A stretch of DNA of 64,000 nt, from contig JAUMXO010000001.1 of assembly GCA_030529135.1 (NCBI GenBank), positions 15,335-79,334 of the forward strand. The letters are read 5' to 3'. The notes under the pieces were generated by a model. It was not told the DNA's origin. It saw only the letters and a list, made by a program, of their open reading frames with translations, and did not search any database. How positions within the stretch are numbered: position 1 is the stretch's first letter; each line of letters begins with the position of its first letter. Origin of the DNA: Candidatus Saccharimonadota bacterium. GTDB lineage: Bacteria > Patescibacteriota > Saccharimonadia > Saccharimonadales > Saccharimonadaceae. Shown here piece after piece: positions 1 to 64,000 of this stretch. The translations under genes and the position numbers were made by a program.

Positions 1-426
1 TTTTCTTTTTCTGGTCTCAAGACGGCAGTTTTGAGAGCAGTTCAAAAGGAGCTTGGCCTTCCTATCTCTCATCCGTCTCATGACCTCAAAAATCACTTAT
101 CAGAGCAACAAGTTGCCGACTTTGCTGCTAGCTTCCAAAAAACCGCTATCGATATTCTCTTAGAAAAACTCGAGAAAGCCAGGGAACAACACCCTGAAGT
201 TAAATCCATCGTCTTCGCCGGTGGCGTCTCTGCCAATCAGAAACTTAGAGAAATGGCGGGGCACTCTCTTCAAAAAAATCTCCCAGTCTTTTTCCCCGAA
301 GCTAAGTTTTCCGGTGACAACGGCGCCATGGTCGCCGCCGCCGCCTATTACGAAATCCAATCTGGCGTCGAGCCTACCGACCCTTACAAGCTCAACATCT
401 ACCCACGCATTTCCATAGAAAATTGA
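1..426 (+). CDS. tsaD: tRNA N6-threonylcarbamoyltransferase TsaD, C-terminal part (5' end outside window)
   Basis: Frame 1 from base 1 reads FSFSGLKTAV; GGVSAN and DNGAMVA motifs of TsaD/Kae1. Confidence 0.93.
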   Translation, partial: FSFSGLKTAVLRAVQKELGLPISHPSHDLKNHLSEQQVADFAASFQKTAIDILLEKLEKAREQHPEVKSIVFAGGVSANQKLREMAGHSLQKNLPVFFPEAKFSGDNGAMVAAAAYYEIQSGVEPTDPYKLNIYPRISIEN

Positions 427-465
427 ATCAAACCATGTTAAAATAAAAATATATTAACAAAGGAG

Positions 466-669
466 ATGAATATGGACAAAAAATTTATCGGAGTAGTATA
501 TGCCTCCATGGCTATGTTATCAGCTGGTATTATGGTGGTTATCGGCATGATCACCAAATCATGGGAAAATCTTTGGTTGATTCCATTTGGCGCCATGATT
601 CTCGCCACTGTTTTTGCTATGGTTGCAAGCGTGGTAAGCGAAAGCAAAGAGAAAAAAGGGAAAAAATAA
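466..669 (+). CDS. small two-helix membrane protein, hypothetical
   Basis: 67 aa, two hydrophobic stretches, AAGGAG RBS upstream, stop overlaps next ATG. Confidence 0.7.
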   Translation: MNMDKKFIGVVYASMAMLSAGIMVVIGMITKSWENLWLIPFGAMILATVFAMVASVVSESKEKKGKK

Positions 670-1034
670 TGAGCAAGAACAAAATCATTGGCATCATTTG
701 TGGTGCAGTTGTGGCGGTCGCTGCGGCTGTAGGGATTACTGTCGCAGTAATCAATAATAACAACAATAGTGACACCCCAGCCATTGTCGGCAAATGGAAA
801 TATTACGATAAAGATTCTAGCTATAGCTTAGACTTTGTCTATACTTTTAACAAAGACGGCACTGGTAGCTATAGCATGTCTGGCGCCTCTATGCCATTCA
901 CTTACGTCACTGATGGCAACAAGATCACTATCACCTATGATTCTGGCCCATTCGAGACCGAATACGAAATCAACGGTGATATCTTAAACGTCAAAGATTC
1001 CGGCGGCAGTGACACTCTTTACAAAAAGATGTAA
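669..1034 (+). CDS. membrane-anchored lipocalin-like (DUF5640-like) hypothetical protein
   Basis: Likely start ATG 669 (TAATG coupling); N-terminal TM helix, then IVGKW...YTFNKDGTG beta-barrel pattern. Confidence 0.65.
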   Translation: MSKNKIIGIICGAVVAVAAAVGITVAVINNNNNSDTPAIVGKWKYYDKDSSYSLDFVYTFNKDGTGSYSMSGASMPFTYVTDGNKITITYDSGPFETEYEINGDILNVKDSGGSDTLYKKM

Positions 1035-1133
1035 GTAGATTTTATATGGATGAATCAAAAGAAAATATAGGGGTTAGCCAAGAGGCTAACCCCCCAGAGG
1101 TTCCAAAAACAATATTTAACTAAAAGGAGAAAA

Positions 1134-1922
1134 ATGGGATTTTTCGGTAATTTATTTTCAAAACAAGCTTGCAGCATTTGTGGTAAAGAAGTTGGTGCAC
1201 TTGGCCGTATCAAGCTAAAGGATAAAAACTACATCTGTAGAGAATGTGGCAAAAATGCCAGCCGGCTCTTTCGTATCGGCTATCATGATTTAGACGCCAC
1301 CAAAAAACACTTAGAATACATGAAAAAAGCAAATGAACTCTACGAAAAAGAATTTGCGCCACTCATTGATAAAAAAGAAGTAGACTATTGTGGCCACCAC
1401 GGTTCATATAAAATTGGTTTCGCTGATTCTATCGGAATGTTTGAGATTATTTCTCCAGAGATGAAAAAATCCAACAACAGAGAACTTTTCCGCTATGACC
1501 AAATCGACAGTTTTGGCCCATATTATGATCTGAATTCCGGTAGTGGGGAAGGGCAAAAAAGATACAAAGAATACGGCGTACTTATCAAAATGCGCTGCGC
1601 CGAAGACTTTACACAAATGAATGCAACTGAAGCAGAAAAAAACCAAATGCACCCTTACGCAATTGAGATTAAAATCCCAATTCAGCACAATGTAGACACC
1701 CCTTCTGGCGGTGACCGCATCTATGGTCATTTGGCTACAATTTTTGGCAGCTCCAACGCAGTTAACGCAGCTAGTTCGGTGATGTCGGCGCTATTTGGCT
1801 CGCCAGCCGGTATGATGATTCCACCGAGTGACTTTTCCGGTGAAAATCGCAAGAAATACGCCAAGCTTGCAGACGAGGTAGAGACCCGCGCTCTTGGCAG
1901 GCCCTTGCGAGATTGCCTCTGA
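1134..1922 (+). CDS. DUF4428-like protein with N-terminal CxxC...CxxC ribbon
   Basis: CSICGKEVG...YICREC; AAGGAG RBS. Confidence 0.65.
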   Translation: MGFFGNLFSKQACSICGKEVGALGRIKLKDKNYICRECGKNASRLFRIGYHDLDATKKHLEYMKKANELYEKEFAPLIDKKEVDYCGHHGSYKIGFADSIGMFEIISPEMKKSNNRELFRYDQIDSFGPYYDLNSGSGEGQKRYKEYGVLIKMRCAEDFTQMNATEAEKNQMHPYAIEIKIPIQHNVDTPSGGDRIYGHLATIFGSSNAVNAASSVMSALFGSPAGMMIPPSDFSGENRKKYAKLADEVETRALGRPLRDCL

Positions 1923-1943
1923 TGTGATAAGATAAAAATACAC

Positions 1944-2018
1944 TGGACCGTCGCCAAGTGGTAAGGCACTGGGTTTTGGTCCCAGCATTCGCAGGTTCGA
2001 ATCCTGCCGGTCCAGCCA
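1944..2018 (+). tRNA. tRNA-Gln(UUG)
   Basis: Cloverleaf: TGGACCG/CGGTCCA acceptor stem, CTGGG-TTTTGGT-CCCAG anticodon arm (TTG), GGTTCGAATCC T-arm, encoded CCA. Confidence 0.97.
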
Positions 2019-2093
2019 TTTTTATTGCATAAAAACTTAAAAAAGCAGGACTAGGTCGTAAACGAGCGAGTCCTACCACCCCAGCCAAGAAAG

Positions 2094-2121
2094 AAAAAAC
2101 GAGAGCTTGCTCTCGGTTTTT
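2094..2121 (+). terminator. intrinsic terminator downstream of tRNA-Gln
   Basis: A-tract, CGAGAG/CTCTCG stem, T-tract. Confidence 0.7.
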
Positions 2122-2148
2122 GTTTCGTGCGACCGGTCTTGGATGAAT

Positions 2149-2163
2149 ATCCTGCCGGTCCAG
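2149..2163 (+). repeat. 15-bp direct repeat of tRNA-Gln 3' end (att-like)
   Basis: ATCCTGCCGGTCCAG identical at 2001-2015 and 2149-2163. Confidence 0.75.
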
Positions 2164-2257
2164 AAAGAATACTAAGTTTGCAATCCTGACGGATTGTTTG
2201 ATTATGCTTTTTACGGTTTAAAAAGGCTATATTTGATACTTTTATTGGATTATATCG

Positions 2258-2476
2258 TCAACGCGTAATCAAAGAAGAGCAGCATTCGCTAACCGATTCT
2301 TCATTAATACCGAGGTCGCGGAGAATTGCAAATGCATGCTCTATATCTATATTAAGAAAACAATCATCGTCCTTCAAAAAGTCACTTATAATTTTATACT
2401 TCTTATTATCTCTTTCATTGTCGCTATTTTGAAGCAGCTCACCAGCTTTTTTGCGTAGTAAATCAAGTTGATTCAT
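2258..2476 (-). CDS. hypothetical protein (72 aa)
   Basis: GGAGG RBS before ATG at 2476; directly follows stop of upstream minus-strand ORF. Confidence 0.6.
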   Translation of the reverse strand: MNQLDLLRKKAGELLQNSDNERDNKKYKIISDFLKDDDCFLNIDIEHAFAILRDLGINEESVSECCSSLITR

Positions 2477-2477
2477 T

Positions 2478-4439
2478 TTATTGTTCCTCCTGTTTTTCAA
2501 CACTACTTATTGTCCCTGGTATTTTAGGGTCTTTACGCTCGATATATTCAAACGTTCCATTGTCTAATTTTGTTTTTATGTCTTCTAATGTAAGAGAGGT
2601 CAATTCTCTGTCGCTCGATAGATAGTAATAGCTCGTCTCGTTTGGTCGCTCATCGAGATTCGCTCCGTTCATTGCAATAACAGCACCAGCCTCCAACTTG
2701 GGACCTTGGCCAGCAACTTCATTATTTCTTAACACTACTACGGAAACATTATCTTTTCGTTCCTGCTCGCTAAATAGAGCTTTCCTCAATTGCAATGCAT
2801 ATGTCATGGCATCTATACCGCATAGACTAGTAGTTTTAAGTTTTTCTAATAGGATTGATTTCTTTTCATCAAATTCTACAGGTTTCAGATTTTCGGTCAA
2901 TAAGTCATATTCATCCCATGGGGATTTCTCTCGCTCTTGTTGCTGTACTAACTCATACATTCTAGAAACAGATTCTTGAAATTCCTGCTGAGTTCTCTTG
3001 TTTTTGCTCTCACATTCAAATCCAATTAGAGGCAACCCCAACTTCGCTCTTGCGATGTCGCCACCCAAAATACTGCTGACCGAATCTGCTCTAACAATAA
3101 ATTTCCCATCCCTAAACTCTAGGTTCGCATGACCATTACCATAATTTTCCCTAGTCATGTTCTTATATTCGCTCTTAAAATTCAGCCCCAACTCGTTAAG
3201 CATTTTTGCATATATCATGTTAAATTCAAAACAAACAACTTCATTGTTTTCTGGCGATATTTGTTCCACATAGTCTAGACTTCTATGTTTTTCGGCAGCC
3301 TCACCTTTCTGATTTGCAGCCATAAATTTATTGTCATAGGTTAGTATGGTGCACATCTTTGCGTATATGTAGGCAGCTTTTTCAAGACTAGAGACATCAT
3401 CAGGCATTTGTTCGAGAATTGCATCTCTAAGTTCTGAATTCAGATTGGCTTTTTCATATAGCGTGTCCTGTGTTTCTGTCAATCGATTCGCAGCACTAAA
3501 GTCTATAAACTGCCCACTCATAAGACGTTTCGTGCGACTTTCCAAATCATCTGGTAATGCGTAATTCTCAATAACTTTATTATCTTTTAGATATTTTGTC
3601 GCTGCATATGCAAATTCCATTTTTGACAGCTGACCTATTTTACCGTCAGGGTCGGTCGTACATATTTCTTTAAGTCTATCTGGAGGTAAAGATAAAAATG
3701 TCAATATATTATCAACTGGCAATACGCATTGCTTACCATCAATAGTTGTTTCATACTGCGTTCCGCGTACTTTTTCAACAAAAGCTCTTGGCGAAGCAAT
3801 TTCTCTAAATTCCTCCAGCCTTTTCTTTTCAGTATCGGATAATTCGCCGAGCTGCCCACTTTGCTCAAGTGCTGCAAAACCTTTAACTAAATCACTTTTG
3901 CTACGAATAGAATCACCGCCACCTATATCAGCCATCCCCTGCCTTATATTTTCTACGTCTCCATAGAATAGTTGCAACGCATTAACAACGCCACTATAGG
4001 GATTGTCTTCAAGCATATGGCGTTTGGCACAAGAATAGTATGCATCAACCGTTAGACATCTTTTTAGGAGTTCTGAATTTACTTTATTACCATTAGATAG
4101 TTCCACCATCTCTGCAGTTCTTAAGAATTCGGCATCTTTACTGGTTGTAAATACATATGATTCTATCCATTTTGGCCTTCCTTCATCTCTAGGGAATTGA
4201 CTGGCATTTGGGTCTAAAATTAAATCTCCGTTTGGGTTAGTGGGTATATCATTGCTCTCGTAGTACGAAAGAACATCAATATCTGTTTCTCCCTCACCCG
4301 ATATTTCATTGGTTTCAGGCGTACTAACAGATTGTCTTTCGGCACGAACTTCATTAGCCATCTTCTGCCACGGATCTTCGCTTTCCGTTGCAGGACTCGT
4401 TTCTATATTGTTGGTTGGGGGAATATTTCCGCTAGACAT
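2478..4439 (-). CDS. large hypothetical protein with putative transglutaminase-like Cys-His-Asp core
   Basis: 653 aa from ATG 4439 (GAGG RBS); VVCFEFNMIYAKML...GHANL...VRADSV pattern. Confidence 0.7.
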   Translation of the reverse strand: MSSGNIPPTNNIETSPATESEDPWQKMANEVRAERQSVSTPETNEISGEGETDIDVLSYYESNDIPTNPNGDLILDPNASQFPRDEGRPKWIESYVFTTSKDAEFLRTAEMVELSNGNKVNSELLKRCLTVDAYYSCAKRHMLEDNPYSGVVNALQLFYGDVENIRQGMADIGGGDSIRSKSDLVKGFAALEQSGQLGELSDTEKKRLEEFREIASPRAFVEKVRGTQYETTIDGKQCVLPVDNILTFLSLPPDRLKEICTTDPDGKIGQLSKMEFAYAATKYLKDNKVIENYALPDDLESRTKRLMSGQFIDFSAANRLTETQDTLYEKANLNSELRDAILEQMPDDVSSLEKAAYIYAKMCTILTYDNKFMAANQKGEAAEKHRSLDYVEQISPENNEVVCFEFNMIYAKMLNELGLNFKSEYKNMTRENYGNGHANLEFRDGKFIVRADSVSSILGGDIARAKLGLPLIGFECESKNKRTQQEFQESVSRMYELVQQQEREKSPWDEYDLLTENLKPVEFDEKKSILLEKLKTTSLCGIDAMTYALQLRKALFSEQERKDNVSVVVLRNNEVAGQGPKLEAGAVIAMNGANLDERPNETSYYYLSSDRELTSLTLEDIKTKLDNGTFEYIERKDPKIPGTISSVEKQEEQ

Positions 4440-4705
4440 ATTTACCTCGCTTATAGCACATAATATAGCTAATATTATATCATAAAGCACATCAATAATG
4501 GGTACTTCGGTGTTTGGATTTGCACACTAATCTTCTATCTTGAAGGTTTCTAGCCTTTGGCAAATGGTTTCTTTGTAGATTGTTAATGCCTGCTTAATTC
4601 TGCTCAGCCAGAAAATAAAATGAGCGCTTGCGCTCTTTTTTGAACGAACCCTACCTCCATTCCGCTTGCGTTTTCCCTAAAAGTATGCTATATAATATAT
4701 ATATT

Positions 4706-6976
4706 ATGTCTACAGCGAAACGAAGAAAAAATACAAAAAGAACTACCAAAAGTTCTAAAACTTCTCGCAAGACCAGCACCAGAAAAGCTGCCGAAAGGGA
4801 AGTGAACGCTGAGTACGAATTACCCGGTGGCTTTTGGCACCAACTGTTCGCAGTCTTTATGATTGCCCTGGCGCTTTTCTTCGTAATTACTTGGTTTGGT
4901 CACGGCGGTTCTTTCTTAAATACCGTTCACGAAACGCTTTTGAAGGGCCTCGGTCTCGCTACCTATTTTATTCCGATGCTCCTAGTTTACCTTGCAGTTA
5001 AAATTTTCCGTTCAGATACCAATCGTGTCGCTATCCCAGTTTATATTGCTGGAATTTTTATGCTATTTTGGCTTACGGGCGTCGGCGCGATTTGGAACAA
5101 CGGCGGCATCGTCGGCGATTGGCTAAATTCCATTATGCTAAAAGCCTTAGATCAAGGCTTTGTCATCGTCATTTACATACTTTTGATATTTATTACTCTT
5201 CTTTTTCTTTTGCAGCTTTCGCCACTCGCTTTCTTTAGAGGCGCTAAAAACATGGCTAAACCTGGCAAAAAAGCCACTCCAAAAGACGTTAATGAATCAG
5301 AGCCAAAGGGTCAACTAGAAATTAAAGTTAACTCCGGTATTTCTGAACCAGCTGCAGCTGCTGCACCAGTCAAAAGTGGCTTCTTGAAACGTAAATCTAA
5401 ATTTGTAGCCGAATCAAAACCAAAAGCTGCCGAATCAGAATCAGAAAAAACGCCTACCGCACTTGTAGCGGTCAATGACCCAGATTGGAAAATGCCATCC
5501 ACTGATCTTCTCACCAAAAAACAATCTCCGGCCGACGCTGGCAACATTCAACAAAATGCCATTATTATTAAAGATACTTTCTCAGAGTTTGGCATCGAAG
5601 TGGAAATGAAAGGCGCTAATGTTGGCCCACGCGTTACACAATATACTCTCAAAGCTCCAGGCGGTGTTAACCTCTCTAAGATTTCTGCACGCGATAAAGA
5701 GCTCGCCTATAAGCTATCCGCCAAGACCGTCCGGATTGAAGCTCCAATCCCAGGCACTCAGCTTATTGGCGTAGAAGTACCAAATATTCGTGCCGAAGGC
5801 GTCTCTCTTCGTGGTATCATCGAATCAGATGAATGGCGTCATGCCAAACATCCACTTACTTTCGCTGTAGGTAAGGATATTTCCGGTAAACCTGTCATAG
5901 CGGATCTTGCAGACATGCGTCACTTGCTTATTGCTGGTACTACCGGTTCTGGTAAATCTGTCATGACCAATACGCTTATTATGTCACTTCTTTACAGGAA
6001 TTCACCTTCTGATATGCGTCTTATCATCGTAGACCCAAAGCGCGTAGAAATGGCCGTTTACAAAGACATCCCTCACCTTCTTACGCCAATTATCAATGAC
6101 ACTTCCAAAGCTCTTTCGGCTATGAAATGGGCTGCTGGCGAAATGGATCGTCGCTATACTATCATGGAGGAGGCCGGCGTTAAAAACATCGTCGATTACA
6201 ACGAAGTCATGGAAGAAAAATCCAAATCCGCCTCCAAAGATTCCAAAGAAGAAGAAAACACTACCGAAAAAATGCCTTATATTGTGATAGTAATAGACGA
6301 AATGTCCGACCTTATGATGCAGGCCTCAAAAGAGCTTGAGCCTTTAATTGTTCGTATTGCTCAGCTTGGGCGCGCCGCTGGCATGCATTTAGTACTAGCT
6401 ACCCAGAAGCCAGTAGTAAAGGTCATTACAGGCCTTATTAAAGGCAATATTCCGTCTCGTATCGCTTTCCGAGTCCTAAGCTCAATGGATTCTCGCATCA
6501 TCCTCGATTCTTCTGGGGCTGAAAAGCTTCTAGGCCAAGGTGATATGTTATTGTCTTCTGAGCAAACTTCCAATGGCCCAGAACGCATCCAGGGCGCTTG
6601 GACTCCAGATGGCGACATTAAAAAAGTTACCGATTTCCTTCGCTCTCAGCGTCCACCTCAGTATAACGACGAAGTCATTGCCCAGCAAGTTGCCCTCAAA
6701 GGTGCTGGCGGCGGTCTTAGCGATATGGATGGCCTCGGTCGTAAATTCGACCCTCAAGATCCGCTAGTTCGAAAAGCCATTGAGATTTGTCTGAAAAATG
6801 GTAAATTCTCTACCTCGCTTCTTCAAACTTACCTCAGTAAATCCCATGGCTACGTATCTGGTCTTGGTGTCTGGCTCGAAGAGCTTGGTGTGATTGGCCC
6901 AGTCAACGGCACCAAACCTCGTGAGCTCCTCATCACCTCAATGGAAGAGTTTGACGAATTAGCTAGTTCTAGTTAG
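4706..6976 (+). CDS. ftsK: DNA translocase FtsK/SpoIIIE
   Basis: N-terminal TM helices, Walker A AGTTGSGKS, IVIDEMSDLM, GRAAGMHLVLATQKP, C-terminal gamma domain; start set at ATG 4706. Confidence 0.95.
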   Translation: MSTAKRRKNTKRTTKSSKTSRKTSTRKAAEREVNAEYELPGGFWHQLFAVFMIALALFFVITWFGHGGSFLNTVHETLLKGLGLATYFIPMLLVYLAVKIFRSDTNRVAIPVYIAGIFMLFWLTGVGAIWNNGGIVGDWLNSIMLKALDQGFVIVIYILLIFITLLFLLQLSPLAFFRGAKNMAKPGKKATPKDVNESEPKGQLEIKVNSGISEPAAAAAPVKSGFLKRKSKFVAESKPKAAESESEKTPTALVAVNDPDWKMPSTDLLTKKQSPADAGNIQQNAIIIKDTFSEFGIEVEMKGANVGPRVTQYTLKAPGGVNLSKISARDKELAYKLSAKTVRIEAPIPGTQLIGVEVPNIRAEGVSLRGIIESDEWRHAKHPLTFAVGKDISGKPVIADLADMRHLLIAGTTGSGKSVMTNTLIMSLLYRNSPSDMRLIIVDPKRVEMAVYKDIPHLLTPIINDTSKALSAMKWAAGEMDRRYTIMEEAGVKNIVDYNEVMEEKSKSASKDSKEEENTTEKMPYIVIVIDEMSDLMMQASKELEPLIVRIAQLGRAAGMHLVLATQKPVVKVITGLIKGNIPSRIAFRVLSSMDSRIILDSSGAEKLLGQGDMLLSSEQTSNGPERIQGAWTPDGDIKKVTDFLRSQRPPQYNDEVIAQQVALKGAGGGLSDMDGLGRKFDPQDPLVRKAIEICLKNGKFSTSLLQTYLSKSHGYVSGLGVWLEELGVIGPVNGTKPRELLITSMEEFDELASSS

Positions 6977-7038
6977 TCCATTTGTCAAGGATTTCTTGAT
7001 AACTGAACCGCGAAAAAAATTTTTTGCAATTCACCACC

Positions 7039-7073
7039 TCTTGAACTTGTAAAATTTTTGTACAAGTTCAAGA
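7039..7073 (+). promoter_or_regulatory. palindromic operator-like site over the promoter of the RhuM-Fic gene
   Basis: TCTTGAACTTGTA-N9-TACAAGTTCAAGA perfect 13-bp arms, just upstream of TGCTACAAT extended -10 (7079-7087). Confidence 0.65.
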
Positions 7074-7094
7074 TGGTATGCTACAATTGATTTA

Positions 7095-8087
7095 ATGAGT
7101 AATAAATTAGAAGTATACAAAATTGAAAAAGGCGAAATCGTCCTTGATATAGACGAAAAAAGTGAAACAATTTGGGCCACCCAAGCTCAAATTGCTCAAC
7201 TTTTTGATGTTAAACCTCAAAATATTACATATCATTTACGCAATATTTATAAAGAAAAAGAGCTTGACGAAAATCGAACTTGTAAAGAATCTTTACAAGT
7301 TCAAGAGGAGGGAGGAGTTTCGGTAAAGCGCAAAGTAAAAATGTACGATCTCGACGCCATCATCTCCGTTGGCTACCGTGTCAATTCCAAAAAAGCCACC
7401 GATTTCCGTATCTGGTCTACCTCTGTTCTTCATAATTATCTTGCCAAAGGCGTCGCTATTAACGAAAAGCGCCTCAAATCCGCCGACAGCAAAAGGTTAA
7501 AAGAAGTCGAAAACATGATGGGCGTTGTGAGACGCCTGATCGCCCACCAGGCTCTTGATGCTGGCGAAGCTAACGGCGTTTTAGAAGTAATTTCTAAATA
7601 TTCCACCAGCTTCCAGACTCTAAAAGAATACGATGATGGTTATATTGATCTTTCTGGCCTCAACAAAAAATCCAAAAAAGAAAAGAGGCTTACCCCAGAA
7701 TTTTGCATTGAGGTCATCGAAGGTCTCAAAAAATCCGTTAAAGGCGGTGATTTATTTGGCAAACCTAGAAACGACGCTTTCAAAGGCTCCATCGAAGGCG
7801 TCTATCAGAGTTATAATGGAGAAGACCTTTATCCTACTGTTGCCGAAAAGGCCGCTCATCTCTTGTATTTTGTCATCAAAGACCACCCCTTTTACGACGG
7901 CAATAAACGCATTGGCTCGTTGCTCTTCATCGTTTTTCTTACAATCAATGGCGAAAATCTTGCTAAAAACGGTGAGACCAAAATCAGCGACCGTGCTCTT
8001 ACCGCTCTAGCTCTGTTGATCGCCGAGTCGGAACCTACAGAAAAAGATCTCATTACCTCTCTCATCCGCAAGCTCTTAGAAGATTAA
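7095..8087 (+). CDS. RhuM-family protein fused to Fic/Doc domain
   Basis: TIWATQAQIAQLF...YDLDAIISVGYRVNS (RhuM); HPFYDGNKRIG (Fic/Doc). Confidence 0.88.
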   Translation: MSNKLEVYKIEKGEIVLDIDEKSETIWATQAQIAQLFDVKPQNITYHLRNIYKEKELDENRTCKESLQVQEEGGVSVKRKVKMYDLDAIISVGYRVNSKKATDFRIWSTSVLHNYLAKGVAINEKRLKSADSKRLKEVENMMGVVRRLIAHQALDAGEANGVLEVISKYSTSFQTLKEYDDGYIDLSGLNKKSKKEKRLTPEFCIEVIEGLKKSVKGGDLFGKPRNDAFKGSIEGVYQSYNGEDLYPTVAEKAAHLLYFVIKDHPFYDGNKRIGSLLFIVFLTINGENLAKNGETKISDRALTALALLIAESEPTEKDLITSLIRKLLED

Positions 8088-8120
8088 GCAAAATTAAAAT
8101 TTTATGCTATAATAATAACA

Positions 8121-9092
8121 ATGGTTGACAAAGATGATATTTTGAATGTAAAAGATTTAAGCCTAGATTTTGATGAGCCAGATGTAAATGACATCGAAAA
8201 CGAGGAGGAGCTTTCCGACGAAGATCTCGCAATTACTCCTGAAAACGTAGATGCTTTTGCGGATGATTCTGTCAGATTATACCTTAGAGAAATTGGTAAA
8301 ATCCCACTTTTGACTCCAGAGGAAGAAGCTGATTTGGCTCAGCGTATTGTCAAAGGTGACAAAAAAGCCAAAGACAAAATGGTCGAATCAAATATGCGTC
8401 TCGTGGTATCTATTGCCAAGCGTTACGGTGGTCGTGGTCTTGATTTTCTTGATCTTATTCAGGAAGGGAATACTGGACTGCTTCGCGCCGTCGAGAAGTT
8501 CGATCCGGAAAAAGGCTTCAAGTTTTCTACCTATGCTACTTGGTGGGTGCGTCAAGCTATTACGCGTGCTATTGCCGACCAGGCTCGCACTATTCGTATT
8601 CCAGTCCACATGGTCGAGACTATTAATAAAGTTCTCCGAACCACTAGAAAACTCACTTCCGAGCTCAATCGTGAACCTACCACCGAAGAAATCGCCGCTG
8701 AACTTCACATGGAACCAGATAAAGTAGACTATGTCATGCGTATCAAGCAAGATATTGCCTCTCTTGATGCTTCAGTCGGTCGTGATGGGGACGATGAAGA
8801 CTCCGTGCTTGGTGATTTCGTAGAAGACGAAGAACGTATTTCTCCAGAAGATTCTGCTGCTAACCAGATTTTAAAGGAGCAGCTTTCCGAAATTATTGCC
8901 ACTCTTACCGATAGGGAGCAAAAGATCATTCGCCTTCGTTTTGGTATCGGTGGTGGTCGTCCGCACACGCTCGAAGAGGTTGGCGCTGAGTTTGATGTCA
9001 CCCGCGAACGTATTCGCCAGATTGAAGCCAAGGCTCTTTCCAAACTCCGCAAAAACAAGGATACCAAAAAATTACACGAATATTTAAGGTAA
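8121..9092 (+). CDS. rpoD: RNA polymerase primary sigma factor
   Basis: [45 protein letters not shown]. Confidence 0.96.
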
Positions 9093-9103
9093 AGGAGATT
9101 ACC

Positions 9104-9508
9104 ATGAAAAAAATTATTCAAAAATCTAAAGTTGCCATTATGGTATTTTTGATGGGAATTAATCTTTTGCCAGCTACTCTTAGTACTGCGCCAGTCTATG
9201 CTGACGAGGCCGAAGGCGCCGCTATTCTTACCGACTGCTATAACAAAGGAAAAGATAGTAAAAATGGTAGTGGGATTATTTGTGTTGTCCAACTTGTAGT
9301 TGATATCCTAACTATTCTAGTAGGAATTTTGGGCGTTCTCGGCATTGTAATAGTTGGTATTCAGTATCTTACCGCTGCCGGCAATGAGGAACAGGTCAGG
9401 AAAGCCAAGCGTCGCCTATTCGAAATCATTCTCGGCATACTTCTATACGTTTTGATTTATGCGCTTCTTAGGTGGCTTCTTCCAGGATGGACCGGGTGGG
9501 GGAGTTAG
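9104..9508 (+). CDS. VirB2/TrbC-like pilin (CPR-type)
   Basis: Signal peptide ending VYA, two TM helices joined by GIQYLTAAGNEEQVRKAKRRL. Confidence 0.72.
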   Translation: MKKIIQKSKVAIMVFLMGINLLPATLSTAPVYADEAEGAAILTDCYNKGKDSKNGSGIICVVQLVVDILTILVGILGVLGIVIVGIQYLTAAGNEEQVRKAKRRLFEIILGILLYVLIYALLRWLLPGWTGWGS

Positions 9509-9548
9509 CAATGTTATGCCACATATTATTTCTAGTATCGGAGCCTAA

Positions 9549-10508
9549 ATGTCTCGCCTTATCTTAGTTTATAACCCCAACTCTTCTAATTATTGTCGTG
9601 TCAAAAAAAATATTTTAGATCAAAAAACCAAATTGTTTGCTGAAAAAAATCTTACCGATTATACCATCAAAAAAATTGGTTTTGAAAATAACGTTAAAAA
9701 CCTTCAAAAAGAACTCAAAAACGGCGACATTTGTCTTTCTCTCGGTGGCGATGCCACCGCTGCTATTACTGCCAATGCCATCATGAGTTCCCAAAAAGAC
9801 GTCACTCTTGCTGTTCTCCCATATGGCAACTTCAATGACCTCGCTAGAACTTTGGGAACGATGAAGCTGGAGGATTTAAACGTTCACAAGCGGACCTCCG
9901 CGACCAACAGGGAGGGTACCGCGAGTAAACCGTTTAAGTCCGCTAGCCGTTTGTACCCTCTCGAGATTTATGTAGACGGCAAATTTTGGCGTTATGCTAC
10001 TTGTTACGTAACCATTGGTATGACCGCCGAAGCAGTTGAACTTTTTGATGAACCAAAATTTAGAAAATATATGCAAAAGGGCCACAAAAGTTCCTGGCGC
10101 TCTTATCTAGAGTTGGCCAAATGGTATTTCAAAAACCGTCGGAAGAAAGTGTTTCTTCCTGAGTTCACTATCAACAAAAATTCCACAGTCAAGAAAGCCT
10201 CTGATTATGCTGCTCTTAGTGGCAAATCCATGTGCCGTGTCATGAAGGGTGGCGACGATTGGAAAAAGCCCTATATTTTTAGGAGTGCTGCCCTAAAAAC
10301 TATCAGCTTCCCAAGACTATTTATCTTGATGGCAAAATCAATCTTGCATCGTACTCCCGGCAGCGATACGAAAGGCGATCTTCTAGAATTCAAGGAACCA
10401 GCTACCGTCGAACTTCAAGCCGAAGGCGAATATCAAACTTTTAAAAATATCAAAAAGATCAAGGTTAAGAAAGGGAATCAATGTTTGAAAGTGATAACAA
10501 AAAACTAG
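9549..10508 (+). CDS. diacylglycerol kinase family protein
   Basis: YNPNSS, LSLGGDAT, LPYGNFNDLARTLG, QAEGE motifs; carries short palindromic insert. Confidence 0.8.
   Translation: MSRLILVYNPNSSNYCRVKKNILDQKTKLFAEKNLTDYTIKKIGFENNVKNLQKELKNGDICLSLGGDATAAITANAIMSSQKDVTLAVLPYGNFNDLARTLGTMKLEDLNVHKRTSATNREGTASKPFKSASRLYPLEIYVDGKFWRYATCYVTIGMTAEAVELFDEPKFRKYMQKGHKSSWRSYLELAKWYFKNRRKKVFLPEFTINKNSTVKKASDYAALSGKSMCRVMKGGDDWKKPYIFRSAALKTISFPRLFILMAKSILHRTPGSDTKGDLLEFKEPATVELQAEGEYQTFKNIKKIKVKKGNQCLKVITKN
9872..9941 (+). repeat. short palindromic element in-frame in DAGK gene
   Basis: Imperfect arms GGATTTAAACG / CGTTTAAGTCC; inner CCTCC/GGAGG hairpin with GCGACCAACAG loop resembling GCGACRACGGGAG of other copies. 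Confidence 0.55.
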
Positions 10509-11284
10509 AACAGGTCATAACATACATGAAAACTCACTGGCCAAGTCCAGTAAAAGACGAGTGGCAAGTCAGTTTAGAAGAATACCCCAAAATTCTAAAA
10601 CAAATTGTCGCGGATTTTACTAAAGATAAGACTAAGAATAAAAATCTTATTCGCATTGCTGGTCTTTCTGGTTCCGGTAAAACTTCCCAAATTCTCCCCG
10701 CTGTAGAAAAATATTGCGAGATGAAAAATTTAAATCCAGTTCTCATCGCTGCTCGTCGTTTCGTAGATTATCATCCGTTCAGAAATGAAATTGAAATAGA
10801 ATACGGTGAAGAAAATTTACGTAAAAACACCGATGAATTTAGTACTATCATGATGTTTTTGAGTTTAAATGCTCTTACTAAAGCTGGTTATGATATTATT
10901 TTAGACGTTACATTACTAGATCCAGAGGTAGAAAATATCTTACTTGGAATGTTAAGAGAGAATAATTATCAAACTATGCTTCTAATGATCGCTACCAGCC
11001 CTACTGTTACTGAACATTTTTTGGGCGGTCGTGGTTGGCGTCATTCTAAGGCGACTGAAGCGGAATTTATTCGTGCCACTAGGGCAGCAATGGAATTCTA
11101 TGCCCAAAACTATCCAGATCTTCACACGATTCTTTGGAGCGTGTATGATCTAGATCCGATTTATAACGGAAAAATCAAGAACGCATTAGATATTTTTCAA
11201 GAATATTCAGAGAAAACCGATCTTCCTAAGTCAAACGATGACGAAAGAAGGGAAGCTAAAATTCAATTTCTTTCAAAACTTTAG
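10481..11284 (+). CDS. zeta-toxin-like P-loop kinase
   Basis: Walker A GLSGSGKT, FVDYHP, YDIILDVTL. Confidence 0.65.
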   Translation: MFESDNKKLEQVITYMKTHWPSPVKDEWQVSLEEYPKILKQIVADFTKDKTKNKNLIRIAGLSGSGKTSQILPAVEKYCEMKNLNPVLIAARRFVDYHPFRNEIEIEYGEENLRKNTDEFSTIMMFLSLNALTKAGYDIILDVTLLDPEVENILLGMLRENNYQTMLLMIATSPTVTEHFLGGRGWRHSKATEAEFIRATRAAMEFYAQNYPDLHTILWSVYDLDPIYNGKIKNALDIFQEYSEKTDLPKSNDDERREAKIQFLSKL

Positions 11285-11822
11285 CAGTTGCCTCTTCCAA
11301 TTCTTCAATCGTACCATTATTTAATACGTAATAATCTGCCGCTGCGATTGGCCCACCTTTTTCTAGATTTTCGATTTCAGACCGATCGCGTTCTCGAATT
11401 GCTGCTGCATCAAAGGCCCTACCCGGTCTCACTGCCACCCTATCATAACGTAAATTTTTATCTACCACCACTGCTAGAAAAGTCAAAGCCTTTGGGAATT
11501 CGTGTTTTAAAGTGCAATATTCCGTCCAAGAATAGACCCCGTCAAGCACAATTCTCTTTTGTCCAGCAGCAATCAAATCTTTCGTCTCGGCAATCACTTG
11601 TCTTACTACCCAATCCTTGCCTTCCTTTTCACGGATTTCCTCACGGAATTTTTTCTCACTCTCGCCATCTTCGGTACGTTCAATCCCTCGTTTCTCCATC
11701 TCTTTATAAATCATCCCACCAAAATATACTTTCGGATAGCCTTTGGAAGTTAAATAATCCACGATTACCGATTTGCCACTCCCACTCATTCCCACAATTG
11801 CTAGTATTTTTACATTATCCAT
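11256..11822 (-). CDS. P-loop nucleotide kinase, dephospho-CoA kinase-like
   Basis: IVGMSGSGKS, IVLDGVYS, RDRSEIE, ADYYVLNNG; start ATG 11822 behind TGGTATACT. Confidence 0.75.
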   Translation of the reverse strand: MDNVKILAIVGMSGSGKSVIVDYLTSKGYPKVYFGGMIYKEMEKRGIERTEDGESEKKFREEIREKEGKDWVVRQVIAETKDLIAAGQKRIVLDGVYSWTEYCTLKHEFPKALTFLAVVVDKNLRYDRVAVRPGRAFDAAAIRERDRSEIENLEKGGPIAAADYYVLNNGTIEELEEATAKVLKEIEF

Positions 11823-11835
11823 AAGATAAGTATAC

Positions 11836-11958
11836 CACAAAAGCTAAATCTCGGGACATCAAGCAAAAAATCTTTGATTTTTTGCGCGCGGAGGTGTAGT
11901 GTCGTGATATAATCGAAGATTGATCACGACACGAAACTCCTGAGATTTAGCTTTTGTG
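11836..11958 (+). repeat. intergenic palindromic element (21-bp arms, two inner hairpins)
   Basis: Arms 11836-11856 / 11938-11958 (20/21); hairpins 11863-11885 and 11899-11932 with c-GAA-g loop. Confidence 0.8.
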
Positions 11959-11971
11959 ATATAATATACCT

Positions 11972-12784
11972 ATGCGTAATTTTTTTACGACCAAGGATCC
12001 GCTTGATCAAATTATCACGGACACTATGCCAGATAAGAAAATCGAAAAAACTGAGCATATCTTAACTGGCTGGACGAATATTGTTATAGAAGTGACTACT
12101 GATAAAGGTTCGTACTTTTTCCGTTTTCCGAGAAACCCATTTTGGTCGCGTATGATTGTCAAAGACGCCGCCGTTTGTAATTTTGTAGAAGGGAAGACCA
12201 GCTACTATACTCCACAAATGGAGCTGCATTACGACAAACACAAACGTCCGTTTTCTGTACACAAAAAAATCGAAGGCTATACTTTAGGCGATCGCATCTA
12301 TCATCTAAGTCATACTGCGCTTACTGGCGTAGCTTATGATACTGCCAAATTTATCAAAGAACTTTCCGGTATTGATCTTCGTGGCGCACCCAAAGAGGTT
12401 CAGATGCCTCTCTCCGAATTTCTGTATGAGCTAGATCACGAGCATTACAAAAAACATATCGACAAAGACCATGATTATATCAAAAAGACCGAAGAAAACA
12501 AATTGGTTCATGGCGACCTCAATCTCGGCAATATTTTATTAGATGAAAACGATAAAGTTATTGGCGTGATTGATTTTTGTTTTGCTGGTACTGGTAATCC
12601 CCAGATGGATACTGCCAGAATGTTGTCTCGCCCCGTCCCTGAAGGATTTGAAGAAATTTTCCTTTCTCAATTCGTTGATACTTCTGAGGTAGACAGAATG
12701 AAAACCGCCTGGAAACATATCGATGCCGGCTACGCCGAACACATCCGCAGCAATTTCCCCGAAATCAACCTCAATCAGCTCTAG
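11972..12784 (+). CDS. aminoglycoside phosphotransferase / choline kinase family protein
   Basis: FFRFP, HGDLNLGNILL, GVIDF motifs. Confidence 0.82.
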   Translation: MRNFFTTKDPLDQIITDTMPDKKIEKTEHILTGWTNIVIEVTTDKGSYFFRFPRNPFWSRMIVKDAAVCNFVEGKTSYYTPQMELHYDKHKRPFSVHKKIEGYTLGDRIYHLSHTALTGVAYDTAKFIKELSGIDLRGAPKEVQMPLSEFLYELDHEHYKKHIDKDHDYIKKTEENKLVHGDLNLGNILLDENDKVIGVIDFCFAGTGNPQMDTARMLSRPVPEGFEEIFLSQFVDTSEVDRMKTAWKHIDAGYAEHIRSNFPEINLNQL

Positions 12785-12866
12785 TTTAACCATAAACAAA
12801 AGGTAGGGGGTTGAAATTTTTTGCCAGATATGCCTATAATACTCTAATTAAAAAACAGGGAGTATT

Positions 12867-13859
12867 ATGCCAAAAAACATCACCGACAAAATTTACACCA
12901 TCCGTGGGCAGAAAGTGATACTGGACTACGATTTAGCGGAGCTCTATGGTTACGAGACAAAAGCATTCAATCGTCAAGTCCAAAGGAATATAGAAAAATT
13001 TAAAGGCGAAGAGTTTATGTTCCAGCTAACAAAACTGGAAGCGGAGCAATTTTCAAGGTCAAAAAATTTGACCTCAAATTCGGAAACCGGAATCTTGAGG
13101 TGCCAAAATGTCACCTCAAGTTGGGGCGGCGCTAGGTACCTCCCCCACGCCTTCACCGAACAGGGTATTTATATGCTCATGACCGTTTTAAAAGGTGAGC
13201 TCGCCACCAAACAAAGCCGCGCCCTTGTTATGACTTTCAAGGCCATGAAAGACTACATCATCAGCCACCAGTCTGTAGTTTCAAAAGTCATAGACAACTC
13301 CAAAGACATCGCCAAGATCAAAACCGAAATCAATCAAATCGCCAGCGAAATGACCGGCGTAGTTAAAAAATCTGAAATTTCTCCTATTCTTCTAGATTTT
13401 GCCAAAGTCGCCGAAACCAAAGAGTTTTTAATTTTAAATGGTGAACCAATGAGAGCCAAAGAAACCTACCAAGATATTCTTAGTAAGGCCGAAAAGCGAA
13501 TTTATATCATAGACAATTATATCAGCATCAAAACTCTCCGCCTTCTCCAGGCCGCTAGGCCAAACATAGAAGTGATATTTTTTAGCGACAATGTCGGGAG
13601 TTGTCTCTACGGCAGCGACGTCAAAGATTTTAAAAAAGATCGAAAAGATCTCAAGATCAAATTCATCCGAACTAACAATGCGGTTCACGACAGATTTATC
13701 ATCATCGATGGTGAAAAGTTCTACCATTGTGGCGCCTCGTCAAAAGACGCAGGGAAGAGAATCGCCATCCTCCACGAAATCACCGACAAACAAATTGTCA
13801 AAATCATCAAAGGTATTGTTATTAAAATGGCAAACAACAGAGAACTGATTTTAAAGTAG
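12867..13859 (+). CDS. ORF6N-domain DNA-binding protein with C-terminal PLD-like region
   Basis: IYTIRGQKVILDYDLAELYGYETKAFNRQVQRN, RYLPHAFTEQG; HDRFIIID. Confidence 0.85.
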   Translation: MPKNITDKIYTIRGQKVILDYDLAELYGYETKAFNRQVQRNIEKFKGEEFMFQLTKLEAEQFSRSKNLTSNSETGILRCQNVTSSWGGARYLPHAFTEQGIYMLMTVLKGELATKQSRALVMTFKAMKDYIISHQSVVSKVIDNSKDIAKIKTEINQIASEMTGVVKKSEISPILLDFAKVAETKEFLILNGEPMRAKETYQDILSKAEKRIYIIDNYISIKTLRLLQAARPNIEVIFFSDNVGSCLYGSDVKDFKKDRKDLKIKFIRTNNAVHDRFIIIDGEKFYHCGASSKDAGKRIAILHEITDKQIVKIIKGIVIKMANNRELILK

Positions 13860-13884
13860 CCCTATCTGTGGTATAATTATAGTT

Positions 13885-14077
13885 GTCCAAACTATAATTT
13901 AACGCAACAGAAAACAGCAGAATATATCTGTTGTCTATAGTGCTTAGAATCGGGCGCTGTAGGCAATAGGCACTATGTTCTGTTGTATAAGTAGTTTGGA
14001 CGCTATCTACAGCGTCCGATTTTGGTTTTGTAGTATGCGTCCATTTTGCACCTTTCTGTTGCGAGAAAGCAACAGAA
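13885..14077 (+). promoter_or_regulatory. highly structured leader upstream of methyltransferase (candidate cis-regulatory RNA)
   Basis: Nested and mutually exclusive helices; 9-bp hairpin ending 1 nt before ATG 14079. Confidence 0.55.
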
Positions 14078-14078
14078 C

Positions 14079-15182
14079 ATGGGAAGCAATGCGAATTTGC
14101 ATAAAGCCAACAAAGCCAAAAAAGATGAGTTCTATACTCAACTCCCCGATATAGAAAACGAACTCAAACATTATAAGGAACATTTTAAGGGTAAAACTGT
14201 ATTTTGTAATTGTGACGATCCATATGAAAGCAATTTCTTTAAATATTTTGCAATGAATTTTAACCATCTAGGTTTGAAAAAATTAATTTGCACAAGCTAT
14301 TCTGGCTCTCCAATTGTTGGCCAAGAATTTAGCGATTTGCCACTGTTTAAAAGTCTAAATTCCAAAAAAGCCTACAAAGTAGAAATCACAGAAGTTTATG
14401 ACGAGAATAAAGACGGTGCAGTGGATATGTATGATATCGAGCTTCTAATTAAAAACATGAAAAACAAAATGACACTCCTAAAAGGTGACGGTGATTTTAG
14501 AAGCAAAGAAGCTATAGAATGTCTAAGGGAGGCCGATATTGTAGTAACTAACCCACCATTTTCACTATTTCGTGAATATCTTGCTCAACTCATAGAGTAT
14601 AAAAAACTCTTTCTTATAATTGGAAATATGAATGCAATAACCTACAAAGAGGTTTTTCCACTTATAAAAGATAATAAAATTTGGCTTGGCTATGGGTTTA
14701 AGGGAGGGAACGCATTTTTTTCTATTCCAGTTTATAGCAACGAGTATGCTAAAGGTGTGTACAATGAAGAAACAGGGCTAGTCAAATTTAGAAATTGCAC
14801 TTGGTACACTAACATTGACCATAATAAAAGACACGAAGAACTTATTTTGTATAAAAAATATTCCCCAGAAGAATACCCAAAATATGATAATTATGACGCT
14901 ATCAACGTAGATAAGGTTAATGAGATACCGGATGATTACAATGGTGTTATGGGGGTGCCAATCACCTTTCTCGACAAATACAATCCGGATCAATTTGAAA
15001 TAGTTGCCTTTAGGAAGGGCGAAGATGGCCGAGACTTAGTATTTACGAGAGAGAGAGAGGATTCAACCATACTTTCGTATCCTTGTACGACGTCGATTCC
15101 AGGGATGATAAAAAATGCAGAAGGGAAAATCAATGGAAAAATTACATACGCCAGAATAACCATCATGAAAAAGAGCCGATAG
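14079..15182 (+). CDS. adenine-specific DNA methyltransferase, EcoRI family
   Basis: KKDEFYTQL, FCNCDDP, GDGDFRS, VVTNPPFSLFREY, GVPITFLDKYNPDQFEI. Confidence 0.9.
   Translation: MGSNANLHKANKAKKDEFYTQLPDIENELKHYKEHFKGKTVFCNCDDPYESNFFKYFAMNFNHLGLKKLICTSYSGSPIVGQEFSDLPLFKSLNSKKAYKVEITEVYDENKDGAVDMYDIELLIKNMKNKMTLLKGDGDFRSKEAIECLREADIVVTNPPFSLFREYLAQLIEYKKLFLIIGNMNAITYKEVFPLIKDNKIWLGYGFKGGNAFFSIPVYSNEYAKGVYNEETGLVKFRNCTWYTNIDHNKRHEELILYKKYSPEEYPKYDNYDAINVDKVNEIPDDYNGVMGVPITFLDKYNPDQFEIVAFRKGEDGRDLVFTREREDSTILSYPCTTSIPGMIKNAEGKINGKITYARITIMKKSR
15047..15059 (+). repeat. (GA)6G simple sequence repeat in methyltransferase 3' end
   Basis: ACGAGAGAGAGAGAGG at 15045-15060. Confidence 0.9.
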
Positions 15183-15290
15183 ATTTTTTCTTCCCATATT
15201 CTACAAATTTAAAAAACGGTTTAGTGAATGATTGTAGAATAAACGGTAAAAAAACATACGTGAGGATATTAATTAAACGAAAGGAATCAA

Positions 15291-16382
15291 ATGAAAATTG
15301 AACTCAAAAACTTTAAAATTAAAGATATCTTCGAGGGCTATGAGGATAAAAACGAAGAAGGCATAACTGCATATAATGGCAAATTGGATATCCGCCCAAA
15401 ATATCAACGTGAGTTTGTCTATGATGACAAGAAGCGTAGCGCCGTTATTGATACTATCAAAAAAGACTTTCCACTCAATGTAATGTACTGGAATAAAAGA
15501 GATGACGGTGGCTACGAAATTCTAGATGGCCAGCAGCGCACTATCTCTTTCTGCCAATATCTAAATGGTGATTTTTCTTTTGAAGGCAAATATGCACATA
15601 ATCTCACGAAAGATGAATTAGAAAAAATCGAAAATTATGAATTGTTTATTTATATTTGCGAAGGCGAGGAAAGTGAACGTCTTGAGTGGTTTAGAACCAT
15701 TAATATTGCCGGCGAAAAGTTAACCGATCAAGAACTAAGAAATGCTACCTACACCAGCCCTTGGCTTACTGATGCTAAGAGATATTTTAGCAAATCTAAT
15801 TGTCCAGCTTACGGTCTTGCCGACAAATATATGAACGGTTCGCCAATCCGTCAAGACTATTTAGAAACCGTCCTAAGGTGGATTTCGGATGGCAAAATCG
15901 AAGAATACATGGCCGAGCATGCCAACGATAAAAAATACGACAATGCTTCCGAACTCTGGCAATATTTCCAAACCGCAATCGCTTGGGTGCAAACCATTTT
16001 CCCAGAGTATCGCAAAGAAATGAAAGGTTTAGAATGGGGCGAATTTTACAACAAATACCACAACAATTCCTACAACGCCACAGACCTAGAAAATAAAATC
16101 AAACAACTTATGCAAGATGAAGACGTCACTAGCAAAAAAGGAATTTACGAATACCTATTAAACGGCGACGAAAGAAATCTTAGCATCCGTGCCTTCACCG
16201 ACAACATGAAAAGAGAAGCATACGAGCGCCAAAACGGCATCTGTGCCAAGTGCGGCGAACGCTTTGAAATCACCGAAATGGAAGCCGATCATATCACTCC
16301 GTGGAGCCAAGGCGGAAAAACCATCACCGAAAACTGCCAGATGCTTTGCCGCGATTGCAATCGCAAGAAGTCCGACGTCTAA
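15291..16382 (+). CDS. DUF262 (GmrSD N-terminal-like) plus C-terminal HNH endonuclease
   Basis: RPKYQREFVY, LDGQQR, FRTIN; CAKC...EADHITPWSQGGKT...NCQMLCRDCN. Confidence 0.88.
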   Translation: MKIELKNFKIKDIFEGYEDKNEEGITAYNGKLDIRPKYQREFVYDDKKRSAVIDTIKKDFPLNVMYWNKRDDGGYEILDGQQRTISFCQYLNGDFSFEGKYAHNLTKDELEKIENYELFIYICEGEESERLEWFRTINIAGEKLTDQELRNATYTSPWLTDAKRYFSKSNCPAYGLADKYMNGSPIRQDYLETVLRWISDGKIEEYMAEHANDKKYDNASELWQYFQTAIAWVQTIFPEYRKEMKGLEWGEFYNKYHNNSYNATDLENKIKQLMQDEDVTSKKGIYEYLLNGDERNLSIRAFTDNMKREAYERQNGICAKCGERFEITEMEADHITPWSQGGKTITENCQMLCRDCNRKKSDV

Positions 16383-16424
16383 AGAACTAAATTTATCTAG
16401 CCTCATCTGTGCTATACTATAACT

Positions 16425-18860
16425 ATGAACCGGCTAGTTTTAATTGATGGAAAATCTGTCTTTTACCGTGGCTATTATGCCATGGGAGCCTTGAGCCTCC
16501 CAGATGGCACACCAACCGGTGGCATCTATGGCTTTGCCGCCATCGCTATGGAAATTGTTAAAAAGTTAAATCCTAGCAAAATTGTGGTGGCCTGGGATTC
16601 AAAAACTTCCACCGCTAAGAGAAAAGCCATCTACGAAGACTACAAAGCTGGCCGCGTCAAACCAGGCGAAGATTTTTACACTCAAATTCCTTTGCTAAAA
16701 AGACTAATCAACGATCTTGGCTGGTCCTTTATTGAACTAGACAATTACGAGGCCGACGACATTATAGGAACTCTCTCAAAGCAAGCCGACGAAGCGAAAA
16801 ATTACGAAACTTATATCATTTCTTCTGACCTCGATATGCTCCAAATTGTAGATGAAAATACTCATATGTGGCGCATTTTAAAAGGTTTTTCTAATATTGA
16901 AAAAATCGATGTCAAAGAAATTGAAGAGAAATATGGTATCAAAAAAAATCAATTCCTAGATTTAAAAGCCTTAAAGGGCGACTCTTCGGATAATATCCCT
17001 GGCGTCCCAGGCATTGGCGAAAAAACCGCAGCCAAGCTCCTAAACGATTATGGCACCCTAGAAAATATTTATCAGAATTTAGATAAAATCACCGGCTCGA
17101 CTAAAACCAAACTCGAAGCCGGCAAAGATTCTGCCATGATGTCCAAAAAGCTCGCCGAAATTATGTTCGACGCCCCAATCAACCTAACAACCATCCCAGA
17201 CTTCGAGTTCAACAAAGACAAGGTAATTAACGGCTTAAAGAAACTCCAATTCAACTCTCTCATCCGGAAAATTGGTGGGGGGCTTGGGAATAGTGTTTCC
17301 GAGACCGTCCGCGACAACGGGAGCGGAATGAGCGAGGAGCCCCGTGACGACGGGCGCGACGAAGCGCGTCGAGAAAACACTATCCCAAGCCCTGCGAGCG
17401 GCCCGTCCCGAGAGAGCGCCATTTCAAGCTCTAACGACACAATCTTGGATTGGGACATCAAGGGCTTAATGCACGAGAAAACAGAAATTGCCAAGAAAAT
17501 AGAATCCGGTGCAAAATACTGGGATCTTGGCCAAGCCGAATTTCTATTGAACCCTCTAGACCGCGGTCAATCGGACAAATATGACCCCATGGATTTCCGG
17601 ATGGCCTACCAAGTTCAGTACAGGGAACTAACCAAGATCCCTCGCCTATATAATATATATACCGAATTCGATCTTCCTCTCATACCAGTTCTCTACAAAA
17701 TGGAGATAAAGGGTATGCTGATAGATCGCGACTATTTTGCCAAACTTCGCACAGAATATGAAGAAGAGCTTCACACCCTTGAACAAAAAATTTACACTCT
17801 CTCGGGTATAACTTTTAATATCAACTCTCCAATCCAGTTGTCTGAAGTGTTGTTTATGCATCTAGGGCTCGCTACTAAGGGAATCAAAAAGACCACGCGC
17901 GGTTACTCAACCGGTGCAAAAGAATTAGACAAGCTAAAAAACGAGCATCCAATAATTAAAGAAATTATTAAATATCGCGAGACTAGCAAGCTTTTAAATA
18001 CTTATATTATTCCGATGCCAGACCTTGCAGATGACAATGACCGTATCCACACTACCTTTACGCAAAATGTGACTTCTACTGGTAGATTGAGTAGTAAAGA
18101 TCCTAATCTTCAAAATATCCCAGTTCGAACAGAAGAAGGAAAACGAATTCGTGCTGGTTTTGTTGCGCCAAAAGGCAAAAAACTAGTCTCTGCAGATTAT
18201 TCTCAGTTTGAGCTTCGTCTTGCCGCTATCATGTCGGGCGACCAGAGTCTCATCGATGATTTTAATAACAGTATTGATATTCACACTAAAACTGCTTCCG
18301 AAGCTTTCCACACCCCAATAAACCAGGTCACCAAGAATCAACGTCGCGCTGCTAAGGCTATCAATTTTGGCATTATTTATGGCATGAGCATTAATGGCCT
18401 AGCTGAAGCCACCAAAATGAATTTTTACGACGCCAAACGGTTCATGGATAACTACCAAAAACTTCGTGCGCCTATCATGGATTTTATGAAAAAAACTTTA
18501 GAAAAGGCTCGTACTGATGGCTACGTAGAAACTTATTTTGGGCGTCGTCGCCCTACTCCGGATGTCAAATCATCTAATTTTTTGATTAGAACCGCTGCTG
18601 AGCGCGCTGCGGGGAACATGCCAATTCAGGGAACAGAAGCCGATCTGATGAAACGTGCCATGATTAATATCGATAAAAAACTTCCAAAAAATGCCAACTT
18701 AATTATGCAGGTCCACGACTCTTTGATCGTGGAATGTGACGAAAAAGACACCGACGAAATTAGCCAAATTTTAAAACAAGAAATGGAGCAAGTAGCACCA
18801 GAGCTAAAAGTTAAATTGGCCGTAGATGTTACGATAGGCGACAATTGGGGTGAACTATAA
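16425..18860 (+). CDS. polA: DNA polymerase I (with in-frame palindromic insert in the linker)
   Basis: LIDGKS, YEADDIIG, GDSSDNIPGVPGIG, SADYSQFELR, AKAINFGIIYG, QVHDSL. Confidence 0.96.
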   Translation: MNRLVLIDGKSVFYRGYYAMGALSLPDGTPTGGIYGFAAIAMEIVKKLNPSKIVVAWDSKTSTAKRKAIYEDYKAGRVKPGEDFYTQIPLLKRLINDLGWSFIELDNYEADDIIGTLSKQADEAKNYETYIISSDLDMLQIVDENTHMWRILKGFSNIEKIDVKEIEEKYGIKKNQFLDLKALKGDSSDNIPGVPGIGEKTAAKLLNDYGTLENIYQNLDKITGSTKTKLEAGKDSAMMSKKLAEIMFDAPINLTTIPDFEFNKDKVINGLKKLQFNSLIRKIGGGLGNSVSETVRDNGSGMSEEPRDDGRDEARRENTIPSPASGPSRESAISSSNDTILDWDIKGLMHEKTEIAKKIESGAKYWDLGQAEFLLNPLDRGQSDKYDPMDFRMAYQVQYRELTKIPRLYNIYTEFDLPLIPVLYKMEIKGMLIDRDYFAKLRTEYEEELHTLEQKIYTLSGITFNINSPIQLSEVLFMHLGLATKGIKKTTRGYSTGAKELDKLKNEHPIIKEIIKYRETSKLLNTYIIPMPDLADDNDRIHTTFTQNVTSTGRLSSKDPNLQNIPVRTEEGKRIRAGFVAPKGKKLVSADYSQFELRLAAIMSGDQSLIDDFNNSIDIHTKTASEAFHTPINQVTKNQRRAAKAINFGIIYGMSINGLAEATKMNFYDAKRFMDNYQKLRAPIMDFMKKTLEKARTDGYVETYFGRRRPTPDVKSSNFLIRTAAERAAGNMPIQGTEADLMKRAMINIDKKLPKNANLIMQVHDSLIVECDEKDTDEISQILKQEMEQVAPELKVKLAVDVTIGDNWGEL
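17280..17392 (+). repeat. GC-rich palindromic element, in-frame in polA
   Basis: Arms 17280-17298 / 17375-17392 (18 bp plus bulged A); core motifs shared with ileS and 29376 copies. Confidence 0.85.
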
Positions 18861-18864
18861 AACT

Positions 18865-18920
18865 TTTCCACATATAGTGTTAAAAAAATACTTGACTACG
18901 CTATATATAGCGCTTATAAT
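18865..18920 (+). promoter_or_regulatory. sigma70 promoter with two NrdR-box-like sites
   Basis: TTGACT-17-TATAAT (18892-18920); ACGCTATATATAGCGC (18898-18913) and TTTCCACATATAGTGT (18865-18880) fit acaCwAtATaTwGtgt. Confidence 0.7.
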
Positions 18921-18972
18921 AAAAATCAGGTATACTTATAACAACAATTTTAACCAAGGAAAAGGGAAATCT

Positions 18973-19410
18973 ATGAAGAAAATTATTTACAAAAATCCGA
19001 ATGACGCTGAAAATTTCAGCCTTGCACGTTTTACTAAATCTTTAAACAAATATGCTAAAATCTCCGAGAAAGAAATCAAAGACGCCCTAAAAGATTTTAA
19101 TCAATATGAAACTATGCATGTTTCTTGTCTTATAGAGATCGGCATCAAACTTATTGAAAAGCACGCGGATGAAAAAACTGCTGCTGAGTATTTTAATGCT
19201 CACGCTGAATATTTTGACGAAGGCAAATTTGAACGCCTCCGCCGCATCACCGGTTATTTAGTAGGTACTTTGGATCGCTGGAATGATGCTAAAAAAGCCG
19301 AAGAGGCCGCTCGTGTCAAGCATTCGGTTAATTCCGCCATCGACGACGCTGAGCGTCTTGCTGCCCTTGAAACTCAAGCTATGGCGCAAAACATCGCTTA
19401 CGCAAGATAA
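18973..19410 (+). CDS. small stand-alone NrdD C-terminal-like (glycyl-radical motif) protein
   Basis: FERLRRITGYLVGTLDRWNDAKKAEEAARVKH; start ATG 18973 with AGGG RBS. Confidence 0.75.
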   Translation: MKKIIYKNPNDAENFSLARFTKSLNKYAKISEKEIKDALKDFNQYETMHVSCLIEIGIKLIEKHADEKTAAEYFNAHAEYFDEGKFERLRRITGYLVGTLDRWNDAKKAEEAARVKHSVNSAIDDAERLAALETQAMAQNIAYAR

Positions 19411-19436
19411 AATTTTATTATATAATAAGAGTAGCT

Positions 19437-20042
19437 ATGCCAAGCTGGAATACTCATTTAGAAGTCGGCAATCGTCTTGCCGACAAGTTAAGTATCAAAG
19501 GCAAAAAACGCCAAGAGTTTCTTTTCTGGTGCATTTTGCCAGATATCAACAACGGCTATCTCAATCATCCCCACGTTTTTAAGGATCACGAGGAGACCCA
19601 TTATAATTATGAGGGTGATGGCCCCACCAATTTTTACAATGAGAACAAGGTCAAAATTGACGAAAAAGACCCCATGTATTTAGCGTATTTTTTTCATCTC
19701 CTTACGGACTGCATGTTCAATGAGGACTTTAATAGTAGAATAGGAAATTCTCAATACAAAGACAGATCAGAAATAGAGTTAGAGGATTTAAAACACAACG
19801 ATTTCTGGCTTTATGGTACTAACTTCCGCTATATTCTTGATTTTTCTAGAGAAGAGGCTGCCGCTTTAGCTGAGCAGGCTAATCAAATAAAAGCAGTAGA
19901 TATCAACGTCGACGACATTTTAGAAGTTATAGAAATTATAAAATTAGATAAAATTAACGACGCCATCAGAGATGGGCACTATATTCTATACACCAAAGAA
20001 GACCTTGATAATTTAGTCGATAAAGTTGTGGAGAAAATTTAG
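19437..20042 (+). CDS. zinc-dependent phospholipase C-like hypothetical protein
   Basis: MPSWNTHL, ILPDI, YFFHLLTD pattern. Confidence 0.55.
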   Translation: MPSWNTHLEVGNRLADKLSIKGKKRQEFLFWCILPDINNGYLNHPHVFKDHEETHYNYEGDGPTNFYNENKVKIDEKDPMYLAYFFHLLTDCMFNEDFNSRIGNSQYKDRSEIELEDLKHNDFWLYGTNFRYILDFSREEAAALAEQANQIKAVDINVDDILEVIEIIKLDKINDAIRDGHYILYTKEDLDNLVDKVVEKI

Positions 20043-20888
20043 ATGCCCGAGCTCCCAGAAGTAGAAACTATCAGGCGTGGGCTAGCAAAATTCATTGTAA
20101 AAGACAAAATCAAAAATACTAAGGTTTTGTGCGAAAAGTCTTTCCAAGGCGAGCCTGAGGCAGCAAATATTATAGATATCCGTCGCTTTGGCAAAGCCTT
20201 AATTATAGACCTAGACAACGATAAATCTTTGATGATTCACCTTCGGATGACCGGCCAATTGATTTATGATGGGCATAAAGAACGCTACGCTGCCGGTCAC
20301 CCAAGCGACAATTTTCTTGATAATCTTCCTAATAAGCAAACTAGAGTTATCTTAGAGCTTCAAAATGGCACGCTTTATTTTAACGATCAAAGAAAATTCG
20401 GTTTTATTAAAGTCCTAGATACCAAAAATGTAGAGAACGACCCATTTATCAAAAAGTTAGCCAAAGAGCCTTGGCAAATGCAGCTCGAAGAATTTTACGA
20501 AAAATTACAGAAACATCATACTTCAGTCAAGGCCGTAATCCTAGATCAAACTATCATAGCGGGTCTTGGAAATATCTATGCGGACGAAGCTTTGTTTAAG
20601 GCCAAAATTCACCCAAAAACTAAAGCGAATAAACTCACTAAAAAAGAAGCAGAAAATCTGTTAAAAGCTGCCAGATATGTCATGGAAAAATCCATTGAAT
20701 CGGGCGGTTCAACTTTAAAAGACTACAAAAAAGCCGATGGCACCAAAGGCGATTACCTAGATAAATTTGCACAAGTCTTCAATAGACAAGGTCAACCCTG
20801 CCCAAGATGCAGAACCAAATTAGAAAAAATTAAAGTTGCAGGGCGCGGCACCCACATTTGCCCGCATTGCCAAAAGGAGAGGGAATGA
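20043..20888 (+). CDS. mutM: formamidopyrimidine-DNA glycosylase
   Basis: MPELPEVET, HLRMTG, GLGNIYADEALF, CPRC...CPHCQ zinc finger. Confidence 0.96.
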   Translation: MPELPEVETIRRGLAKFIVKDKIKNTKVLCEKSFQGEPEAANIIDIRRFGKALIIDLDNDKSLMIHLRMTGQLIYDGHKERYAAGHPSDNFLDNLPNKQTRVILELQNGTLYFNDQRKFGFIKVLDTKNVENDPFIKKLAKEPWQMQLEEFYEKLQKHHTSVKAVILDQTIIAGLGNIYADEALFKAKIHPKTKANKLTKKEAENLLKAARYVMEKSIESGGSTLKDYKKADGTKGDYLDKFAQVFNRQGQPCPRCRTKLEKIKVAGRGTHICPHCQKERE

Positions 20889-21490
20889 TCAGGATTTTCA
20901 CTGGCAACGATCGTGCCAAGGCAAAACAAGAGGTCAAAAAATTTCTAGGTGAAAATTACGAAGTTATTGACTGCGCGGATCTTACTAAAGACAATCTTCC
21001 ATCAATTTTTCTTGGTACTACTATTTTTGACGCACGTCGCCGCATTCTTCTGCGCGACTTTACCTCCAACTCGAATATTTATTCAGAACTTTCTAAGTAC
21101 TTAAACACTCCTCATGACATTATTCTCTTAGAAACCAAACTCGACAAGCGCACCACTACTTATAAAGAAATCAAAGACAAGGTAGAGATTAAAGAATTCA
21201 AACTGCCACCAAAAACCGATTTTAGAATTGTTTTTGATATTTTTAGAGTCGCCAAAAGAGACGGCAAAAAAGCTGTAGAAATGCTAAAAAAACTAGAGTC
21301 AGAAGAGGATCCAATTAGATTTACTGGCCTACTTGTTTCTCAGGCTATCAAAGATTATCAGAAAAATCAGGGGAACAAAGAAAAACGAATTCTAAAAGAA
21401 TTAAGCAAACTAGATGTAAATTTAAAATCCAGTAAAATCGACCCCTGGCTTTTAGTAGAGTCGTTTTTACTTCAGCTTCAATCTTTTTAG
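20885..21490 (+). CDS. holA: probable DNA polymerase III delta subunit (short)
   Basis: Size, N-terminal IFTGND, position convergent with rpsT; start ATG 20885. Confidence 0.55.
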   Translation: MIRIFTGNDRAKAKQEVKKFLGENYEVIDCADLTKDNLPSIFLGTTIFDARRRILLRDFTSNSNIYSELSKYLNTPHDIILLETKLDKRTTTYKEIKDKVEIKEFKLPPKTDFRIVFDIFRVAKRDGKKAVEMLKKLESEEDPIRFTGLLVSQAIKDYQKNQGNKEKRILKELSKLDVNLKSSKIDPWLLVESFLLQLQSF

Positions 21491-21741
21491 GCTAACTTAA
21501 CTTTCTTAGTCTTAGCATAAGCAGCCAACTTACTTTTACGACGAGCAGCAGTGTTTTTCTTGATGAGATCTTTTTTTACGGCCTTGTCGTACTCAGATTG
21601 CGCTTTTGCCAAACTCTTAGCAGATGGTTTAGCCTTAAAAGCCTTTACCGCAGCTTTGATATTCTTCTTGATCTCTACATTATGCTCGGTGCGTTTTGTT
21701 GCCTGACGGGCAGCTTTCTTAGCAGATTTGATAATCGGCAT
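21487..21741 (-). CDS. rpsT: 30S ribosomal protein S20
   Basis: MPIIKSAKKAARQ...KNTAARRKSKL. Confidence 0.95.
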   Translation of the reverse strand: MPIIKSAKKAARQATKRTEHNVEIKKNIKAAVKAFKAKPSAKSLAKAQSEYDKAVKKDLIKKNTAARRKSKLAAYAKTKKVKLA

Positions 21742-21846
21742 TCTTCTAATATTCCTATAGATTAAAAATTAATAACTTCACTTAATTATACCCCATAAAT
21801 CAAAAAAAGTAAAGGGGGTGCTTCACTTGAAAATAATTTGCCAGTA

Positions 21847-21871
21847 AAAAGGCCTCATCAAGAGGCCTTTT
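21847..21871. terminator. bidirectional-type intrinsic terminator
   Basis: AAAAGGCCTC-ATCAA-GAGGCCTTTT. Confidence 0.7.
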
Positions 21872-21888
21872 AAAAGGGTGGGTGATTA

Positions 21889-22323
21889 TTATTGCTGCTT
21901 TTCTTTGCGTTTACGCTCAAGTGCATAACGCCTGCGCATTAAGTCGGCGATGTGTATAACTTCGCCACGTCGCTGTGCTCTCCGTGCTCCATCCCGGACA
22001 TATCTCCTTCGCGCCGCATCGGCAACAAATTTAACTATCAAATCTTTGCCATGCTGGTCTATCGGCAAAAGTCCGACCGACCGACTTACTTCGGAGTATC
22101 TATTGAGATACTCCCACATGTACCATTCTTTTTCGGCCAGCTGGATTTCCATTGATATTACGCCAGCAGGGTAATACCTCAGGGCTACATCCTTTGCCGG
22201 ATAGACGTTCTCCTTTACGTTCTCTATCCACTTCTCCAGGTGTTGACACTCGCCAACACTATGCAAAAATTCCAACAAGATCGCATAATAGCGATCCAGT
22301 TTTTCCTGGTTTACCGAATTCAT
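21889..22323 (-). CDS. hypothetical protein
   Basis: Open frame with GGGGTG RBS before ATG 22323 and terminator after stop; no recognisable motif. Confidence 0.6.
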   Translation of the reverse strand: MNSVNQEKLDRYYAILLEFLHSVGECQHLEKWIENVKENVYPAKDVALRYYPAGVISMEIQLAEKEWYMWEYLNRYSEVSRSVGLLPIDQHGKDLIVKFVADAARRRYVRDGARRAQRRGEVIHIADLMRRRYALERKRKEKQQ

Positions 22324-22484
22324 CCATATCACCCCCTTTTTAACCTACGCCACCCTATCCTTATATTATAACACAGATAAGAAAAAATGTCAATATAAAC
22401 CCTCTAATTAGCACCGCGAAAATCCCTATTTTTCAGTTGAAAAAAAATCAAGCTTATGCTAATATTATGGAAAGAAAGGTAAAA

Positions 22485-24488
22485 ATGCCAGACGACAATC
22501 AATCAACTACTAATTCATCTGTGTCGGACCCTAGCAATTCGGGTGCGGGCACAAGTACGGACTCCAGCGCAGATGCTATTGTAAGCGGAGCTGATTCTAA
22601 TTTTACTATTCCAAGTCTAGACGACCTCGAATATGCTACCCCCAGCGCCTATGTGGACCCAAATCTTCCACAAGCACCTGATACAAAAAACACGTCACAA
22701 GAAGAATTGGAAGAACCGCAGGGAGAAGAACCGCAGGCAACGCAAGAAGACGAGAGTGACGCCAAAATGACTCCCGAGCAAATTACCGAGGCAACCAAAA
22801 TGTCGGATGGAGTTATGGCTAAAGTTGCCGAAAAAATTGCCAGTGCCAGTAACATCTTGATTGCACTTTCTAGCGATCCGTCCATAGATGAACTTTCGGC
22901 TGCCATTGCGCTGCAACTTTTCTTAGATCGTCTAGGTAAACATGTTATTGCTATTTTTTCTGGCAGCATTCCTGAAACTATCCAATTTTTAAAACCCGAA
23001 GGCATCTTTGAGAATAGCACAGACGCTTTACAAGATTTTGTTATTTCTCTAAGTAAAGACAAAGCAGATCACCTTCGTTACAAGTTAGAGGGAGATTTTG
23101 TCAAAGTTTTCATTACGCCATATAAAAACCGTATCTCTGCTGAGGATCTTGAATTTTCCTATGGCAATTATAATGTCGATCTATGCTTAGCTATAAATGT
23201 CGATAACGGGGTAGATATAGACCCAGCGCTTCGTGATTATGGTCAAATTATACACGGTACTACTGTTATAAACATCACCACCGGTAATCCTGGCAAATTT
23301 GGTGAAATCGAATGGAGCAATCGTCGTGCTAGTTCAGTTTCTGAAATGATTGCCAATTTATTCCTAAACTCTACTGGCGAGACTAAACTAAACGAAAAAG
23401 AGTCCACTGCACTTCTCGCTGGTATTATCGCCGCCACAGATCGTTTTGCTCGTGCTAATACTTTCTCCAATACTTTAGAGACTGCCTCGCGCTTACTCGA
23501 ATTAGGCGCAGATCAACAGCTAGTAGCTGCTAATATTTCCGAAGACTTAGACAACCAATTCTTTGCTAGTTCTAAAGCTGCATCAAAAGCTAAAGAAGAC
23601 TCCGCCGCTACCACCACTAGTACCACTACTAGCCCAGATACTTCATTATCTTCACTCGAATCTTCTAAGTCAACTAAAGATGACAAGAAAGAAGTAGAAC
23701 CAGAAGAACAAACTGAAACCGAGCCTGGTATTGAGATCTCTCACGAAGAGAGCGAAGCAGAGCCCTCTGAAACTAAAACTCCAACAGAGCCTACATCTCC
23801 TGAGCCAACTCCCGCTCCAGACGAATCGTCTGCTAGCACCGGCTCAGTGAATATACCAGTGCCAGAGTCGTCGGATTTATTAAATCCAAAACCTAACATT
23901 CCAAGCTCAACTATTCCAGAATCAGAGTTAACTTCGGAACCAACCACGCCAACACCAATTATCCCAAGACCAACTGAAGATCCTGGTATGTTAGACGAAC
24001 TCAAAGCCACAGAAGCTAGTTTATCTAATGTTGGTGCTGAAACTACTATCCCAGCGCCAACTGATCAACCAATCAGCATCTCCAATAGTGGTGTCATAGA
24101 GCCTATCAACTCATTTGCCACTGGTGAACCAGCTGACGCTACTAGCAAATACGGACAGATGCTAGAAGATGCTCTCGCTGAGCCAACTACTGCTGAAGCA
24201 GCGCCTATGGCTAACGGTTTGCCACCAGTAGAAAATCCAGCCGCATCAATCGCACCAGAGGTTAGTACTACGCCCGAGACTAGCAATATGCCAGAAATAA
24301 ATTATGGCGAAAATTCTAACGATCAAATTCTCCCACCGCCGCCAGCCCCGCCGATAGACATTAATGCGCCGATGCCGATGCCAGCCCCAGTTGACCCAAA
24401 TGCTGCGCCAACATTGCCACCGATGCCAGAGCCAACCCCAGCTACCGCCCCAAACGCTCCCGATGCCTTTACTATCCCAGGTGTCTAA
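22485..24488 (+). CDS. DHH-family-like protein with degenerate motifs and long disordered acidic/Pro-rich termini
   Basis: ILIALSSDPSIDELSAA, SSVSEMI, LLAGIIAATDRF; GAAAGG RBS before ATG 22485. Confidence 0.7.
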   Translation: MPDDNQSTTNSSVSDPSNSGAGTSTDSSADAIVSGADSNFTIPSLDDLEYATPSAYVDPNLPQAPDTKNTSQEELEEPQGEEPQATQEDESDAKMTPEQITEATKMSDGVMAKVAEKIASASNILIALSSDPSIDELSAAIALQLFLDRLGKHVIAIFSGSIPETIQFLKPEGIFENSTDALQDFVISLSKDKADHLRYKLEGDFVKVFITPYKNRISAEDLEFSYGNYNVDLCLAINVDNGVDIDPALRDYGQIIHGTTVINITTGNPGKFGEIEWSNRRASSVSEMIANLFLNSTGETKLNEKESTALLAGIIAATDRFARANTFSNTLETASRLLELGADQQLVAANISEDLDNQFFASSKAASKAKEDSAATTTSTTTSPDTSLSSLESSKSTKDDKKEVEPEEQTETEPGIEISHEESEAEPSETKTPTEPTSPEPTPAPDESSASTGSVNIPVPESSDLLNPKPNIPSSTIPESELTSEPTTPTPIIPRPTEDPGMLDELKATEASLSNVGAETTIPAPTDQPISISNSGVIEPINSFATGEPADATSKYGQMLEDALAEPTTAEAAPMANGLPPVENPAASIAPEVSTTPETSNMPEINYGENSNDQILPPPPAPPIDINAPMPMPAPVDPNAAPTLPPMPEPTPATAPNAPDAFTIPGV

Positions 24489-24504
24489 AACAGGGAACAA
24501 GAAC

Positions 24505-24545
24505 AAAAAAAGAGACTCGCTCCGAAAAACGAGTCTCTCTTTTTT
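24505..24545. terminator. bidirectional intrinsic terminator between convergent DHH-like gene and tRNA-Asp
   Basis: A-tract, AGAGACTCG/CGAGTCTCT stem, T-tract. Confidence 0.8.
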
Positions 24546-24567
24546 GAAGTTTTTGTTCCAACAAAAA

Positions 24568-24644
24568 TGGCGGATCCGACGAGACTCGAACTCGCGACCT
24601 CTGCCGTGACAGGGCAGCGCTCTAACCAACTGAGCTACGAATCC
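24568..24644 (-). tRNA. tRNA-Asp(GUC)
   Basis: Reverse strand GGATTCGTAGCTCAGTTGGTTAGAGCG-CTGCC-CTGTCAC-GGCAG...GTTCGAGTC...CCA. Confidence 0.97.
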
Positions 24645-24757
24645 ACAATGTATATTATACACCATTTTCAGATTTTCACAAGCCCACAATTTCTTACACT
24701 AATCTATTGACAAAATCAATCCACCCAGATATAATCATAACCATAAAGGTCATACAA

Positions 24758-25252
24758 ATGTTATTAGGTGTGTTAAACAAAGTGTTTTTGCGTAGGCGTC
24801 GTCAATTTCGCCTTCCCGGCAAAAATTTGCGACGTGCTGGTTTTTGTTCCAGCGTCTTACTGGCAGCGCTTATAATTTTTGGTGTTTGCCCTATCGCTTC
24901 TGGTAGCGACGATACAGTAGATGCAGCAGCTAAATCCTCCAATACCTCTCTGACTATGACTACAAATTACGAAAGCGCCAGATTAGATATTGTTCCTACT
25001 GATCTCGCAGGTACTTTTGCTACTTCACCCAATGATAAAGTAGCTAGATTTGGTATTATTACAGATAATGCTACAGGATATAAATTAACCATTAAGGAAA
25101 AGACTACCACAAACAGTGGTAAACTGGTTAACAGCGACGGTAGTTTCTATCTTCTATTTCTACTTCTACCGCAGCAGCAGACTTTAGCAATGGTGAATGG
25201 GGGTATAAACCCAGTAAATACATCGCTAGTACATCTACCTGGCAGTCTTTAA
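24758..25252 (+). pseudogene. N-terminal part of giant surface protein, separated by a frameshift near 25150
   Basis: Signal/TM region and ITDNATGYKLTI domain; its continuation (FSNGEWGY...AGNYTNTFVLAAVGN) lies in the frame of ORF 25468, open from 25144. Confidence 0.75.
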
Positions 25253-25467
25253 GCGGTGATGATTATCTCAAATCACCTACTACCGAATATACACTTGATG
25301 AAACTAACACCAAAAATTCTACCGCTCAAGAATATTCTATTGGTCTCGGAGCTAGGATAGACTATACACAAACAGCAGGTAATTATACCAACACTTTTGT
25401 TCTAGCTGCAGTAGGCAATCCAATCACTTATACTATTAATTATACTGATGCTACGGGTGATAGCAGT

Positions 25468-28400
25468 GTGTCTGGCATTCCTAGCCAACAATCCAGTAGT
25501 ACTACTTCTACTAGCGTTACTCTTTCAAGTGCAGTTCCTATTAGAACTGGCTACACCTTTGCTGGTTGGTGTTATGGTACTGTAAACACTACTGGTACCC
25601 ATCCAGGCACTACATGTTCTGGCACTCCAGGTACTACTCATGCCGCCAGTAGCTCACTTGCTTTCATAGACCAGACTGCTACTGGCAGTAGTGCTAATAC
25701 TATTACTTTGCAGGCTTTATGGACGGTAAAAACTTATACCATTGCCCTAAATGCTAATGGTGGCAGTGGTGGCTCGTCTTCTACTACCGTAGGCTACAAA
25801 GATACTACACTAGGCACTATTACTAATCCTACCAAATCTAACACTACTAACACCAGAACTATTAGTGGCCTAGCTGCTAATGGTACTAATGCTTCTGGTG
25901 CTACAGTTACCTTCCAAAGTAGTGGCAACTGTACTAGTACTTCTAATTGTAAATCCACTAGTACTACTACCTATACCCTTAACGGCTGGTATAAAGAACA
26001 AGGTGCTACTAACAAAATAGCTAGCAATGCTACTATTCCAGCTCTTCAAGCCAGTACTACCTATACCAACTCTTCTTCGCAATGGACCTATACGACTGCC
26101 TCTGCTGTTACTTTGTATGCTGGCTGGAGTTCTAGCACCGGCAGCTATAGTTCTGTAAATCTTCCTACTATTACCAAGAGTGGTTATACATGCGGTTGGG
26201 CTACTTCTTCTACTGCTACTACTTGGGATTATATTTCTGGTGACACCATCACTCCTAATGGCAATATTACGCTTTATGGGACTTGCACTCCAAACAAATA
26301 TAATATTACCATTAAGACTGTCACTGGTATATCCAGTGTGTCCCTAAATGGCACATCTTGTAGTTCTACTTCTGGCTGTACAGTCTCTAATCTAACCTAT
26401 GGACAATCCTATACTCTTACTGCTACTGCTGCTACTGGTTATAACTTTAGTTCTTGGAATGCTGGTTCTTATGGCTCTATTGCAAACACTTCTAGCGCAA
26501 GTACTACCTACACTGTAGGGGCGGGAGCTAGTACAATTACACCTAGTGCTACTGCCGCCAACTACAATATTACCATTAAAACCGCTACTGGCATTCAAAG
26601 TGTTGTGGTAAGAAACACCAATAATCAATCTACGGTATGTAGCACCACTTCTACAACTGGCACAGCTTGCTCACTTACTTATGGTACAACATATAGAATA
26701 AATGCTAATGCCGCTATGGGCTATACGTTCAGTAGTTGGTCTAATAGCGCTAGTCTTGGGACGCTAGGTAGTACAACATCCGCGCATACTAGCTATATCC
26801 CAGGTGCAGGCGCCACTACCCTTACTCCGTCTGCTTCAGCAAAGACTTATACTGTTACCCTCAAAACTAACACCGGTATATCCAGCGTATCGCTTAAGAA
26901 TTCTGGTGGTACAACTATTTGTACCGCAACTAACACTACTGGTACTAGTTGTAGCGTCACTTATGGGCAAAGCTATACCATAGTCGCTTCCATGTCTACT
27001 GGCTATAATTTTAGCAGTTGGGGAAGCAATGATATCGTCCAATATTCCCACACCCCAAATGTCAATGATGCAGGTACTTCTAGCGGTGGCTATGGCGATT
27101 ATCTAGATATGAATCAAGTCATTAGCATTCCAGGCGCAAGTTCACTTAATATTACTCTGGCATATGAGACAGAAAGTACGAGTTATGACTGGGCTAGCTT
27201 CTGGTCTGGCAGTTATCCAACTTATTCTGCATATAATAATTATTCTACCGGTATAGTAGTATCTGGTACTGGTAGTGCTGGCGGTAAATATGGTGATGAT
27301 AGCTGGAACTCTATAATATACGATCTTAATAATACTACTGCCACTTTTGGTTTCAGATCAGATAGTAGTGAAAGTGACTACTACGGCTATCGTGCTACCG
27401 TTCGCGGCACGACTTCATCTAATTTTGGGAGTACCACTAGTAGCAGTACCACATATGCTATTTACGGCGACACCACTGTACAACCTAATGCCGCCACTGT
27501 CAAATCTTACACTATTACGCTTAATGGCAATGGCGGGACTCTCGGCTCTACTTCAACTACTGTACGTTATGGCAACACAACGCTTGGAGCTATTACTAAT
27601 CCAAGTAGAGCTAATACTACGGTTAGCCGTACGCTCTCCGGCTTTACGGCGGGCACTAATGCCTCTGGTGCTAGCATTTCCAGTACTTCTACCCTCACTA
27701 GTTCTGCTACTGTATCTTATACCTTTAATGGTTGGTATAAAGAATCTAGTGCTACAAATAAAATTGCTTCTAACGCTACTACGCCAGCTCTTCAAGCCAG
27801 TACTACCTATACTGATCCTTCAGGTAGATGGACCTATGATTCTGGTTCAACTCTTTATGCCGGCTGGAGCTCTAGTACTGGTAGTTATAGCAGCGTCACC
27901 ATGCCAACTATTACTAAAACTGGCCATACTTGTGGTTGGGCTACATCTTCTACTTCTACTAGCTGGAAATATACCTCAGGACAGACTAATGTCGTTCCTG
28001 ATTCTTCCACGACGCTTTATGGTACTTGTGTAGCAAATACTTATAGTCTCGCTATCACCTTTGCGGGAACTGGGGTATCTAGTGTGCAAGTCAGGACAGC
28101 ATCAGGTACTGGCGGGACGCTTAAAGGTACTGTATCCACCAGCGGTGGTAGTGTGTCTGGACTAACCTATAATACTGCTTATTATTTATACCCTACCTTT
28201 ACTAACGGATATGAACTCAATAGCTGGGCTAAAACCAGCACCACTGGTACACTTAGTTCTACAACCGCAAGCAACCCTACCTTTACTATGGGGGCTGGAA
28301 ATGGGGCGGTGACGATTACGGGAAAAGCAACACCAGTTTATATGCAAAACTGGGCTGGATGCTCAGCGGCCACTGAAGGCGTAGGGATTACTCTTACGGA

Positions 28401-29082
28401 TTCTCGCGATGGACAAACATACACTGTAGCAAAACTAAAAGACGGCAACTGCTGGATGGTGGATAATTTAAATCTTGGCTCGTCTTCATTGTCTGTAGAT
28501 TTAACTAGTAGCAACACTAATTTAAGTACCACTGTCACTGCAGCTACATTTAATGGTTGGATCAAAACTACAAGTACTTTTATATCTTCATATACGGCAG
28601 GGTCCTTAGCTCCTATATCTGGTACCGACTCTGGCAGCGGGAGCAAATACGGTGCAATATATAATTATTGTGCCGCAACTGCTGGCACATTTTGTAGTTC
28701 ATCAACATCAGGAGATGCCACTTCGGATCTCTGCCCGGCCGGTTGGAGACTACCCTATGGCTATGCTCGTGATAGTCATGTAAATGAATTTTCTCAACTA
28801 GCTACTGCATATGGTGGTAGCGAGTCCACTGGTGCAAAAAATATGCACAATTCTCTCGCTAATGGAGGCGCAGCATTCAATTTTGCTGGTTATTATTACT
28901 ACTCTACCAGTAGCTACACTAATCAAGGAAGCCAGGGCTACTATTGGTCTTCTTCTAGAAACAGCTCTGAAGGGGCGACTTTAAAGCGGATACTTAGAAT
29001 TACGTCTTCCAGTACCATTTATCCTGGTTCAACTACTAGTAACTCTCGTAATGGCAACTCAATTCGCTGTATTAAAAAATAA
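25468..29082 (+). CDS. Ser/Thr-rich surface protein with InlB-B/Flg_new-like repeats and C-terminal FISUMP-like domain
   Basis: GYTFAGW/YTLNGWY repeats; DSRDGQTYTVAKLKDGNCWMVDNL, LCPAGWRLP, GYYWSS. Confidence 0.85.
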   Translation: MSGIPSQQSSSTTSTSVTLSSAVPIRTGYTFAGWCYGTVNTTGTHPGTTCSGTPGTTHAASSSLAFIDQTATGSSANTITLQALWTVKTYTIALNANGGSGGSSSTTVGYKDTTLGTITNPTKSNTTNTRTISGLAANGTNASGATVTFQSSGNCTSTSNCKSTSTTTYTLNGWYKEQGATNKIASNATIPALQASTTYTNSSSQWTYTTASAVTLYAGWSSSTGSYSSVNLPTITKSGYTCGWATSSTATTWDYISGDTITPNGNITLYGTCTPNKYNITIKTVTGISSVSLNGTSCSSTSGCTVSNLTYGQSYTLTATAATGYNFSSWNAGSYGSIANTSSASTTYTVGAGASTITPSATAANYNITIKTATGIQSVVVRNTNNQSTVCSTTSTTGTACSLTYGTTYRINANAAMGYTFSSWSNSASLGTLGSTTSAHTSYIPGAGATTLTPSASAKTYTVTLKTNTGISSVSLKNSGGTTICTATNTTGTSCSVTYGQSYTIVASMSTGYNFSSWGSNDIVQYSHTPNVNDAGTSSGGYGDYLDMNQVISIPGASSLNITLAYETESTSYDWASFWSGSYPTYSAYNNYSTGIVVSGTGSAGGKYGDDSWNSIIYDLNNTTATFGFRSDSSESDYYGYRATVRGTTSSNFGSTTSSSTTYAIYGDTTVQPNAATVKSYTITLNGNGGTLGSTSTTVRYGNTTLGAITNPSRANTTVSRTLSGFTAGTNASGASISSTSTLTSSATVSYTFNGWYKESSATNKIASNATTPALQASTTYTDPSGRWTYDSGSTLYAGWSSSTGSYSSVTMPTITKTGHTCGWATSSTSTSWKYTSGQTNVVPDSSTTLYGTCVANTYSLAITFAGTGVSSVQVRTASGTGGTLKGTVSTSGGSVSGLTYNTAYYLYPTFTNGYELNSWAKTSTTGTLSSTTASNPTFTMGAGNGAVTITGKATPVYMQNWAGCSAATEGVGITLTDSRDGQTYTVAKLKDGNCWMVDNLNLGSSSLSVDLTSSNTNLSTTVTAATFNGWIKTTSTFISSYTAGSLAPISGTDSGSGSKYGAIYNYCAATAGTFCSSSTSGDATSDLCPAGWRLPYGYARDSHVNEFSQLATAYGGSESTGAKNMHNSLANGGAAFNFAGYYYYSTSSYTNQGSQGYYWSSSRNSSEGATLKRILRITSSSTIYPGSTTSNSRNGNSIRCIKK

Positions 29083-29154
29083 ACCCACACCTTATATCTT
29101 AATCGCCGCACCCCCTTTACGCAAATTCAAATCTGTGCTATAATACTCTACAAT

Positions 29155-29373
29155 ATGGCTATAAAAGTAACTAGAAAAGATCAGGGTGAGGCAAACGAGA
29201 ATATTATTCGTCGTTTCAACCGTAAAGTCCTTCAGGGCGGTGTAATGCCACTCAAGAAGTCTCAGATGCGTTTTTCGAAGCCTATTTCCAAGCGCGAGCG
29301 AAGATTAAAGGCTATCATCAGGGAAGCACGCAAGACCGAAAAAACCGAGCGTATCAAATTAGGACTAAAATAA
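29155..29373 (+). CDS. rpsU: 30S ribosomal protein S21
   Basis: ENIIRRFNRKV...RFSKPISKRERR. Confidence 0.85.
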   Translation: MAIKVTRKDQGEANENIIRRFNRKVLQGGVMPLKKSQMRFSKPISKRERRLKAIIREARKTEKTERIKLGLK

Positions 29374-29375
29374 GA

Positions 29376-29522
29376 GATTCAGAGAAGGTGCTTTCGAGAC
29401 CCTCTTGCGACGACGGGAGCAAGAAGGGCGAAGCGCTCCCCGTAACGCTCGCCCCTTGGGACGCGAATTGCCGAAGGCAAACGGGCGAGCGCAAGCGCGT
29501 CGAGAAAGCACCTCTCTGAATC
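29376..29522 (+). repeat. GC-rich palindromic element between rpsU and adk
   Basis: Arms 29376-29395 / 29504-29522 (19 bp plus bulged A); several inner hairpins incl. TTGCC-GAA-GGCAA. Confidence 0.88.
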
Positions 29523-29545
29523 CTTTTTTATGTTATAATGTAGAT

Positions 29546-30139
29546 ATGATAATTTTATTTGGACTAGCTGGCTCCGGCAAGGGCACTCAGGCTAAAGCCT
29601 TATCTGAAATTTTTGGTTGGCGCACTTTTTCGGTCGGCCAAGTCATCAGAGATACTGGTGAATATGCAAATATTATCGATAAAGGCGGTCTCATCCCAGA
29701 CGACGATGTGATTAGGTTGATGACCAAACAGATAGAAGTTGCTAATGCCGAAGGATATGATGTTATTCTAGACGGTTATCCACGTACTGATTATCAGGCT
29801 CAGTGGTTGATGGAGAATATGAAAGACGACATCAGCGGCGCCATTATTCTGGAGGTGCCAAAAGCGGAGCTTTACCAACGCCTCGAATTGCGTGGTCGCG
29901 AAGACGACAAGAGTAAGGACGCGATTGACCGTCGTTGGGAGATCTTTGAACAAAATATTATTCCGATTTTAAAATTATTAGAACAAAATCAAATCCCTGT
30001 AAAAAGAGTAGATGGCGTTGGCGAAGTAGAGGCTGTCACCAATCGTCTAGTTACTGCTGTTCAGGAGCTAGACCCTGCCGCTACCCAACAACTTGACGAC
30101 GTCAACGGGGAAGAAATTGAAAAAAGTTACGGAGAATAA
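29546..30139 (+). CDS. adk: adenylate kinase family (short LID)
   Basis: GLAGSGKGTQA, LDGYPRT, RGREDD; start ATG 29546. Confidence 0.88.
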   Translation: MIILFGLAGSGKGTQAKALSEIFGWRTFSVGQVIRDTGEYANIIDKGGLIPDDDVIRLMTKQIEVANAEGYDVILDGYPRTDYQAQWLMENMKDDISGAIILEVPKAELYQRLELRGREDDKSKDAIDRRWEIFEQNIIPILKLLEQNQIPVKRVDGVGEVEAVTNRLVTAVQELDPAATQQLDDVNGEEIEKSYGE

Positions 30140-30916
30140 ATGCTAAACGTCAATAATACTACCCCAGAGGAATTGCAACAGAAAATTACCGCCATGCGAG
30201 AAGGTGGCAAAATCCTTGGCAACCTCCTGAAAGATCTGAAAAAACACGTCAAGCCAGGCATGACCGGCAAAGAAATCGACGCATGGGTCAGAAAAGAGAT
30301 TGTCAGGCGTGGAGCCGGAGTTGCTTACGATATGCTGGACGACGATTTTCCGGGCGCTATCTGTATTTCTATTAACGATGAACTAGTCCACGGCGCCCCT
30401 AAAGACGAACCTTTAGAAGAAGGTGACAAAGTCAGTTTCGATTTAGACATATATTATAAAGGGTTCTTCACGGATTCTGCCTTTACTATGGTCGTCGGTG
30501 AGAAAGCTAGCCCAGCTGTCAAAAATATGATTAAAGTTACTGAGTCGTCTATGTGGGAGGGCATTGAACAAGTTAAACCTGGTGTCCATATTGGTGACAT
30601 CGGTTACGCAGTAGAAAAAGTATTAAGAAAAGGCCATCTCGGTGTAATCGAGAACTATGTTGGACATGGCATCGATCGAAAAATGCATGATTCTCCCGAA
30701 GTTGCTAACTATGGCAGGAAAGGGCACGGTTACAAACTAGTAGAAGGAGATACTATTTGTATTGAACCGATGTCCTGTCTTGGCAAACCGGCTAATTACG
30801 TTGAAAAAGGCGACAACTGGACCGTAAAAATGAAAGACGGTTCTATTGGTTGTCATTGCGAGCATACGGTTCTAGTTACTAAAGACGGTTATGAAATATT
30901 AACATTACCCGATTAA
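30140..30916 (+). CDS. map: type I methionine aminopeptidase
   Basis: CISINDELVHG, FTDSAFT, GHGI, CIEPM, HCEHTV. Confidence 0.95.
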   Translation: MLNVNNTTPEELQQKITAMREGGKILGNLLKDLKKHVKPGMTGKEIDAWVRKEIVRRGAGVAYDMLDDDFPGAICISINDELVHGAPKDEPLEEGDKVSFDLDIYYKGFFTDSAFTMVVGEKASPAVKNMIKVTESSMWEGIEQVKPGVHIGDIGYAVEKVLRKGHLGVIENYVGHGIDRKMHDSPEVANYGRKGHGYKLVEGDTICIEPMSCLGKPANYVEKGDNWTVKMKDGSIGCHCEHTVLVTKDGYEILTLPD

Positions 30917-30934
30917 TTATGCTATAATGAAAAT

Positions 30935-32173
30935 ATGGAAGAAAAACCTCGTTTCGTTACTGGTCTTGATGTCGGTACTGAAAATGTTCGTGCTGTCATC
31001 GGCGCCATGAAGGATGGCAAATTTGCTGTTTACGGCTATAATGAAGGTAAATCCGCTGGTATGAGAAAAGGCGTCCCCGCCAATCTCAATGGTCCGGCTA
31101 GTTCTATCGATCAAATGCTTGGAGAGGCCGAGCGCATGGGTGATTATGATGTTCGTTCCGCCTATGTCTCCATTAATGGTTCTCAGATTCTTTCCACCCG
31201 CACTGAAGGCATGATCGCGGTAGGCTCCACTACCGAACACGAAATTGACGATAATGATCTAGATCGTGTAGAAGATGTTGCTGTCACTGGACGTATCCCT
31301 GCTAATCGCGATGTTTTAGACGTTGTCCCACTAGAATACGCTATAGATGGGCAAGGTGGCATCAAAGATCCCGTTGGTATGTCTGGCGCTCGTTTAGAAA
31401 TGCGTGCCAACGTGATATCGGCACTTACTCCTAATTGTGACCACTTAAAGAAGGCAACCGAACACGCCGAAGTCCATGCGGATAGGCTAATCCCTAGCGC
31501 AGTGGCAGCTGCTCGCGCTGTTCTTACCGACAAGCAAAAAGAAAATGGCGTAGCTGTCATTGATATGGGTGCCGCCACTACCTCTATTGCGGTTTATGAA
31601 GAAGGCGATTTGCAATATGTTGGTGTAGTCCCGGCTGGTTCTAATAATATTACCAATGATTTAGCGATTCTTCTCGCCATCGATCCTGACATGGCCGAAG
31701 AAATTAAGACCCGTTTTGTTACCGGTGATTTTGATAGTGAAAAATCTCCAGTTATCAAAATTGGCAAAGAAGGCAAGCATGAACGCAACTTCGATAGAAA
31801 AGAAGTAGATAATGTCGTTAAACTCCGCCTAGAAGAAATTTTTAGTGAGATTAGAAAGAAATTAAAAACTGCCAAATACGATCAGCGCTTACCAGAAGGT
31901 GTCATTTTGACTGGTGGTGGTGCGCGCATGCGCGATATTGAATTATTTGCTAAAAAAGCCTTGGAAGCTTCTGTCAAAATCGGCGTTCCCCTAGATCTTA
32001 CCGGTGTTTCTGAAGAAATCACCTGTCCAGAATTTGCCGTAGCTGCTGGTCTTGCTATTATGGCTGCCGAAGAACAGGCTTACTCCGCTCCTACTAAAAA
32101 ATCTAGTAAGAAGCCTCAAAAATCTTCCAAAAAATCTGGCAACATTTTCAAGAAGATCTTTTCCAAGTTTTGA
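30935..32173 (+). CDS. ftsA: cell division protein FtsA
   Basis: GLDVGTENV, VIDMGAATT, VILTGGGARM; upstream of ftsZ. Confidence 0.94.
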   Translation: MEEKPRFVTGLDVGTENVRAVIGAMKDGKFAVYGYNEGKSAGMRKGVPANLNGPASSIDQMLGEAERMGDYDVRSAYVSINGSQILSTRTEGMIAVGSTTEHEIDDNDLDRVEDVAVTGRIPANRDVLDVVPLEYAIDGQGGIKDPVGMSGARLEMRANVISALTPNCDHLKKATEHAEVHADRLIPSAVAAARAVLTDKQKENGVAVIDMGAATTSIAVYEEGDLQYVGVVPAGSNNITNDLAILLAIDPDMAEEIKTRFVTGDFDSEKSPVIKIGKEGKHERNFDRKEVDNVVKLRLEEIFSEIRKKLKTAKYDQRLPEGVILTGGGARMRDIELFAKKALEASVKIGVPLDLTGVSEEITCPEFAVAAGLAIMAAEEQAYSAPTKKSSKKPQKSSKKSGNIFKKIFSKF

Positions 32174-32235
32174 CTCTTGAATTTTTTCCATTTTCGGTGT
32201 ATTATAGAATAAACTAAAAGCGAGGATATATTATT

Positions 32236-33438
32236 ATGCCGGAAGTAAAACCGTCAGAAGTGGTGGAAAGTAAAGCAAGTATAAAAGTAGTTGGTGTTGG
32301 TGGTGCTGGTGGATCTGCAATTGAACGTATGAAAGAAGTGGGTCTTTCCGGCGTAGAATTTGTAGCTATCAATACAGATGCTCAGGCTCTATATCATTCA
32401 ACTGCCGATACAAAAGTTCATATTGGTAAAGGTCTTGGCGCTGGCGGTGATCCAGAAAAAGGCCGCGAAGCCGCCGAAGAAGGTAGAGAAGATATTGGTA
32501 AATCTTTAGATGGTGCTGACATGGTATTTATTACCATTGGCGCTGGTGGTGGTACCGGTTCCGGTGCTGGTCCTATTGTAGCCGAAGAATCCAGAAAGCG
32601 CGATATCCTAACTGTCGGTGTGGCTACTAAACCATTCACTTTTGAAGGTGCTAAGCGTCGTGCCAACGCCGACCTTGCTATTGATAAGCTTTCTCGTCAA
32701 GTAGATGCACTTATTACTATTCCAAACGATAGACTTCTTCAGACCATTGATCCTCGCACTCCACTTCTCGAAACTTTCAAGATCGCTGACGATGTGCTTC
32801 GCCAAGGCGTTCAGGGCATTTCAGAACTCATTACTGAACACTCTCTTATCAACCTAGATTTTGCTGATGTTAAAGCCATTATGAAAAATGCCGGCTCTGC
32901 TCTTATGGGTATTGGTCGTGCTAGCGGCGAAAATCGTGCCGTTATAGCTGCACAGCAAGCCGTAGAATCCCCACTCATCGAAGTTAAGATTGATGGCGCT
33001 CGTGGCGTTCTCTTCTCCGTAGCCGGCGGTTATGACATGAGTATGAGTGAGATTCAAGAAGCTGCCGAAGTCATTACTGGTGCCGTTTCACCAGATGCCA
33101 ATATTATCTTTGGGGCATCTATCCGCCCAGAGCTAGAAGATGAAATTATTGTTACCGTAGTCGCCACTGGATTCGATTCCGAATATTATAGTGGTGGTGA
33201 GCCTATTGCTGAGCCAGAACCAGAACCAGAGCCAGCCAAAGAATCATCCAGCCACTCTTCTTCCTCAGACCATAAGACTACTACCGAAGCTAAAGATTTC
33301 GCTACCCCACCTAAGTCCAATATGTGGGATTCTATCAAGAGCGAACCAGAGCCAGAAGCATCATCAACGGCAAGTGACGAAGAAATGGACGTTCCACCAT
33401 CTCTTCGCGAACGTTTCCGCAAGAAGAAAAAAGATTAA
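32236..33438 (+). CDS. ftsZ: cell division protein FtsZ
   Basis: GAGGGTGSG signature, INLDFADV. Confidence 0.97.
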   Translation: MPEVKPSEVVESKASIKVVGVGGAGGSAIERMKEVGLSGVEFVAINTDAQALYHSTADTKVHIGKGLGAGGDPEKGREAAEEGREDIGKSLDGADMVFITIGAGGGTGSGAGPIVAEESRKRDILTVGVATKPFTFEGAKRRANADLAIDKLSRQVDALITIPNDRLLQTIDPRTPLLETFKIADDVLRQGVQGISELITEHSLINLDFADVKAIMKNAGSALMGIGRASGENRAVIAAQQAVESPLIEVKIDGARGVLFSVAGGYDMSMSEIQEAAEVITGAVSPDANIIFGASIRPELEDEIIVTVVATGFDSEYYSGGEPIAEPEPEPEPAKESSSHSSSSDHKTTTEAKDFATPPKSNMWDSIKSEPEPEASSTASDEEMDVPPSLRERFRKKKKD

Positions 33439-33459
33439 ATCTAAAATAAGGAAGTGGGC

Positions 33460-33918
33460 ATGGAAGGACAATTTCGCATTGGGGACAGCAAGGTTCTAGA
33501 GAGTCGCGAAACCGTCGATGGCACCATGATTCGTCGTCGTCGGGAGTCTTCCGATGGCCATCGTTTTACTACTTACGAACGGATTGAATTACCACCACTT
33601 ACCGTAATGAAACGCAGTGGTAACAAAGAAATCTACGATCGAGATAAACTTCTTCTCGCTGTCAAACGCAGCGTGGGGAAGTTTTTTAACTCCGAGTTAG
33701 AGGTAGAGGAAGTCGTCAATCGTGCCACCGACATATTATATGGTTATAATACCGACCAAATCACCAGCAAGCAAATCGGCGAAGCTGTTCTAGATGTCCT
33801 CGCCGAAGTCAACGAAGTTGCCTATGTTCGCTTTGCGAGCGTTTTCCGTGAGTTTAAGACTCTAGAAGATTTTGAAAATATTTTAAAAGAACAAAAGGCT
33901 AAGAGAAAATGCGCGTAG
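33460..33918 (+). CDS. nrdR: transcriptional repressor NrdR (zinc-ribbon cysteines absent)
   Basis: SKVLESR, IRRRRE, RFTTYERIE, ATP cone (VMKRSGNKE), VAYVRFASV. Confidence 0.9.
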   Translation: MEGQFRIGDSKVLESRETVDGTMIRRRRESSDGHRFTTYERIELPPLTVMKRSGNKEIYDRDKLLLAVKRSVGKFFNSELEVEEVVNRATDILYGYNTDQITSKQIGEAVLDVLAEVNEVAYVRFASVFREFKTLEDFENILKEQKAKRKCA

Positions 33919-34166
33919 TTTGTATTTTTAAAGAAGGGCGTGATTATTCACGCACGGTTAATGATTATTTAGAAGATTTTTATCGTCGTACCGGTAGAGA
34001 AATAGAGACTATGGATCCAGATGAATCTCCTGCTTTTTGTGAAGCTTACGACATTGTAGAATATCCAACTTTAGTGGCACTAGATCGGGATGGCGGCGCT
34101 GTTGCAGTCTGGAAAGGCCTACCTTTGCCGCTTTTTGACGAAGTTTCCTATTATGCTAGTGCTTAA
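33909..34166 (+). CDS. small thioredoxin-fold-like hypothetical protein
   Basis: YDIVEYPTLVAL pattern, 85 aa. Confidence 0.55.
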   Translation: MRVVCIFKEGRDYSRTVNDYLEDFYRRTGREIETMDPDESPAFCEAYDIVEYPTLVALDRDGGAVAVWKGLPLPLFDEVSYYASA

Positions 34167-34183
34167 AGTGGTATAATAAAACT

Positions 34184-34981
34184 ATGGATTTCATCGTAAA
34201 AATTTTTGAAAATACTTGGTTCCAGCGCGCACTTTGGTCTGTAATTGTTGTTTTAATTGGCATAGCCTTATATTTGTTAACTACTAGGATTCTCGATGTC
34301 AAAGAAAAACGCGGCACTAAACTTATTTCTGATAAGAAAAATCGTACCTATATTCGTATGCTCAAAAGCATTATTGGCTCCGCTATTGCCATTTTAACTG
34401 CTCTTACGATTTTGGAAATTTTTGGCGTCAACGTCACATCGATGCTCGCTGGTGTCGGCATCGCATCTGTTGTGATTGGCTTCGCGCTCCAGGATGCGTT
34501 GAAAGATGTCATCCGTGGCCTTGATATTATTTCCGGCAATTATTATGAAATTGGTGACTTGATTAAATTTGGCGATAATCTTGGTCAGGTTCAATCTATT
34601 ACTATCAGAACAACTAGAATTCAAGACATCAATACTATGAACATCGTTTCTATCGCCAACCGTAACATTGATAAAGTAGAAGTAGACACTGGTTATGTTT
34701 ATATCCCAGTACCTCTTCCACGCAATCTAAAACTAGAAAAAGCCGAATCTGCCATGCATGAGATCGTCAAAAATCTCAAAAAAACCGACCTCATTACTTC
34801 TGCTGGCTATCAAGGGCTCACGGCCATCGGGGATTCATCTTTCAATTATCAGGTAGTGATAACCTGCGATCCTATGAATCGTCTCCAAGCTCGTCGCAAC
34901 AGCCTAGGTACAATTGTTAAAACTCTAGAAGAAAACAAGATCACTATTCCGTACAACCAATTAGACGTCCACTCCAAATGA
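34184..34981 (+). CDS. mscS: small-conductance mechanosensitive channel family
   Basis: GVGIASVVIGFALQD, YEIGDLIK, IVSIAN. Confidence 0.85.
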   Translation: MDFIVKIFENTWFQRALWSVIVVLIGIALYLLTTRILDVKEKRGTKLISDKKNRTYIRMLKSIIGSAIAILTALTILEIFGVNVTSMLAGVGIASVVIGFALQDALKDVIRGLDIISGNYYEIGDLIKFGDNLGQVQSITIRTTRIQDINTMNIVSIANRNIDKVEVDTGYVYIPVPLPRNLKLEKAESAMHEIVKNLKKTDLITSAGYQGLTAIGDSSFNYQVVITCDPMNRLQARRNSLGTIVKTLEENKITIPYNQLDVHSK

Positions 34982-35664
34982 ACTACTCAGATTTTCAAAT
35001 AGAATTGACTCGTTTGGTGGACGATGATTATCGCGATTTCGCTATCAAAGGGATTTTGACTAACTATGCATTTTTAGGTGTTCGTACTCCAGATTTACGT
35101 GCTCTTGCAGCCAAAATTGTCAAAAATGGCAATGCAGCGGATTTTCTAAACTTATCACCAAAAAGTTATGAGGAACTTACTATTCAAGGATTTATCATCG
35201 CCCATTTGCCTTACGAGGAAATGAAAAAATTATTGCCAAATTATATCAAAAAAGTAGATAACTGGGCTACCACTGATATGGTCGTGAGTTCTCTTAAATC
35301 TATTAAGAAACACCAAGAAGACTTTTTAGATGAAATCGATCAGTTTTTAAAATCTTCTCACGAATTTACCGTTCGCACCGGCTTAGTCTGTCTTAAGAGT
35401 TATTATGTTACGCCAGAGTATCTTGCAGTAATTTTTGACCGTATCAAAGAAGTTAAAGACAGGGAAGAATATTATATTCGGATGGCTATAGCTTGGCTGA
35501 TGGCAGAATGCTTTATCAAATTTCCAGACGAAACCTACGAATTTCTAAGCTCCAAAATTCTCCCAGTCTGGACTCAGAATAAAACAATTTCCAAGATTCG
35601 CGATAGCTACCGCGTCCCAAAAGAAATCAAAGATGCACTACTAGAGCTCAAGGCCAAACCTTGA
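34978..35664 (+). CDS. DNA alkylation repair protein (AlkD-like)
   Basis: GVRTPDLR, VDNWATTD, YYIRMAIAW. Confidence 0.85.
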   Translation: MNYSDFQIELTRLVDDDYRDFAIKGILTNYAFLGVRTPDLRALAAKIVKNGNAADFLNLSPKSYEELTIQGFIIAHLPYEEMKKLLPNYIKKVDNWATTDMVVSSLKSIKKHQEDFLDEIDQFLKSSHEFTVRTGLVCLKSYYVTPEYLAVIFDRIKEVKDREEYYIRMAIAWLMAECFIKFPDETYEFLSSKILPVWTQNKTISKIRDSYRVPKEIKDALLELKAKP

Positions 35665-35718
35665 TTTTTTATTTTGTTTATGCTAATATATAAAATATAA
35701 ATGTGGAGTAAGGGTAAG

Positions 35719-36996
35719 ATGCGCATAAAAACGCCAATATATATTAGAAGACTTTTTTGGCCCTCAAGTGCACTCTCTATCGTTCTAGCTGCAGCTTTAT
35801 ATGCTATTCCTAGCCCTGCAGCGCTAGCAAACAATACTGCCTTGCTTACCGCCGAAGTGCATGAAGCTGAGTTATCGATGTCGATACCAGATGACCACGT
35901 AGTTCTTAGCTTAAACGCCAGCACGGCTGCCCTCGTGGATGATAATTTATCAGTTTATGTCACTACCACTAGCCAATATGGCTATACTTTGATGATGTCC
36001 GCAGATTCTAGCAACCTTACCCGTACAGAAGCCATAGATGAATCATATCCCATAATTTCTACATTGGCAGCCGATAGCACTGCAGAAAACTTTGGTGTTA
36101 ACCGGTGGGGGTACAGACTATCTAGCGAAAACACGTATCATCCATTCGATAATTATGGAACTCAAGTGGGGTATAAGAACACTTCTATTACTGATGATGA
36201 AAATATTATCAATTTTGCTAGTAGAGTCAACTCAGCTACTGTCGCTGGCACTTATAATCTTACTTTGATATTTAACGCTACTGTCAATCCTAAACCAATG
36301 ACAATTGACGACCTAGCGTATTTACAAGATTTTACTACGATTAGTGAGGATGATTTCGACTCAGTGCTTGCTTCTATGACCGTTGGCACTAGCTATACTT
36401 TGACAGACTCCCGTGACGAGCAAAATTACACCATCGTTAAATTAGCTAATGGTCAAATTTGGATGACCAGGAACCTGGCTATTGGCTGTGCAGGGTCAGG
36501 CGACACTTACAGTAATAACTTCTCAGCTAAATCTCTCACTTCCGCCAATTCTAATATTGCATCAGCTTGGACTACATCTACCACCAGCTTAGCCTCCGGT
36601 GCTTCGTTCAGCGAGCCGTATCAAACTTGCAATTCGACTCACGGAGCTTATTACAATATCAACGCTGTTTCTGCAGGTACCGTTTCTAATAGCCCTAGTT
36701 CTTTGACTTCAATCACATACGACATTTGTCCAAAAGGCTGGAAATTACCTAATTCGTCAGAAGCTCAATCGCTAGTTTCAGCTATTGGCTCTAGCCCAAG
36801 CACATTTAATCCAACTACTAGTGGTTATTGGGCGGATGGCACATATCAAGCCGAGGCACTTTCGCTTTGGTGGAGCTCTGCCTTGCGAAATGCTTCAAGC
36901 GGTATGTATAACTTTATCATGTACTCCGGAGGGACTTTAAGATATACCGATAACTGGGGCTCTAGAGGGTTCAACGTTCGTTGTTTGCTGAAATAG
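35719..36996 (+). CDS. secreted FISUMP-like domain protein
   Basis: Signal peptide; DSRDEQNYTIVKLANGQIWMTRNL, ICPKGWKLP, GFNVRC. Confidence 0.82.
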   Translation: MRIKTPIYIRRLFWPSSALSIVLAAALYAIPSPAALANNTALLTAEVHEAELSMSIPDDHVVLSLNASTAALVDDNLSVYVTTTSQYGYTLMMSADSSNLTRTEAIDESYPIISTLAADSTAENFGVNRWGYRLSSENTYHPFDNYGTQVGYKNTSITDDENIINFASRVNSATVAGTYNLTLIFNATVNPKPMTIDDLAYLQDFTTISEDDFDSVLASMTVGTSYTLTDSRDEQNYTIVKLANGQIWMTRNLAIGCAGSGDTYSNNFSAKSLTSANSNIASAWTTSTTSLASGASFSEPYQTCNSTHGAYYNINAVSAGTVSNSPSSLTSITYDICPKGWKLPNSSEAQSLVSAIGSSPSTFNPTTSGYWADGTYQAEALSLWWSSALRNASSGMYNFIMYSGGTLRYTDNWGSRGFNVRCLLK

Positions 36997-37062
36997 CTTA
37001 AGCCGCATTATCCTATTGGCAGGGCTTTATTTTCCCAGAGAAATTGTGGTATAATAATAGAC

Positions 37063-40000
37063 ATGAAATATAGAGCGGGAGAGCGCCGAAAGGCGATAGA
37101 GTATGAAAAGGCTCTCATCGATTGGTGGAAGAAAAATAAAACTTTTGAAAAATCTATCGAAGAGCGGCCAGAAGATAAATCTTATGTTTTTTATGATGGT
37201 CCACCATTCATTACTGGCATGCCTCATCATGGAACGCTTTTGAGTTCCATTGTTAAAGATGCCGTTCCGCGTTTTTGGACTATGCGTGGTTACAGAGTAG
37301 AGAGAAGATGGGGCTGGGATTGCCACGGCCTTCCTGCTGAAAATTTTGTTGAAAAACAACTTGGTATTACTGATAGAAGAGAAATCGGCACCAAGTGGTC
37401 GCTAGAAGACTACATTACCAAAGCTCGCGAATCCATGGTTGCTAATTCTGAAGAATGGCGTAGCACCATTGATCGTTGCGGTCGGTGGGTAGATTTTGAT
37501 AACCCCTATCGTACCATGAATAAAGATTTTATGGAATCTGTCTGGTGGGCTTTCAAGAAGCTATATGATGCTGGCAAGATTTACGAAGGTCGCAAGGTCC
37601 TAATGTATGACACCAAGTTTGCCACTCCTGTTTCAAAAGCCGAAGTCACTATGGATAACGACGCCTATCAAACCGTCACTGACCCAAGTGCGTACGTTAA
37701 GTTTAAACTTAGAAATTCGGAAGATACTCTTTCGAGGAGCATATTTGGCGACGAGCCAAATACGAAGCGATTGAGCCCCGTAACGATGGGCGCGAAGGAG
37801 CGTTCCGAGAAAGACGTATCTCCGGATTTCTACTTCTTAGCTTGGACTACCACCCCTTGGACTTTGATGGCCAATCGTGCTCTTGCAATCAGCAAAAAGA
37901 TGGAATATGGTGTTTATGACATAGACGGTCAGAAACTTATCGTTGCCACTAAGCGTGCTGAACAAATTTTTGGCTCAAACCCTCCCGAAAGAGTATTAAA
38001 GGGAAAAGAGCTAGAAGGTCTAGAATATGAATCGTTAGATGGTACCAAGTGTAAAGTTTTTGCCGCAGACTTTGTAGGTGAAGAAGAGGGTACCGGCATC
38101 GTTCATGTTGCCCCAGCTTACGGCGAAGATGATTACGAATTGTTCAGAGCTCACGAAAAAGAAATTGACTTCGTGGATACTTTAGACGAAAACGGTTATT
38201 ATATAAAAGAATACGCTGACAAACTTCACAAATTAGGCGTCCGCGACACCGATGAGCATGGCATCCAAATCTGGGCCGCCAACAAATTTATTGCCAAATG
38301 CCTAGAAGAAAAAGGAATTATCTATAAAATTGAATATATTCAGCATGAATACCCATTCAACCCTAGAAGCAAAGAACGTATTATGTATCGCGCTTTCCCG
38401 TCTTGGTTCTTTGATATCGAAGGCCAAAAGCCCTTAATGCTAGCCGAAAACGAAAATATCAACTGGTTTCCAGGATATCTCAAGCACGGTCGCTTTGCCA
38501 AAAATATCGAAGCCGCACCGGACTGGAATCTCTCTCGTGATCGTTTTTGGGCTACTGCCATGCCAGTTTGGAAGGGTGACAAAGGCTCGATCAAAGTTGT
38601 AGGCTCATATAAAGAGCTAGAAGAGTTATCAGGAAAGAGACTCGAAGATTATCATCGTCCATGGGTAGACGAAATTGAATTTGATATTAAAGGCGAACAT
38701 TTTACTCGTATTGAAAAAGTGCTCGACTGCTGGTTTGAATCTGGCTCCATGCCGTTTGCTCAGCTACATTATCCATTCGAGAATAAGGAAAAATTTGAAA
38801 AAAACTATCCTGCCGATTTTATCGTAGAATATGTCGGCCAGGTTCGCGCCTGGTTCTACTACGTACATGTAGTTAATACCGCTCTTGCCGACATCGGAGC
38901 CTTCGGTGACAAGGCTAAAAACGGTCACAAAAACGCGTACAAAAATGTGATCACTACCGGTACATTAGCCGGGAACGATGGCCGCAAGATGAGTAAATCC
39001 CTTGGTAACTATACCGATCCAAACGAACTTATGGATCAATATTCTGCCGACGCTTACAGATTTTTGCTCCTCATGAGCCCGGTCATGTCTGGCGAAGATT
39101 TTGCCATGTTGGATAAGGATGTTTCCGACATTAATCGTAAACTTGCAATGCTCTGGAACGTCTACGATTTCTTTACTACTTATGCCGAAATTGAAAATCT
39201 CGGCCCGGAGGATTTTGATAAACCTATCCGACTCAAATCTCCTCTAGACAATTGGATTACCCAGCGTTTTTACCAACTTCGTGATGAAATCACTACTGGT
39301 ATGGAAGAATACAACATACCAAAGGCGCTCCAAGGTGTTCTTCCGTTTATTGACGACTTGTCCAACTGGTATGTTCGTCGTTCTCGTCGTCGTTTTTCTA
39401 AAAACGATAATCAAGAAGATAAACTCGCCGCTTTTTACACGCTTTATTCCATGCTCAAGATGACCGCTATTATCCTCGCACCATTTACCCCGTTTCTCTC
39501 AGAAGAATTGTATCAAAAAATCACTATGAAAGAAGATTCGGTTCATCTATTAGCTTGGCCAGCCGCCATTGATGACGAGTCAATCCATGATACCATTCTA
39601 TCTGACATGACTCGTACCCGCCAGATTATTACAGATGCCTTAGCTCTTAGAATGCAAAAATCCGATACCGAGGATCAAATCAAGGTTCGCCAGCCACTTG
39701 CATCGCTAGTATATGACGGTGACAAGCTAGACAATTTTTATGAGCAGATTATTAAGGACGAAGTCAACGTTAAAGAAGTCAAAAATGGCAAAGAATTAAA
39801 ACTAGACAAGACCCTCACGAAAGAATTAAGGGAAGAAGGCTATGTTCGTGATCTCATTCGTGCGGTCCAATCTGCTAGAAAACATGCCGGTCTTCAAATG
39901 GACGACCATATTAAGCTTAGTCTTTCCGTCGAGATTCCAAAAGATTACATAGAGCTTGTGAAAACCGAAGTTTTAGCAGACACGATTGATGACGGCAACT

Positions 40001-40065
40001 ACGCCCACGATGAAATTGCCAAAATAGGGAAAGATAATATAACTATCTCGTTAGAGAAAAATTAA
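37063..40065 (+). CDS. ileS: isoleucine-tRNA ligase (type 2-like) with in-frame palindromic insert
   Basis: FYDGPPFITGMPHHG, WGWDCHGLP, AWTTTPWTL, DWNLSRDRFW, KMSKS. Confidence 0.96.
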   Translation: MKYRAGERRKAIEYEKALIDWWKKNKTFEKSIEERPEDKSYVFYDGPPFITGMPHHGTLLSSIVKDAVPRFWTMRGYRVERRWGWDCHGLPAENFVEKQLGITDRREIGTKWSLEDYITKARESMVANSEEWRSTIDRCGRWVDFDNPYRTMNKDFMESVWWAFKKLYDAGKIYEGRKVLMYDTKFATPVSKAEVTMDNDAYQTVTDPSAYVKFKLRNSEDTLSRSIFGDEPNTKRLSPVTMGAKERSEKDVSPDFYFLAWTTTPWTLMANRALAISKKMEYGVYDIDGQKLIVATKRAEQIFGSNPPERVLKGKELEGLEYESLDGTKCKVFAADFVGEEEGTGIVHVAPAYGEDDYELFRAHEKEIDFVDTLDENGYYIKEYADKLHKLGVRDTDEHGIQIWAANKFIAKCLEEKGIIYKIEYIQHEYPFNPRSKERIMYRAFPSWFFDIEGQKPLMLAENENINWFPGYLKHGRFAKNIEAAPDWNLSRDRFWATAMPVWKGDKGSIKVVGSYKELEELSGKRLEDYHRPWVDEIEFDIKGEHFTRIEKVLDCWFESGSMPFAQLHYPFENKEKFEKNYPADFIVEYVGQVRAWFYYVHVVNTALADIGAFGDKAKNGHKNAYKNVITTGTLAGNDGRKMSKSLGNYTDPNELMDQYSADAYRFLLLMSPVMSGEDFAMLDKDVSDINRKLAMLWNVYDFFTTYAEIENLGPEDFDKPIRLKSPLDNWITQRFYQLRDEITTGMEEYNIPKALQGVLPFIDDLSNWYVRRSRRRFSKNDNQEDKLAAFYTLYSMLKMTAIILAPFTPFLSEELYQKITMKEDSVHLLAWPAAIDDESIHDTILSDMTRTRQIITDALALRMQKSDTEDQIKVRQPLASLVYDGDKLDNFYEQIIKDEVNVKEVKNGKELKLDKTLTKELREEGYVRDLIRAVQSARKHAGLQMDDHIKLSLSVEIPKDYIELVKTEVLADTIDDGNYAHDEIAKIGKDNITISLEKN
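37711..37831 (+). repeat. GC-rich palindromic element, in-frame in ileS
   Basis: Imperfect arms 37711-37733 / 37809-37831; TATTTGGC-GACGA-GCCAAATA hairpin; 21/23 match to polA copy core. Confidence 0.85.
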
Positions 40066-40228
40066 AGTAGTTTTTGTGAGCATAATGAGATCTAGACCAG
40101 ATTTTTGAACGTAATTTTTACGGCATAACAATGTAAAAATATTCCAGAATTATAAGAATATTTTTACTTGACTTTATGCTGTGAAAATTACAAGTTCAAA
40201 AGTCCAAGCTCACAAAAACTACTTTAAT
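40061..40228. repeat. long AT-rich imperfect hairpin after ileS
   Basis: Perfect 21-bp arms 40061-40081 / 40208-40228, second helix about 40103-40128 / 40174-40201, inner 12-bp helix 40133-40144 / 40156-40167. Confidence 0.8.
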
Positions 40229-40265
40229 TTATATCTGTTACGCAGCTATTTAACCATAAAAGGTA

Positions 40266-40294
40266 TTGACTTTTTAGCATAAGTGTGCTATACT
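40266..40294 (+). promoter_or_regulatory. near-consensus sigma70 promoter
   Basis: TTGACT-17-TATACT with extended TG. Confidence 0.75.
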
Positions 40295-40378
40295 GAAATT
40301 AAGTTAGAAAATAAAACAAACATTCTAACAACCCCACCAAAACCAAAATAAAAACATAAAAAACAAAAAGGAGCAAAC

Positions 40379-40624
40379 ATGGCGGAAAAATTAAAAACTC
40401 AAACTTTAAACATCCCAAACAAAGTAGTTGATTCGGAATGGAAAGACGACATCGATGTAGACTACGCCATCTACGGAGACAACGAGAAAGCAGAAGGAGA
40501 ATACATTAGCCCGAAGAGCGTTAGCAAAGAATCCATTAAAGAAATCAAGAACTTTCAAACCAAATTAGCCTTCAGTGGCCTCAAGAAATTTAGACAACAA
40601 GAATTAAACAAGGCTGCGGCCTAA
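40379..40624 (+). CDS. hypothetical protein (81 aa) ending KAAA
   Basis: AAGGAG RBS, strong promoter upstream. Confidence 0.7.
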   Translation: MAEKLKTQTLNIPNKVVDSEWKDDIDVDYAIYGDNEKAEGEYISPKSVSKESIKEIKNFQTKLAFSGLKKFRQQELNKAAA

Positions 40625-40661
40625 ACACTAAGACAGACATACCTGAGAGGAGCACATTAAT

Positions 40662-40745
40662 ATGAAAGGAGTATTATATAGGATAGATCCGCTATACGTG
40701 CATATTGTATATCACATGTTATTAGCTATACTTAGTATCGTCTAA
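40662..40745 (+). CDS. putative 27-aa hydrophobic small peptide
   Basis: GAGAGGAG RBS then MKGVLYRIDPLYVHIVYHMLLAILSIV*; below ORF-track cutoff. Confidence 0.4.
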   Translation: MKGVLYRIDPLYVHIVYHMLLAILSIV

Positions 40746-40814
40746 AGACCAGAAAAGCAAAAAACAAAAGAAAGGATACCAATGTAACGAAAGTCTAAAA
40801 ATAAATACTAGCCA

Positions 40815-40851
40815 TTTTAAAAAACCGAACACCACGTTCGGTTTTTTAAAA
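40815..40851 (+). terminator. intrinsic terminator
   Basis: TTTTAAAAAACCGAAC-ACCAC-GTTCGGTTTTTTAAAA. Confidence 0.8.
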
Positions 40852-40936
40852 CCATAACAAAACGCTTGACCCACCATTCCGTTTATGATAATCTTAGAGC
40901 AGAAAGGTAATACAACACACTAAAAAAATTAAAACC

Positions 40937-41266
40937 ATGGAATCATATCTTGTCGATCCGGCAGTTCTAGGGGAATTTGTGGACGCTCTCATCAGCGAAA
41001 AATACCCAGATCAGCCAGCTAGCGACCATACTAGCGAAAAAGAAGACGCAGTTCGTGCGTTAGACCATCAAATTTTAAAGGCTATCCTTGCGAATCTGAC
41101 CGAAGAACAGGGTAGTGAACTGAATCAACTCCTAGATAACGAAGGTTCTAACGAATCTACTTTTGAAGAATTTTTCAAAAAACACAATATCGATTTGAAA
41201 AAAACAATCGAAGATACCATGGTTAAATTCAGAGACGATTTTTTAAGAGGAGGTGAAAATGCCTAA
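40937..41266 (+). CDS. hypothetical acidic protein (109 aa)
   Basis: Open frame, overlaps next gene start. Confidence 0.7.
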   Translation: MESYLVDPAVLGEFVDALISEKYPDQPASDHTSEKEDAVRALDHQILKAILANLTEEQGSELNQLLDNEGSNESTFEEFFKKHNIDLKKTIEDTMVKFRDDFLRGGENA

Positions 41267-43025
41267 AAATCCAGAACTATCAAGTGGCAATCCTGGTGAG
41301 TCAAAGGAAGCTAGCAACGAGGCTATTAATAAAGAACGTGGCAATAAAGTCAATAATATTGAAGCCCTGCTCAGAAGGCGCGAAGAATTACTAAAAAGAC
41401 GAGAATATCTAGAAGGAATTATTCGTCAGCTTGATAGCGAGGTAAAATCACCAGTATCCACGTCTGAACCAACTAAAGCCGAAGCTTCGGCATCCAATAT
41501 AACATCCGTTGCGGGCGAAGCCGAATCTACTGCCGCAAAAGATGAATCATCAGAAGAAGATAAAACTTCAAAGTCAGAAACTGCCCCAACGCCAAGTAAT
41601 CTCGGCGAAAAAATTAAGAAAAAATCTGGCCTTAGGAATTTAATTACCGGCATCGCCGCTGGTCTTGCTGTTACTATTTTTGCAGGCGGGTTTATGGCTA
41701 GTTACAACAAAAATGCCAAAGCCGCCGCACTTGCTGGCGGTGGAGCCGTACCAAAAGTTGAATCAGAAGTCGCTAATGAGAACTCGGTAGAAAATACTCA
41801 GTATGCCGGCGAAACTATTAATGGCGTTAAGTATGACTATACAGAATATGCTGACCGAAAAAATAAAGTTTCATATAACGCCTATGGTTATGACTATTCC
41901 GACCAATATGATAATAGGGAGGCTGCTACCAATGGTATTATGCGCATGGCCGGAGAAGAACCAGAAGCGCTCGCTTCCTATGCATATAATATATTTACCG
42001 ATACAGAGAAGGAAGAGCTGAATATTAAAGGCTTATCCATGGTAGAGATTGATGATAAATTTAATTCAGCTGGCGGCGGTGAGCTGCAGAAGAATCTTTT
42101 GGGTAAGCTAGATCAAGTTTTGAGGAGTGAAAAAACTAATTTTAGATTTTATCACGAAAATGGCACCGAAGAAACTAATTATGTTTATTTTGTAGATAGC
42201 AATAAAGACGGTAATTATACTCCAGACGAGCTGCATCTTGGTTACGACACTAAGAAACGCAGCAACGCTCCTCAGGTAGACATTTCTCGTACTATCGAGA
42301 ACTCAGATGGTACGACTAAGACACAAAAAATGCTTGATCTTAATATGAAGTGTGGCTATCAGCCAAATTATCAGAAGGCTCCAATAGGCGTGCCGCCGAT
42401 ACCTGCCGATAAACCAGTAGCTCAAGTTATCAAGGGGGGCGGTGCTGCCCAAATTATCAAAGGTGGCGGTCCAAATACTCCGACCCCGACGCCAAAACCA
42501 GAGCCAAAACCAAAGCCAAAACCAGATCCTAAGCCAGAGAAACATATACCGAAGAATGTTGAAGCTGAAAAACAAAATGCTGGCGATCGTGTTACCCCAT
42601 TGCCAATTGATAATAAAGTCACTCCGCCAACTACCGAAGCTGAAGATCGCAAAAACTTTGATGCTATAGCCGAACAACAACGACAACAGCAAGCCGCCGC
42701 CGAACAGGCTGCCCGTGTAGCAGCTGAACAAGCCGCCGCTGAGCAGGCCGCCGCTGCCGAAGCCGCTGCTAGAGCCAAAGCCGACGAAGAAGCTGCTCAG
42801 GCTCAAGCTGCCAACGAGGCCGCTGCTAGAGCTGCAGAAGAAGCCGCTCGCGCTCAGGAAGAAGCAAATCGACAAGAAGCAGAACAACGAGCTCAAGAAG
42901 AGGCAGCTCAGCAGGCTCAGGCAGAAGCCGATGCTCAAGCTGAGCAAAACAATCAGGAAGCTGAATCACATAATGATGATAACGCTAGCGAACGTGCTGC
43001 AGACTTCAATAGTGGAGATTTCTAA
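41259..43025 (+). CDS. single-pass membrane protein with Pro-Lys linker and Ala/Glu/Gln-rich helical tail
   Basis: GGAGG RBS; TM LITGIAAGLAVTIFAGGFMA; PKPEPKPKP; AAEQ repeats. Confidence 0.8.
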   Translation: MPKNPELSSGNPGESKEASNEAINKERGNKVNNIEALLRRREELLKRREYLEGIIRQLDSEVKSPVSTSEPTKAEASASNITSVAGEAESTAAKDESSEEDKTSKSETAPTPSNLGEKIKKKSGLRNLITGIAAGLAVTIFAGGFMASYNKNAKAAALAGGGAVPKVESEVANENSVENTQYAGETINGVKYDYTEYADRKNKVSYNAYGYDYSDQYDNREAATNGIMRMAGEEPEALASYAYNIFTDTEKEELNIKGLSMVEIDDKFNSAGGGELQKNLLGKLDQVLRSEKTNFRFYHENGTEETNYVYFVDSNKDGNYTPDELHLGYDTKKRSNAPQVDISRTIENSDGTTKTQKMLDLNMKCGYQPNYQKAPIGVPPIPADKPVAQVIKGGGAAQIIKGGGPNTPTPTPKPEPKPKPKPDPKPEKHIPKNVEAEKQNAGDRVTPLPIDNKVTPPTTEAEDRKNFDAIAEQQRQQQAAAEQAARVAAEQAAAEQAAAAEAAARAKADEEAAQAQAANEAAARAAEEAARAQEEANRQEAEQRAQEEAAQQAQAEADAQAEQNNQEAESHNDDNASERAADFNSGDF

Positions 43026-43045
43026 AATTAATAAAAAAGGAAGGA

Positions 43046-44773
43046 ATGATACTTATGAAACATCAGAAAATCAAGCGAATCTTTACTAAAATCAAAATCC
43101 CTATAATGCTATTTGCGGCTCTGGCTACGACTGTCACTATCAGTACCATGTTTGCTCCAACCGACACCAAGGCTTGGGGTCCTACCGATCGTCCTACTTA
43201 TACTAACGAGAAGCCGGCTGACTATGCTACCTTTAACTCTATTACCAATAACGTAGCCGTAGGTGATGAGCGGAATTTTGTACGTATTCGCGAAGCTGGC
43301 ACCGAAAATACTTTTGTAGATGAGTTAGAGATTGTCCCGGGCCACGAATACGAAGTTTATATTTACTATCACAATAATGCCGCTTCAGACACCAACGAAA
43401 AAGGCTATGGCGTGGCTACTAATACACGTGTTGCTTCTGCTTATCCTACAATGGTAAACAGTAATGAACGCGGCATGGTTAGTGGTATTATTACTTGGAG
43501 TTACGTTACTCCATCCGCACCGAACACCCCAAAAGATGGCAAAGTCTGGGACGAGGCTTATATTACCAGCAAAACTGACGGTGTAGTTTTGAAATATAAA
43601 ACTGGTTCAGCTATCATCCATAATAGCGGTGAAGCTAATGGCTCAGTCCTGCCTTATACTCTATTTACTAACGAGGGTACACCTATCGGATTCAATAAGC
43701 TTGGCGGTACTCTCCCAGGTTGCGCTGAATATTCCGGTCATATTACTTATACTTTAATAGCTGAGAACCCAGGCTCAGAACTTTCTAAACAAGTTTCTAC
43801 GGATGGGGAAAATTGGTTTAATAGTGTTACTGTCAAACCAGGTGATTTTGTCACCTACAAAGTAATGTTTAAAAACACTGGCAATACCAATTTCACCAAT
43901 CTTATTCTTACTGATTCTCACGACGCAGATTTACTTCTAAGATCTGGGTCTACTAAAGTTTATGATTATGAACATGCTGACGGATATACTATAGATGATA
44001 TTATTGATATTAGTGGTCATAATACCGGAGATATTCATGCTGGTGGCCTCACTCAATTGATCTATCAAATGCAAGTCAAAGAAGATAGCTCAACCTGTGG
44101 CAAGACCTTGAACAATACTATCACTGCCAATTTTAATTCTACCGAAACCAAAACCGCCGGGGCCGAAGTTAGCGTAAATTGTGAAGACCAGCCTACACCC
44201 CCACCTTCTACCAGGGAAGACTGTAATACTAACCCCAACCTTCCGGGTTGCCAGCAAACTCCTTCTAGAATTGTCGATACTGGTCCAGTAGAAATTGCTA
44301 TAGCTGCAGCTATCCTAATTGGCATTGGCGGAGCTGTTTTCTATCTCGTACGTACTAGACGTACTCTAAAAACCGTTGAGGATGTCGTAACTGGTGATAC
44401 TAAAGAAAATATCACTCCTGAACAAGCCAATGGCCCAGTTGCGCCAGCCGGGTTTTCCACCCCAGCCGATCAAATTACTCCAGCCGAACCGGCAAACACA
44501 TCAGACGTAGCCCACAACGAAGAACCACTAGCTTCAGCAGAACCAGTTGAGCCAGAAACTACTGCGCCATCGGAACCAACTCAATTTAATGGACCAGAAA
44601 ACTCATCTGAACCAGCCAAGGTAGAAGAAACTCAGGATCCATCTGAATCAGTTCAGCCCGAAGAAACCCAAGACCCATCTGAGCTAACCCAATCTGAACC
44701 AGCTCACGACTCATCCGAGCCAGTTCGATCTGGAGAATCGTCTTCTTCAGAAGACCCAGCGGACCAGGCCTAA
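43046..44773 (+). CDS. DUF11-like surface protein with C-terminal TM and acidic tail
   Basis: FNSITNN...DERNFVRI, VTVKPGDFVTYKVMFKNTG, IVDTGP plus TM helix. Confidence 0.75.
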   Translation: MILMKHQKIKRIFTKIKIPIMLFAALATTVTISTMFAPTDTKAWGPTDRPTYTNEKPADYATFNSITNNVAVGDERNFVRIREAGTENTFVDELEIVPGHEYEVYIYYHNNAASDTNEKGYGVATNTRVASAYPTMVNSNERGMVSGIITWSYVTPSAPNTPKDGKVWDEAYITSKTDGVVLKYKTGSAIIHNSGEANGSVLPYTLFTNEGTPIGFNKLGGTLPGCAEYSGHITYTLIAENPGSELSKQVSTDGENWFNSVTVKPGDFVTYKVMFKNTGNTNFTNLILTDSHDADLLLRSGSTKVYDYEHADGYTIDDIIDISGHNTGDIHAGGLTQLIYQMQVKEDSSTCGKTLNNTITANFNSTETKTAGAEVSVNCEDQPTPPPSTREDCNTNPNLPGCQQTPSRIVDTGPVEIAIAAAILIGIGGAVFYLVRTRRTLKTVEDVVTGDTKENITPEQANGPVAPAGFSTPADQITPAEPANTSDVAHNEEPLASAEPVEPETTAPSEPTQFNGPENSSEPAKVEETQDPSESVQPEETQDPSELTQSEPAHDSSEPVRSGESSSSEDPADQA

Positions 44774-44905
44774 TTAGTCACCTCTTGTCAATCATATTTA
44801 TCTATGCTATAATAAAAGCATAATATTAGCTCAGTAAACGAGCCATTGGGACAGCGAGAACCAAGCTATTTCCCATCTGCGTTTGCTTTAACCAAAGGAG
44901 TAAAT

Positions 44906-45289
44906 ATGAAAGACTATGAACTTTCTATCCTCTTTCATCCCGATCTCGAGATGAACTTAGACCCAGCTCTAGATAAGGTCAAGAAATTGATCGAGACTAG
45001 TGGTGGCAAAATAGTAAAAGAAGAACCAGAAGGCAAAAAACGCCTTTGCTATCCAATCGATGGCAATGAATTCGCTCTCTACTATTTCTTTGACGTTTCA
45101 CTTCCGACTGCTGCTCCAGCCAAAATTTCAAATACGCTAGGGATCACTGACGAAGTTATCCGCTATCTCATTGTGAAAGCGGATCCACGTCGCGCCAAAG
45201 CAGTTGCCGCTAAAGAAGCTAGGGAAGCTGAAGAAGCTAAGACTGCCTCTGAAGAAGAAAGCAAAGTTACTAAAGAAGAGGAGGCCTAA
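44906..45289 (+). CDS. rpsF: 30S ribosomal protein S6
   Basis: MKDYELSILFHP, GKKRLCYPI, VIRYLIVK; AAGGAG RBS. Confidence 0.95.
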   Translation: MKDYELSILFHPDLEMNLDPALDKVKKLIETSGGKIVKEEPEGKKRLCYPIDGNEFALYYFFDVSLPTAAPAKISNTLGITDEVIRYLIVKADPRRAKAVAAKEAREAEEAKTASEEESKVTKEEEA

Positions 45290-45750
45290 TGCGCGGATTT
45301 TCTAAAGCTATTATTACCGGTAATCTTACTAGGGATCCAGAGCTTAGAAGTACCACTTCTGGTAATTCTGTTTGTTCTTTCTCGGTCGCTGTTAACCGCA
45401 CTTATCGTGGCCCTGGTGGTGAAAACAAAGAAGATGTATCCTACATCGATTGTTCCGCTTGGGGCAAACTCGGTGAGATGATTGCTCAGTATGCTAAAAA
45501 AGGCTCCGGAGTGCTTGTTTCTGGTCGCCTCAACCAACGCAGCTGGGAAGACAAGGCCGGCAATAAACGTTCTAACGTCGAAATCGTCGTTGAAGATTTT
45601 AATTTCACCGGCAGTGCACCGAATAGAGATGGTGGTTCATCCAGCTCGTATAGCTCTAGCAGTAGCTCTTCTATATCAGATGACATTTCTTCGGATATGC
45701 CTACTGATATTCCAGATGGTGAAGTAGATCTATCAGAAGTGCCATTTTAA
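45289..45750 (+). CDS. ssb: single-stranded DNA-binding protein
   Basis: GNLTRDPELR, FSVAVNR, C-terminal LSEVPF. Confidence 0.96.
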   Translation: MRGFSKAIITGNLTRDPELRSTTSGNSVCSFSVAVNRTYRGPGGENKEDVSYIDCSAWGKLGEMIAQYAKKGSGVLVSGRLNQRSWEDKAGNKRSNVEIVVEDFNFTGSAPNRDGGSSSSYSSSSSSSISDDISSDMPTDIPDGEVDLSEVPF

Positions 45751-45780
45751 TTGATAACAAATTAAGGAAGGATAGTATAA

Positions 45781-45978
45781 ATGAAAAAATATAAGAACGA
45801 TAAAGACCTCTATTTCGATTATCGTGATGCCAAAACCTTAGGCCGCTACATCGATAGTTATGGTCGAATTGAACCAATTGCAAAGACTGGCTTGTCCGCT
45901 AAACAACAACGCCAACTCGCTATTGCAGTGAAGCGTGCACGCCATTTAGCACTCTTGCCATTCATTTCCAATAATTAA
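45781..45978 (+). CDS. rpsR: 30S ribosomal protein S18 (Cys-minus form)
   Basis: [31 protein letters not shown]. Confidence 0.95.
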
Positions 45979-45998
45979 TATAAGGAGAAGGAGTAAAA

Positions 45999-46559
45999 AT
46001 GTACGGACCTACAGATCTAAAGAAAAATACCCTCGTGACGATAGATGGCCAGCCGTATAAGGTGGTAGAATACTCGCAAAAAGTCATGGGTCGTGGCGGT
46101 TCTATCGTTAATGTCAAAGTAAAAAATCTCATCACCGGTGCGCTTTTGCCAAAGACTTTTAAGGGTCAAGAAAAAATTGAGCCAGCCGAAGTCACTACCA
46201 AAAAAGTACAATATTTGTATAATGATGGCGAAAAATTCTATTTTATGGATCCAGAATCTTTCGAACAGTATGAACTTCAAAAAGATATGGTCGGCGAGTC
46301 TAAAGATTTTATGAAAGAAGGTGACGAAATGGAAATCCAGTTTTACAATGGCACCCCAATTAATCTAGTGCTCCCGAAAAATCTTTGGCTCAAAGTTACC
46401 TATACCGAAACCGCAGTAAAGGGTGATACTACTAGCTCCGTAATGAAAGACGCTACCTTAGAAACTGGTGTGGTGGTCAAAGTGCCAGCTTTCATCAAAG
46501 AAGGTGATATTGTCTCAGTAGATACGGACACCTATGAATATCGCGAGCGTAAAAAATAG
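45999..46559 (+). CDS. efp: elongation factor P
   Basis: VMGRGGSIV, YFMDPESFEQ, ATLETG, VKVPAFIKEGD. Confidence 0.95.
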   Translation: MYGPTDLKKNTLVTIDGQPYKVVEYSQKVMGRGGSIVNVKVKNLITGALLPKTFKGQEKIEPAEVTTKKVQYLYNDGEKFYFMDPESFEQYELQKDMVGESKDFMKEGDEMEIQFYNGTPINLVLPKNLWLKVTYTETAVKGDTTSSVMKDATLETGVVVKVPAFIKEGDIVSVDTDTYEYRERKK

Positions 46560-47238
46560 AGGTTATTTCAAAATTGAGGGCGCTGTACGCGCCTTCAATT
46601 TTGATTTCAAAGACAAAGTAGTTTTAGACATTGGCTCTTCCACTGGCGGTTTTACTCAATATGCCCTAGATCACGGCGCCAAAAAAGTCTTCGCCGTAGA
46701 AAAGGGAACCAATCAAATGAAAGAACCCCTCCGTTCCAACCCACGCATCGAACTCCACGAAAAAACTGATATTTTTGATGTAGGAATACAAGATAGTTCT
46801 AACCGAGGGACTCCGGAGCGCGGCAGCGCGAGGATGAGCGCGCTGTCCCCGTGGCAGACCGCCCCTTGGGACGCGGACGACTCGAAGAGTCGACGGGCGA
46901 CGGCGACGCGGCCCGATGTAGAACTATCTTGTATTCCAGACATAATTCTAGCAGACGTTTCCTTCATTTCTCTCACCAAGCTTTTAAAATACGCCAAAGA
47001 AAATCTATCTAATAAAAACACAGATTTTTTAGTTATGTTAAAACCTCAATTTGAGGCAGAAGAAAAAGACTTACATAATGGTATCGTCAAAAACGAAACC
47101 ATCAGAAGGGATATTATTAAAAAATTTGAAAATTGGCTCAAAAACAACAATTTCGTGGTTTTAAAGAAGAAAGACAATATTATGCATGGCAAGCATGGTA
47201 ACACAGAAAGATTCTACTGGTTGAAACAATCAAAATAG
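46534..47238 (+). CDS. tlyA: TlyA-family rRNA methyltransferase (no S4 domain) with in-frame palindromic insert
   Basis: VLDIGSSTGGFT, DVSFISL, LKPQFE, GNTE. Confidence 0.85.
   Translation: MNIASVKNRGYFKIEGAVRAFNFDFKDKVVLDIGSSTGGFTQYALDHGAKKVFAVEKGTNQMKEPLRSNPRIELHEKTDIFDVGIQDSSNRGTPERGSARMSALSPWQTAPWDADDSKSRRATATRPDVELSCIPDIILADVSFISLTKLLKYAKENLSNKNTDFLVMLKPQFEAEEKDLHNGIVKNETIRRDIIKKFENWLKNNNFVVLKKKDNIMHGKHGNTERFYWLKQSK
46783..46937 (+). repeat. GC-rich palindromic element, in-frame in tlyA
   Basis: Perfect 19-bp arms 46783-46801 / 46919-46937; 16-nt identity with 29376 copy; GACTC-GAA-GAGTC hairpin. Confidence 0.9.
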
Positions 47239-47274
47239 ATTGACTTTTAATTCGTTTAAGCTTATAATTAAACT

Positions 47275-48321
47275 ATGAATTTATTGCATGGCGTGGGCGA
47301 TTTCTTTTCGCTAGATATCGGCACAAACTCAATGCGCATTGTTCAGCTTGCTGGCGACGAGCATAGCGGATGGGCCTTGATTCACTATGCCTATATCCCA
47401 ATTGATCAAAAACTTACCGCAGATACGACTGAACTTGGTCGCAAACATCTAGGCGAAGCCATCATGGGCGCCGTAGAACAGGCCGGCATCAAGACCAAGA
47501 GCGTAGCAGTCGGTCTTCCGGCTAATAAAACTTTCACCTCCGTCGTAGAAACCGATACGCTTCCAGAAAAAGAGTTGGCTAAAGTTTTCAAATATGAAAT
47601 AGATAAGTACGTTCCAATGCCACTTGACGATGCCAAGGCGGACTATATTATTCTTGGTCTTAGCCCTAATGATCCACAAAAAACCGAAATATTAGTTAGC
47701 TCAGTTGCTAGAGCGTATGCTGAGCCACTCCTAGAAACTATTGAAAAAACTGGGTTGAATGTTATCGCTATGGAGCCAGAGCCACTCGCGATGGCTCGTG
47801 CACTTGCTATTCCGGGCGCTCTCGACGCTACACTGATTGTAGATTTTGGCGAAAAAGCTACCGATCTCGTTATTATGTACCAAAATCAACCACGCCTCGT
47901 GCGTTCAATTCCTGGCGGTATTGCACAACTTATTGGCGCAGTTGCCACTGGTCTCAATGTGAAAGAAGAACAAGCTCGTCAGTTTATTCTTAAATTTGGT
48001 CTCTCTGAAGAAAAAGTAGAAGGCCAAGTTTTTAAAATTCTTGGTCCATCCTTAGATTCCTATGCATCCGAACTTGCTAAATCCGTTCGTTTTTTCCAAA
48101 CTAAATATTTGAACGGTAAAGTCGGTGGTGTCGTTTTGTCTGGTTATGCCAGTATCATTCCGCTTTTTCCAGAGTACATTGAGGCCAAAACTGGAATTCC
48201 TGCTATGAGAGGAAACCCTTGGCAGCTCGTTCGGACCACGCCAGAACAACAACATGCACTCATGCCGGTCGCCTCTGAATTCGCTGTGGCTATTGGTCTT
48301 TCCGAGAGGAGCAATGATTAA
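47275..48321 (+). CDS. pilM: type IV pilus assembly protein PilM
   Basis: SLDIGTNSMR, LIVDFGEKAT, VVLSGYAS, AVAIGL actin-like fold. Confidence 0.92.
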   Translation: MNLLHGVGDFFSLDIGTNSMRIVQLAGDEHSGWALIHYAYIPIDQKLTADTTELGRKHLGEAIMGAVEQAGIKTKSVAVGLPANKTFTSVVETDTLPEKELAKVFKYEIDKYVPMPLDDAKADYIILGLSPNDPQKTEILVSSVARAYAEPLLETIEKTGLNVIAMEPEPLAMARALAIPGALDATLIVDFGEKATDLVIMYQNQPRLVRSIPGGIAQLIGAVATGLNVKEEQARQFILKFGLSEEKVEGQVFKILGPSLDSYASELAKSVRFFQTKYLNGKVGGVVLSGYASIIPLFPEYIEAKTGIPAMRGNPWQLVRTTPEQQHALMPVASEFAVAIGLSERSND

Positions 48322-49622
48322 TGGCTAGAGAAATCAATCTAGTCCCAGATATTAAAAATGAGTTTATCAAAACTCTCAAATTCCGCAACCTCGTTTTTTT
48401 CATTTGTATCATTGTTGCTTCTGGTAGCCTTATCACTATACTAGTCTCTCTTTCTATCGCTGGCGGTCAACAGGGTTTTATTGACGCAAAACAGAGAACT
48501 ATCGATGCTATGGAACAAAAGATTACTGATTATAAAGATCTCGATAAATTCCTTACCGTCCGCGACCAACTTAGCAACGTCACCGCCATCACTAATAATA
48601 AGGTTTTTGCATCTCGCACTTTCAATATTCTTTCTGCACTTATCCCAGTCGGAGCTGATTATATCAACATTTCAGAATTATCGATTGATCTTACTAAAGA
48701 ACAACCTACGTTTACTTTTGATGCTCAAGCCAACGCCGGTTCTGAACCATACATTGACTACAATGTGCTAGATTCGTTTAAAAAATCTATGCAATATATG
48801 CGCTATGATTACGGCGAATATGTGGACAAAGAAGGTAACTCTATTCCAGCTTATTGCATGGTCGAGGCTGGCGACGATGGCGCTACTCTAAGAGACGCGA
48901 CCAAAGGTTATTATGCTTTCTGGCTAATTGATGGTGAAGGATGCAATCCCGGATATGAAGAGGATGAAGAGAACGAGGAAGACGAGGAGAATACTGTTAA
49001 CCCCACTATGAGACTAGAGAATAGTGACGGTACTGCTATTAGCAACCCTTCAGAAATTCTTGAAGCTCAAAAACAGGCCAAAGAAGCCGCCAAACTTGCA
49101 GCTGCTCACGAAGGTTACGTTATCGAACAATATAATGGCAACAACGTAGTTCGCATCTGGCGTACTCCACAATATGCTGAATGGTATAAGGATGGCCACA
49201 TGAACCTAGATGGTGAAATTCAAAATGTCGCTCACTTCAATAGCACTTGTATCACTTATAGTGGCACTGAAAAAGATAATGGCGATATTGCTTGGACGTC
49301 TTTCAATGATTCTTGCAAACTTGTGCCAGCTAGTGAAGATAATTCCTCTGGTGGCATTAGTATTGAACAGTCTTCTAATGGTCGTAATTCCAGCCATGAA
49401 TTAGTATTACGCTTCTCCGCGGTTATTTATCTTGCTCCAGAAGTTTTTAATTTCAACAATCATCATATGCTAGCTCTTTCTCCATCTGGCCGTCGTAACG
49501 TCACCGATTCATATTCACAGATTCAGAGCATGTTTGCCGAAAAAGCTGCCGACTGTGCTCGAGATGATGCTGATTGTAACTCTGCCCCGACTAGCAGCCA
49601 ACAAAATGGAGGGAAGCAGTAA
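48321..49622 (+). CDS. PilN-like protein with large insertion
   Basis: EINLVP followed by TM helix; directly after pilM. Confidence 0.7.
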   Translation: MAREINLVPDIKNEFIKTLKFRNLVFFICIIVASGSLITILVSLSIAGGQQGFIDAKQRTIDAMEQKITDYKDLDKFLTVRDQLSNVTAITNNKVFASRTFNILSALIPVGADYINISELSIDLTKEQPTFTFDAQANAGSEPYIDYNVLDSFKKSMQYMRYDYGEYVDKEGNSIPAYCMVEAGDDGATLRDATKGYYAFWLIDGEGCNPGYEEDEENEEDEENTVNPTMRLENSDGTAISNPSEILEAQKQAKEAAKLAAAHEGYVIEQYNGNNVVRIWRTPQYAEWYKDGHMNLDGEIQNVAHFNSTCITYSGTEKDNGDIAWTSFNDSCKLVPASEDNSSGGISIEQSSNGRNSSHELVLRFSAVIYLAPEVFNFNNHHMLALSPSGRRNVTDSYSQIQSMFAEKAADCARDDADCNSAPTSSQQNGGKQ

Positions 49623-50500
49623 TGTTAAAAGAAAATCCGTTAACCAAGAAAACCAAATTTTCTAAGTCCCAGCAATACATGATTCTGGCTGTTCTTGGTG
49701 CTGCCATTTTCTTTGGGGCCGCTGTTGCTGTAGTAATTAAATCTGCCGACAAAATTTCTTTTAAGGCTAGTGTTATTATGGCTCAAGATCAATCCATTGT
49801 GGCTTTTTCAGATACTATTAAAAATATTGGTATTTGCCAGAAGCCTTCTGGCGAAGTTTATAGTGACGACGAGCTTAAAAGATGCGATTCTAACAAAACC
49901 ACTGTCAATTCCGTCCCTAATACATTACGCTATAATATTCTTCGTAACATTGCGTCAAACAAAGCCTTGGCCTCTGTGCCGAACACCAGTAATGCAAATT
50001 GCATCAATTCTGTCACCGGCAAAAACTATACCTATGACGAACTTGAGAAGAACTATAATGACGCCGAAGCTGAAGAAGACAGTAAAAAACTCACTGCCGC
50101 AATTGATCTAATCCAGAGCTGTTCATCACTTCGTGTAATCCCAGATGCTTTGCCGTCATACGAGAATGAAGAAGCTCTGCTTGCTAGTGTTGATAAAATT
50201 TTCCGGGATTCCGGTACTGAACCAGAATCCCTCAGTCCTACTGGAGAAATTAGCCCAGCTGGTTTTGGTACCAATCTTTATTCTATTTCCGTTCGTCTTT
50301 CTATTAAGTCTGGCGCCGGTACTGTTTATAAGCTTTTAGATAATGTTGAACGCTCTATTCGTAATTTTGACATTAAAACTGCTACCATCACTTGGAGCAG
50401 CAATAGCTCTATCGGTTTAGAGGCCCGCGCCACAGCTTACTATATGTTGCCATCTACGCTTAACATCAGTACTAAAAGTGTTAAATTAGGAGGCAAATAA
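49622..50500 (+). CDS. PilO-like protein
   Basis: N-terminal TM, LLDNVERSIRNFDI; operon position. Confidence 0.65.
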   Translation: MLKENPLTKKTKFSKSQQYMILAVLGAAIFFGAAVAVVIKSADKISFKASVIMAQDQSIVAFSDTIKNIGICQKPSGEVYSDDELKRCDSNKTTVNSVPNTLRYNILRNIASNKALASVPNTSNANCINSVTGKNYTYDELEKNYNDAEAEEDSKKLTAAIDLIQSCSSLRVIPDALPSYENEEALLASVDKIFRDSGTEPESLSPTGEISPAGFGTNLYSISVRLSIKSGAGTVYKLLDNVERSIRNFDIKTATITWSSNSSIGLEARATAYYMLPSTLNISTKSVKLGGK

Positions 50501-50746
50501 ATGAAAACAGATTTAATCAGTGCTATCGTTGCTGCTATTGCTGGAGTAGTCATTACGTTTTTGATTTTAACGAATATTATTCAGAATCCTAAGCCGGTAA
50601 ACGTTAAAACCATTTCCAACCCAGCTAGCGCTAATGTAAATGAACCCAACCCTGAGATTTTTAACTATCGAGCGCTCAACCCAACCGTAGAGACATACGT
50701 TGACTGCAAGAGCTATAATGCCGACGGTAATTGTATAGAGGAGTAA
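50501..50746 (+). CDS. small membrane-anchored pilus-cluster protein
   Basis: TM helix, EIFNYRALNPT; GGAGG RBS; operon position. Confidence 0.6.
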   Translation: MKTDLISAIVAAIAGVVITFLILTNIIQNPKPVNVKTISNPASANVNEPNPEIFNYRALNPTVETYVDCKSYNADGNCIEE

Positions 50747-50749
50747 ACA

Positions 50750-52510
50750 GTGGCGGTCTTAACCAGAGAAGCCGAATCGAGAATTTTAAACCTACTTGTT
50801 GCTGAGGGTCTAGTAGATCCTGCCTTAGTTGCCAATGCTCAAAATTCTGCATCCGATAGGTCGATTTTGGACGCACTCGTCAATGAACGGGCTATCACTC
50901 CAGATATGGTATCTCATGCTACTGCGGTAATCATAGGCGTGCCATATGTTGAACTAAAAAATGTCACAATCGATCAGGATATTTTGGTCATGATCCCTTA
51001 CGAAACTCAGACACGCTTTCTGGTCGTTCCCCTAGGCGAAAAAGACGGCATGTTAAATATCGCCATGAGCGATGTTACTAACGTCCAGGCTACCGACTAC
51101 ATTGCTAATCTCGTCGGCAAGCCTGTTCGTGTTTGGATGTCGTCCGAGCGCGGTATTCGCGAAATGCTAGAAAAGAATCACGGTGATTTCTCTGGCGTCA
51201 AAGAAGCTGTTCGCAATACTAATGAAGAGCAGGCGATGCAGGCTCAAAACGCCGATGTCAAAACTATCGTTCAGGATTCGCCAATTTCTAAGGCTTTATC
51301 TACCATTTTAAGCTATGCCGCTAAAACTAAATCTTCCGATATTCATATAGAACCGCTTGAGAATTCTCTAATTATTCGCTGCCGTATCGACGGCGTCCTT
51401 AGAAAAATTATGGATTTACCAAAGAATGTTGCACCGGCTTTGGTTTCACGCATCAAAATTCTCGCCAACCTTAAGATTGACGAACATCGCATCCCGCAAG
51501 ATGGACAATTTACTGTTCTCGTAGACGATAAAGAAATCGATCTTCGTATCGCTACTTCGCCAGTCACCTGGGGAGAACAAGTAGTGATTCGTTTGCTAGA
51601 TAAAAAAGGTGTCAGTATGGAAGTTGATAAAATGGGTATGGCCGGACGCGCCCTTCGGGACGTTATGGAGGGGATCAGAAAACCGAACGGTATGATTTTA
51701 ACGTCTGGCCCTACCGGTTCCGGTAAATCTACTACGCTATATGCATTAATCCAACAGATTAAATCCGAAGAGATTAATATTGTGACTCTGGAGGATCCGG
51801 TTGAATATAAAATGGAGGGAATCAACCAAATTCAAGTCAACGTAGATGCAGGTCTTACTTTTGCATCTGGTCTTAGAAGCATTCTTCGTCAAGATCCAGA
51901 TGTGGTAATGGTTGGTGAAATCCGTGATAGCGAAACAGCACAACTTGCCGTTCAAGCTGCTCTCACCGGCCACCTAGTTTTTTCCACTCTTCACACTAAC
52001 TCTGCCGCTGGCATCTTACCACGTCTTCTAGATATGGGTGTTGAGCCATTTCTGCTAGCGTCTACTTTAAATTTAGTTATTGGTCAGCGTTTAGTTCGGC
52101 GTGTCACCGAAAAACGAGATCTTTATAAATCATCTGACCTTGAAACCAATAGTATTAACTCAATTGTTGGTGATTTGCTGCCACAGACCGAGGCTGACAT
52201 AGAAAAGGTTGGTGAAGATTTAGGCTATCCTGGCCTTCCGGTCAAAAGCGACGAATATTATATGCTTGCCAAAGGCCGCGATACCAAAGAAACACCAGGT
52301 GGTTATTCCGGCCGTGCCGGTCTTTATGAGACTATCGTCGTAGATGAAGATATCCAAAAAATGATTGTTAGTCACTCTACTGCTGCCGAAATCATGCGTC
52401 TTGCTCGCGAGAAAGGTACGGTAACTATGCGTCAAGACGGTATACTTAAAGTTTTATCTGGTATTACCACAATTAAGGAGGTCAACCGTGTAGCCAGTGA
52501 TATCTCGTAA
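50750..52510 (+). CDS. pilB: type IV pilus assembly ATPase PilB (GspE/PulE family)
   Basis: SDIHIEP, GPTGSGKST, LRQDPDVVMVGEIRD, TGHLVFSTLHTN. Confidence 0.94.
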   Translation: MAVLTREAESRILNLLVAEGLVDPALVANAQNSASDRSILDALVNERAITPDMVSHATAVIIGVPYVELKNVTIDQDILVMIPYETQTRFLVVPLGEKDGMLNIAMSDVTNVQATDYIANLVGKPVRVWMSSERGIREMLEKNHGDFSGVKEAVRNTNEEQAMQAQNADVKTIVQDSPISKALSTILSYAAKTKSSDIHIEPLENSLIIRCRIDGVLRKIMDLPKNVAPALVSRIKILANLKIDEHRIPQDGQFTVLVDDKEIDLRIATSPVTWGEQVVIRLLDKKGVSMEVDKMGMAGRALRDVMEGIRKPNGMILTSGPTGSGKSTTLYALIQQIKSEEINIVTLEDPVEYKMEGINQIQVNVDAGLTFASGLRSILRQDPDVVMVGEIRDSETAQLAVQAALTGHLVFSTLHTNSAAGILPRLLDMGVEPFLLASTLNLVIGQRLVRRVTEKRDLYKSSDLETNSINSIVGDLLPQTEADIEKVGEDLGYPGLPVKSDEYYMLAKGRDTKETPGGYSGRAGLYETIVVDEDIQKMIVSHSTAAEIMRLAREKGTVTMRQDGILKVLSGITTIKEVNRVASDIS

Positions 52511-52540
52511 AAATAAAAGGCTTGTGGTATAATAAATATT

Positions 52541-53734
52541 ATGGAAAATAGTGGGCAAACATCTCTAACAACATCAACAGATACTACGCCAGTTGCTGCA
52601 TCGGCTGCTACGTCAAGTGCCGCAAAATCAACTCCGGCTACTTCTACTATTTCAACGTCTCAATCTAGCAGCAGCAACCTCAGAATCGAATTACTTCTGG
52701 AAGAATGTGTCCGTCGCAATGCTTCTGACCTTCATCTTCAATATGGCTTGCCGCCAATTTTACGCGTAGATGGCGCTCTAACTCCAATTGCAGGCTTACC
52801 AGCTTTGAATGCTACTATGCTTAAAGAGATTATCTTCGCCACGCTAGATGAAGATCAAAGAAAAATTTTCTTAAAAGATAAAGAATTTGATTACTCGTTT
52901 GCCTTTGGTGATGTGGCACGCTTCCGTGTTAACGCCTTTCATGAACGCGGTAAGATGGCAGCTGCCTTTCGCCTTATCCCAAATCAAATTCGCACTATCG
53001 ATGAGCTCGGTATGCCTCCAGTAGTTAGTACTTTTGCTGATTATCCACGCGGTTTAGTCTTGGTCACTGGACCTACCGGTTCCGGTAAATCTACTACGCT
53101 CGCTGCTTTAATCCATAAAATTAATCAAGAAAAAGCCGTCCACATTATTACCATTGAAGACCCAATTGAGTTTACTCATACTTCAGAACGTGCCGTCATT
53201 GTACAAAGGGAAGTACATTATGACACATTTAGTTTTTCCGCAGCTCTAAGGTCAGCACTCCGTGAAGACCCGGATGTAGTTCTTATTGGTGAGATGCGCG
53301 ATCTTGAAACCATTCAGGCCGCCATCACCATTGCGGAAACCGGACATTTAGTTTTTGCTACACTTCATACCAATTCCGCTGCTCAATCTCTCGATCGTAT
53401 GATCGATGTTTTCCCAGCTCATCAACAGCCACAAATCCGCTCTCAGCTTTCTAATATTCTTCAAGCCATTTGTGCTCAACGCCTAGTCCCAGCTATTGGT
53501 GGCGGACGTGTAGTGGCCGCCGAAATCATGGTTACAAATTCCGCCGTTCGCTCTCTTATCCGCGAAGGTAAAACTTTCCAGCTCGATAACGTCATCCAGA
53601 CTGGCGCTGAACAAGGTATGCAAACTATGGATCACGAGCTTGCTCGCCTTATTCAGGCCGGGGTTATTAGCTACGAAGTAGCTTGTGATTATGCCGTAGA
53701 TATTAACGAACTTAATCGTTATGCTAGAGGCTAA
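52541..53734 (+). CDS. pilT: type IV pilus retraction ATPase PilT
   Basis: SDLHL, GPTGSGKST, SALREDPDV, AETGHLVFATLHT, GMQTMD. Confidence 0.94.
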   Translation: MENSGQTSLTTSTDTTPVAASAATSSAAKSTPATSTISTSQSSSSNLRIELLLEECVRRNASDLHLQYGLPPILRVDGALTPIAGLPALNATMLKEIIFATLDEDQRKIFLKDKEFDYSFAFGDVARFRVNAFHERGKMAAAFRLIPNQIRTIDELGMPPVVSTFADYPRGLVLVTGPTGSGKSTTLAALIHKINQEKAVHIITIEDPIEFTHTSERAVIVQREVHYDTFSFSAALRSALREDPDVVLIGEMRDLETIQAAITIAETGHLVFATLHTNSAAQSLDRMIDVFPAHQQPQIRSQLSNILQAICAQRLVPAIGGGRVVAAEIMVTNSAVRSLIREGKTFQLDNVIQTGAEQGMQTMDHELARLIQAGVISYEVACDYAVDINELNRYARG

Positions 53735-53736
53735 AC

Positions 53737-54948
53737 ATGAAACGCTATAATTATCGTGCCAAAGAAAAAGCTACCGGCAAAATAGTCAAAGGCAATATTC
53801 AGGCTGACAATGAACAGTTAGCAGGCCGTCTATTAGTAGATCAAGGCTTAATTCCCGAGACTCTTGTAGAAGAAGGTAGTACGAATCCGCTTACCAAACT
53901 CACCTCTCGCGTCACCCAAAAAGATCGTATTATGTTCACCCGCCAGCTCTCTACTCTAATCGGTGCCGGTCTTCCGCTTTCTACTGCTCTTCGTACTGTA
54001 GCCGAACAGACCGAAAGTAAAGGCATGCGTGGGGTTGCCGAAGAAATTCTTGCCTATGCTGAATCTGGTAAGAGTCTTTACGAGGCGTTTTCTGCTCATC
54101 CGCATATTTTCAACGGAGTTTATCTTGCTCTGATTCAGGCTGGCGAAAAATCCGGTACTCTAGATATTGCTCTGAAGCGTCTTGCTGATCAGGAAGAACA
54201 AGATGCAGCTATGCTCAGCAAGATTCGCGGCGCACTGGTTTACCCAGCTATTATCCTCGTGGTAATTATTGCAGTTTTGCTCTTTATGATGTTCGCCGTA
54301 GTCCCACAGGTAGAAAGCCTTTATAAAGACATGGGAGAAGAATTACCGGGTCTTACTCAGGGCCTTGTGAATCTTACTAATTTCTTTGTGAGCTTTTGGT
54401 GGTTAATTCTTATTGTTATTACAACCACTTGCGTTGGTCTATTTTTCTTTATTAAAAGAACTAAAACCGGGCGTCATATTGCGGATAGTATCAAGATTCA
54501 TGTTCCAATTTTTGGTGGTTTGTTTAGAAAACTTTACGTTTCACGTTTTGCTCGTACTGCCGAAATGCTCTTGTCTACTGGTGTACCAATGGTAGATTCC
54601 GTCACTATCGCTATCAACGCCGTTTCCAACGTTGTAGTAGAGGAAGAATACTCTAAGGCTATTGAAATGCTAAAAGGCGGCAAAACTCTTTCTGAGTCGC
54701 TAGTAGAGAGGGAATATATGCTTCCATTAGTTCCACAGATGGCCGGTATTGGTGAAGAATCTGGTAAAATTGACGAAATGCTCGGTAAAGCCGCTAAAGT
54801 CTACGAAGACGAATTATATAATCAAATCAATAATATCTCTACCATGATTGAGCCAATTCTTATGGTAATTATGGCTGGTCTTATCGGTATTGTAGTAGGC
54901 GGCACTCTGCTTCCAATCTACTCTCTGGTAAATTCTGTAGCCGTCTAA
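53737..54948 (+). CDS. pilC: type IV pilus platform protein PilC (T2SSF family)
   Basis: RQLSTLIGAGLPL, AGEKSGTLD, ALVYPA, GEESGKIDEML, IEPILM. Confidence 0.93.
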   Translation: MKRYNYRAKEKATGKIVKGNIQADNEQLAGRLLVDQGLIPETLVEEGSTNPLTKLTSRVTQKDRIMFTRQLSTLIGAGLPLSTALRTVAEQTESKGMRGVAEEILAYAESGKSLYEAFSAHPHIFNGVYLALIQAGEKSGTLDIALKRLADQEEQDAAMLSKIRGALVYPAIILVVIIAVLLFMMFAVVPQVESLYKDMGEELPGLTQGLVNLTNFFVSFWWLILIVITTTCVGLFFFIKRTKTGRHIADSIKIHVPIFGGLFRKLYVSRFARTAEMLLSTGVPMVDSVTIAINAVSNVVVEEEYSKAIEMLKGGKTLSESLVEREYMLPLVPQMAGIGEESGKIDEMLGKAAKVYEDELYNQINNISTMIEPILMVIMAGLIGIVVGGTLLPIYSLVNSVAV

Positions 54949-55006
54949 AATCTTCTCGGAATCTCAGTGGCTTGAATTTTTTAAGCTCTAGCGATATACT
55001 TGAAAT

Positions 55007-55609
55007 ATGAAACGTAAAACTGGCTTTACAATTATAGAAGTAACGTTAGTTCTAGCTATCGCTGGAATCATATTTTTAATGGCTTTCATAGCTTTACCAA
55101 GTCTTTGGGCCTCTCAGCGTGATGCCGAAAGAAAAGCCAACGTTATGGAATATGTTGCGGCGCTAAAAAGTTACCAAACTAATAACAGCCGTGGGGCTTT
55201 GCCTATATATGATGAAGACGGCATAAGATTTACATGGAACGATGAACTTACATCCACATCGTTAAATAGTTGGCAAGCTTTTGTTAAAGATTATGTCACC
55301 AAAAAGCTAGAAGATCCCGATGGTAGCGATTACGAAATTTTTGTCGTAGATTGTAAAAAAAGTGATGGAAGTAAGCTGGATACTAGTGGAGTCTGTAAGT
55401 ATTCTCCGGATGGCGTAAAGAATGAAGAATCAGTTGAATATGCCAATAATCCAGACGATCCAAATTTAAACAGCGGAGTAAACCATATTATATACACTTT
55501 TATCGGTGCTACTTGTGAAGGCGATTATGCCGTTAAATCTAGTAACCCTCGCAATGTCGCAGTAGTATACATCATGGAACGCGCCGGCCGCTACTGTTAT
55601 AATACTTAA
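55007..55609 (+). CDS. type IV pilin
   Basis: Class III signal KTG|FTIIEV. Confidence 0.88.
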   Translation: MKRKTGFTIIEVTLVLAIAGIIFLMAFIALPSLWASQRDAERKANVMEYVAALKSYQTNNSRGALPIYDEDGIRFTWNDELTSTSLNSWQAFVKDYVTKKLEDPDGSDYEIFVVDCKKSDGSKLDTSGVCKYSPDGVKNEESVEYANNPDDPNLNSGVNHIIYTFIGATCEGDYAVKSSNPRNVAVVYIMERAGRYCYNT

Positions 55610-55704
55610 AATGCTTATTGTTTTTTTACGGATAGTTTGTTATTATAAAATAAAGATATCTCGCACTAGTCTTCTTGTGCGACGTAAATCACAGAAAGGA
55701 ATAT

Positions 55705-56367
55705 ATGGTTAGTAAAAACAATATTAATAAAAAACGTGGCTTCACCATTATTGAGGTCGTGTTGGTGCTTGCTATTGCTGGTCTCATCTTCTTAATGGTC
55801 TTTATCGCTTTCCCAGCGCTTCAGCGTGCGCAGCGCAACACCCAACGTCGCGACGACTACTCAATGCTCGTAGCCGCAGTTAACTCATATATGTCTAGCA
55901 ACAACGGGAAGCTATCAAACCTACTTAGAAAAGGCACCAATACAGAAGACCCGCATGTACTATCAGCTGGCAGATGGATTAATGGTACGGGCGAAGACCC
56001 TAGTGGTAATGCATACGAACTAAAAGCATATAGCTTTAATGCATGGCAAACAGCAGGCTCTCCCGCTCCTGGCGACAAATTAACTGGTAGTATTGCGACA
56101 TGTTCTAAGGGAGAAGCGACAGATAAAGCTGCATGTGAGAGTGCAGGTGGGACGTGGAACGAAGGAGAGGCCGGCTCGACTGGCTCTCAAGTTTTCATTA
56201 TTATCAAGGCTAATTGTAGAAGCGTTGACGACAATGGAGATCCACAACCTGCCACAGATGATGCAAATCGTGCCTTTGCGGTTTATGGTTATATCGAAGG
56301 CGGTGGTTATTTCTGCCAGGATAGCGGCGCAATCGGAAATAAGACAGAAACAGAAGCGACGGAATAG
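55705..56367 (+). CDS. type IV pilin (probable major pilin)
   Basis: KRG|FTIIEV; own RBS (GAAAGG) and downstream terminator. Confidence 0.88.
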   Translation: MVSKNNINKKRGFTIIEVVLVLAIAGLIFLMVFIAFPALQRAQRNTQRRDDYSMLVAAVNSYMSSNNGKLSNLLRKGTNTEDPHVLSAGRWINGTGEDPSGNAYELKAYSFNAWQTAGSPAPGDKLTGSIATCSKGEATDKAACESAGGTWNEGEAGSTGSQVFIIIKANCRSVDDNGDPQPATDDANRAFAVYGYIEGGGYFCQDSGAIGNKTETEATE

Positions 56368-56380
56368 CCGTAATAATCCT

Positions 56381-56409
56381 AAAACACCCTCAAAAGAGGG
56401 TGTTTTTTT
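56381..56409 (+). terminator. intrinsic terminator after pilin
   Basis: AAAACACCCTC-AAAA-GAGGGTGTTTTTTT. Confidence 0.8.
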
Positions 56410-56425
56410 ATGGTAAAATAAGGAT

Positions 56426-57223
56426 ATGCAGATTGTATTTTCCATCTTTGTGTTTATCATCGGCGCCGCTTTTGGCTCGTTTCTTTGTTGTCAGGCAAGG
56501 CGGCTGCATTTAAGGGAAGAAAAAAACAGCAAATCTTCCAATCAGTCACATCAAAAGTCGCTCGGAAAACGTTCCGTTTGTCTTCACTGCGGCAAGCAAT
56601 TGAAATGGCATGATAATATTCCTATTATCTCGTGGCTCATTCTAAGAGGAAAATGTAGAAAATGTCACAAAAAAATCGGCAATCTAGAAATTTTTTCGGA
56701 AATTAGCACAGCGCTTGCATTAGCCGCTATTAGCACTACTGTCAACGTTAACACTGCCACGCCTTTAGATTGGTATACTTTCATTTTGGTGACAATTTTT
56801 ACGCTTGCACTTATCTTCCTTGCTATTTATGACGGCATGTGTGGCGAACTTCCTAATTTTGCCTTAATGGTCGCGGTAATTTTAGCTATCACATCCATCA
56901 CCCCCACGCTCATTAATAATTTTTCTATCCAGCCATTCTTATCTGCCGGTCTTTATGGTGGTATTTACCTATTATTATATTTAATCTCCAAAGGTAAATG
57001 GGTCGGTGATGGCGACTGGATTCTAGCTGCCACTACCGGTCTTGTCTTGGGCAGTCCATGGATTTCTATGGTTGCGCTTTTTCTAGCCAATTTTGCCGCT
57101 TGTATCGTTACTATCCCCACGCTCAAAAAACGCCAAAATCACCAAATTTACTTCGGGCCTTTTCTAGTTTTTGCCTTTATTGTGGCATATACTTTTTCCG
57201 ATTTTTTCATAAGCATGATATAA
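56426..57223 (+). CDS. pilD: prepilin peptidase
   Basis: GSFL, CLHC...NIPIISWLILRGKCRKC, YD and GDGD aspartates, FGPFL. Confidence 0.92.
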   Translation: MQIVFSIFVFIIGAAFGSFLCCQARRLHLREEKNSKSSNQSHQKSLGKRSVCLHCGKQLKWHDNIPIISWLILRGKCRKCHKKIGNLEIFSEISTALALAAISTTVNVNTATPLDWYTFILVTIFTLALIFLAIYDGMCGELPNFALMVAVILAITSITPTLINNFSIQPFLSAGLYGGIYLLLYLISKGKWVGDGDWILAATTGLVLGSPWISMVALFLANFAACIVTIPTLKKRQNHQIYFGPFLVFAFIVAYTFSDFFISMI

Positions 57224-57230
57224 TAAAAGC

Positions 57231-58061
57231 ATGAGAACAAAAATAGGTGATACGTTGGTGGAAGTAGCTCTTGCTATCGGTATTTTTTCTATGGTAGCCA
57301 TCGTAATTGTTTCAGTAATATCCGCCAGCACTTCTAACGCCCAGACTGCCTTAGAAGTTACTATTTCTAGGGAAGATCTAGATGCTCAAGCTGAGGCACT
57401 TAGATTTATCCACGATTCCTATATGAATGATAGTCAGTCCAAAGATACAAGTAAAAATAGATATCATGATTTATGGCAGGAAATTACAAAACGAGCTATG
57501 AGCGAACAAGAGGCAGAAAGCAGTACGGCACCAGCTTATGAAGTGAATTTTAATCCCGAGACCTGTTCTGAATTGTATGAAGGGGATGGCGTTCTTTCTG
57601 ACAAAGCCGGAAGGGATCCTTTTATCATTAATATTCGCAATCTCGGTGGCAATGAGGAAGGGAAAATAGACGCAAATGATATTATTATAGCAAGCAACTT
57701 CCCAGATTCTACTAATGGTAAAAAAGTTTTTTTTGAGGCAGGGACATTTCCAAGAATTATGTATGGAGGGGCTACTGCTGGCACCTCTCTGGATGAAGAT
57801 AGTAAAGAAGATAGCTTTTATAGCCAAATTACAAACACGCAAACAAACATCAAACGCGTAGAAGGTATTTATATTATTGCCATCAAAGGCCAGCATCAAA
57901 TTATGGACCTCGACAATCCAACAAGTAGTCTCGAACCAAAGGACGCTTACTTCGATTTTAGCATTCGTTCATGCTGGTTCCCACCAGGTGCCAAGCGAGC
58001 CTCTACGATTAGTACCACCATCAGATTATATGATCCAGCTGTGATTGATTATAGTAAATAA
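57231..58061 (+). CDS. minor pilin-like protein
   Basis: KIG|DTLVEV class III-like signal followed by hydrophobic helix. Confidence 0.72.
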   Translation: MRTKIGDTLVEVALAIGIFSMVAIVIVSVISASTSNAQTALEVTISREDLDAQAEALRFIHDSYMNDSQSKDTSKNRYHDLWQEITKRAMSEQEAESSTAPAYEVNFNPETCSELYEGDGVLSDKAGRDPFIINIRNLGGNEEGKIDANDIIIASNFPDSTNGKKVFFEAGTFPRIMYGGATAGTSLDEDSKEDSFYSQITNTQTNIKRVEGIYIIAIKGQHQIMDLDNPTSSLEPKDAYFDFSIRSCWFPPGAKRASTISTTIRLYDPAVIDYSK

Positions 58062-58078
58062 CAGGCAATAAAAGCAAG

Positions 58079-59017
58079 CTATTTTGTCTCCGAATGGAAC
58101 TTTTCGTGTATTTCTTTGAGATGTGCGTCGGTCACGTGAGTATAAATTTGCGTTGTAGAAATATCTGCATGTCCTAGCATTGATTGTACCGAACGGATAT
58201 CTGCTCCGTTCATCAAAAGGTCCGTCGCAAAAGAATGTCTCAAGGTATGTGGGGAAACGTGTTTGGTGATTCCAGCTAGTCTAGCGTATTTTTCGACAAT
58301 TCTTTCTACGCTTCGTGCGGTAATTCGTCGGTAATTTCCAGAAGTATCTACCGCCTGTAAATTTCGTGAATTATTCAGAAACAACGCTGGCAGGGAATCA
58401 GTCCTAGCATCTAAATAATCTGCCACTCTATCTGCGCAAGTCTCTGAGATAAAAATCGGACGGTCTTTGGAACCTTTGCCTCTCACCATAAATTCACGCC
58501 TCTCTAAGTTAATAGAATCTCGGTTTAACCCTACCAACTCCGAAACGCGTAGCCCTCCAGAATAAAGTAGCTCAATAATCGCTCTATCTCTTAGTCCCGA
58601 TTCTGTGGAGAGATCAATCTGTTCCAACATATCTTCCACTTCATCAAAATGCAAAAACGTCACTTGCTTTCTCACCACATGTGGCAAATCTATCAGGGAA
58701 GGATCAAGTGACTTAATCTCTCGCCGGGCTAAATACTTAAAAAAGCCTCTCAGCGCTATTAAATGATAAGCCTGCGTGATAGTTTTTAAATCATCGCCGC
58801 CATTTTCTGAGCCATAACGGTTGAGTTTTAGGCGATATTTTCTCAGCACTTCGCGATCTATATCTGAAGCTTTAATATCGTCTTTATTTAAGATTTCCGT
58901 TGCAATTTCTAGAAATCTTTCCAGGTACAAACGATAATTTTCGGTAGTTTTTTTACTCCTACCGGATTCAATCTCGAGATGCTCTAAAAAATCTTCAATT
59001 AGATCGCTTATATACAT
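58079..59017 (-). CDS. tyrosine recombinase XerC/XerD family
   Basis: RDRAIIELLYSGGLRVSEL, GKGSK, HTLRHSFAT, LGHADISTTQIYTHV. Confidence 0.93.
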   Translation of the reverse strand: MYISDLIEDFLEHLEIESGRSKKTTENYRLYLERFLEIATEILNKDDIKASDIDREVLRKYRLKLNRYGSENGGDDLKTITQAYHLIALRGFFKYLARREIKSLDPSLIDLPHVVRKQVTFLHFDEVEDMLEQIDLSTESGLRDRAIIELLYSGGLRVSELVGLNRDSINLERREFMVRGKGSKDRPIFISETCADRVADYLDARTDSLPALFLNNSRNLQAVDTSGNYRRITARSVERIVEKYARLAGITKHVSPHTLRHSFATDLLMNGADIRSVQSMLGHADISTTQIYTHVTDAHLKEIHEKFHSETK

Positions 59018-59106
59018 AACTAAATTATATATCAAAAACAATTAGAAATCGCACTTTTTGCTATTTTTAACCGCCTTTTCTGGCAGAATCCTTTCTTAAT
59101 GGAACG

Positions 59107-60300
59107 TTATTTACAAAGTTTATAAGCGTCGCGTATAATCATCACTTCTTCGTTAGTTGGCTCAACATATACAGGCACCGTCGAATCTTCGGTTGTGATT
59201 ATTCCGCTAGTAATTTCTTTAAAGCTCGCAATCGCGTTATTTACTTCCTGATTGACTTTAATTCCGAGTGGGGCAAGGCCATTTATAATTGATTCACGAG
59301 TTTCTGCTCCGTTTTCGAGCACGCCAGCAGTAAATACAATAGCATCCACTTCGCCATTTAATTCCAAATAATACTCCGCAATATAACGATCAATCCGGTC
59401 TACATACATATCAAGCGCTAATCGTGCAGTCTCATCACCTTCGGAAATTGCTTTTTCCACGTCACGATTATCGTTAAACCCACAAACTCCCAAAAGACCA
59501 GACTTTTTGTTCAAGGCATCATCGACCTCATCATAAGTCATTCCGGCCTCATCAATCATATATTTGATAATCGATGGATCAATTGAGCCAGATCGAGTCC
59601 CCATCATTAGCCCATCAAGCGGAGTGAGTCCCATCGTAGTGTCATAACTTTTGCCATCTTTTACCGCGGTAATACTAGCACCAGAGCCTACATGACAAAT
59701 AATTAAATTAATATTTTCTTTGCCAAGCTTTTTTTGCATTACTTCTGTAATATATTTATGGCTAGTACCATGAAACCCATATTTTCTAACTCCGTATTTT
59801 TCATACCATTTCATCGGTACGGGGTACATGTATTGAATTTTTGGAATAGTTTGGTGAAAAGCTGTGTCAAAAACCGCAACTTGCACAGCCTCTGGAAGTG
59901 CCTTTTGCATAGCTTTAATTCCAGCAATATTGCCAGGGTGATGGAGCGGCGCAAATTTAGAAAATTCTTTAATATCTTTTATTACAGCATCATCAATTAC
60001 GACTGATTTGGCATATTTTTCACCGCCATGCACCACTCTATGTCCAACTCCACGGATCTCTTGCAACTCTTTAACCGCTCCATAATTTACTAGTTCTTCC
60101 AGCATCACTTCTACAGCTTCAGCGTGGTCTTTTATAACTCTTTTTATCTCAGTCTTTTTGCCTTCATGTTTAATAGTATAAAAACTATCTTTTGCTCCAA
60201 TTTTTTCAACATAACCACCAATAATAGAAATTTCTGCAGGCATATCGTAAAGCTGAAATTTAAGCGATGACGATCCCGCATTAACACATAATACTTTCAT
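59107..60300 (-). CDS. ackA: acetate kinase
   Basis: NAGSSSLK, GHRVVHGG, FDTAFH, YGFHGTSH, TPLDGLMMGTRSG, TNEE. Confidence 0.96.
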   Translation of the reverse strand: MKVLCVNAGSSSLKFQLYDMPAEISIIGGYVEKIGAKDSFYTIKHEGKKTEIKRVIKDHAEAVEVMLEELVNYGAVKELQEIRGVGHRVVHGGEKYAKSVVIDDAVIKDIKEFSKFAPLHHPGNIAGIKAMQKALPEAVQVAVFDTAFHQTIPKIQYMYPVPMKWYEKYGVRKYGFHGTSHKYITEVMQKKLGKENINLIICHVGSGASITAVKDGKSYDTTMGLTPLDGLMMGTRSGSIDPSIIKYMIDEAGMTYDEVDDALNKKSGLLGVCGFNDNRDVEKAISEGDETARLALDMYVDRIDRYIAEYYLELNGEVDAIVFTAGVLENGAETRESIINGLAPLGIKVNQEVNNAIASFKEITSGIITTEDSTVPVYVEPTNEEVMIIRDAYKLCK

Positions 60301-60366
60301 TTTTTCTCCTTTATATTGGGTATATTATACCACAAATCAAAATAGGTTTTTATAGAAACGTTTTTG

Positions 60367-60777
60367 CTATTTTTTACTTTTATTTTCCTTTGCAGCGGCT
60401 TTGGCATCTTTTTTACGATTAATTCGATTCATCGCCTTAATAATCATGAAAATTACCCACGCGATAATTAAAAATTCCACTACGTTTTGAATAAAATTAC
60501 CGTAAGCGATTACTGCCTCAGTATCACCACCGAAGAAATTCGGAATTACGAGTCTTAAATCTCTAAAATCTACACCACCAGCAATCAAACTTACGATTGG
60601 CATCACAATGTCGTTTACTAGGGAATTAACAATCGCAGTGAATGCTCCACCTACCGCTACACCTACAGCAAGGTCTACCACGGATCCACGGTTTATAAAT
60701 TCGATAAATTCCTTGCGAAAACCTGAATTTTTTTCGCGTATCTCCCCCAGTTTTTCTTTGGCTTTACTTGTAGCCAT
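60367..60777 (-). CDS. mscL: large-conductance mechanosensitive channel
   Basis: FINRGSVVDLAVGVAVGGAFTAIVNSLVNDIVMP. Confidence 0.95.
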   Translation of the reverse strand: MATSKAKEKLGEIREKNSGFRKEFIEFINRGSVVDLAVGVAVGGAFTAIVNSLVNDIVMPIVSLIAGGVDFRDLRLVIPNFFGGDTEAVIAYGNFIQNVVEFLIIAWVIFMIIKAMNRINRKKDAKAAAKENKSKK

Positions 60778-60788
60778 AACACACTCCT

Positions 60789-61415
60789 TTATTTATTATT
60801 AGTCTCTGAAAAATCGTTAAATTGAGTATAAAGATTATTCAGACTATCCTGGGATGTTGCCAAAAAGGCTTTTAGTTCTCCATCTTCAACTACGTCAGCA
60901 ATATATTTTTCATCACTCACCACGGCAGAAATTTCTAGTGCCATTTTATGCGCATAAACTCGGTCTAAAAGACCATTTATCTTTGCATCAAATAGCTCGT
61001 TGCCTAAGCGATTTTTGTTATCCTCGGCCTCTTGCATAGTAGTTTCTTTGATATGCTTATCATTAAAATCGTAAGCTTTTATTAAATAGCTATTTATCTG
61101 AGAAGAAATATTAGAGAAAAGCCCTTTTAGTGAAGAGGAAAGGGAACGTAATGATAGCGATTTTACATCGGGTTGGAAATCCGTAATTAGCTCCGTAGTG
61201 CCATCTAAATGCAGTTTTAGCTCTATACATTCTTCTTCGATAGATGGTTTTCCGCTCAACATAGAGCCAAAAAGCAAAATCACTAAAAATAGTGCTACTA
61301 CAATCCCACCCCATTTCAAATATTTCGAACTTAATATTCCTTGGAGACCTTTTTTGGGTGGTTTTACCGGCCTCGAGGCCGCTGTAATTTGATCCAAATA
61401 GTCCTGACTGTCCAT
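60789..61415 (-). CDS. single-pass membrane hypothetical protein
   Basis: 208 aa, one TM helix. Confidence 0.7.
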   Translation of the reverse strand: MDSQDYLDQITAASRPVKPPKKGLQGILSSKYLKWGGIVVALFLVILLFGSMLSGKPSIEEECIELKLHLDGTTELITDFQPDVKSLSLRSLSSSLKGLFSNISSQINSYLIKAYDFNDKHIKETTMQEAEDNKNRLGNELFDAKINGLLDRVYAHKMALEISAVVSDEKYIADVVEDGELKAFLATSQDSLNNLYTQFNDFSETNNK

Positions 61416-61436
61416 GATATAATACTATTATAACAT

Positions 61437-63095
61437 ATGTATGACGCGAAGGAGGAAATAAAATCTCGGCTTCCCGTAGAAGACGTCATCAGTCAATATG
61501 TGGAGTTGAAACGAGCTGGCCGTAATCTCAAAGGTCGTTCCCCATGGGGTGTAGATAAAACCCCTAGCTTTATGGTATCTCCAGAAAAGGGCATTTGGCA
61601 TGATTTTTCCGCTAATAAAGGTGGCGATATTTTTACTTTCGTCATGGAAGTCGAGGGCATTAGTTTTAAAGAAGCTATGGAAAAACTTGCCCGTCAGGCC
61701 GGCGTGGAGTTATCTAAATATGGTGGGTTTAATAAAGGTAGCGATCGAAGACTCGCCCAAAGAAAAGCTCGCGCTAGGGAAGCATTAGTTTTGGCTACGC
61801 GGTATTATCAGGCTTGTTTGGCGCATAGTCGCGAAGTCTGTGAATATGTTTTTTATAAGAGAAATTTAGAACGTTCCACCGTTAAAGAGTTTAAGATTGG
61901 TTACGCTCCAGAAAACGGCCATGCATTAATAGATGTACTCAAAAAACGTGATTTTACTCTAGAAGAGTTGGAATTTGCTGGGCTTCTTAATCGCTTCAAG
62001 AAAGATCTGTTCCGTCATCGCATGATGATTCCGTTTATCGATACCGATGGCTCTGTTATTGGCTATACTGCTCGCATTATCGGTAGCGGAGAGCCAAAAT
62101 ATCTCAACACTCCAGAAACGCTCTTATTTAATAAATCACGTTTTATTTTTGGGCTTTATCAAGCCAAAGAAGCTATTAGAAGAAATGGCTATGTGATTAT
62201 AGTAGAAGGGAACATGGACGTAATTTCTTCGCATCAAGCTGGCGTCAAAGAGGCTGTGGCTACTTCTGGAACGGCTATGACCGAGCAACATCTCAAAATT
62301 CTTTCTCGCCTTACCTCAGACATTCGTTTGGCTTATGATGGCGACGCTGCTGGCGTTAAGGCTACTGAGCGTGCCGTAGAGCTAGCCGGCGAGCTTGGTA
62401 TAGATTTAACAATTATTTCCAACTATCATGGCGCCAAAGACCCAGATGAACTAATTCAAAAAGACCCTGCCCTCTGGCGAGCTGCAGTTGACGAACGTAT
62501 TCCAGCGGTCGACTGGCTCCTTCAAAAGTATGCCGAATCCCTCAACCTCTCGCTTGCCCCAGACAAAAAGAAATATTCCGACATAGCGCTTCACCTCCTT
62601 TCTCTTATTAAAGACGAGATAGAACACGAAGATTACGAACAAAAAATCGCCAAGACTCTCGATGTGACTGTGGAGGCTTTAAGAGAAAAAGGCGAGCGCT
62701 TAGGCCGTCAGCTAAAAAAATCTACTACTAAAAAATACCTTAAAAAGCCTAAAACTAAGGCCCTGCCAGATCACTTGAAAAGATTAGAAGACGCCCTGCT
62801 CTCGCTCAAAATTTTTGGTGGTATCACTAAGACCGAAATTCCTCTCAAAATGCCAGAAGACGAAACTAGGCTTTCGGAGCTAGAGTTAATTTTTAACACT
62901 AGCTATGAAAATATGCCAGAAGTAGATTACGAAAAAGAGGCTGCCACACTCCTTAAGCGTTATCAGACTGAACTCAAAAAATCTGAAATTACCAATCTCC
63001 AGGATAAACTCGAAGATTTGTCCGAAGACGATCCTAGCTACCAAGAAACTCTTGCAAAACTGAATCAGCTTCTGAAATCTAAACCTCTTGAATAA
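61437..63095 (+). CDS. dnaG: DNA primase (zinc ligands absent in N-terminal domain)
   Basis: KTPSF, MIPF, PKYLNTPET, VEGNMDV, AYDGDAAG, KDPDE. Confidence 0.95.
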   Translation: MYDAKEEIKSRLPVEDVISQYVELKRAGRNLKGRSPWGVDKTPSFMVSPEKGIWHDFSANKGGDIFTFVMEVEGISFKEAMEKLARQAGVELSKYGGFNKGSDRRLAQRKARAREALVLATRYYQACLAHSREVCEYVFYKRNLERSTVKEFKIGYAPENGHALIDVLKKRDFTLEELEFAGLLNRFKKDLFRHRMMIPFIDTDGSVIGYTARIIGSGEPKYLNTPETLLFNKSRFIFGLYQAKEAIRRNGYVIIVEGNMDVISSHQAGVKEAVATSGTAMTEQHLKILSRLTSDIRLAYDGDAAGVKATERAVELAGELGIDLTIISNYHGAKDPDELIQKDPALWRAAVDERIPAVDWLLQKYAESLNLSLAPDKKKYSDIALHLLSLIKDEIEHEDYEQKIAKTLDVTVEALREKGERLGRQLKKSTTKKYLKKPKTKALPDHLKRLEDALLSLKIFGGITKTEIPLKMPEDETRLSELELIFNTSYENMPEVDYEKEAATLLKRYQTELKKSEITNLQDKLEDLSEDDPSYQETLAKLNQLLKSKPLE

Positions 63096-63140
63096 AATCC
63101 TTATCCATGCTATAATTAACAGAATAAACAAAGGATTTAT

Positions 63141-63449
63141 ATGAAGAAAGCAGTTATCCTCGTAGGCGGGAAGCAATATCTCGTCGAGGAAAAAGAGACC
63201 CTACGGGTGGACCTCCTCCCGGCAGGCACCAAAGAGCTCGAAACTGATGCTTTACTCGTGATCGATGGTGACAAAACCACCGTCGGTACTCCTACCGTAA
63301 AAGGTGTAAAAGTTTCGGCTAAGGTGAAAAACGCAGAGGTTAAAGGCGATAAGATTCGCGTAATCCGCTATCACAGCAAGAAGCGTGTTCATACCGAAAC
63401 TGGCCATCGCCAAAAATACTCTGAAATTGAGATTACCAAAATCGCTTAA
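63141..63449 (+). CDS. rplU: 50S ribosomal protein L21
   Basis: GGKQYLV, GHRQKYS. Confidence 0.95.
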   Translation: MKKAVILVGGKQYLVEEKETLRVDLLPAGTKELETDALLVIDGDKTTVGTPTVKGVKVSAKVKNAEVKGDKIRVIRYHSKKRVHTETGHRQKYSEIEITKIA

Positions 63450-63450
63450 C

Positions 63451-63547
63451 GTGGTAAGAAATTCTAAACGGGCCCTACGGACCTTAAAGACTTGGCCTGA
63501 GCGGCCCGGAGCGTGTCCGAAGGACACGCTTTAGAATTTCTTACCAC
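63451..63547 (+). repeat. palindromic element between rplU and parA
   Basis: Perfect 18-bp arms 63451-63468 / 63530-63547; CGGGCC/GGCCCG helix and AGCGTGTCC-GAA-GGACACGCT hairpin. Confidence 0.85.
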
Positions 63548-63590
63548 TTGTTTTTGTTTTATAATAACTTGTGTTATAATTATAAGTATT

Positions 63591-64000
63591 ATGGCGAAGG
63601 TAATCTGTGTCACTAACCAAAAAGGAGGTGTTGGTAAAACCACCACCGCTGTAAATCTATGCTACTACCTTGCCAAAGATAAATACAGGACTTTGCTGGT
63701 TGACTTTGACCCTCAAGGTAATGCTACTTCTGGTCTCGGCTTTGACAAAAACGACAAAGAAAGTCTTGGTGTTACTATGACAGAAATTTTGCTCGGCGCT
63801 GCCAGTATGGCACAGTGCATTCGCCCGACCAAGTATAAAAATTACGATTTAGCTCCCGCTACCCCAGAGCTTGCTAATGCAGAAGTAGAGATAGCCGGAT
63901 TGAACAAAAAATTTGTTCGCCTTCGGGATGCTATTAACAGCGTTAAGACAAACTATGATTACGTGATTATAGATTTACCTCCGTCGCTGAGTCTACTTAC
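63591..64000 (+). CDS. parA: ParA/Soj family ATPase, N-terminal part (runs off window)
   Basis: MAKVICVTNQKGGVGKTTT, VDFDPQGNA, IDLPPSL; absent from ORF track because no stop in window. Confidence 0.92.
   Translation, partial: MAKVICVTNQKGGVGKTTTAVNLCYYLAKDKYRTLLVDFDPQGNATSGLGFDKNDKESLGVTMTEILLGAASMAQCIRPTKYKNYDLAPATPELANAEVEIAGLNKKFVRLRDAINSVKTNYDYVIIDLPPSLSLL

Follow-up and report, generated by a model that had tools for sequence, protein, structure and literature searches.

A palindrome inside RhuM genes and its additional copy at the promoter of a Candidatus Saccharimonadota RhuM-Doc gene

Why does a gene encoding a RhuM-Doc fusion protein carry the same long palindrome twice, once at its own promoter and once inside its own coding sequence? 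The gene is located in a window of 64,000 nt, which is the whole stretch of DNA analyzed here and part of a Candidatus Saccharimonadota assembly of 787,054 bp. A sequence-only reading of this window had proposed that the two copies form an autoregulatory operator pair and that the site and the protein change together. Here, the anatomy of both copies, their occurrence in other RhuM genes and upstream of related genes, and the explanations that could account for them are described.

The RhuM-Doc gene and its two palindromes

The RhuM-Doc fusion gene (7095..8087, + strand) encodes a protein of 330 aa with an N-terminal RhuM domain of predicted Bro-N-like fold and a C-terminal Doc-type Fic domain. 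PF13310 (Virulence_RhuM) matched residues 62-137 with 82.7 bits, compared with a cut-off of 33.7, which places the protein in the RhuM family. The C-terminal part matched PF02661 (Fic/Doc) with 45.4 bits, and the score of 41.2 bits for TIGR01550 Doc (cut-off 38.65) assigns the protein to the Doc subtype. The active-site motif read from the sequence, HPFYDGNKR (H264-R272; 7884..7910, + strand), fits the Doc motif HxFx(D/N)(A/G)NKR, and the Doc domain could be aligned with the Doc chain 9vzc_A. The PADLOC candidate PDC-S23, a RhuM-Doc fusion, was matched over its full length (E=1.7e-116, residues 2-329 versus profile positions 2-324 of 327), and PDC-S05 models matched residues 1-213 with E-values down to 5e-67.

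Restriction-modification operons and defence islands carry RhuM and RhuM-Doc genes among their most frequent passengers (PMC3710099, PMC9881135), and for the RhuM-Doc fusions seen in restriction-modification neighbourhoods a toxin role was proposed (PMC3710099). In E. coli, one PDC-S05 gene reduced the plating of T7 and T5 on E. coli B ∼1000-fold, and the anti-phage block by one RhuM representative, a gene other than that of the window, covers T7, T5 and T4 (bioRxiv 10.1101/2024.09.26.614923). The gene studied here is chromosomal and lies alone between ftsK and rpoD. When the neighbouring genes were inspected, no antitoxin-like ORF, restriction-modification genes or recombinase adjoining it could be identified, and a recombinase was absent among the four neighbouring genes on each side (2478-6976 and 8121-11284). 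Its nearest relatives among public genomes are found in Candidatus Saccharibacteria MAGs. An empty-site comparison yielded no definable insertion boundaries, as the genes downstream of ftsK are arranged differently in each of the five genomes of the genus.

The repeated element had been described as GAACTTGTA-N9-TACAAGTTC, with arms of 9 bp and a spacer of 9 bp, at 7043-7069 and 7276-7302. Both copies are present at these positions, but both are longer than described. Site 1 (7039..7073), which includes 7043-7069, is a free-standing, near-perfect palindrome of 35 bp with the sequence TCTTGAACTTGTAAAA-TTT-TTGTACAAGTTCAAGA. Its arms of 16 nt (7039-7054 and 7058-7073) contain one mismatch, corresponding to 94% complementarity, and flank a centre of 3 nt. 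Site 2 (7276..7302) is a perfect palindrome of 13+1+13 nt with the sequence GAACTTGTAAAGA-A-TCTTTACAAGTTC and arms at 7276-7288 and 7290-7302. It is located at codons R61-Q70, and the frame in which it had been translated as RTCKESLQVQ is correct (CGA ACT TGT AAA GAA TCT TTA CAA GTT CAA). Sites 1 and 2 have 31 nt in common with 84% identity. They are 233 bp apart from centre to centre, or ∼22.2 helical turns, a distance that would be compatible with looping between them but is not in itself a sign of it.

When up to 3 mismatches were allowed, GAACTTGTA-N9-TACAAGTTC gave 2 matches in the window, whereas 0.04 would be expected by shuffling. An exact search of the whole genome (787,054 bp) recovered only sites 1 and 2. 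With 2 mismatches allowed, one extra match was observed genome-wide, at the 3' end of an unrelated coding sequence, and this third near-match is probably due to chance. Thus, a chance origin of the pair was ruled out by the shuffles together with the whole-genome search. A repeat family or a regulon site was also ruled out, since the genome holds two copies only, the third being a near-match with 2 mismatches. It was further considered that site 1 might be the remnant of an upstream RhuM pseudogene; this was rejected, since the similarity ends at the 31-35 nt of the palindrome. In the upstream arrays found in relatives (see below), the palindromes abut and no coding remnants are present in between.

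Site 1 had been placed at the RhuM-Doc promoter. This was borne out, and its right arm even overlaps the predicted -35. A consensus scan predicted the promoter at 7059..7087 (+ strand), with a -35-like TGTACA at 7059-7064, within the right arm of site 1, a 17-nt spacer and an extended -10, TG-c-TACAAT, at 7079-7087. The predicted promoter scores 9 of 12 consensus positions plus the TG. The palindrome therefore overlaps the core promoter of the gene, as is characteristic of an operator of a regulator at its own gene. Because the ATG lies only 7 nt beyond the predicted -10, the RhuM-Doc mRNA is probably leaderless, and no Shine-Dalgarno sequence was visible when the sequence before the ATG was inspected. 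The possibility that site 1 is the terminator of ftsK was rejected, since no T-run follows on the + strand. In the search for intrinsic terminators there was no + strand call at site 1 or site 2, and the only match was on the minus strand, at site 2, with the tail TTTTCG.

A palindrome at the same codons of RhuM genes

In ∼190 RhuM genes from many phyla, a palindrome was identified at the same codons as site 2, while the sequences of these palindromes differ. The first full-length homologues inspected from the same bacterial family all carried a perfect palindrome with arms of 11-13 bp at these codons. Examples from homologues are TCGAACTATTCGA-A5-TCGAATAGTTCGA and AACTATCCGGAA-A-TTCCGGATAGTT, and other classes of RhuM palindromes are represented by, e.g., AGTATGTGCA-A5-TGCACATACT and AACTATTCGA-A5-TCGAATAGTT. 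In the RhuM family the palindrome sits at the codons before YNLDxIISVGYR, to which the window's gene with its codons 61-70 conforms. The class found in the window, AACTTGTAAr..yTTACAAGTT, encodes TCKxxLQV and is common to genes of Bacteroidota, Cloacimonadota, Acidobacteriota, Actinomycetota and others. Changes between the palindromes of homologues were always paired, and the arms were often perfect up to the centre.

The symmetry was quantified in a set of 108 genes, composed of 80 genes from many bacterial phyla and two archaea and 28 genes from the window's family, the window's gene included. At least 9 of 12 arm positions were paired in 106 of these genes. Perfect arms of at least 9 were found in 60% of the 108 genes, compared with 2.3% after synonymous-codon shuffling, in which codons were sampled according to the usage of the respective gene, and 0% in a control consisting of another 30-codon window of the same genes. 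By these two controls, the palindrome was rejected as a by-product of the amino-acid sequence. Because the symmetry is rare in the shuffles and lacking in the control window, it is selected, or driven, at the nucleotide level, and the internal palindrome is a DNA-level element. A description of a palindrome in rhuM genes could not be found in the searchable literature; the conserved coding palindrome of the RhuM family is a feature new from the sequence scan and outside any published definition.

The part of the protein encoded by the palindrome was located in a confident AF2 model of residues 1-142 (pLDDT 89). The order of elements in the model is three strands, a helix (30-36), a second helix (41-53), a beta hairpin (63-72 and 75-84) and further helices. 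As modeled, the RhuM N-terminal domain is a helix-turn-helix followed by a wing, and the palindrome encodes the first wing strand, beta4. Helix 41-53, the second helix of the helix-turn-helix, is the predicted recognition helix (PQNITYHLRNIYK; 7215..7253, + strand). A PDB search gave no significant fold match for the N-terminal domain among solved structures. Predicted structures of phage BRO, Bro-N, antirepressor, Rha and 'repressor domain' proteins were matched with E-values down to 2e-5 and a probability of 1.00, and the matches to predicted viral models had TM-scores of about 0.4-0.56. Bro-N is regarded as a DNA-binding fold and is generally grouped with the KilA-N fold class.

The five residues preceding the invariant histidine of helix 41-53 were found to sort with the class of the palindrome. 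The helix motif ..E-H occurred together with the palindrome core GGAA..TCC in 21 of the 22 genes with this motif, and Q[NS][IV]Tx-H, which reads PQNITY-H in the window, with TTGTAA..TTACAA in 19 of 21. For QN[IV]Sx-H, the palindrome TGTCAA..TTGACA was present in 9 of 12 genes, and ..[RK]-H was accompanied by TGTGCA..TGCACA or TTCCA..TGGAA in 53 of 59. Fisher tests of motif versus palindrome class gave p-values of 1e-12 to 1e-30, with relatedness ignored. The association fits a direct read-out of the palindrome by the helix but falls short of proof, because the palindrome also encodes the strand beside the helix and both are part of one recombination unit. Contacts within the protein, or a co-inherited module of 55 codons, could also explain it. 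It had been suggested that the DNA encoding a variable RhuM segment is also the binding site of the protein. This suggestion was supported insofar as the palindrome class tracks the recognition-helix motif, but not with respect to beta4 as the reader of the DNA.

Promoter copies in the lineage of the window and in relatives

Segment-wise comparison of protein identities showed that the helix-wing module (residues 30-84) was swapped as a unit between close genes. The relatives L212 and L213 are 84-88% identical to the window's protein over residues 85-330 and only about 50% over residues 30-84, and the opposite pattern was observed for L219 and L221. At the DNA level, the block of low identity in L212 and L213 extends from about 7195 to 7345, and the palindrome lies inside this block, off its edge. 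Two helix-wing modules in tandem, in one frame, were found in L007 (genome G196).

The promoter of the window's gene is common to L210, L212 and L213, and L210 and L212 are likewise located after ftsK. This allowed the state of site 1 to be compared between loci with the same and with a swapped module. In the window, with its own helix-wing module, 15 of 16 positions of site 1 are paired. L210 (84% identity) has the same module as the window, and 44 nt including site 1 are 100% identical, even at the asymmetric position. The L210 spacer further upstream of these 44 nt could not be aligned with the window, and at site 2 the unpaired central base is the only difference. In the two loci with a swapped module, site 1 has 13 of 16 (L213) and 9 of 16 (L212) positions paired. 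This pattern, in two versus two loci, is as would be expected if site 1 is read by its cognate module.

For a broader comparison, RhuM-type palindromes were searched within 170 nt upstream of the genes and scored by shared arm words of at least 8 nt. Covariation of the internal with an upstream palindrome across homologues, as predicted by the sequence-only reading, could not be observed: outside Patescibacteria, only 1 of 67 loci had an upstream RhuM-type palindrome. Within the same cross-phyla sample, such palindromes were identified in 4 of 11 loci of Patescibacteria, and in genomes sampled from the family and order of the window, which are also Patescibacteria, in 1 of 45. With that one exception among 67 loci, promoter copies are confined to Patescibacteria. 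A link between site and protein is supported in the lineage of the window, where site 1 is kept in L210 and decayed in L212 and L213, but not across phyla.

A further set consisted of 79 close RhuM-Doc relatives from metagenomes, with enough upstream DNA at 66 loci. At these loci 34 upstream palindromes were detected, whereas shuffled upstream DNA gave 3 and a coding control 2. An arm word of at least 8 nt was common to RhuM coding palindromes and 21 of these 34 (at 17 of the 66 loci), while none was found in either control. The proximal palindromes were centred 23-58 nt ahead of the start codon, which is the expected -35 region. At L213, L243, L256, L258 and L260, and also at L118, palindromes of two or three different classes abut one another in arrays.

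The class of the upstream palindrome matched that of the gene's own internal palindrome at 7 of 16 loci, compared with 3.9 expected from the class frequencies (permutation p=0.06). This enrichment is marginal, and a joint change of site and protein is not supported as a general rule among close relatives. At least 4 different classes were involved in the own-class copies: AACTTGTA in the window, L210, L271 and L104, CAACCTGT in L174, AGTATGTG in L256, L265 and L266, and AGTTGTCGCA in L275. Perfect upstream palindromes of foreign classes were identified at L004, L259 and L263. A second RhuM gene as the source of the foreign-class palindrome of L004 was rejected: because genome G096 holds this palindrome once only, no second RhuM gene in it carries the palindrome internally. 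Free-standing palindromes with the same arms were also found in 62 viral contigs, compared with 2 contigs for the control, and their relation to RhuM is putative. New here are the own-class promoter copy with its pattern of conservation and decay, the swapping of the helix-wing module as a unit, and the frequency and class mix of the promoter copies in Saccharibacteria, for which own-class matching is not general.

Explanations for the two sites and related systems

The preferred explanation, for which the confidence is about evenly balanced, is that the Bro-N-like domain encoded by the gene itself docks at both sites and that site 1 acts as an autorepression operator. A dimer of the N-terminal domain, with its helix-turn-helix and beta-hairpin wing, would dock on double-stranded DNA at both palindromes. 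Site 2 would be the window gene's copy of the palindrome that nearly every RhuM gene keeps at codons ∼61-70, and the palindrome class and the recognition-helix motif would move jointly within a single helix-wing module that can be exchanged. Site 1 would add a free-standing palindrome of this class, located over the -35 of the leaderless RhuM-Doc promoter. Protein bound at site 1 would exclude RNA polymerase, resulting in negative autoregulation, and this autorepression would restrain the toxin-like Doc kinase without a separate antitoxin. We infer cooperation of sites 1 and 2, as we do binding and repression.

A site of 27-35 bp is long for one helix-turn-helix dimer, which counts against docking.

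Autoregulation cannot explain the family-wide upkeep of site 2, because most members have no promoter copy. A tentative and clearly less probable explanation is that each RhuM variant carries its coding palindrome as a DNA tag of its own, a self-tag or immunity site similar to the aba element of BstA (see below). The Bro-N-like domain would read the palindrome to distinguish foreign DNA from its own replicon, or to restrain the Doc toxin, and autoregulation via the promoter copy would have arisen in Saccharibacteria as a secondary use. The palindromes of other classes that stand free, in the promoter arrays of Saccharibacteria and in viral contigs, might then act as decoys or provide cross-immunity against other RhuM variants. 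Such a protein would constitute a one-gene defence system with a specificity module that combines the recognition helix and the site belonging to it and is swapped as one cassette.

It is rather improbable that the palindrome is functionless and perpetuates itself, with template switching keeping the arms perfect and site 1 being an accidental duplicate of site 2 that supplied a -35. The correction of quasi-palindromes by template switching during replication is an established mutational process, and it would account both for the paired changes and arms that are often perfect to the centre and for foreign-class upstream palindromes without a visible cognate protein. However, it leaves unexplained why the same codons are kept across bacteria and archaea despite forced amino-acid changes, why the class is associated with the helix motif, and why control regions of the same genes contain 0 such palindromes. 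It also does not explain the placement of site 1 at the promoter and its decay exactly where the module was swapped, and it is at odds with L210, in which site 1 is 100% conserved and the asymmetric position remained uncorrected.

Still less probable is that site 1 is the operator of another regulator of the LexA, MarR or XRE type, with its likeness to site 2 being incidental or due to shared DNA ancestry. The arms of site 1 indeed start with GAAC and finish with GTTC, but these are spaced by 19 nt instead of the 4 nt of the LexA/Cheo-box GAAC-N4-GTTC, and there is no further genomic copy and therefore no regulon. Moreover, the RhuM arm words of at least 8 nt in 21 of the 34 upstream palindromes of relatives, and in none of the controls, count against another regulator.

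Equally improbable is a function as an RNA hairpin in the mRNA, serving as ribosome pause, nuclease site or translational operator to which the protein binds, with site 1 located in the 3' end of ftsK read-through transcripts. Both sites are predicted to fold stably (-14.8 kcal/mol, z=-2.9, and -19.6 kcal/mol, z=-5.6), and in imperfect palindromes G:T mismatches (38) were slightly more frequent than A:C mismatches (22). On the other hand, 60 of the 120 mismatches belonged to neither type and are wobble-incompatible, and taken together the mismatch types speak clearly for neither RNA nor DNA. Transcription of RhuM-Doc is predicted to start downstream of site 1, and the free-standing copies of relatives are likewise located at -35 positions. 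Pairing is kept up to a centre of 1 nt, which is unusable as an RNA loop, and neither site is followed by a + strand T-run. A known RNA family was rejected, as no Rfam family matched at either site.

The least probable explanation is that the sites are crossover sites of a recombinase, either as an invertible promoter switch or as joints for exchange of the N-terminal module: a 36-nt inverted repeat with 86% identity (7034-7069 / 7276-7311), of the kind that defines invertons, does bracket the promoter and the first 60 codons, and the helix-wing module is clearly swapped between close genes and present in tandem in L007, but the palindrome lies within the swapped block of L212 and L213 and not at its edge, inversion would create an in-frame TGA at codon 61 and uncouple the gene from its promoter, nearly all family members outside the lineage have the internal palindrome without an upstream partner, and no recombinase is encoded among the four genes on either side. 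RhuM genes are enriched beside genes targeted by programmed inversions, but these targets are hsdS genes and not rhuM (PMC9881135).

The closest experimentally studied parallel to the RhuM palindrome is BstA with its aba element, the likeness being one of architecture alone. BstA is a single-protein phage defence with an N-terminal, KilA-N-like putative DNA-binding domain (PMC8585504). [quoted passage not shown] 2021, PMC8585504). Similar to BstA, RhuM would be encoded by a gene that bears a short DNA element cognate to its product, and the model of its N-terminal domain matches Bro-N and antirepressor folds. In contrast to the palindromic RhuM sites, aba is non-palindromic with terminal CCCGCC direct repeats. 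It is located at the gene start, whereas the internal RhuM palindrome lies at codons 61-70, and the extra copy of RhuM-Doc sits on the -35. Furthermore, aba was experimentally shown to confer self-immunity on a replicating prophage, whereas RhuM-Doc is known here from its sequence and is chromosomal, between ftsK and rpoD.

With respect to the preferred explanation of docking and autorepression, the promoters of phd-doc of phage P1 and of other type II toxin-antitoxin systems are autoregulated. The winged helix-turn-helix of AbiEi is reported to bind inverted repeats in its own promoter (PMC7319586, PMC3985639). As proposed for RhuM-Doc, expression of a Doc-type toxin would be held down via a palindromic operator over its own promoter. 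Different from phd-doc, RhuM-Doc has no Phd-like antitoxin gene, and the putative DNA-binding domain is fused to the toxin. In addition, its second site is intragenic, and of the two sites it is this one that is conserved.

Binding sites inside the gene of the binder are known from the ori-lambda iterons in gene O and from parS inside spo0J/parB. There, as proposed for RhuM, the coding sequence doubles as the cognate site of its product, so that site and protein are inherited jointly. However, those sites serve replication or segregation, and none of them is a single perfect palindrome whose class varies with the recognition helix throughout a family. The controller (C) proteins of restriction-modification systems are small helix-turn-helix regulators with palindromic C-boxes at their own promoter. 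They resemble RhuM in their defence loci, their diversified specificity classes and the palindromic operators at the own promoter, but C-boxes are found upstream only, and the C proteins, which are small and encoded separately, have a different fold.

The coding palindrome, which varies by class and is located beside the helix predicted to read DNA, provides a concrete handle on the target of RhuM. If binding is true, RhuM-Doc would be a toxin that needs no antitoxin gene, as its own gene would carry the regulatory or immunity site, and a simple rule would predict the specificity classes in the very large RhuM family.

Distribution of the palindrome outside RhuM genes

The palindrome GAACTTGTA-N9-TACAAGTTC was found in 62 viral contigs of IMG/VR (L041-L102), representing 28 sequence contexts, and a control palindrome of the same composition with reversed arms was present in only 2 viral contigs of this database. 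In none of the 62 contigs does the palindrome lie in a RhuM frame. Many of the viral copies are intergenic hairpins in which the palindrome is flanked by an A-run and a T-run (A-run ATGAACTTGTAAG-N5-CTTACAAGTTCAT T-run). In one viral context (L073, L090), it is immediately adjoined by an imperfect second palindrome of RhuM class AACTGTCAAGG, i.e., of a sequence class carried inside RhuM coding sequences. In a cluster of 15 viral contigs (e.g., L049:745-771), the palindrome lies in frame within a 115-aa phage ORF containing an HExxH motif (..DRTCKKNLQVQIRKNKRHEIIHAF..); the encoded peptide is almost identical to the RhuM peptide, yet the protein that contains it is unrelated to RhuM.

Palindrome arrays and tandem modules

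Upstream of six Saccharibacteria RhuM-Doc genes (L213, positions 590-700, L118, L243, L256, L258, and L260), 2-3 abutting palindromes of ∼25 bp each immediately precede the promoter, and each palindrome of an array belongs to a different RhuM class. No coding remnants were observed between the palindromes in these six upstream regions.

A same-genus relative (L007; G196:C9:17328-21155) encodes two helix-wing modules in tandem within a single open frame of 366 aa, the first with ..TCSKMEQV.. and the second with ..RTCKEVLQVQ... The first of the two contains a perfect palindrome of its own, AACTTGTTCCA-AAA-TGGAACAAGTT. This frame looks like an intermediate of module exchange.

Hairpin and promoter signals at the RhuM-Doc locus

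On the minus strand, the perfect palindrome inside the RhuM-Doc coding sequence (site 2), together with the following TTTTCG, scores as a terminator-like hairpin of 14 pairs (7274-7304). This hairpin could act as a stop for antisense transcription; its terminator-like score is probably incidental.

Directly 3' of the RhuM-Doc gene (8089-8120), an extended -10 element (TG-c-TATAAT) is located ∼8 nt before the rpoD ATG, so that rpoD, like the RhuM-Doc gene, is probably leaderless. Both promoters have a 25-nt stretch in common with 72% identity (repeat family D5).

Gene neighborhood of ftsK and rpoD

Downstream of rpoD, three genes (9104-11284) encode a small type IV secretion pilin-like protein, a diacylglycerol-kinase-like protein and a zeta-toxin-like kinase, the latter two genes overlapping by 28 nt. 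Upstream of ftsK, a 670-aa ORF on the minus strand (2478-4490) gave no Pfam match. In each of the other five genomes of the genus (L203-L207), ftsK is followed by different genes (metK, rpsF-ssb, or others), which makes the position downstream of ftsK a rearrangement hotspot in the genus.

Follow-up and report, generated by a model that had tools for sequence, protein, structure and literature searches.

Rickettsia palindromic elements (RPEs) are conserved within a family over the whole element, ends included. They are short, noncoding palindromic repeats of ~100 to 150 bp that fall into several families, and they lie in frame in unrelated housekeeping genes of a host-dependent bacterium with a reduced genome, where they add a peptide to the protein (PMC10969869). 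The QMITE elements of Coxiella, the ERIC and RU repeats of enterobacteria, and the Correia elements of Neisseria are described as small structured nonautonomous repeats found between and within genes (PMC10969869, PMC5896051, PMC2759123). Mitochondria of yeast, Allomyces, sponges, and placozoans contain GC clusters, double-hairpin elements, and repetitive hairpin-forming elements (PMC4478555, PMC2800124, PMC7813641).

We analyzed a 64,000-nucleotide stretch of DNA (here called the window) from a ruminant-gut Candidatus Saccharibacteria and concluded that the GC-rich hairpins flagged in it are genuine and represent small, structured, selfish-looking DNA elements of gut Saccharibacteria, a family that seems not to have been described before. 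By description only, and across a phylum boundary, they resemble RPEs: they are multicopy short palindromic repeats of several families that lie in frame and are predicted to give the protein a peptide. In contrast to RPEs, only the core of the Saccharibacteria elements is conserved; the ~20-bp stem is copy specific and partly host derived, and the elements show strong recurrent hot spots and several unrelated cores. Nor is the inserted peptide conserved, since two frames of one core are used and yield either ...SEEPRNDGRDEA... or ...SPVTTGA.... Bacterial MITEs that fuse in frame are likewise small, structured, nonautonomous, and both inter- and intragenic, but the two features that define a MITE, namely terminal inverted repeats (TIRs) of constant sequence and direct target site duplications, were not found for the Saccharibacteria elements. 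The mitochondrial elements are also GC-rich hairpin modules; they propagate through compact, AT-rich genomes with no known enzyme, enter coding regions, and nest in one another. They are organellar rather than bacterial and are not known to have a host-derived clamp stem or a conserved three-way-junction core. Copies at gene ends may be likened to pneumococcal SPRITEs, as they seem to stand in for an intrinsic terminator hairpin and have a T-run behind them, and the long perfect stem resembles, by analogy, an RNase III substrate like that of processed rRNA intervening sequences. Unlike both, most Saccharibacteria copies lie inside protein-coding sequence, in frame.

Stem-loops of the window

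The first-pass annotation had described seven stem-loops as one dispersed family that inserts in frame into protein genes. RNA folding with a shuffle test recovered all seven in place, with fold energies of -29.9 to -79.1 kcal/mol and z-scores of -5.1 to -10.4; 0 of 200 shuffles folded as well. The four core words said to be shared lie precisely at the positions given and are absent from the rest of the window. Clear C-GAA-G triloop hairpins, each of them on the + strand, occur at 11914, 29472, 46883, and 63518. The stem length, given earlier as 11 to 23 bp, was corrected to 17 to 22 bp. Only part of the single-family claim held. The elements in polA, ileS, tlyA, and the S21-adk spacer constitute one family (family A), whereas the remaining three are a reduced derivative, assigned by eye (9872 to 9941), a member of a second family (63451 to 63547), and an element with no relative (11836 to 11958). 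Similarly, polA, ileS, tlyA, and the DAGK gene do carry inserts, with an open reading frame (ORF) that continues through the element in each, but the copy at 29376 to 29522 is intergenic.

The family A element of polA (17280 to 17392, + strand) lies in frame in the linker between the 5′-3′ exonuclease and polymerase domains; Pfam domains stop at amino acid (aa) 255 and resume at aa 436, and the ORF at 16425 to 18860 spans the element. Its core (17299 to 17374) is flanked by a 5′ arm (17280 to 17298) and a 3′ arm (17375 to 17392), and the covariance model CM R1 scores it at 118.3 bits (E value, 1e-31), with 8.8 bits for the minus strand. The family A element of ileS (37711 to 37831, + strand; 5′ arm, 37711 to 37732; core, 37733 to 37810; 3′ arm, 37811 to 37831; 93.2 bits in the covariance model) is in frame at a hot spot at aa ~215, directly before the WTTTPWT editing motif. 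Alignment with the IleRS structure PDB 8c8u is interrupted exactly at the insert, where aa 221 to 255 of the query stand against one residue.

Two family A copies are large variants. The first (29376 to 29522, + strand; CM score, 75 bits) has two extra hairpins inside P4 and occupies the spacer between rpsU (S21) and adk, 3 nt past the S21 stop codon and followed by CTTTTTTATGTTATAAT. Ten relatives have an ordinary terminator hairpin and T-run at this position, an eleventh (L002) has only a 20-nt spacer, and L015 shares the downstream TTTTTTATGTTATAAT with the window. The apparent ORF start at 29405 is an artifact, since the element is open in that frame. The second large variant (46783 to 46937, + strand; CM score, 29.5 bits) is in frame in tlyA, which encodes an FtsJ-type methyltransferase. 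Its 5′ arm (46783 to 46801) is an exact inverted copy of its 3′ arm (46919 to 46937), the outer 9 nt of which (TTGTATTCC) form native-like codons (xCIP). The TlyA of the window is not on record by exact-protein lookup.

The element in the gene for a DAGK-family kinase (9872 to 9941, + strand; z-score, -5.1) is in frame and has a 13- to 14-bp stem around a single hairpin; the DAGK_cat Pfam match ends at aa 106, just ahead of the insert. CM R1 did not detect this element. Judged by eye, the P3 loop motif (CCTCCGCGACCAACAGGGAGG, GCGAC-AAC-GGGAG) is the sole family A trait kept, and the copy looks like a reduced family A derivative. The family B element (63451 to 63547, + strand; z-score, -10.1) begins 2 nt past the rplU (L21) stop codon and is followed by TTGTTTTTG. 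Its core recurs in frame in ileS of other genomes: blastn matched it at 93% over 56 nt to L071 (positions 10677 to 10732, at ileS aa ~215), at 88% and 90% to two L014 sites, and at 78% to L009. The multihairpin palindrome at 11836 to 11958 (no strand assigned; z-score, -10.4) occupies an intergenic spacer and can be assigned to no family; no similar sequence was found in 1.7 Mb of relatives. Two further GC-rich islands, at 42659 to 42869 and 24316 to 24496, are coding sequence of low complexity, rich in Ala or Pro, and were rejected as elements.

Structure and abundance of the family A core

The unit conserved among copies is a GC-rich core of ~80 nt (5′-TTC GAG ... C GAG AA-3′). In the covariance model, it is a three-way junction composed of a short closing helix of pyrimidine/purine type, an internal loop with tandem G·A, and helices P2, P3, and P4. 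The P3 hairpin loop is GCGACRACGGGAGC, and P4 pairs CCCCGT with ACGGGCG around a loop or extra hairpins. An outer stem of ~20 bp, different from copy to copy, clamps the core in every family A copy. With CM R1, we found 64 family A copies in 1.71 Mb of relatives; the 64-kb window itself has four or five. Paired cells make up 90.5% of the family A alignment, compared with 64% for shuffles and 38 to 46% for slid controls. Compensatory changes are present in every helix, and 35 of 38 pairs, the inner helices P2 to P4 included, show double changes (a count uncorrected for the shared ancestry of copies). In gut metagenomes, the depth of core k-mers is tens to hundreds of times that of the flanks.

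At the gathering score, Rfam 15 returned two tRNAs only, and none of its curated covariance models for group I or II introns, self-cleaving ribozymes, or riboswitches matched. Because further copies occur beyond the window, most orthologues lack the segments, and no Rfam family matches the elements even at an E value of ≤10, the proposal that a CPR bacterium harbors an undescribed, nonautonomous, structured, and dispersed element that adds ~23 to 50 aa to core enzymes is supported. Two viral contigs matched, covering only the 21-nt P4 hairpin, and thus provide no evidence for a phage vector.

Insertion sites and the outer stem

Presence or absence at a given site is patchy among near-identical strains, and the inserts are missing from homologues of solved structure as well as most orthologues. 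By this sequence comparison, the elements are polymorphic insertions. The ileS site at aa ~215 is empty in about 60 to 63 of 83 relatives, and IleRS lengths range from 947 to 1,065 aa among proteins that are 76 to 96% identical because inserts occur at five or more sites. TlyA is native (DIFD-F[VI]C[TK]P-D) in 59 of 120 homologues; proteins with scars have 187 to 202 aa, and those with full elements have 210 to 237 aa. Antisense copies occupy the same ileS sites in L077, L037, and L046, and unrelated core families are found at the same sites. The same sites are struck repeatedly by unrelated cores, in both orientations, with scars left behind. Copies are gained and lost quickly, leaving short scars and arms-only hairpins, as in L013 (ileS-215) and L103 (tlyA), and some have decayed into ordinary protein loops.

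Nearly every intragenic copy is spanned by a single ORF. In the canonical core, two of three sense frames are open, and frame 3 (TAA/TGA) is avoided. Preservation of all three sense frames was considered and ruled out; typically one or two are open, and in the canonical core the third holds TAA or TGA. Gene-end copies place a stable hairpin just after the stop codon, followed by a T-run (CTTTTTT for 29376 to 29522; TTGTTTTTG for 63451 to 63547); those of L029 and L045 are like the window's, also with a T-run. They occupy the usual position of a terminator hairpin. Copies seem to persist only where they are harmless, either in frame in tolerant surface loops of proteins or a few nucleotides past a stop codon. 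Metagenome assemblies break at the repeats over polA, DAGK, and 11836, and no empty alleles were recovered from these contigs. In the best strain pair (L105 and L106; 95% identity), the differences exceed insertion alone, and GTDB representatives, at ≤90% identity, are too diverged for nucleotide-level junctions.

The outer stem has a median length of 20 bp (mostly 14 to 31 bp; control median, 0). The core at L014:10659 (ileS aa 215) is the same at 80 of 80 nt as that at L011:5510 (ileS aa 721 of a different species), and the likeness ends between TTC and GAG on one side and directly after GAGAA on the other. Shared cores with likeness ending at the core edges also occur in L097, L089, L087, and two L006 copies. 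In copy pairs with cores that are at least 90% identical, the arms are 40% identical (random, 26%); nonorthologous arms beyond ~3 to 6 nt from the core are 34 to 40% identical, versus 26% at random.

At three sites (tlyA, ileS-215, and ileS-721), one arm matches native codons and the other is its inverted copy. In tlyA, native TTTGCACTCC is the counterpart of the 3′ arm (TTGTATTCC), and the 5′ arm, which complements the 3′ arm exactly, is a net gain. At ileS-215, native AAAGATTCGGA of L012 and K-N-R-D of PDB 8c8u correspond to the 5′ arm (AGAAATTCGGA); at ileS-721, the native counterpart of the 5′ arm is DSE[ED][LF]EN (e.g., L005 versus L015). No inverted repeat near 20 bp is found in native tlyA (L102 and L001) or native ileS-215 (L003, L007, and L106).

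The tlyA copy ends in CCCGA-TGTAG where the consensus is CCCGAGAAAG, a chimeric junction with GATGTAG duplicated. By contig alignment, the first copy of this 7-nt direct repeat lies at 46777 to 46783 (+ strand), and the second, at 46915 to 46921, is the junction of core and 3′ arm, where the family consensus has CGAGAAAG. A tlyA allele shorter by exactly 138 nt is present in L001 and, independently, in a metagenome contig that joins 46776 to 46915, with 7 letters fitting either side. Since the L001 allele exceeds the commonest native form by 6 nt, it may be the footprint of a repeat-mediated deletion rather than a virgin site. GATGTAG is the sole direct repeat found, and it brackets arm plus core; the whole hairpin has no direct repeat around it, and the core flanks are inverted complements.

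Orthologous arms are ~75 to 85% identical across species and evolve no faster than the host gene, and those at ileS-215 (window, L004, L014, and L020) covary. A family-wide arm consensus was discarded; it came from orthologous ileS-215 copies and largely vanishes with independent copies. The 5′ arm is A rich at -14 to -11 and has a pyrimidine tract at -6 to -1, and nonorthologous sites share the inner ~10 bp of certain arms (ATAGTNTTTC). Hence, part of the arm may be element borne or reflect a target preference.

Origin of the elements

On balance, and with modest confidence, we favor the reading that these are RPE-like selfish, nonautonomous structured insertion elements in which the core spreads and the stem is built by inverted duplication of target DNA. 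The outer stem would then not be borne by the element but would arise at or soon after insertion, when ~10 to 20 nt of adjacent target DNA is copied in inverted orientation. Copy-choice DNA synthesis would be the simplest mechanism. The nascent strand would switch onto a donor core through a few bases of microhomology and copy it, the stable core would fold, the 3′ end would snap back and copy the nascent flank, and synthesis would return to the original template. The agent could be a polymerase or a reverse transcriptase, and the donor could be either DNA or RNA. Weighing against this reading, the alleles compared included no preinsertion form from an immediate ancestor and no insertion in progress, and the window and loci examined yielded no mobilizing gene. 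Our more specific proposal is tentative: the ~80-nt core may be a new mobile unit without terminal repeats that makes its ~20-bp clamp from the target by inverted duplication, with a polymerase or reverse transcriptase possibly carrying out snap-back synthesis, and possibly from an RNA copy that cleavage of this stem frees from host transcripts.

Among the alternatives, the one that survives best, although we consider it unlikely, is that cores insert into, or are exchanged within, hairpins that existed beforehand (terminators, chance inverted repeats, or arms-only scars), with nothing duplicated. Relatives do have a terminator hairpin at the 29376 site, intergenic copies lie at gene ends with A-run/T-run flanks, and ileS-721 has natural GGATTT...AAATCC complementarity; at the S21-adk spacer and ileS-721, insertion into an existing hairpin is therefore possible. 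Arms-only hairpins are available at ileS-215 and tlyA, orthologous tlyA arms of the window and L002 enclose different core subfamilies, and two L006 copies with a private P3 stem in common point to gene conversion within the core. Gene conversion limited to the homologous core could also account for identical cores with different arms. However, native tlyA and ileS-215 lack an inverted repeat near 20 bp, so a first arrival there still needs a stem-making step.

A functional RNA, either an intron-like mRNA insert (removed, for example, by RNase III cutting of the stem and ligation) or a cis-regulatory or terminator module that benefits the host, is somewhat more doubtful. RNase III requires a stem of about 20 bp, which is the length seen here. 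Covariation in all helices, conserved loops, an excess of G·T over A·C mismatches on the modelled strand (123 versus 54), and the T-runs after gene-end copies are consistent with a transcribed function. Against this, intragenic copies stay within open frames and avoid frame 3, and RNA removal would make such a frame constraint needless; site occupancy is patchy among near-identical strains, and no known ribozyme or intron model matches. A 10-kb piece of the window matched no RNA run, and a consensus-like copy matched two metatranscriptome-type runs, the contigs of which join the element to ileS coding sequence with no skipping joint, a weak argument given possible DNA carryover and contig collapse.

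The small size, palindromic ends, high copy number, lack of a coding gene, and covarying orthologous arms at ileS-215 would suit an ordinary MITE, a whole hairpin mobilized in trans by a transposase encoded elsewhere, with arms that serve as TIRs and diverge quickly by compensatory change. We consider this improbable, given the 40% arm identity around cores that are 90 to 100% identical, the slow evolution of orthologous arms, and the lack of a direct repeat flanking the whole element; moreover, no insertion sequence with matching ends was noticed in the window or in the examined part of the 1.7 Mb. Least probable is a single-stranded DNA element processed by an HUH enzyme (an IS200/IS605-derived PATE or REP/RAYT-like element): very stable hairpins, including the C-GAA-G triloops, and strand-asymmetric wobble pairs would fit, but the core hairpins are constant while the flanking stem varies and so offers no constant hairpin outside the core for enzyme recognition, no fixed external target motif was seen (no constant tetranucleotide apart from the element's own TTC), copies are mostly intragenic and occur in both orientations at one site, and no HUH gene was noticed in the window and gene neighborhoods (the Pfam scan covered seven window proteins).

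CPR/Saccharibacteria genomes are tiny, and nearly every gene is needed; nonetheless, the essential IleRS and Pol I and an rRNA methyltransferase tolerate and rapidly swap inserts of 25 to 50 aa, which account for much of the length variation among near-identical CPR proteins. The elements mislead gene callers, giving false N-terminal extensions and antisense ORFs, and as repeats they break metagenome assemblies. They also constitute a natural map of insertion-tolerant loops, and the three-way junction, being conserved and covarying, may be a ligand of some protein. If the host-derived stem mirrors the chemistry of insertion, the mobility mechanism would be without precedent in the literature searched. 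Were a core that builds its own clamp from target DNA to prove correct, it would represent a transposition signature undescribed for any bacterial element and a steady supply of new loops for CPR proteins.

Seven stem-loops and their host genes

The first-pass annotation placed seven GC-rich stem-loops in the window, at 9872-9941 (DAGK), 11836-11958, 17280-17392 (polA), 29376-29522, 37711-37831 (ileS), 46783-46937 (tlyA), and 63451-63547. All seven are present (29376-29522 in the rpsU-adk, or S21-adk, spacer and 63451-63547 after rplU), with RNA folds of -29.9 to -79.1 kcal/mol and z-scores of -5.1 to -10.4; none of 200 dinucleotide shuffles folded equally well. Both strands fold, as expected because the elements are palindromic. 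The four words described as shared each lie exactly at the positions assigned to them, with no other occurrence within the window, and the reported C-GAA-G triloop hairpins are evident at 11914, 29472, 46883, and 63518. The elements were also said to be in-frame, and indeed the polA, ileS, tlyA, and DAGK open reading frames (ORFs) read straight through theirs. A Pfam scan of seven window proteins bore out the host gene identities. The DAGK_cat match ends at residue 106, immediately ahead of the insert, and the FtsJ match in the tlyA product takes 224 residues for 178 profile positions. When the window IleRS is aligned with a solved type 2 IleRS (PDB 8c8u), the alignment splits exactly at the element, placing residues 221-255 opposite one residue. 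The GC content of the window is ~41%. IleRS homologues place it in Candidatus Saccharibacteria, and the nearest genomes are ruminant-gut MAGs labeled Nanosyncoccus or Nanosyncoccaceae.

The elements also create spurious ORFs: 29405-29542 falsely lengthens adk by 46 aa at its N terminus, and antisense ORFs run across the polA copy (17072-17494, minus strand, 140 aa) and the tlyA copy (46713-47021, minus strand, 102 aa). Directly downstream of the DAGK-like gene, and overlapping it, lies a Zeta-toxin-family kinase ORF (10481-11284; PF06414, E = 1.4e-15). Two other GC-rich stretches, 42659-42869 and 24316-24496 (local GC up to 72%), were ruled out as elements; they are low-complexity coding sequence, not repeats, and encode Ala/Glu/Gln-rich and Pro-rich tails of two large secreted-looking proteins. 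Long AT-rich intergenic palindromes at 40053-40236, 13898-14068, and 7034-7311 (arms of 26 to 36 nt) are unrelated to the GC-rich families; conservation of the first in L001, a locus from a relative, is 96.7%.

Element families and the structure of family A

That the seven form one family holds for four of them, family A (17280, 37711, 29376, and 46783), whose alignment has invariant CGAG, CCCCGT, GGGCG, and GCG...CGA blocks; a larger variant, with additional hairpins inside helix P4, is represented by the copies in tlyA and S21-adk. It does not hold for 63451-63547, which belongs to a second family (family B) whose core also occurs in-frame in ileS of relatives L071 and L009 and at two other places in L014, nor for 11836-11958, for which we found no relative among the window and fetched loci. 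The DAGK element keeps a single inner hairpin, whose loop, GCGACCAACAGGGAG, is by eye that of family A P3; the family A covariance model did not detect this element.

The family A fold comprises an outer stem (P1), a TTTC/GAAA closing pyrimidine/purine helix, a tandem G.A internal loop (C-GA-G ... C-GA-G), P2, and a three-way junction holding hairpins P3 (loop GCGACRACGGGAGC) and P4 (CCCCGT-loop-ACGGGCG). A covariance model, as the first-pass annotation had proposed, was built from 15 copies; scanning 1.71 Mb (window plus loci of relatives) yielded 64 family A copies. In their alignment 90.5% of cells pair, against 64% for column shuffles and 38 to 46% for slid partners; these figures lean towards structure because the alignment was fitted to the model, and the margin is large. 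Both-sided changes were found in 35 of 38 pairs, inner helices included (GC 35/AU 22, GC 35/CG 21, and CG 25/UA 23 among them). The suggested comparison with Rfam gave no match, either at the gathering score or at E<=10.

A further family occurs in ileS at aa ~365 (L010, L011, L012), ~309 (L011, L014, L024), and ~541 (L010, L026, L080), with sequence GACGGGTGAC...GGGGGACCCCC...GGACCCGTC and peptide ...HGRVTALEGDPR...RQDPS...; unlike family A, this family carries a constant terminal stem of its own. The ileS hot spots at aa ~215 and ~721 also hold no fewer than four other unrelated hairpin core families (L010, L015, L025, L032, L034, L037, L066, L071, and others), with peptides ...SAGASSHFDNGHGR..., ...GGPEPGKAR..TPVATGV..., ...ALLxRRTSSTARSATP..., and ...SKHFASP..RRGDKSSRV....

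A core that travels and a stem that appears to be local

The elements are insertions with rapid turnover. IleRS length varies from 947 to 1065 aa among 120 proteins 76 to 96% identical to that of the window, because inserts occur at five or more sites (aa ~215, 305, 365, 541, and 720). The same was seen in 83 genomic loci, 19 of which are filled at aa ~215 and 20 at aa ~721. Several unrelated core families were found at one same site, and family A there in both orientations (antisense in L077, L037, and L046); insertion at such sites has therefore happened many times over. The native TlyA loop, DIFD-F[VI]C[TK]P-D (186 aa), is present in 59 of 120 homologues, with short scars or arms-only hairpins (187 to 202 aa; e.g., EVGIASIPTP in L103) or full elements (210 to 237 aa) in others. 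Exactly 138 nt of the window tlyA element are missing in L001, whose IleRS is 96% identical, and independently in a sheep-gut metagenome contig. Compared with the most frequent native form, the L001 allele has 6 extra nt and may be a deletion footprint instead of a virgin site. In gut metagenomes, core k-mer depth is tens to hundreds of times flank depth, and assemblies break at cores. In one TlyA homologue (P0212, 234 aa), the VILAD...VADVSFISL segment is partly repeated after an element, an arrangement suggestive of recombination between two alleles within the insert.

Where non-orthologous copies have near-identical cores, similarity ends at TTC|GAG and GAGAA|. The copy at L014:10659 (ileS aa 215) shares 80 of 80 core nucleotides with that at L011:5510 (ileS aa 721, another species), and their arms are unrelated; L097, L089, and L087 follow the same pattern, and two L006 copies have a private P3 stem in common but not their arms. 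Among non-orthologous copies, 52 pairs had cores of 90% identity or more; their arms were 40% identical, versus 26% expected. The arms of orthologous ileS-215 copies (window, L004, L014, and L020) are ~75 to 85% alike, diverging no more than the surrounding gene, so rapid evolution of terminal repeats does not by itself explain the arms. Stem lengths are unimodal, with a median of 20 bp and most values from 14 to 31 (control median, 0). The core travels and the stem appears to be local.

At three sites one arm matches native sequence. The outer 9 nt of the tlyA 3' arm, TTGTATTCC (xCIP), correspond to TTTGCACTCC in native L102, and the 5' arm, its exact complement, is a net addition. At ileS-215 the matching arm is the 5' one: AGAAATTCGGA corresponds to AAAGATTCGGA in native L012 and to K-N-R-D in the solved homologue, and the 3' arm, CCGGATTTCT, copies it. 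The ileS-721 5' arm consists of conserved DSE[ED][LF]EN codons; empty L005 reads ...GAGCTCGAAAATACT, and filled L015 has the same sequence plus the 3' arm AGTATTTTGAGCTC. The native arm may thus be either one. The 3' end of the tlyA core is chimeric (CCCGA|TGTAG in place of CCCGAGAAAG), and GATGTAG is present twice, at 46777 and 46915, which is what a microhomology jump would leave. Unrelated sites share the inner ~10 bp of some arms (ATAGTNTTTC). Family A 5' arms, non-orthologous copies included, carry a purine (A-rich) box at -14 to -11 and a pyrimidine tract at -6 to -1 from the core, with A at -11 in 43 of 58 copies; element-borne sequence, target preference, and codon usage of acidic surface loops could each account for this pattern.

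We favor selfish, non-autonomous elements that spread as cores and probably build their stems out of target DNA; the route would likely be copy-choice with snap-back synthesis. The data themselves show the family and its structure, insertion polymorphism, recurrent hot spots, similarity confined to the core, stems of ~20 bp, and a native arm at three sites; the timing of stem making, the template switch, and the enzyme are inferred. Insertion into existing hairpins is a live alternative at ileS-721 and S21-adk, where a small natural hairpin or a terminator already exists. Identical cores in different stems would also result from gene conversion restricted to the core. The 29376 copy takes the place of an ordinary terminator hairpin present in ten relatives, with downstream TTTTTTATGTTATAAT kept, and the family B copy (63451) follows rplU likewise. 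However, native tlyA and ileS-215 have no inverted repeat of that kind.

Expression, survival, and fate of copies

Less probably, the elements are functional or excised RNAs, or HUH-type single-strand elements. G.T mismatches exceed A.C mismatches on the modeled strand (123 versus 54), a hint that this strand folds, as RNA or single-stranded DNA; mutation bias could give the same excess. No RNA run holding the window itself was found. The core is present in two metatranscriptome-type runs, one 215-nt contig starting in ileS coding sequence, crossing the 5' arm, and reaching the core; no contig skipped an element. This fits, weakly, with retention in mRNA, since DNA may have been carried over and rare forms are lost from contigs. 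A stronger argument is that an open frame spans genic copies in nearly every case, suggesting that they are translated.

The 64 family A copies comprise ~38 sense and ~5 antisense inside ORFs and ~21 intergenic (orthologues included). The third sense frame of the canonical core holds TAA or TGA (CCG TRA CG), leaving two usable; both are used (...SEEPRNDGRDEA... and ...SPVTTGA...), which argues that the nucleic acid, not the peptide, is kept. Intergenic copies begin a few to ~30 nt past a stop codon and frequently run antisense to the preceding gene; in several the stem is flanked by A-runs and T-runs.

The functionally closest known system is the Rickettsia palindromic elements, which likewise insert in-frame into housekeeping genes (PMC10969869); mitochondrial GC-cluster/hairpin elements also show a resemblance. 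So do in-frame MITEs, but constant terminal repeats and direct target duplication define a classical MITE, and we observed neither in our elements. A full-text literature search returned no report of such elements in Saccharibacteria or CPR and no occurrence of the phrase "inverted target site duplication" in the papers covered; there is a reasonable chance that the insertion mechanism itself is new.

At ileS aa ~541, L027, L030, L041, and L070 carry AT-richer inserts of 18 to 22 aa, A[YC]VxxGxV...[AT]H[VT], those with AYVxNGxV...AHV being 20 to 22 aa long. They resemble copies of the further ileS family that have decayed and been domesticated. If so, the elements turn into ordinary protein loops.

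Follow-up and report, generated by a model that had tools for sequence, protein, structure and literature searches.

A conserved folded leader RNA predicted in front of a restriction-modification operon of Candidatus Saccharibacteria

The 220 bases 5' of a methyltransferase/nuclease operon of Saccharibacteria encode, as judged by comparative sequence analysis, a conserved and previously undescribed folded leader RNA. This leader is most likely a real, new cis-regulatory RNA that acts as a termination/translation switch, and it most likely gates the restriction-modification genes, replacing the usual controller protein. We found no published description of it in the literature. The operon lies within the 64,000-nucleotide stretch of DNA that was analyzed (hereafter, the window). 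An earlier note on the window had proposed an attenuator, riboswitch-like or antisense-controlled leader at this place, a proposal supported by the occurrence of the same architecture at nine further loci.

Operon and promoter

The operon comprises two genes on the + strand, an EcoRI-family N6-adenine DNA methyltransferase (MTase; 14079..15182; Pfam PF13651, E = 1.8e-145) and a nuclease with GmrSD_N (DUF262) and HNH domains (15291..16382; Pfam), preceded by a 5' leader of ~195 nt and its promoter. The nuclease is the conserved partner of the MTase: the pair recurs in many loci, adjacent and co-oriented and often with overlapping genes, the apparent arrangement of a type II restriction-modification operon. 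The leader region contains five perfect inverted repeats of at least 9 nt (mean 0.086, maximum 2, in 1000 dinucleotide shuffles), and the RNA folding z-score is −7.1 for positions 13884-14030 and −6.9 for 13884-14100.

The promoter (13850..13877, + strand) combines a −35-like TTTAAA (13850-13855) with an extended −10 element, TGGTATAAT (13869-13877), which carries the TG motif; the scan score is 10/12. Transcription is predicted to start 7 nt after TATAAT, at 13885, the first base of helix P1 described below. Across the ten known family members TGnTATAAT is invariant, as is TATAATT, and the spacing of 6 nt between TGnTATAAT and the first P1 base is constant (10/10), while the DNA 5' of this element is unrelated between loci. 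A palindrome, P0 (AATTATAGTT / AACTATAATT; 13875..13899), runs over the −10 box and the start site and takes in the 3' half of the 5' strand of P1; an equivalent palindrome of other sequence is present in 9 of the 10 members. The left arm of P0 lies upstream of the predicted start, so P0 could form as RNA only in read-through transcripts.

No promoter was found between the terminator and the ATG in the promoter scan of the window. TAGTAT (14031-14036) was rejected as a promoter element, as it is not conserved in a metagenomic relative. The gap from the U-tract to the start-codon hairpin is only about 6-29 nt in the relatives, so no separate MTase promoter fits downstream of the terminator. Nor was a conserved reverse promoter found, the sole candidate (9/12; 14210-14182, minus strand) being within chance expectation.

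Structure of the leader

All helices that the earlier note had drawn are present at the coordinates it gave (all positions are on the + strand). P1 pairs its 5' strand GTCCAAACTA (13885..13894) with TAGTTTGGAC (13992..14001) in 10 perfect base pairs, and its 3' strand shares 6 nt with the 5' arm of the terminator. Between P1 and P2 lies AATTTAA (13896..13902), an unpaired or weakly paired segment conserved in all subtypes. The 5' strand of P2a, X1 (GCAACAGAA; 13904..13912), pairs with 13978-13986 through 8 Watson-Crick pairs and one G-U pair. It is followed by X2 (ACAGCAGAAT; 13914..13923), a second direct copy of the box, which may pair instead with 13977-13986 (P2b) or locally with 13927-13934; the 3' strand common to P2a and P2b is X' (GTTCTGTTGT; 13977..13986). 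The innermost helix, noted at 13937-13943/13970-13976, extends to 10 bp (13937-13946/13967-13976), forming the P3 hairpin (13937..13976), whose 20-nt loop holds the 5' strand of the pseudoknot (13948-13962). The complementarity of this strand to 14007..14021 spans 15 nt, with 14 Watson-Crick pairs and one G-U pair, and the pseudoknot 3' strand is thereby the terminator 3' arm plus flanks.

The terminator-like hairpin lies at 13996-14019 and is directly followed by the U-rich run TTTTGGTTTT. This element, the intrinsic terminator T1 (13996..14029), has stem 13996-14004/14011-14019, loop ATCTAC, and U-tract 14020-14029, and thus places a GC-rich hairpin and a U-tract between promoter and start codon, as in a generic attenuator. 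The terminator 3' arm recurs within 14029..14048 (GCGTCCA, 14037-14043), followed by TTTTG; this region can pair with 13997-14011 and does so in the full-length minimum-free-energy fold. Finally, a perfect hairpin, TTCTGTTGC-GAGAAA-GCAACAGAA (14054..14077; arms 14054-14062/14069-14077), presents a purine-rich, Shine-Dalgarno-like loop and closes one base before the ATG at 14079.

The box GCAACAGAA occurs three times in the leader region and four times in the window, where 0.61 occurrences are expected, and both P2 strands show 11-nt perfect complementarity to both arms of the start-codon hairpin (13903-13913/14053-14063 and 13975-13985/14070-14080). The earlier note had suggested that the hairpin 5' arm could pair instead with 13904-13912; the complementarity is there in the window, but it is specific to the window's subtype. 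In the long subtypes, complementarity between rod and start-codon hairpin is not above shuffled background. Trans or swap pairing of these elements was rejected as a family-wide feature, since outside the window's subtype it does not exceed that background.

A family of relatives

The cassette was found at nine further loci (L084, L318/L319, L082, L083, L320, L003 [=L321/L322], L093, L129, and L297), and with the window these fall into four sequence subtypes. Its order is an extended −10 promoter, a predicted start at the first P1 base, the rod P1-P2-P3, a terminator, and a start-codon hairpin. The labelled members (L003, L297) all belong to Candidatus Saccharibacteria, and the named homologues of the window's PolA are likewise all from Saccharibacteria. 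The rod measures 117 to about 150 nt; terminators with covarying arms are present in all members, and all other members have a hairpin equivalent to 14054-14077 with AGGAGG in the loop or the 3' arm. An AUA start codon follows the leader in most members. At the place equivalent to window positions 14029-14048, L082 has a separate second terminator. The leaders of the window and L318 are identical at 217 of 219 positions (99.1%), and the flanking genes share 80.6-88% identity.

Eight of the nine further loci precede the closest homologues of the MTase, and the ninth, L129, precedes a different ORF. The latter is a 31-aa fragment whose only match, a weak one (tblastn, E = 5), is to the N-terminus of an Eco57I-type N-6 DNA methylase; Pfam, NCBIfam, and PDB searches returned nothing for it. 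BLASTN and nhmmer did not detect the leader at 80 genome loci with MTase homologues (52-70% identity, other phyla), and a covariance model run over those loci returned no member besides L003, so the leader does not generally accompany MTases of this family. A metagenome search pattern, TATAATTN{3,4}TTRTCYN{5,7}AATTTAA, is so AT-rich that, among the matches listed, only L093 and L129 were real and the others were due to chance. On viral contigs, this pattern and two more specific ones gave chance matches only.

Covariation

Conservation and covariation in homologous leaders, to which the earlier note had tied its proposal, are both seen: compensatory changes occur in P1, P2, the pseudoknot, the terminator, and the start-codon hairpin. 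In the MAFFT alignment of the seven long-type leaders, P1, P2a, P3, and the pseudoknot together are 93.4% paired with 8 pairs changed on both sides; with P2b swapped for P2a, pairing is 93.8% with 9 double-changed pairs. None of 500 shuffles of these leaders reaches the figures for P1+P2a+P3+pseudoknot and slid controls are at most 46% paired, statistics inflated, for the shuffles, by a small family (10 sequences, 4 subtypes) that includes several close relatives. Taken singly in the long subtype, P2a is 100% paired (2 compensatory pairs) and P2b 98.7% (3 compensatory pairs). The pseudoknot likewise has 3 compensatory pairs in the long subtype, each subtype having a different pair of complementary sequences. 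In a metagenomic relative of the window, 13956 G>A occurs together with 14013 C>T, which converts a G-C pair of the pseudoknot into A-U. With these changes the pseudoknot, suspected in the earlier note, is among the better supported pairings.

Covariation is also seen in the P3 equivalent of the other subtypes, and the RNAalifold consensus fold independently contains P1, P2a, the terminator, and the start-codon hairpin, supported by 10 compensatory pairs. The helix sequences differ in each subtype, yet every helix stays paired. G-U pairs outnumber A-C mismatches 16:4, which indicates pairing at the RNA level from the + strand and argues against the repeated DNA operator boxes that the earlier note had offered as an alternative. 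When filters are off, a long-type covariance model aligns to window positions 13885-14033 with a score of 11.9 bits, and P1 and P2 are in register; with default filters the model did not find the window's subtype. Homology between subtypes consequently rests on architecture, promoter and spacing, AATTTAA, and gene context, not on sequence score.

Alternative folds and proposed mechanism

Two sets of helices in the leader exclude each other. The 5' arm of the terminator shares 6 nt with P1, and its 3' arm lies within the pseudoknot. The second direct copy of the P2 5' strand, conserved in every subtype, is predicted to give two exclusive pairings, of which X2:X' yields an alternative 32-bp, G-U-rich hairpin that is the minimum-free-energy fold. 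Computed energies, which ignore pseudoknot topology, are −56.0 kcal/mol for the P1 state of the window and −55.4 kcal/mol for its terminator state, with −25.1 for the pseudoknot duplex. The antiterminated and terminated folds of L003 come to −80.0 and −79.4, and the P2a and P2b folds of L083 to −66.9 and −66.3. In structural terms, a 15-bp helix drawn from the 20-nt P3 loop would require partial opening of P3.

From these features we propose, as the probable though by no means secure reading, that a two-fold leader switch controls this restriction-modification operon of Candidatus Saccharibacteria. Transcription from the extended −10 promoter would begin at about 13885, the first P1 base, and the nascent RNA would adopt either of two mutually exclusive folds. 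Fold A would consist of P1, P2a (X1:X'), a small X2 hairpin, and P3, displaying 13948-13962 in the P3 loop, free to form the pseudoknot with 14007-14021. With 6 nt of the 5' terminator arm held in P1 and the whole 3' arm in the pseudoknot, RNA polymerase would read through into the MTase gene. In Fold B, the long X2:X' hairpin would bury the pseudoknot strand, so that the terminator (13996-14019 plus U-tract) could form and the transcript would end at ~14025. The hairpin closing on the start codon (14054-14077) would serve as a second gate and, in the window's subtype, its arms could swap partners with the P2 strands. In this scheme we infer the start site, actual termination, the direction of the switch, and its trigger. 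For the trigger we favor, over a metabolite, either the kinetics of folding, acting as a timer or as a limit on dosage while the system is established, or feedback from a protein or RNA product of the operon.

The subtypes do not all follow one switch logic. For the window and L082, the 3' arm of the terminator doubles as the pseudoknot 3' strand; for the L003 and L083 types, this strand comes about 40-50 nt before the strong terminator, so the pseudoknot there may promote termination instead of opposing it. Two RNA-oriented run searches and three read layouts gave DNA or low-depth contigs only, and the sole metatranscriptome contig over a relative's leader also spans the promoter.

Competing explanations

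The leader has the classical layout of a metabolite riboswitch, in which rod and pseudoknot would be an aptamer (e.g., for SAM or SAH) closed by P1, the P1 3' strand would overlap the terminator, and the ligand would decide between P1/pseudoknot and terminator. The long-range pseudoknot with covariation support, the near-isoenergetic alternative folds, and the use of SAM by the product of the regulated gene all agree with this reading, which we nevertheless regard as improbable. The few unpaired motifs that recur across the ten sequences are AATTTAA, AAUC/GAUU at the pseudoknot ends, and GCGG; the other loops differ. This poor conservation of unpaired nucleotides between subtypes, in a set that is small for judging a ligand pocket, speaks against a metabolite aptamer, as do a rod that is mostly continuous helix with small loops over 117 to about 150 nt, unlike known ligand pockets, and a very narrow distribution in restriction-modification operons of one clade of Saccharibacteria. 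Nothing in the comparative analysis of the ten leaders points to SAM, SAH, or another small ligand, and no Rfam model, including all SAM, SAH, and other riboswitch classes, matches at E up to 10.

We think it unlikely, too, that the region encodes a stand-alone small RNA of ~140 nt (13885 to about 14025) that has its own strong promoter and its own terminator and acts in trans or as partner or inhibitor of an operon protein, with MTase mRNA arising only by leaky read-through. In favor of this reading, the extended −10 promoter matches the consensus, the terminator is good, the 5' end would be paired to the 3' region as in many stable small RNAs, and the RNA is conserved more than the neighboring genes. 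The 11-nt perfect complementarity of 13975-13985 to the MTase start region (14070-14080) would suit an antisense function, but it is missing in the other subtypes, and neither a guide-like variable segment nor a hallmark of protein binding was identified. The conserved cassette, moreover, includes both the start codon and its hairpin, and no MTase promoter fits 3' of the terminator, so the RNA would be at least also a leader. Such an RNA might, for example, repress MTase translation by antisense pairing or inhibit the nuclease in the manner of an RNA antitoxin. Small RNA and leader roles are not mutually exclusive.

A reading at the DNA level, by which a repressor (the MTase, for example, or the DNA-binding ORF6N protein encoded nearby) would recognize the 13875-13899 palindrome and the GCAACAGAA/TTCTGTTGC boxes, or AATT-type methylation of TATAATT would tune the promoter, is very improbable in our judgment. 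The boxes differ fully between subtypes and stay complementary, with the 16:4 ratio of G-U to A-C that is the signature of RNA pairing rather than of a site bound by protein. Nine of the 10 members retain the palindrome over the −10 box and start site, whose left arm falls outside the predicted transcript, and TATAATT is invariant; a DNA function may hold for this promoter palindrome alone, leaving the rest unexplained. As for a regulator, the window, L318, and L320 each have a gene for an ORF6N or KilA-N protein upstream, but no regulator gene is common to all loci, the upstream neighbors are unrelated, and the MTase is without an HTH domain (Pfam).

Several known RNA or regulatory classes were rejected as identities of the leader. 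The Rfam search that the earlier note had called for gave no family match: Rfam 15 (4227 models, among them all riboswitch classes, T-box, 6S, SRP, and the known motifs of Saccharibacteria/TM7; gathering threshold) detected two tRNAs only in the window, the matches at E up to 10 in 13000-15000 were chance hits below threshold, the best of them 24.2 bits against a threshold of 56 and on the opposite strand, and the leaders of five relatives gave nothing at E up to 1. The 6S, SRP, and T-box readings accordingly have no Rfam match. Ribosome-mediated attenuation (trp/erm type) was rejected, as no conserved leader peptide lies over the alternative helices; the sole ORF in the window's leader (13975-14154) is shortened to 21 codons in L084, and the short ATG ORF of L003-type leaders, without a Shine-Dalgarno sequence, is frame-shifted in L083. 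C-protein control was rejected since no HTH controller occurs among ten genes around the operon (Pfam); HTH genes do occur in the homologous P0081 and P0085 loci, which are without the leader. A retron msr-msd RNA has in its favor a terminal 10-bp inverted repeat, but no reverse transcriptase is nearby in the window or its relatives. There is no variable block to suit a guide RNA, and the boxes are not MTase recognition sites, GAATTC occurring only in L082.

Significance and comparison with known systems

In restriction-modification systems the methylase is needed before, and must be balanced with, the nuclease, and the known forms of control rely on controller proteins, on autorepression by the methylase, or on antisense RNAs. 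A cis-acting leader that combines terminator, pseudoknot, and start-codon hairpin in one structure would add a fourth, RNA-only form. A bolder proposal, which we put forward tentatively and consider possible rather than probable, is that the leader represents an RNA switch of a new class, standing in for the controller protein in the ultrasmall, episymbiotic Saccharibacteria. If so, promoter, leader, and start codon would form a portable cassette placeable before unrelated DNA methyltransferase genes; its bistable X1/X2 rod would present or conceal a loop able to capture the terminator region, and the cassette would govern when and at what dose methylase and nuclease are made on entry into a new cell, possibly by sensing an operon product. 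To our knowledge, regulatory RNAs of Patescibacteria are almost unexplored. Restriction-modification barriers limit genetic work in these bacteria, and knowing how the operon is gated could aid transformation strategies for Patescibacteria in the laboratory. With about 200 nt, two covariation-supported alternative pairings, and near-equal energies, the cassette is also a compact model switch.

C protein/C-box circuits are known from the type II systems PvuII, AhdI, and Esp1396I (PMC2175313, PMC2275141). As in those circuits, a control module here sits directly upstream of restriction-modification genes that need tight dosing in a new cell, and MTase plus DUF262-HNH operons of other lineages do carry an adjacent HTH gene; here, in contrast, there is no HTH gene, and RNA structure rather than a DNA-binding activator or repressor is proposed as the control. 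Antisense RNAs control the EcoRI and Eco29kI restriction-modification systems, and countertranscript-driven attenuation controls replication of pT181 and pIP501; in these systems kissing-loop or long-range pairing sets terminator formation. The proposed RNA-level control of a restriction-modification gene is alike, but the interacting strands here are in the same transcript and no conserved reverse promoter was found. In the ZTP, SAM-II/V, and preQ1-II riboswitches the pseudoknot 3' strand overlaps the expression platform, and the leader resembles them in its covariation-supported long-range pseudoknot with a 3' strand shared with the terminator; it differs in its long rod and in having no Rfam match and no conserved pocket nucleotides evident among the ten sequences.

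The terminator/antiterminator leaders, which include transcription attenuators and riboswitch expression platforms (e.g., B. subtilis pyr, trp, and T-box), offer a further parallel. Like them, this leader sits between promoter and first gene, its terminator arms overlap alternative helices (here P1 and the pseudoknot), its competing folds are near-isoenergetic, and a second gate lies at the ribosome-binding site. Unlike them, it has no leader peptide or curated-family match and, in the ten sequences compared, no conserved ligand- or tRNA-binding core. In those leaders it is usually the terminator 5' arm that is captured, whereas here an apical loop 45 nt upstream would capture the 3' arm through a pseudoknot.

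Structure of the leader

The 219-nt gap between a gene with an ORF6N domain (12867–13859; E = 2.5e-31) and a gene for an EcoRI-family N6-adenine DNA methyltransferase (MTase; ATG at 14079, end at 15182; Pfam PF13651, E = 1.8e-145) is occupied by a predicted leader whose structure is far above chance. A 224-nt region holds five perfect inverted repeats 9 nt or longer, compared with a mean of 0.086 and a maximum of 2 in 1000 dinucleotide shuffles, and the folding z-scores are −7.1 for 13884–14030 and −6.9 for 13884–14100. All of the pairings proposed in an earlier, sequence-only note were recovered by an inverted-repeat search: P1 (13885–13894/13992–14001), P2 (13904–13912/13978–13986), P3 (13937–13943/13970–13976, which extends to 13937–13946/13967–13976), a pseudoknot joining the P3 loop (13948–13962) to 14007–14021, and a start-codon hairpin. 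A consensus scan located a terminator-like hairpin at 13996–14019, followed by TTTTGGTTTT, and an extended −10 promoter that the note had not named (TGGTATAAT, 13869–13877, with TTTAAA at −35). The box GCAACAGAA is present four times in the window, three of them in the leader region, against 0.61 expected.

The pairings of the nested P1-P2-P3 arrangement exist, but the RNAfold minimum-free-energy structure is another fold, a 32-bp hairpin including nine G-U pairs (13914–13945 with 13952–13986). This hairpin is possible because the P2 5′ strand (X1) has a second direct copy, X2 (ACAGCAGAAT, 13914–13923), which can take X1's place as partner of the P2 3′ strand (13977–13986); we call the two pairings P2a and P2b. 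Each P2 strand, in addition, has 11 nt of perfect complementarity to one arm of the start-codon hairpin (13903–13913/14053–14063 and 13975–13985/14070–14080), and the second match reaches into the ATG, taking in its A and T.

Two further features overlap or face the leader. A 10-bp palindrome (13875–13899) takes in three elements: the last part of the −10 box, the predicted start site and one half of the P1 5′ strand. It is kept with different sequence in nine of the ten family members described below; as RNA it could exist only in read-through transcripts from the upstream gene, where it would block P1, or it may instead be an operator. Within the MTase gene, on the minus strand, a weak promoter-like site (14182–14210; ATTACA-17-TAAAAT, 9/12) is directed toward the leader, and an antisense transcript from it would span the start codon and terminator; the site is within chance expectation (six found, 4.0 expected).

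Gene neighbourhood and relatives

The MTase gene is followed by a GmrSD_N(DUF262)+HNH nuclease gene (15291–16382) and polA (16425–18860). The named homologues of the window PolA are all from Candidatus Saccharibacteria (71–77% identity), and DNA near-identical to the window is found in gut metagenomes (goat, sheep, bovine and other). Just 5′, 9549–12784 holds a run of kinase-like genes (DAGK catalytic domain, zeta-toxin/AAA_33 and APH-type phosphotransferase), and the C-terminal part of the ORF6N gene weakly matches nucleoside 2-deoxyribosyltransferase-like (YtoQ) and VPA1262 N-terminal models.

Every one of the closest MTase homologues fetched has an equivalent element directly 5′, whereas among 80 homologous MTase loci from many phyla (52–70% protein identity) no leader except that of L003 resembles the window's. 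The ten distinct leaders fall into four sequence subtypes. The first comprises the window, L084 (leader 89.5% identical by BLASTN, 91.9% in a MAFFT comparison) and L318, which with L319 has the window's gene order, including syntenic APH and ORF6N genes. L082, the locus of the closest MTase homologue, forms the second, and L083 and L320, with close homologues, the third. The fourth contains L003 (=L321/L322, a Candidatus Saccharibacteria genome), L297 (Candidatus Saccharibacteria GCA_017418275.1), and L093 and L129, which were among the matches listed in a DNA pattern scan.

The TG of the extended −10 element marks the exact point at which conservation begins, and the genes 5′ of it are unrelated across loci (ORF6N, KilA-N, CdiA_C, SpaA-like on the other strand, hypothetical). 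On the 3′ side, MTase and DUF262-HNH nuclease genes follow wherever the contig is long enough. L129 has the cassette and the same start-codon hairpin 5′ of a different ORF, whose N-terminus (IKSRERVRDAGEVFT) weakly matches (E = 5) the beginning of a protein annotated as an N-6 DNA methylase, encoded next to an Eco57I-domain gene; the position of the match, at the extreme N-terminus, is consistent. A KilA-N protein lies 5′ of the cassette in L320. In L321, about 100–140 nt 5′ of the leader's promoter, an isolated copy of GCGCTTAAGACATCTTGCGGTGTTTTTCC (2060–2100) closely resembles the leader's P1 3′ strand and first small hairpin (TTTAAGACATCATGCGGTGT...); it may represent what is left of another cassette, or else a shared terminator motif.

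Common anatomy

In every member TGnTATAAT and six bases precede P1, which places the predicted start site at the first P1 base throughout. P1 (10–12 bp) pairs the 5′ end with a strand just 5′ of the terminator region, and its 5′ strand is followed by AATTTAA. X1 and X2 are direct copies of an 8–13-nt box, each complementary to a single downstream strand, X′, so that P2a and P2b are mutually exclusive. P3 and an apical region come next, with a 10–15-nt apical strand complementary to a segment 3′ of P1 (the pseudoknot), and then one or two intrinsic terminators. In the window and L082 the terminator 5′ arm overlaps the P1 3′ strand; in the L003 and L083 types it duplicates the end of that strand. 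The start-codon hairpin carries the Shine-Dalgarno sequence within its loop or 3′ arm.

The window subtype starts its MTase at ATG; in the long-type loci the ORF has no ATG, GTG or TTG start, and the codon aligned to the window's ATG is ATA, 4 nt past AGGAGG (L003:2993–2995, L082:1749–1751, L083:483–485, and, on the minus strand, L093:7643–7645 and L129:91–93; also L320 and L297). An in-frame stop lies five codons 5′ of the ATA in six of seven long-type loci, and the NCBI annotation of the L297 protein (P0007) starts at this codon, as M. The long-type methylases appear to use AUA, a rare initiation codon.

Covariation and conservation

Each helix differs in sequence between subtypes and retains its pairing. 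P1 reads GTCCAAACTA/TAGTTTGGAC in the window, ATCTAAACCA/TGGTTTAGAT in L082 and GTCTTAAATCAA/TTGATTTAAGAC in both L083 and L003; P2a reads, in the same order, GCAACAGAA/TTCTGTTGT, TCGCACTTAGAA/TTCTAAGTGCGA, CTACACTTAG/CTAAGTGTAG and TGCACTTAGGC/GTCTAAGTGCA. The pseudoknot strands are AATCGGGCGCTGTAG/CTACAGCGTCCGATT (window), GAGGCATCGCG/CGCGGTGTCTC (L082), AACCTGGGAA/TTCCCAGGTT (L083) and AATCCGGGAA/TTCCCGGATT (L003), with other versions in L320 (AATCTGGGAA/TTCCCAGATT) and L129 (AATCCGGGAG/CTTCCGGATT).

Pairs were counted after aligning the seven long-type leaders with plain MAFFT. P1, P2a, P3 and the pseudoknot together are 93.4% paired, with eight pairs changed on both sides, a result reached by 0 of 500 shuffles, although the statistics have limited power because the family has ten sequences, several closely related. 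Pairing falls to 22–46% when the partners are slid by 1–3 columns. With P2b in place of P2a the values are 93.8% and nine pairs; taken alone, P2a is 100% paired (two compensatory pairs), P2b 98.7% (three) and the pseudoknot 93.8% (three). An independent RNAalifold run recovered P1, P2a, the terminator and the start-codon hairpin, with ten compensatory pairs. Non-Watson-Crick departures are G-U in 16 cases and A-C in four, by which we read the helices as RNA of the plus strand. Within the window subtype, a metagenomic relative has matching changes in the loop (13956 G>A) and the terminator 3′ arm (14013 C>T). A long-type covariance model did not find the window leader under default filters; with filters off it aligned 13885–14033 with P1 and P2 in register (11.9 bits). 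The conservation and covariation that the earlier note had asked for in homologous leaders are present, as compensatory pairs among ten leaders of four subtypes.

The leader is also conserved beyond its surroundings: window 13860–14078 and L318:2282–2500 are identical at 217 of 219 positions (99.1%). Identity is much lower in the flanking genes: 80.6% in APH, 81.7% in ORF6N, 88% over the initial 300 nt of the MTase gene and 86.1% in the nuclease gene. One contig differs from the window at 11 positions in 13790–13821 and at none in 13822–14052.

A proposed switch

Three overlaps point in one direction. In the window, 6 nt of the P1 3′ strand (13992–14001) also belong to the terminator 5′ arm; the terminator 3′ arm lies entirely within the pseudoknot 3′ strand (14007–14021); and the P2a/P3 fold alone leaves the pseudoknot 5′ strand free, whereas the long P2b hairpin buries it. 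The modelled energies of the states are balanced: −56.0 kcal/mol for the P2b hairpin with P1, −55.4 kcal/mol for the same hairpin with the terminator, and −44.0 kcal/mol for P1, P2a and P3 with the pseudoknot strands free, on which the pseudoknot duplex would add up to −25.1 kcal/mol, pseudoknot energetics being approximate. The antiterminated and terminated folds of L003 are at −80.0 and −79.4 kcal/mol, and P2a and P2b in L083 at −66.9 and −66.3 kcal/mol. Given the overlaps and near-equal energies, we read the leader as bistable: one fold would let RNA polymerase through, the other would terminate the transcript at about 14025, and the start-codon hairpin would add another gate, at the level of translation. 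The wiring is not the same in all subtypes: for the L003 and L083 types, the pseudoknot partner is placed 5′ of the strong terminator, within its own hairpin, so the sign of the pseudoknot effect may differ there.

We infer both the direction of the switch and its trigger. The earlier note had proposed an attenuator, riboswitch-like or antisense-controlled RNA; a bistable terminator leader is favoured here. The unpaired nucleotides are poorly conserved, the rod is mostly helical and the leader has no match in Rfam, all of which argue against a metabolite aptamer as the sensor. A purely independent small-RNA gene is also unlikely, since in relatives only about 6–29 nt separate the U-tract from the start-codon hairpin, so that the MTase could be transcribed only by read-through. 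For the bistable terminator leader, the trigger we favour would be kinetic control or feedback from an operon product.

Comparison with known systems

Leaders combining a terminator/antiterminator with a ribosome-binding-site hairpin are a well-known general kind. This family is not: in the Rfam check called for in the earlier note no model matches it, and a full-text literature search on restriction-modification leaders and attenuation and on Saccharibacteria riboswitches found no description of it. In the lineage of the 467-aa MTase P0050, an unrelated leader (L312:440–695, the same in L313–L317) has a hairpin some 130 nt long (GTCCTCACA...TGTGAGGAC; folding z = −6.0), a U-run and then a GGTGTGA...TCACACC hairpin closing on the ATG, an analogous architecture that may be of independent origin.

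Known means of controlling restriction-modification systems include methylase autorepression and antisense RNAs. Homologous EcoRI-family MTase and GmrSD_N-HNH pairs in other lineages (L298–L302, L303–L311) have a small, controller-like HTH gene directly 5′, which is co-oriented with the pair or divergent from it; these loci lack a structured leader. The promoter region of L303 (TATAATTATA...GAGTTAAAATTTAACTC) is similar to the window cassette at the cassette's 5′ end and includes an operator-like palindrome. Controller proteins are a known mode of restriction-modification control (PMC2175313, PMC2275141, PMC4824078), and the kinetic or feedback control favoured here would match the role of the HTH controller proteins of the homologous operons.
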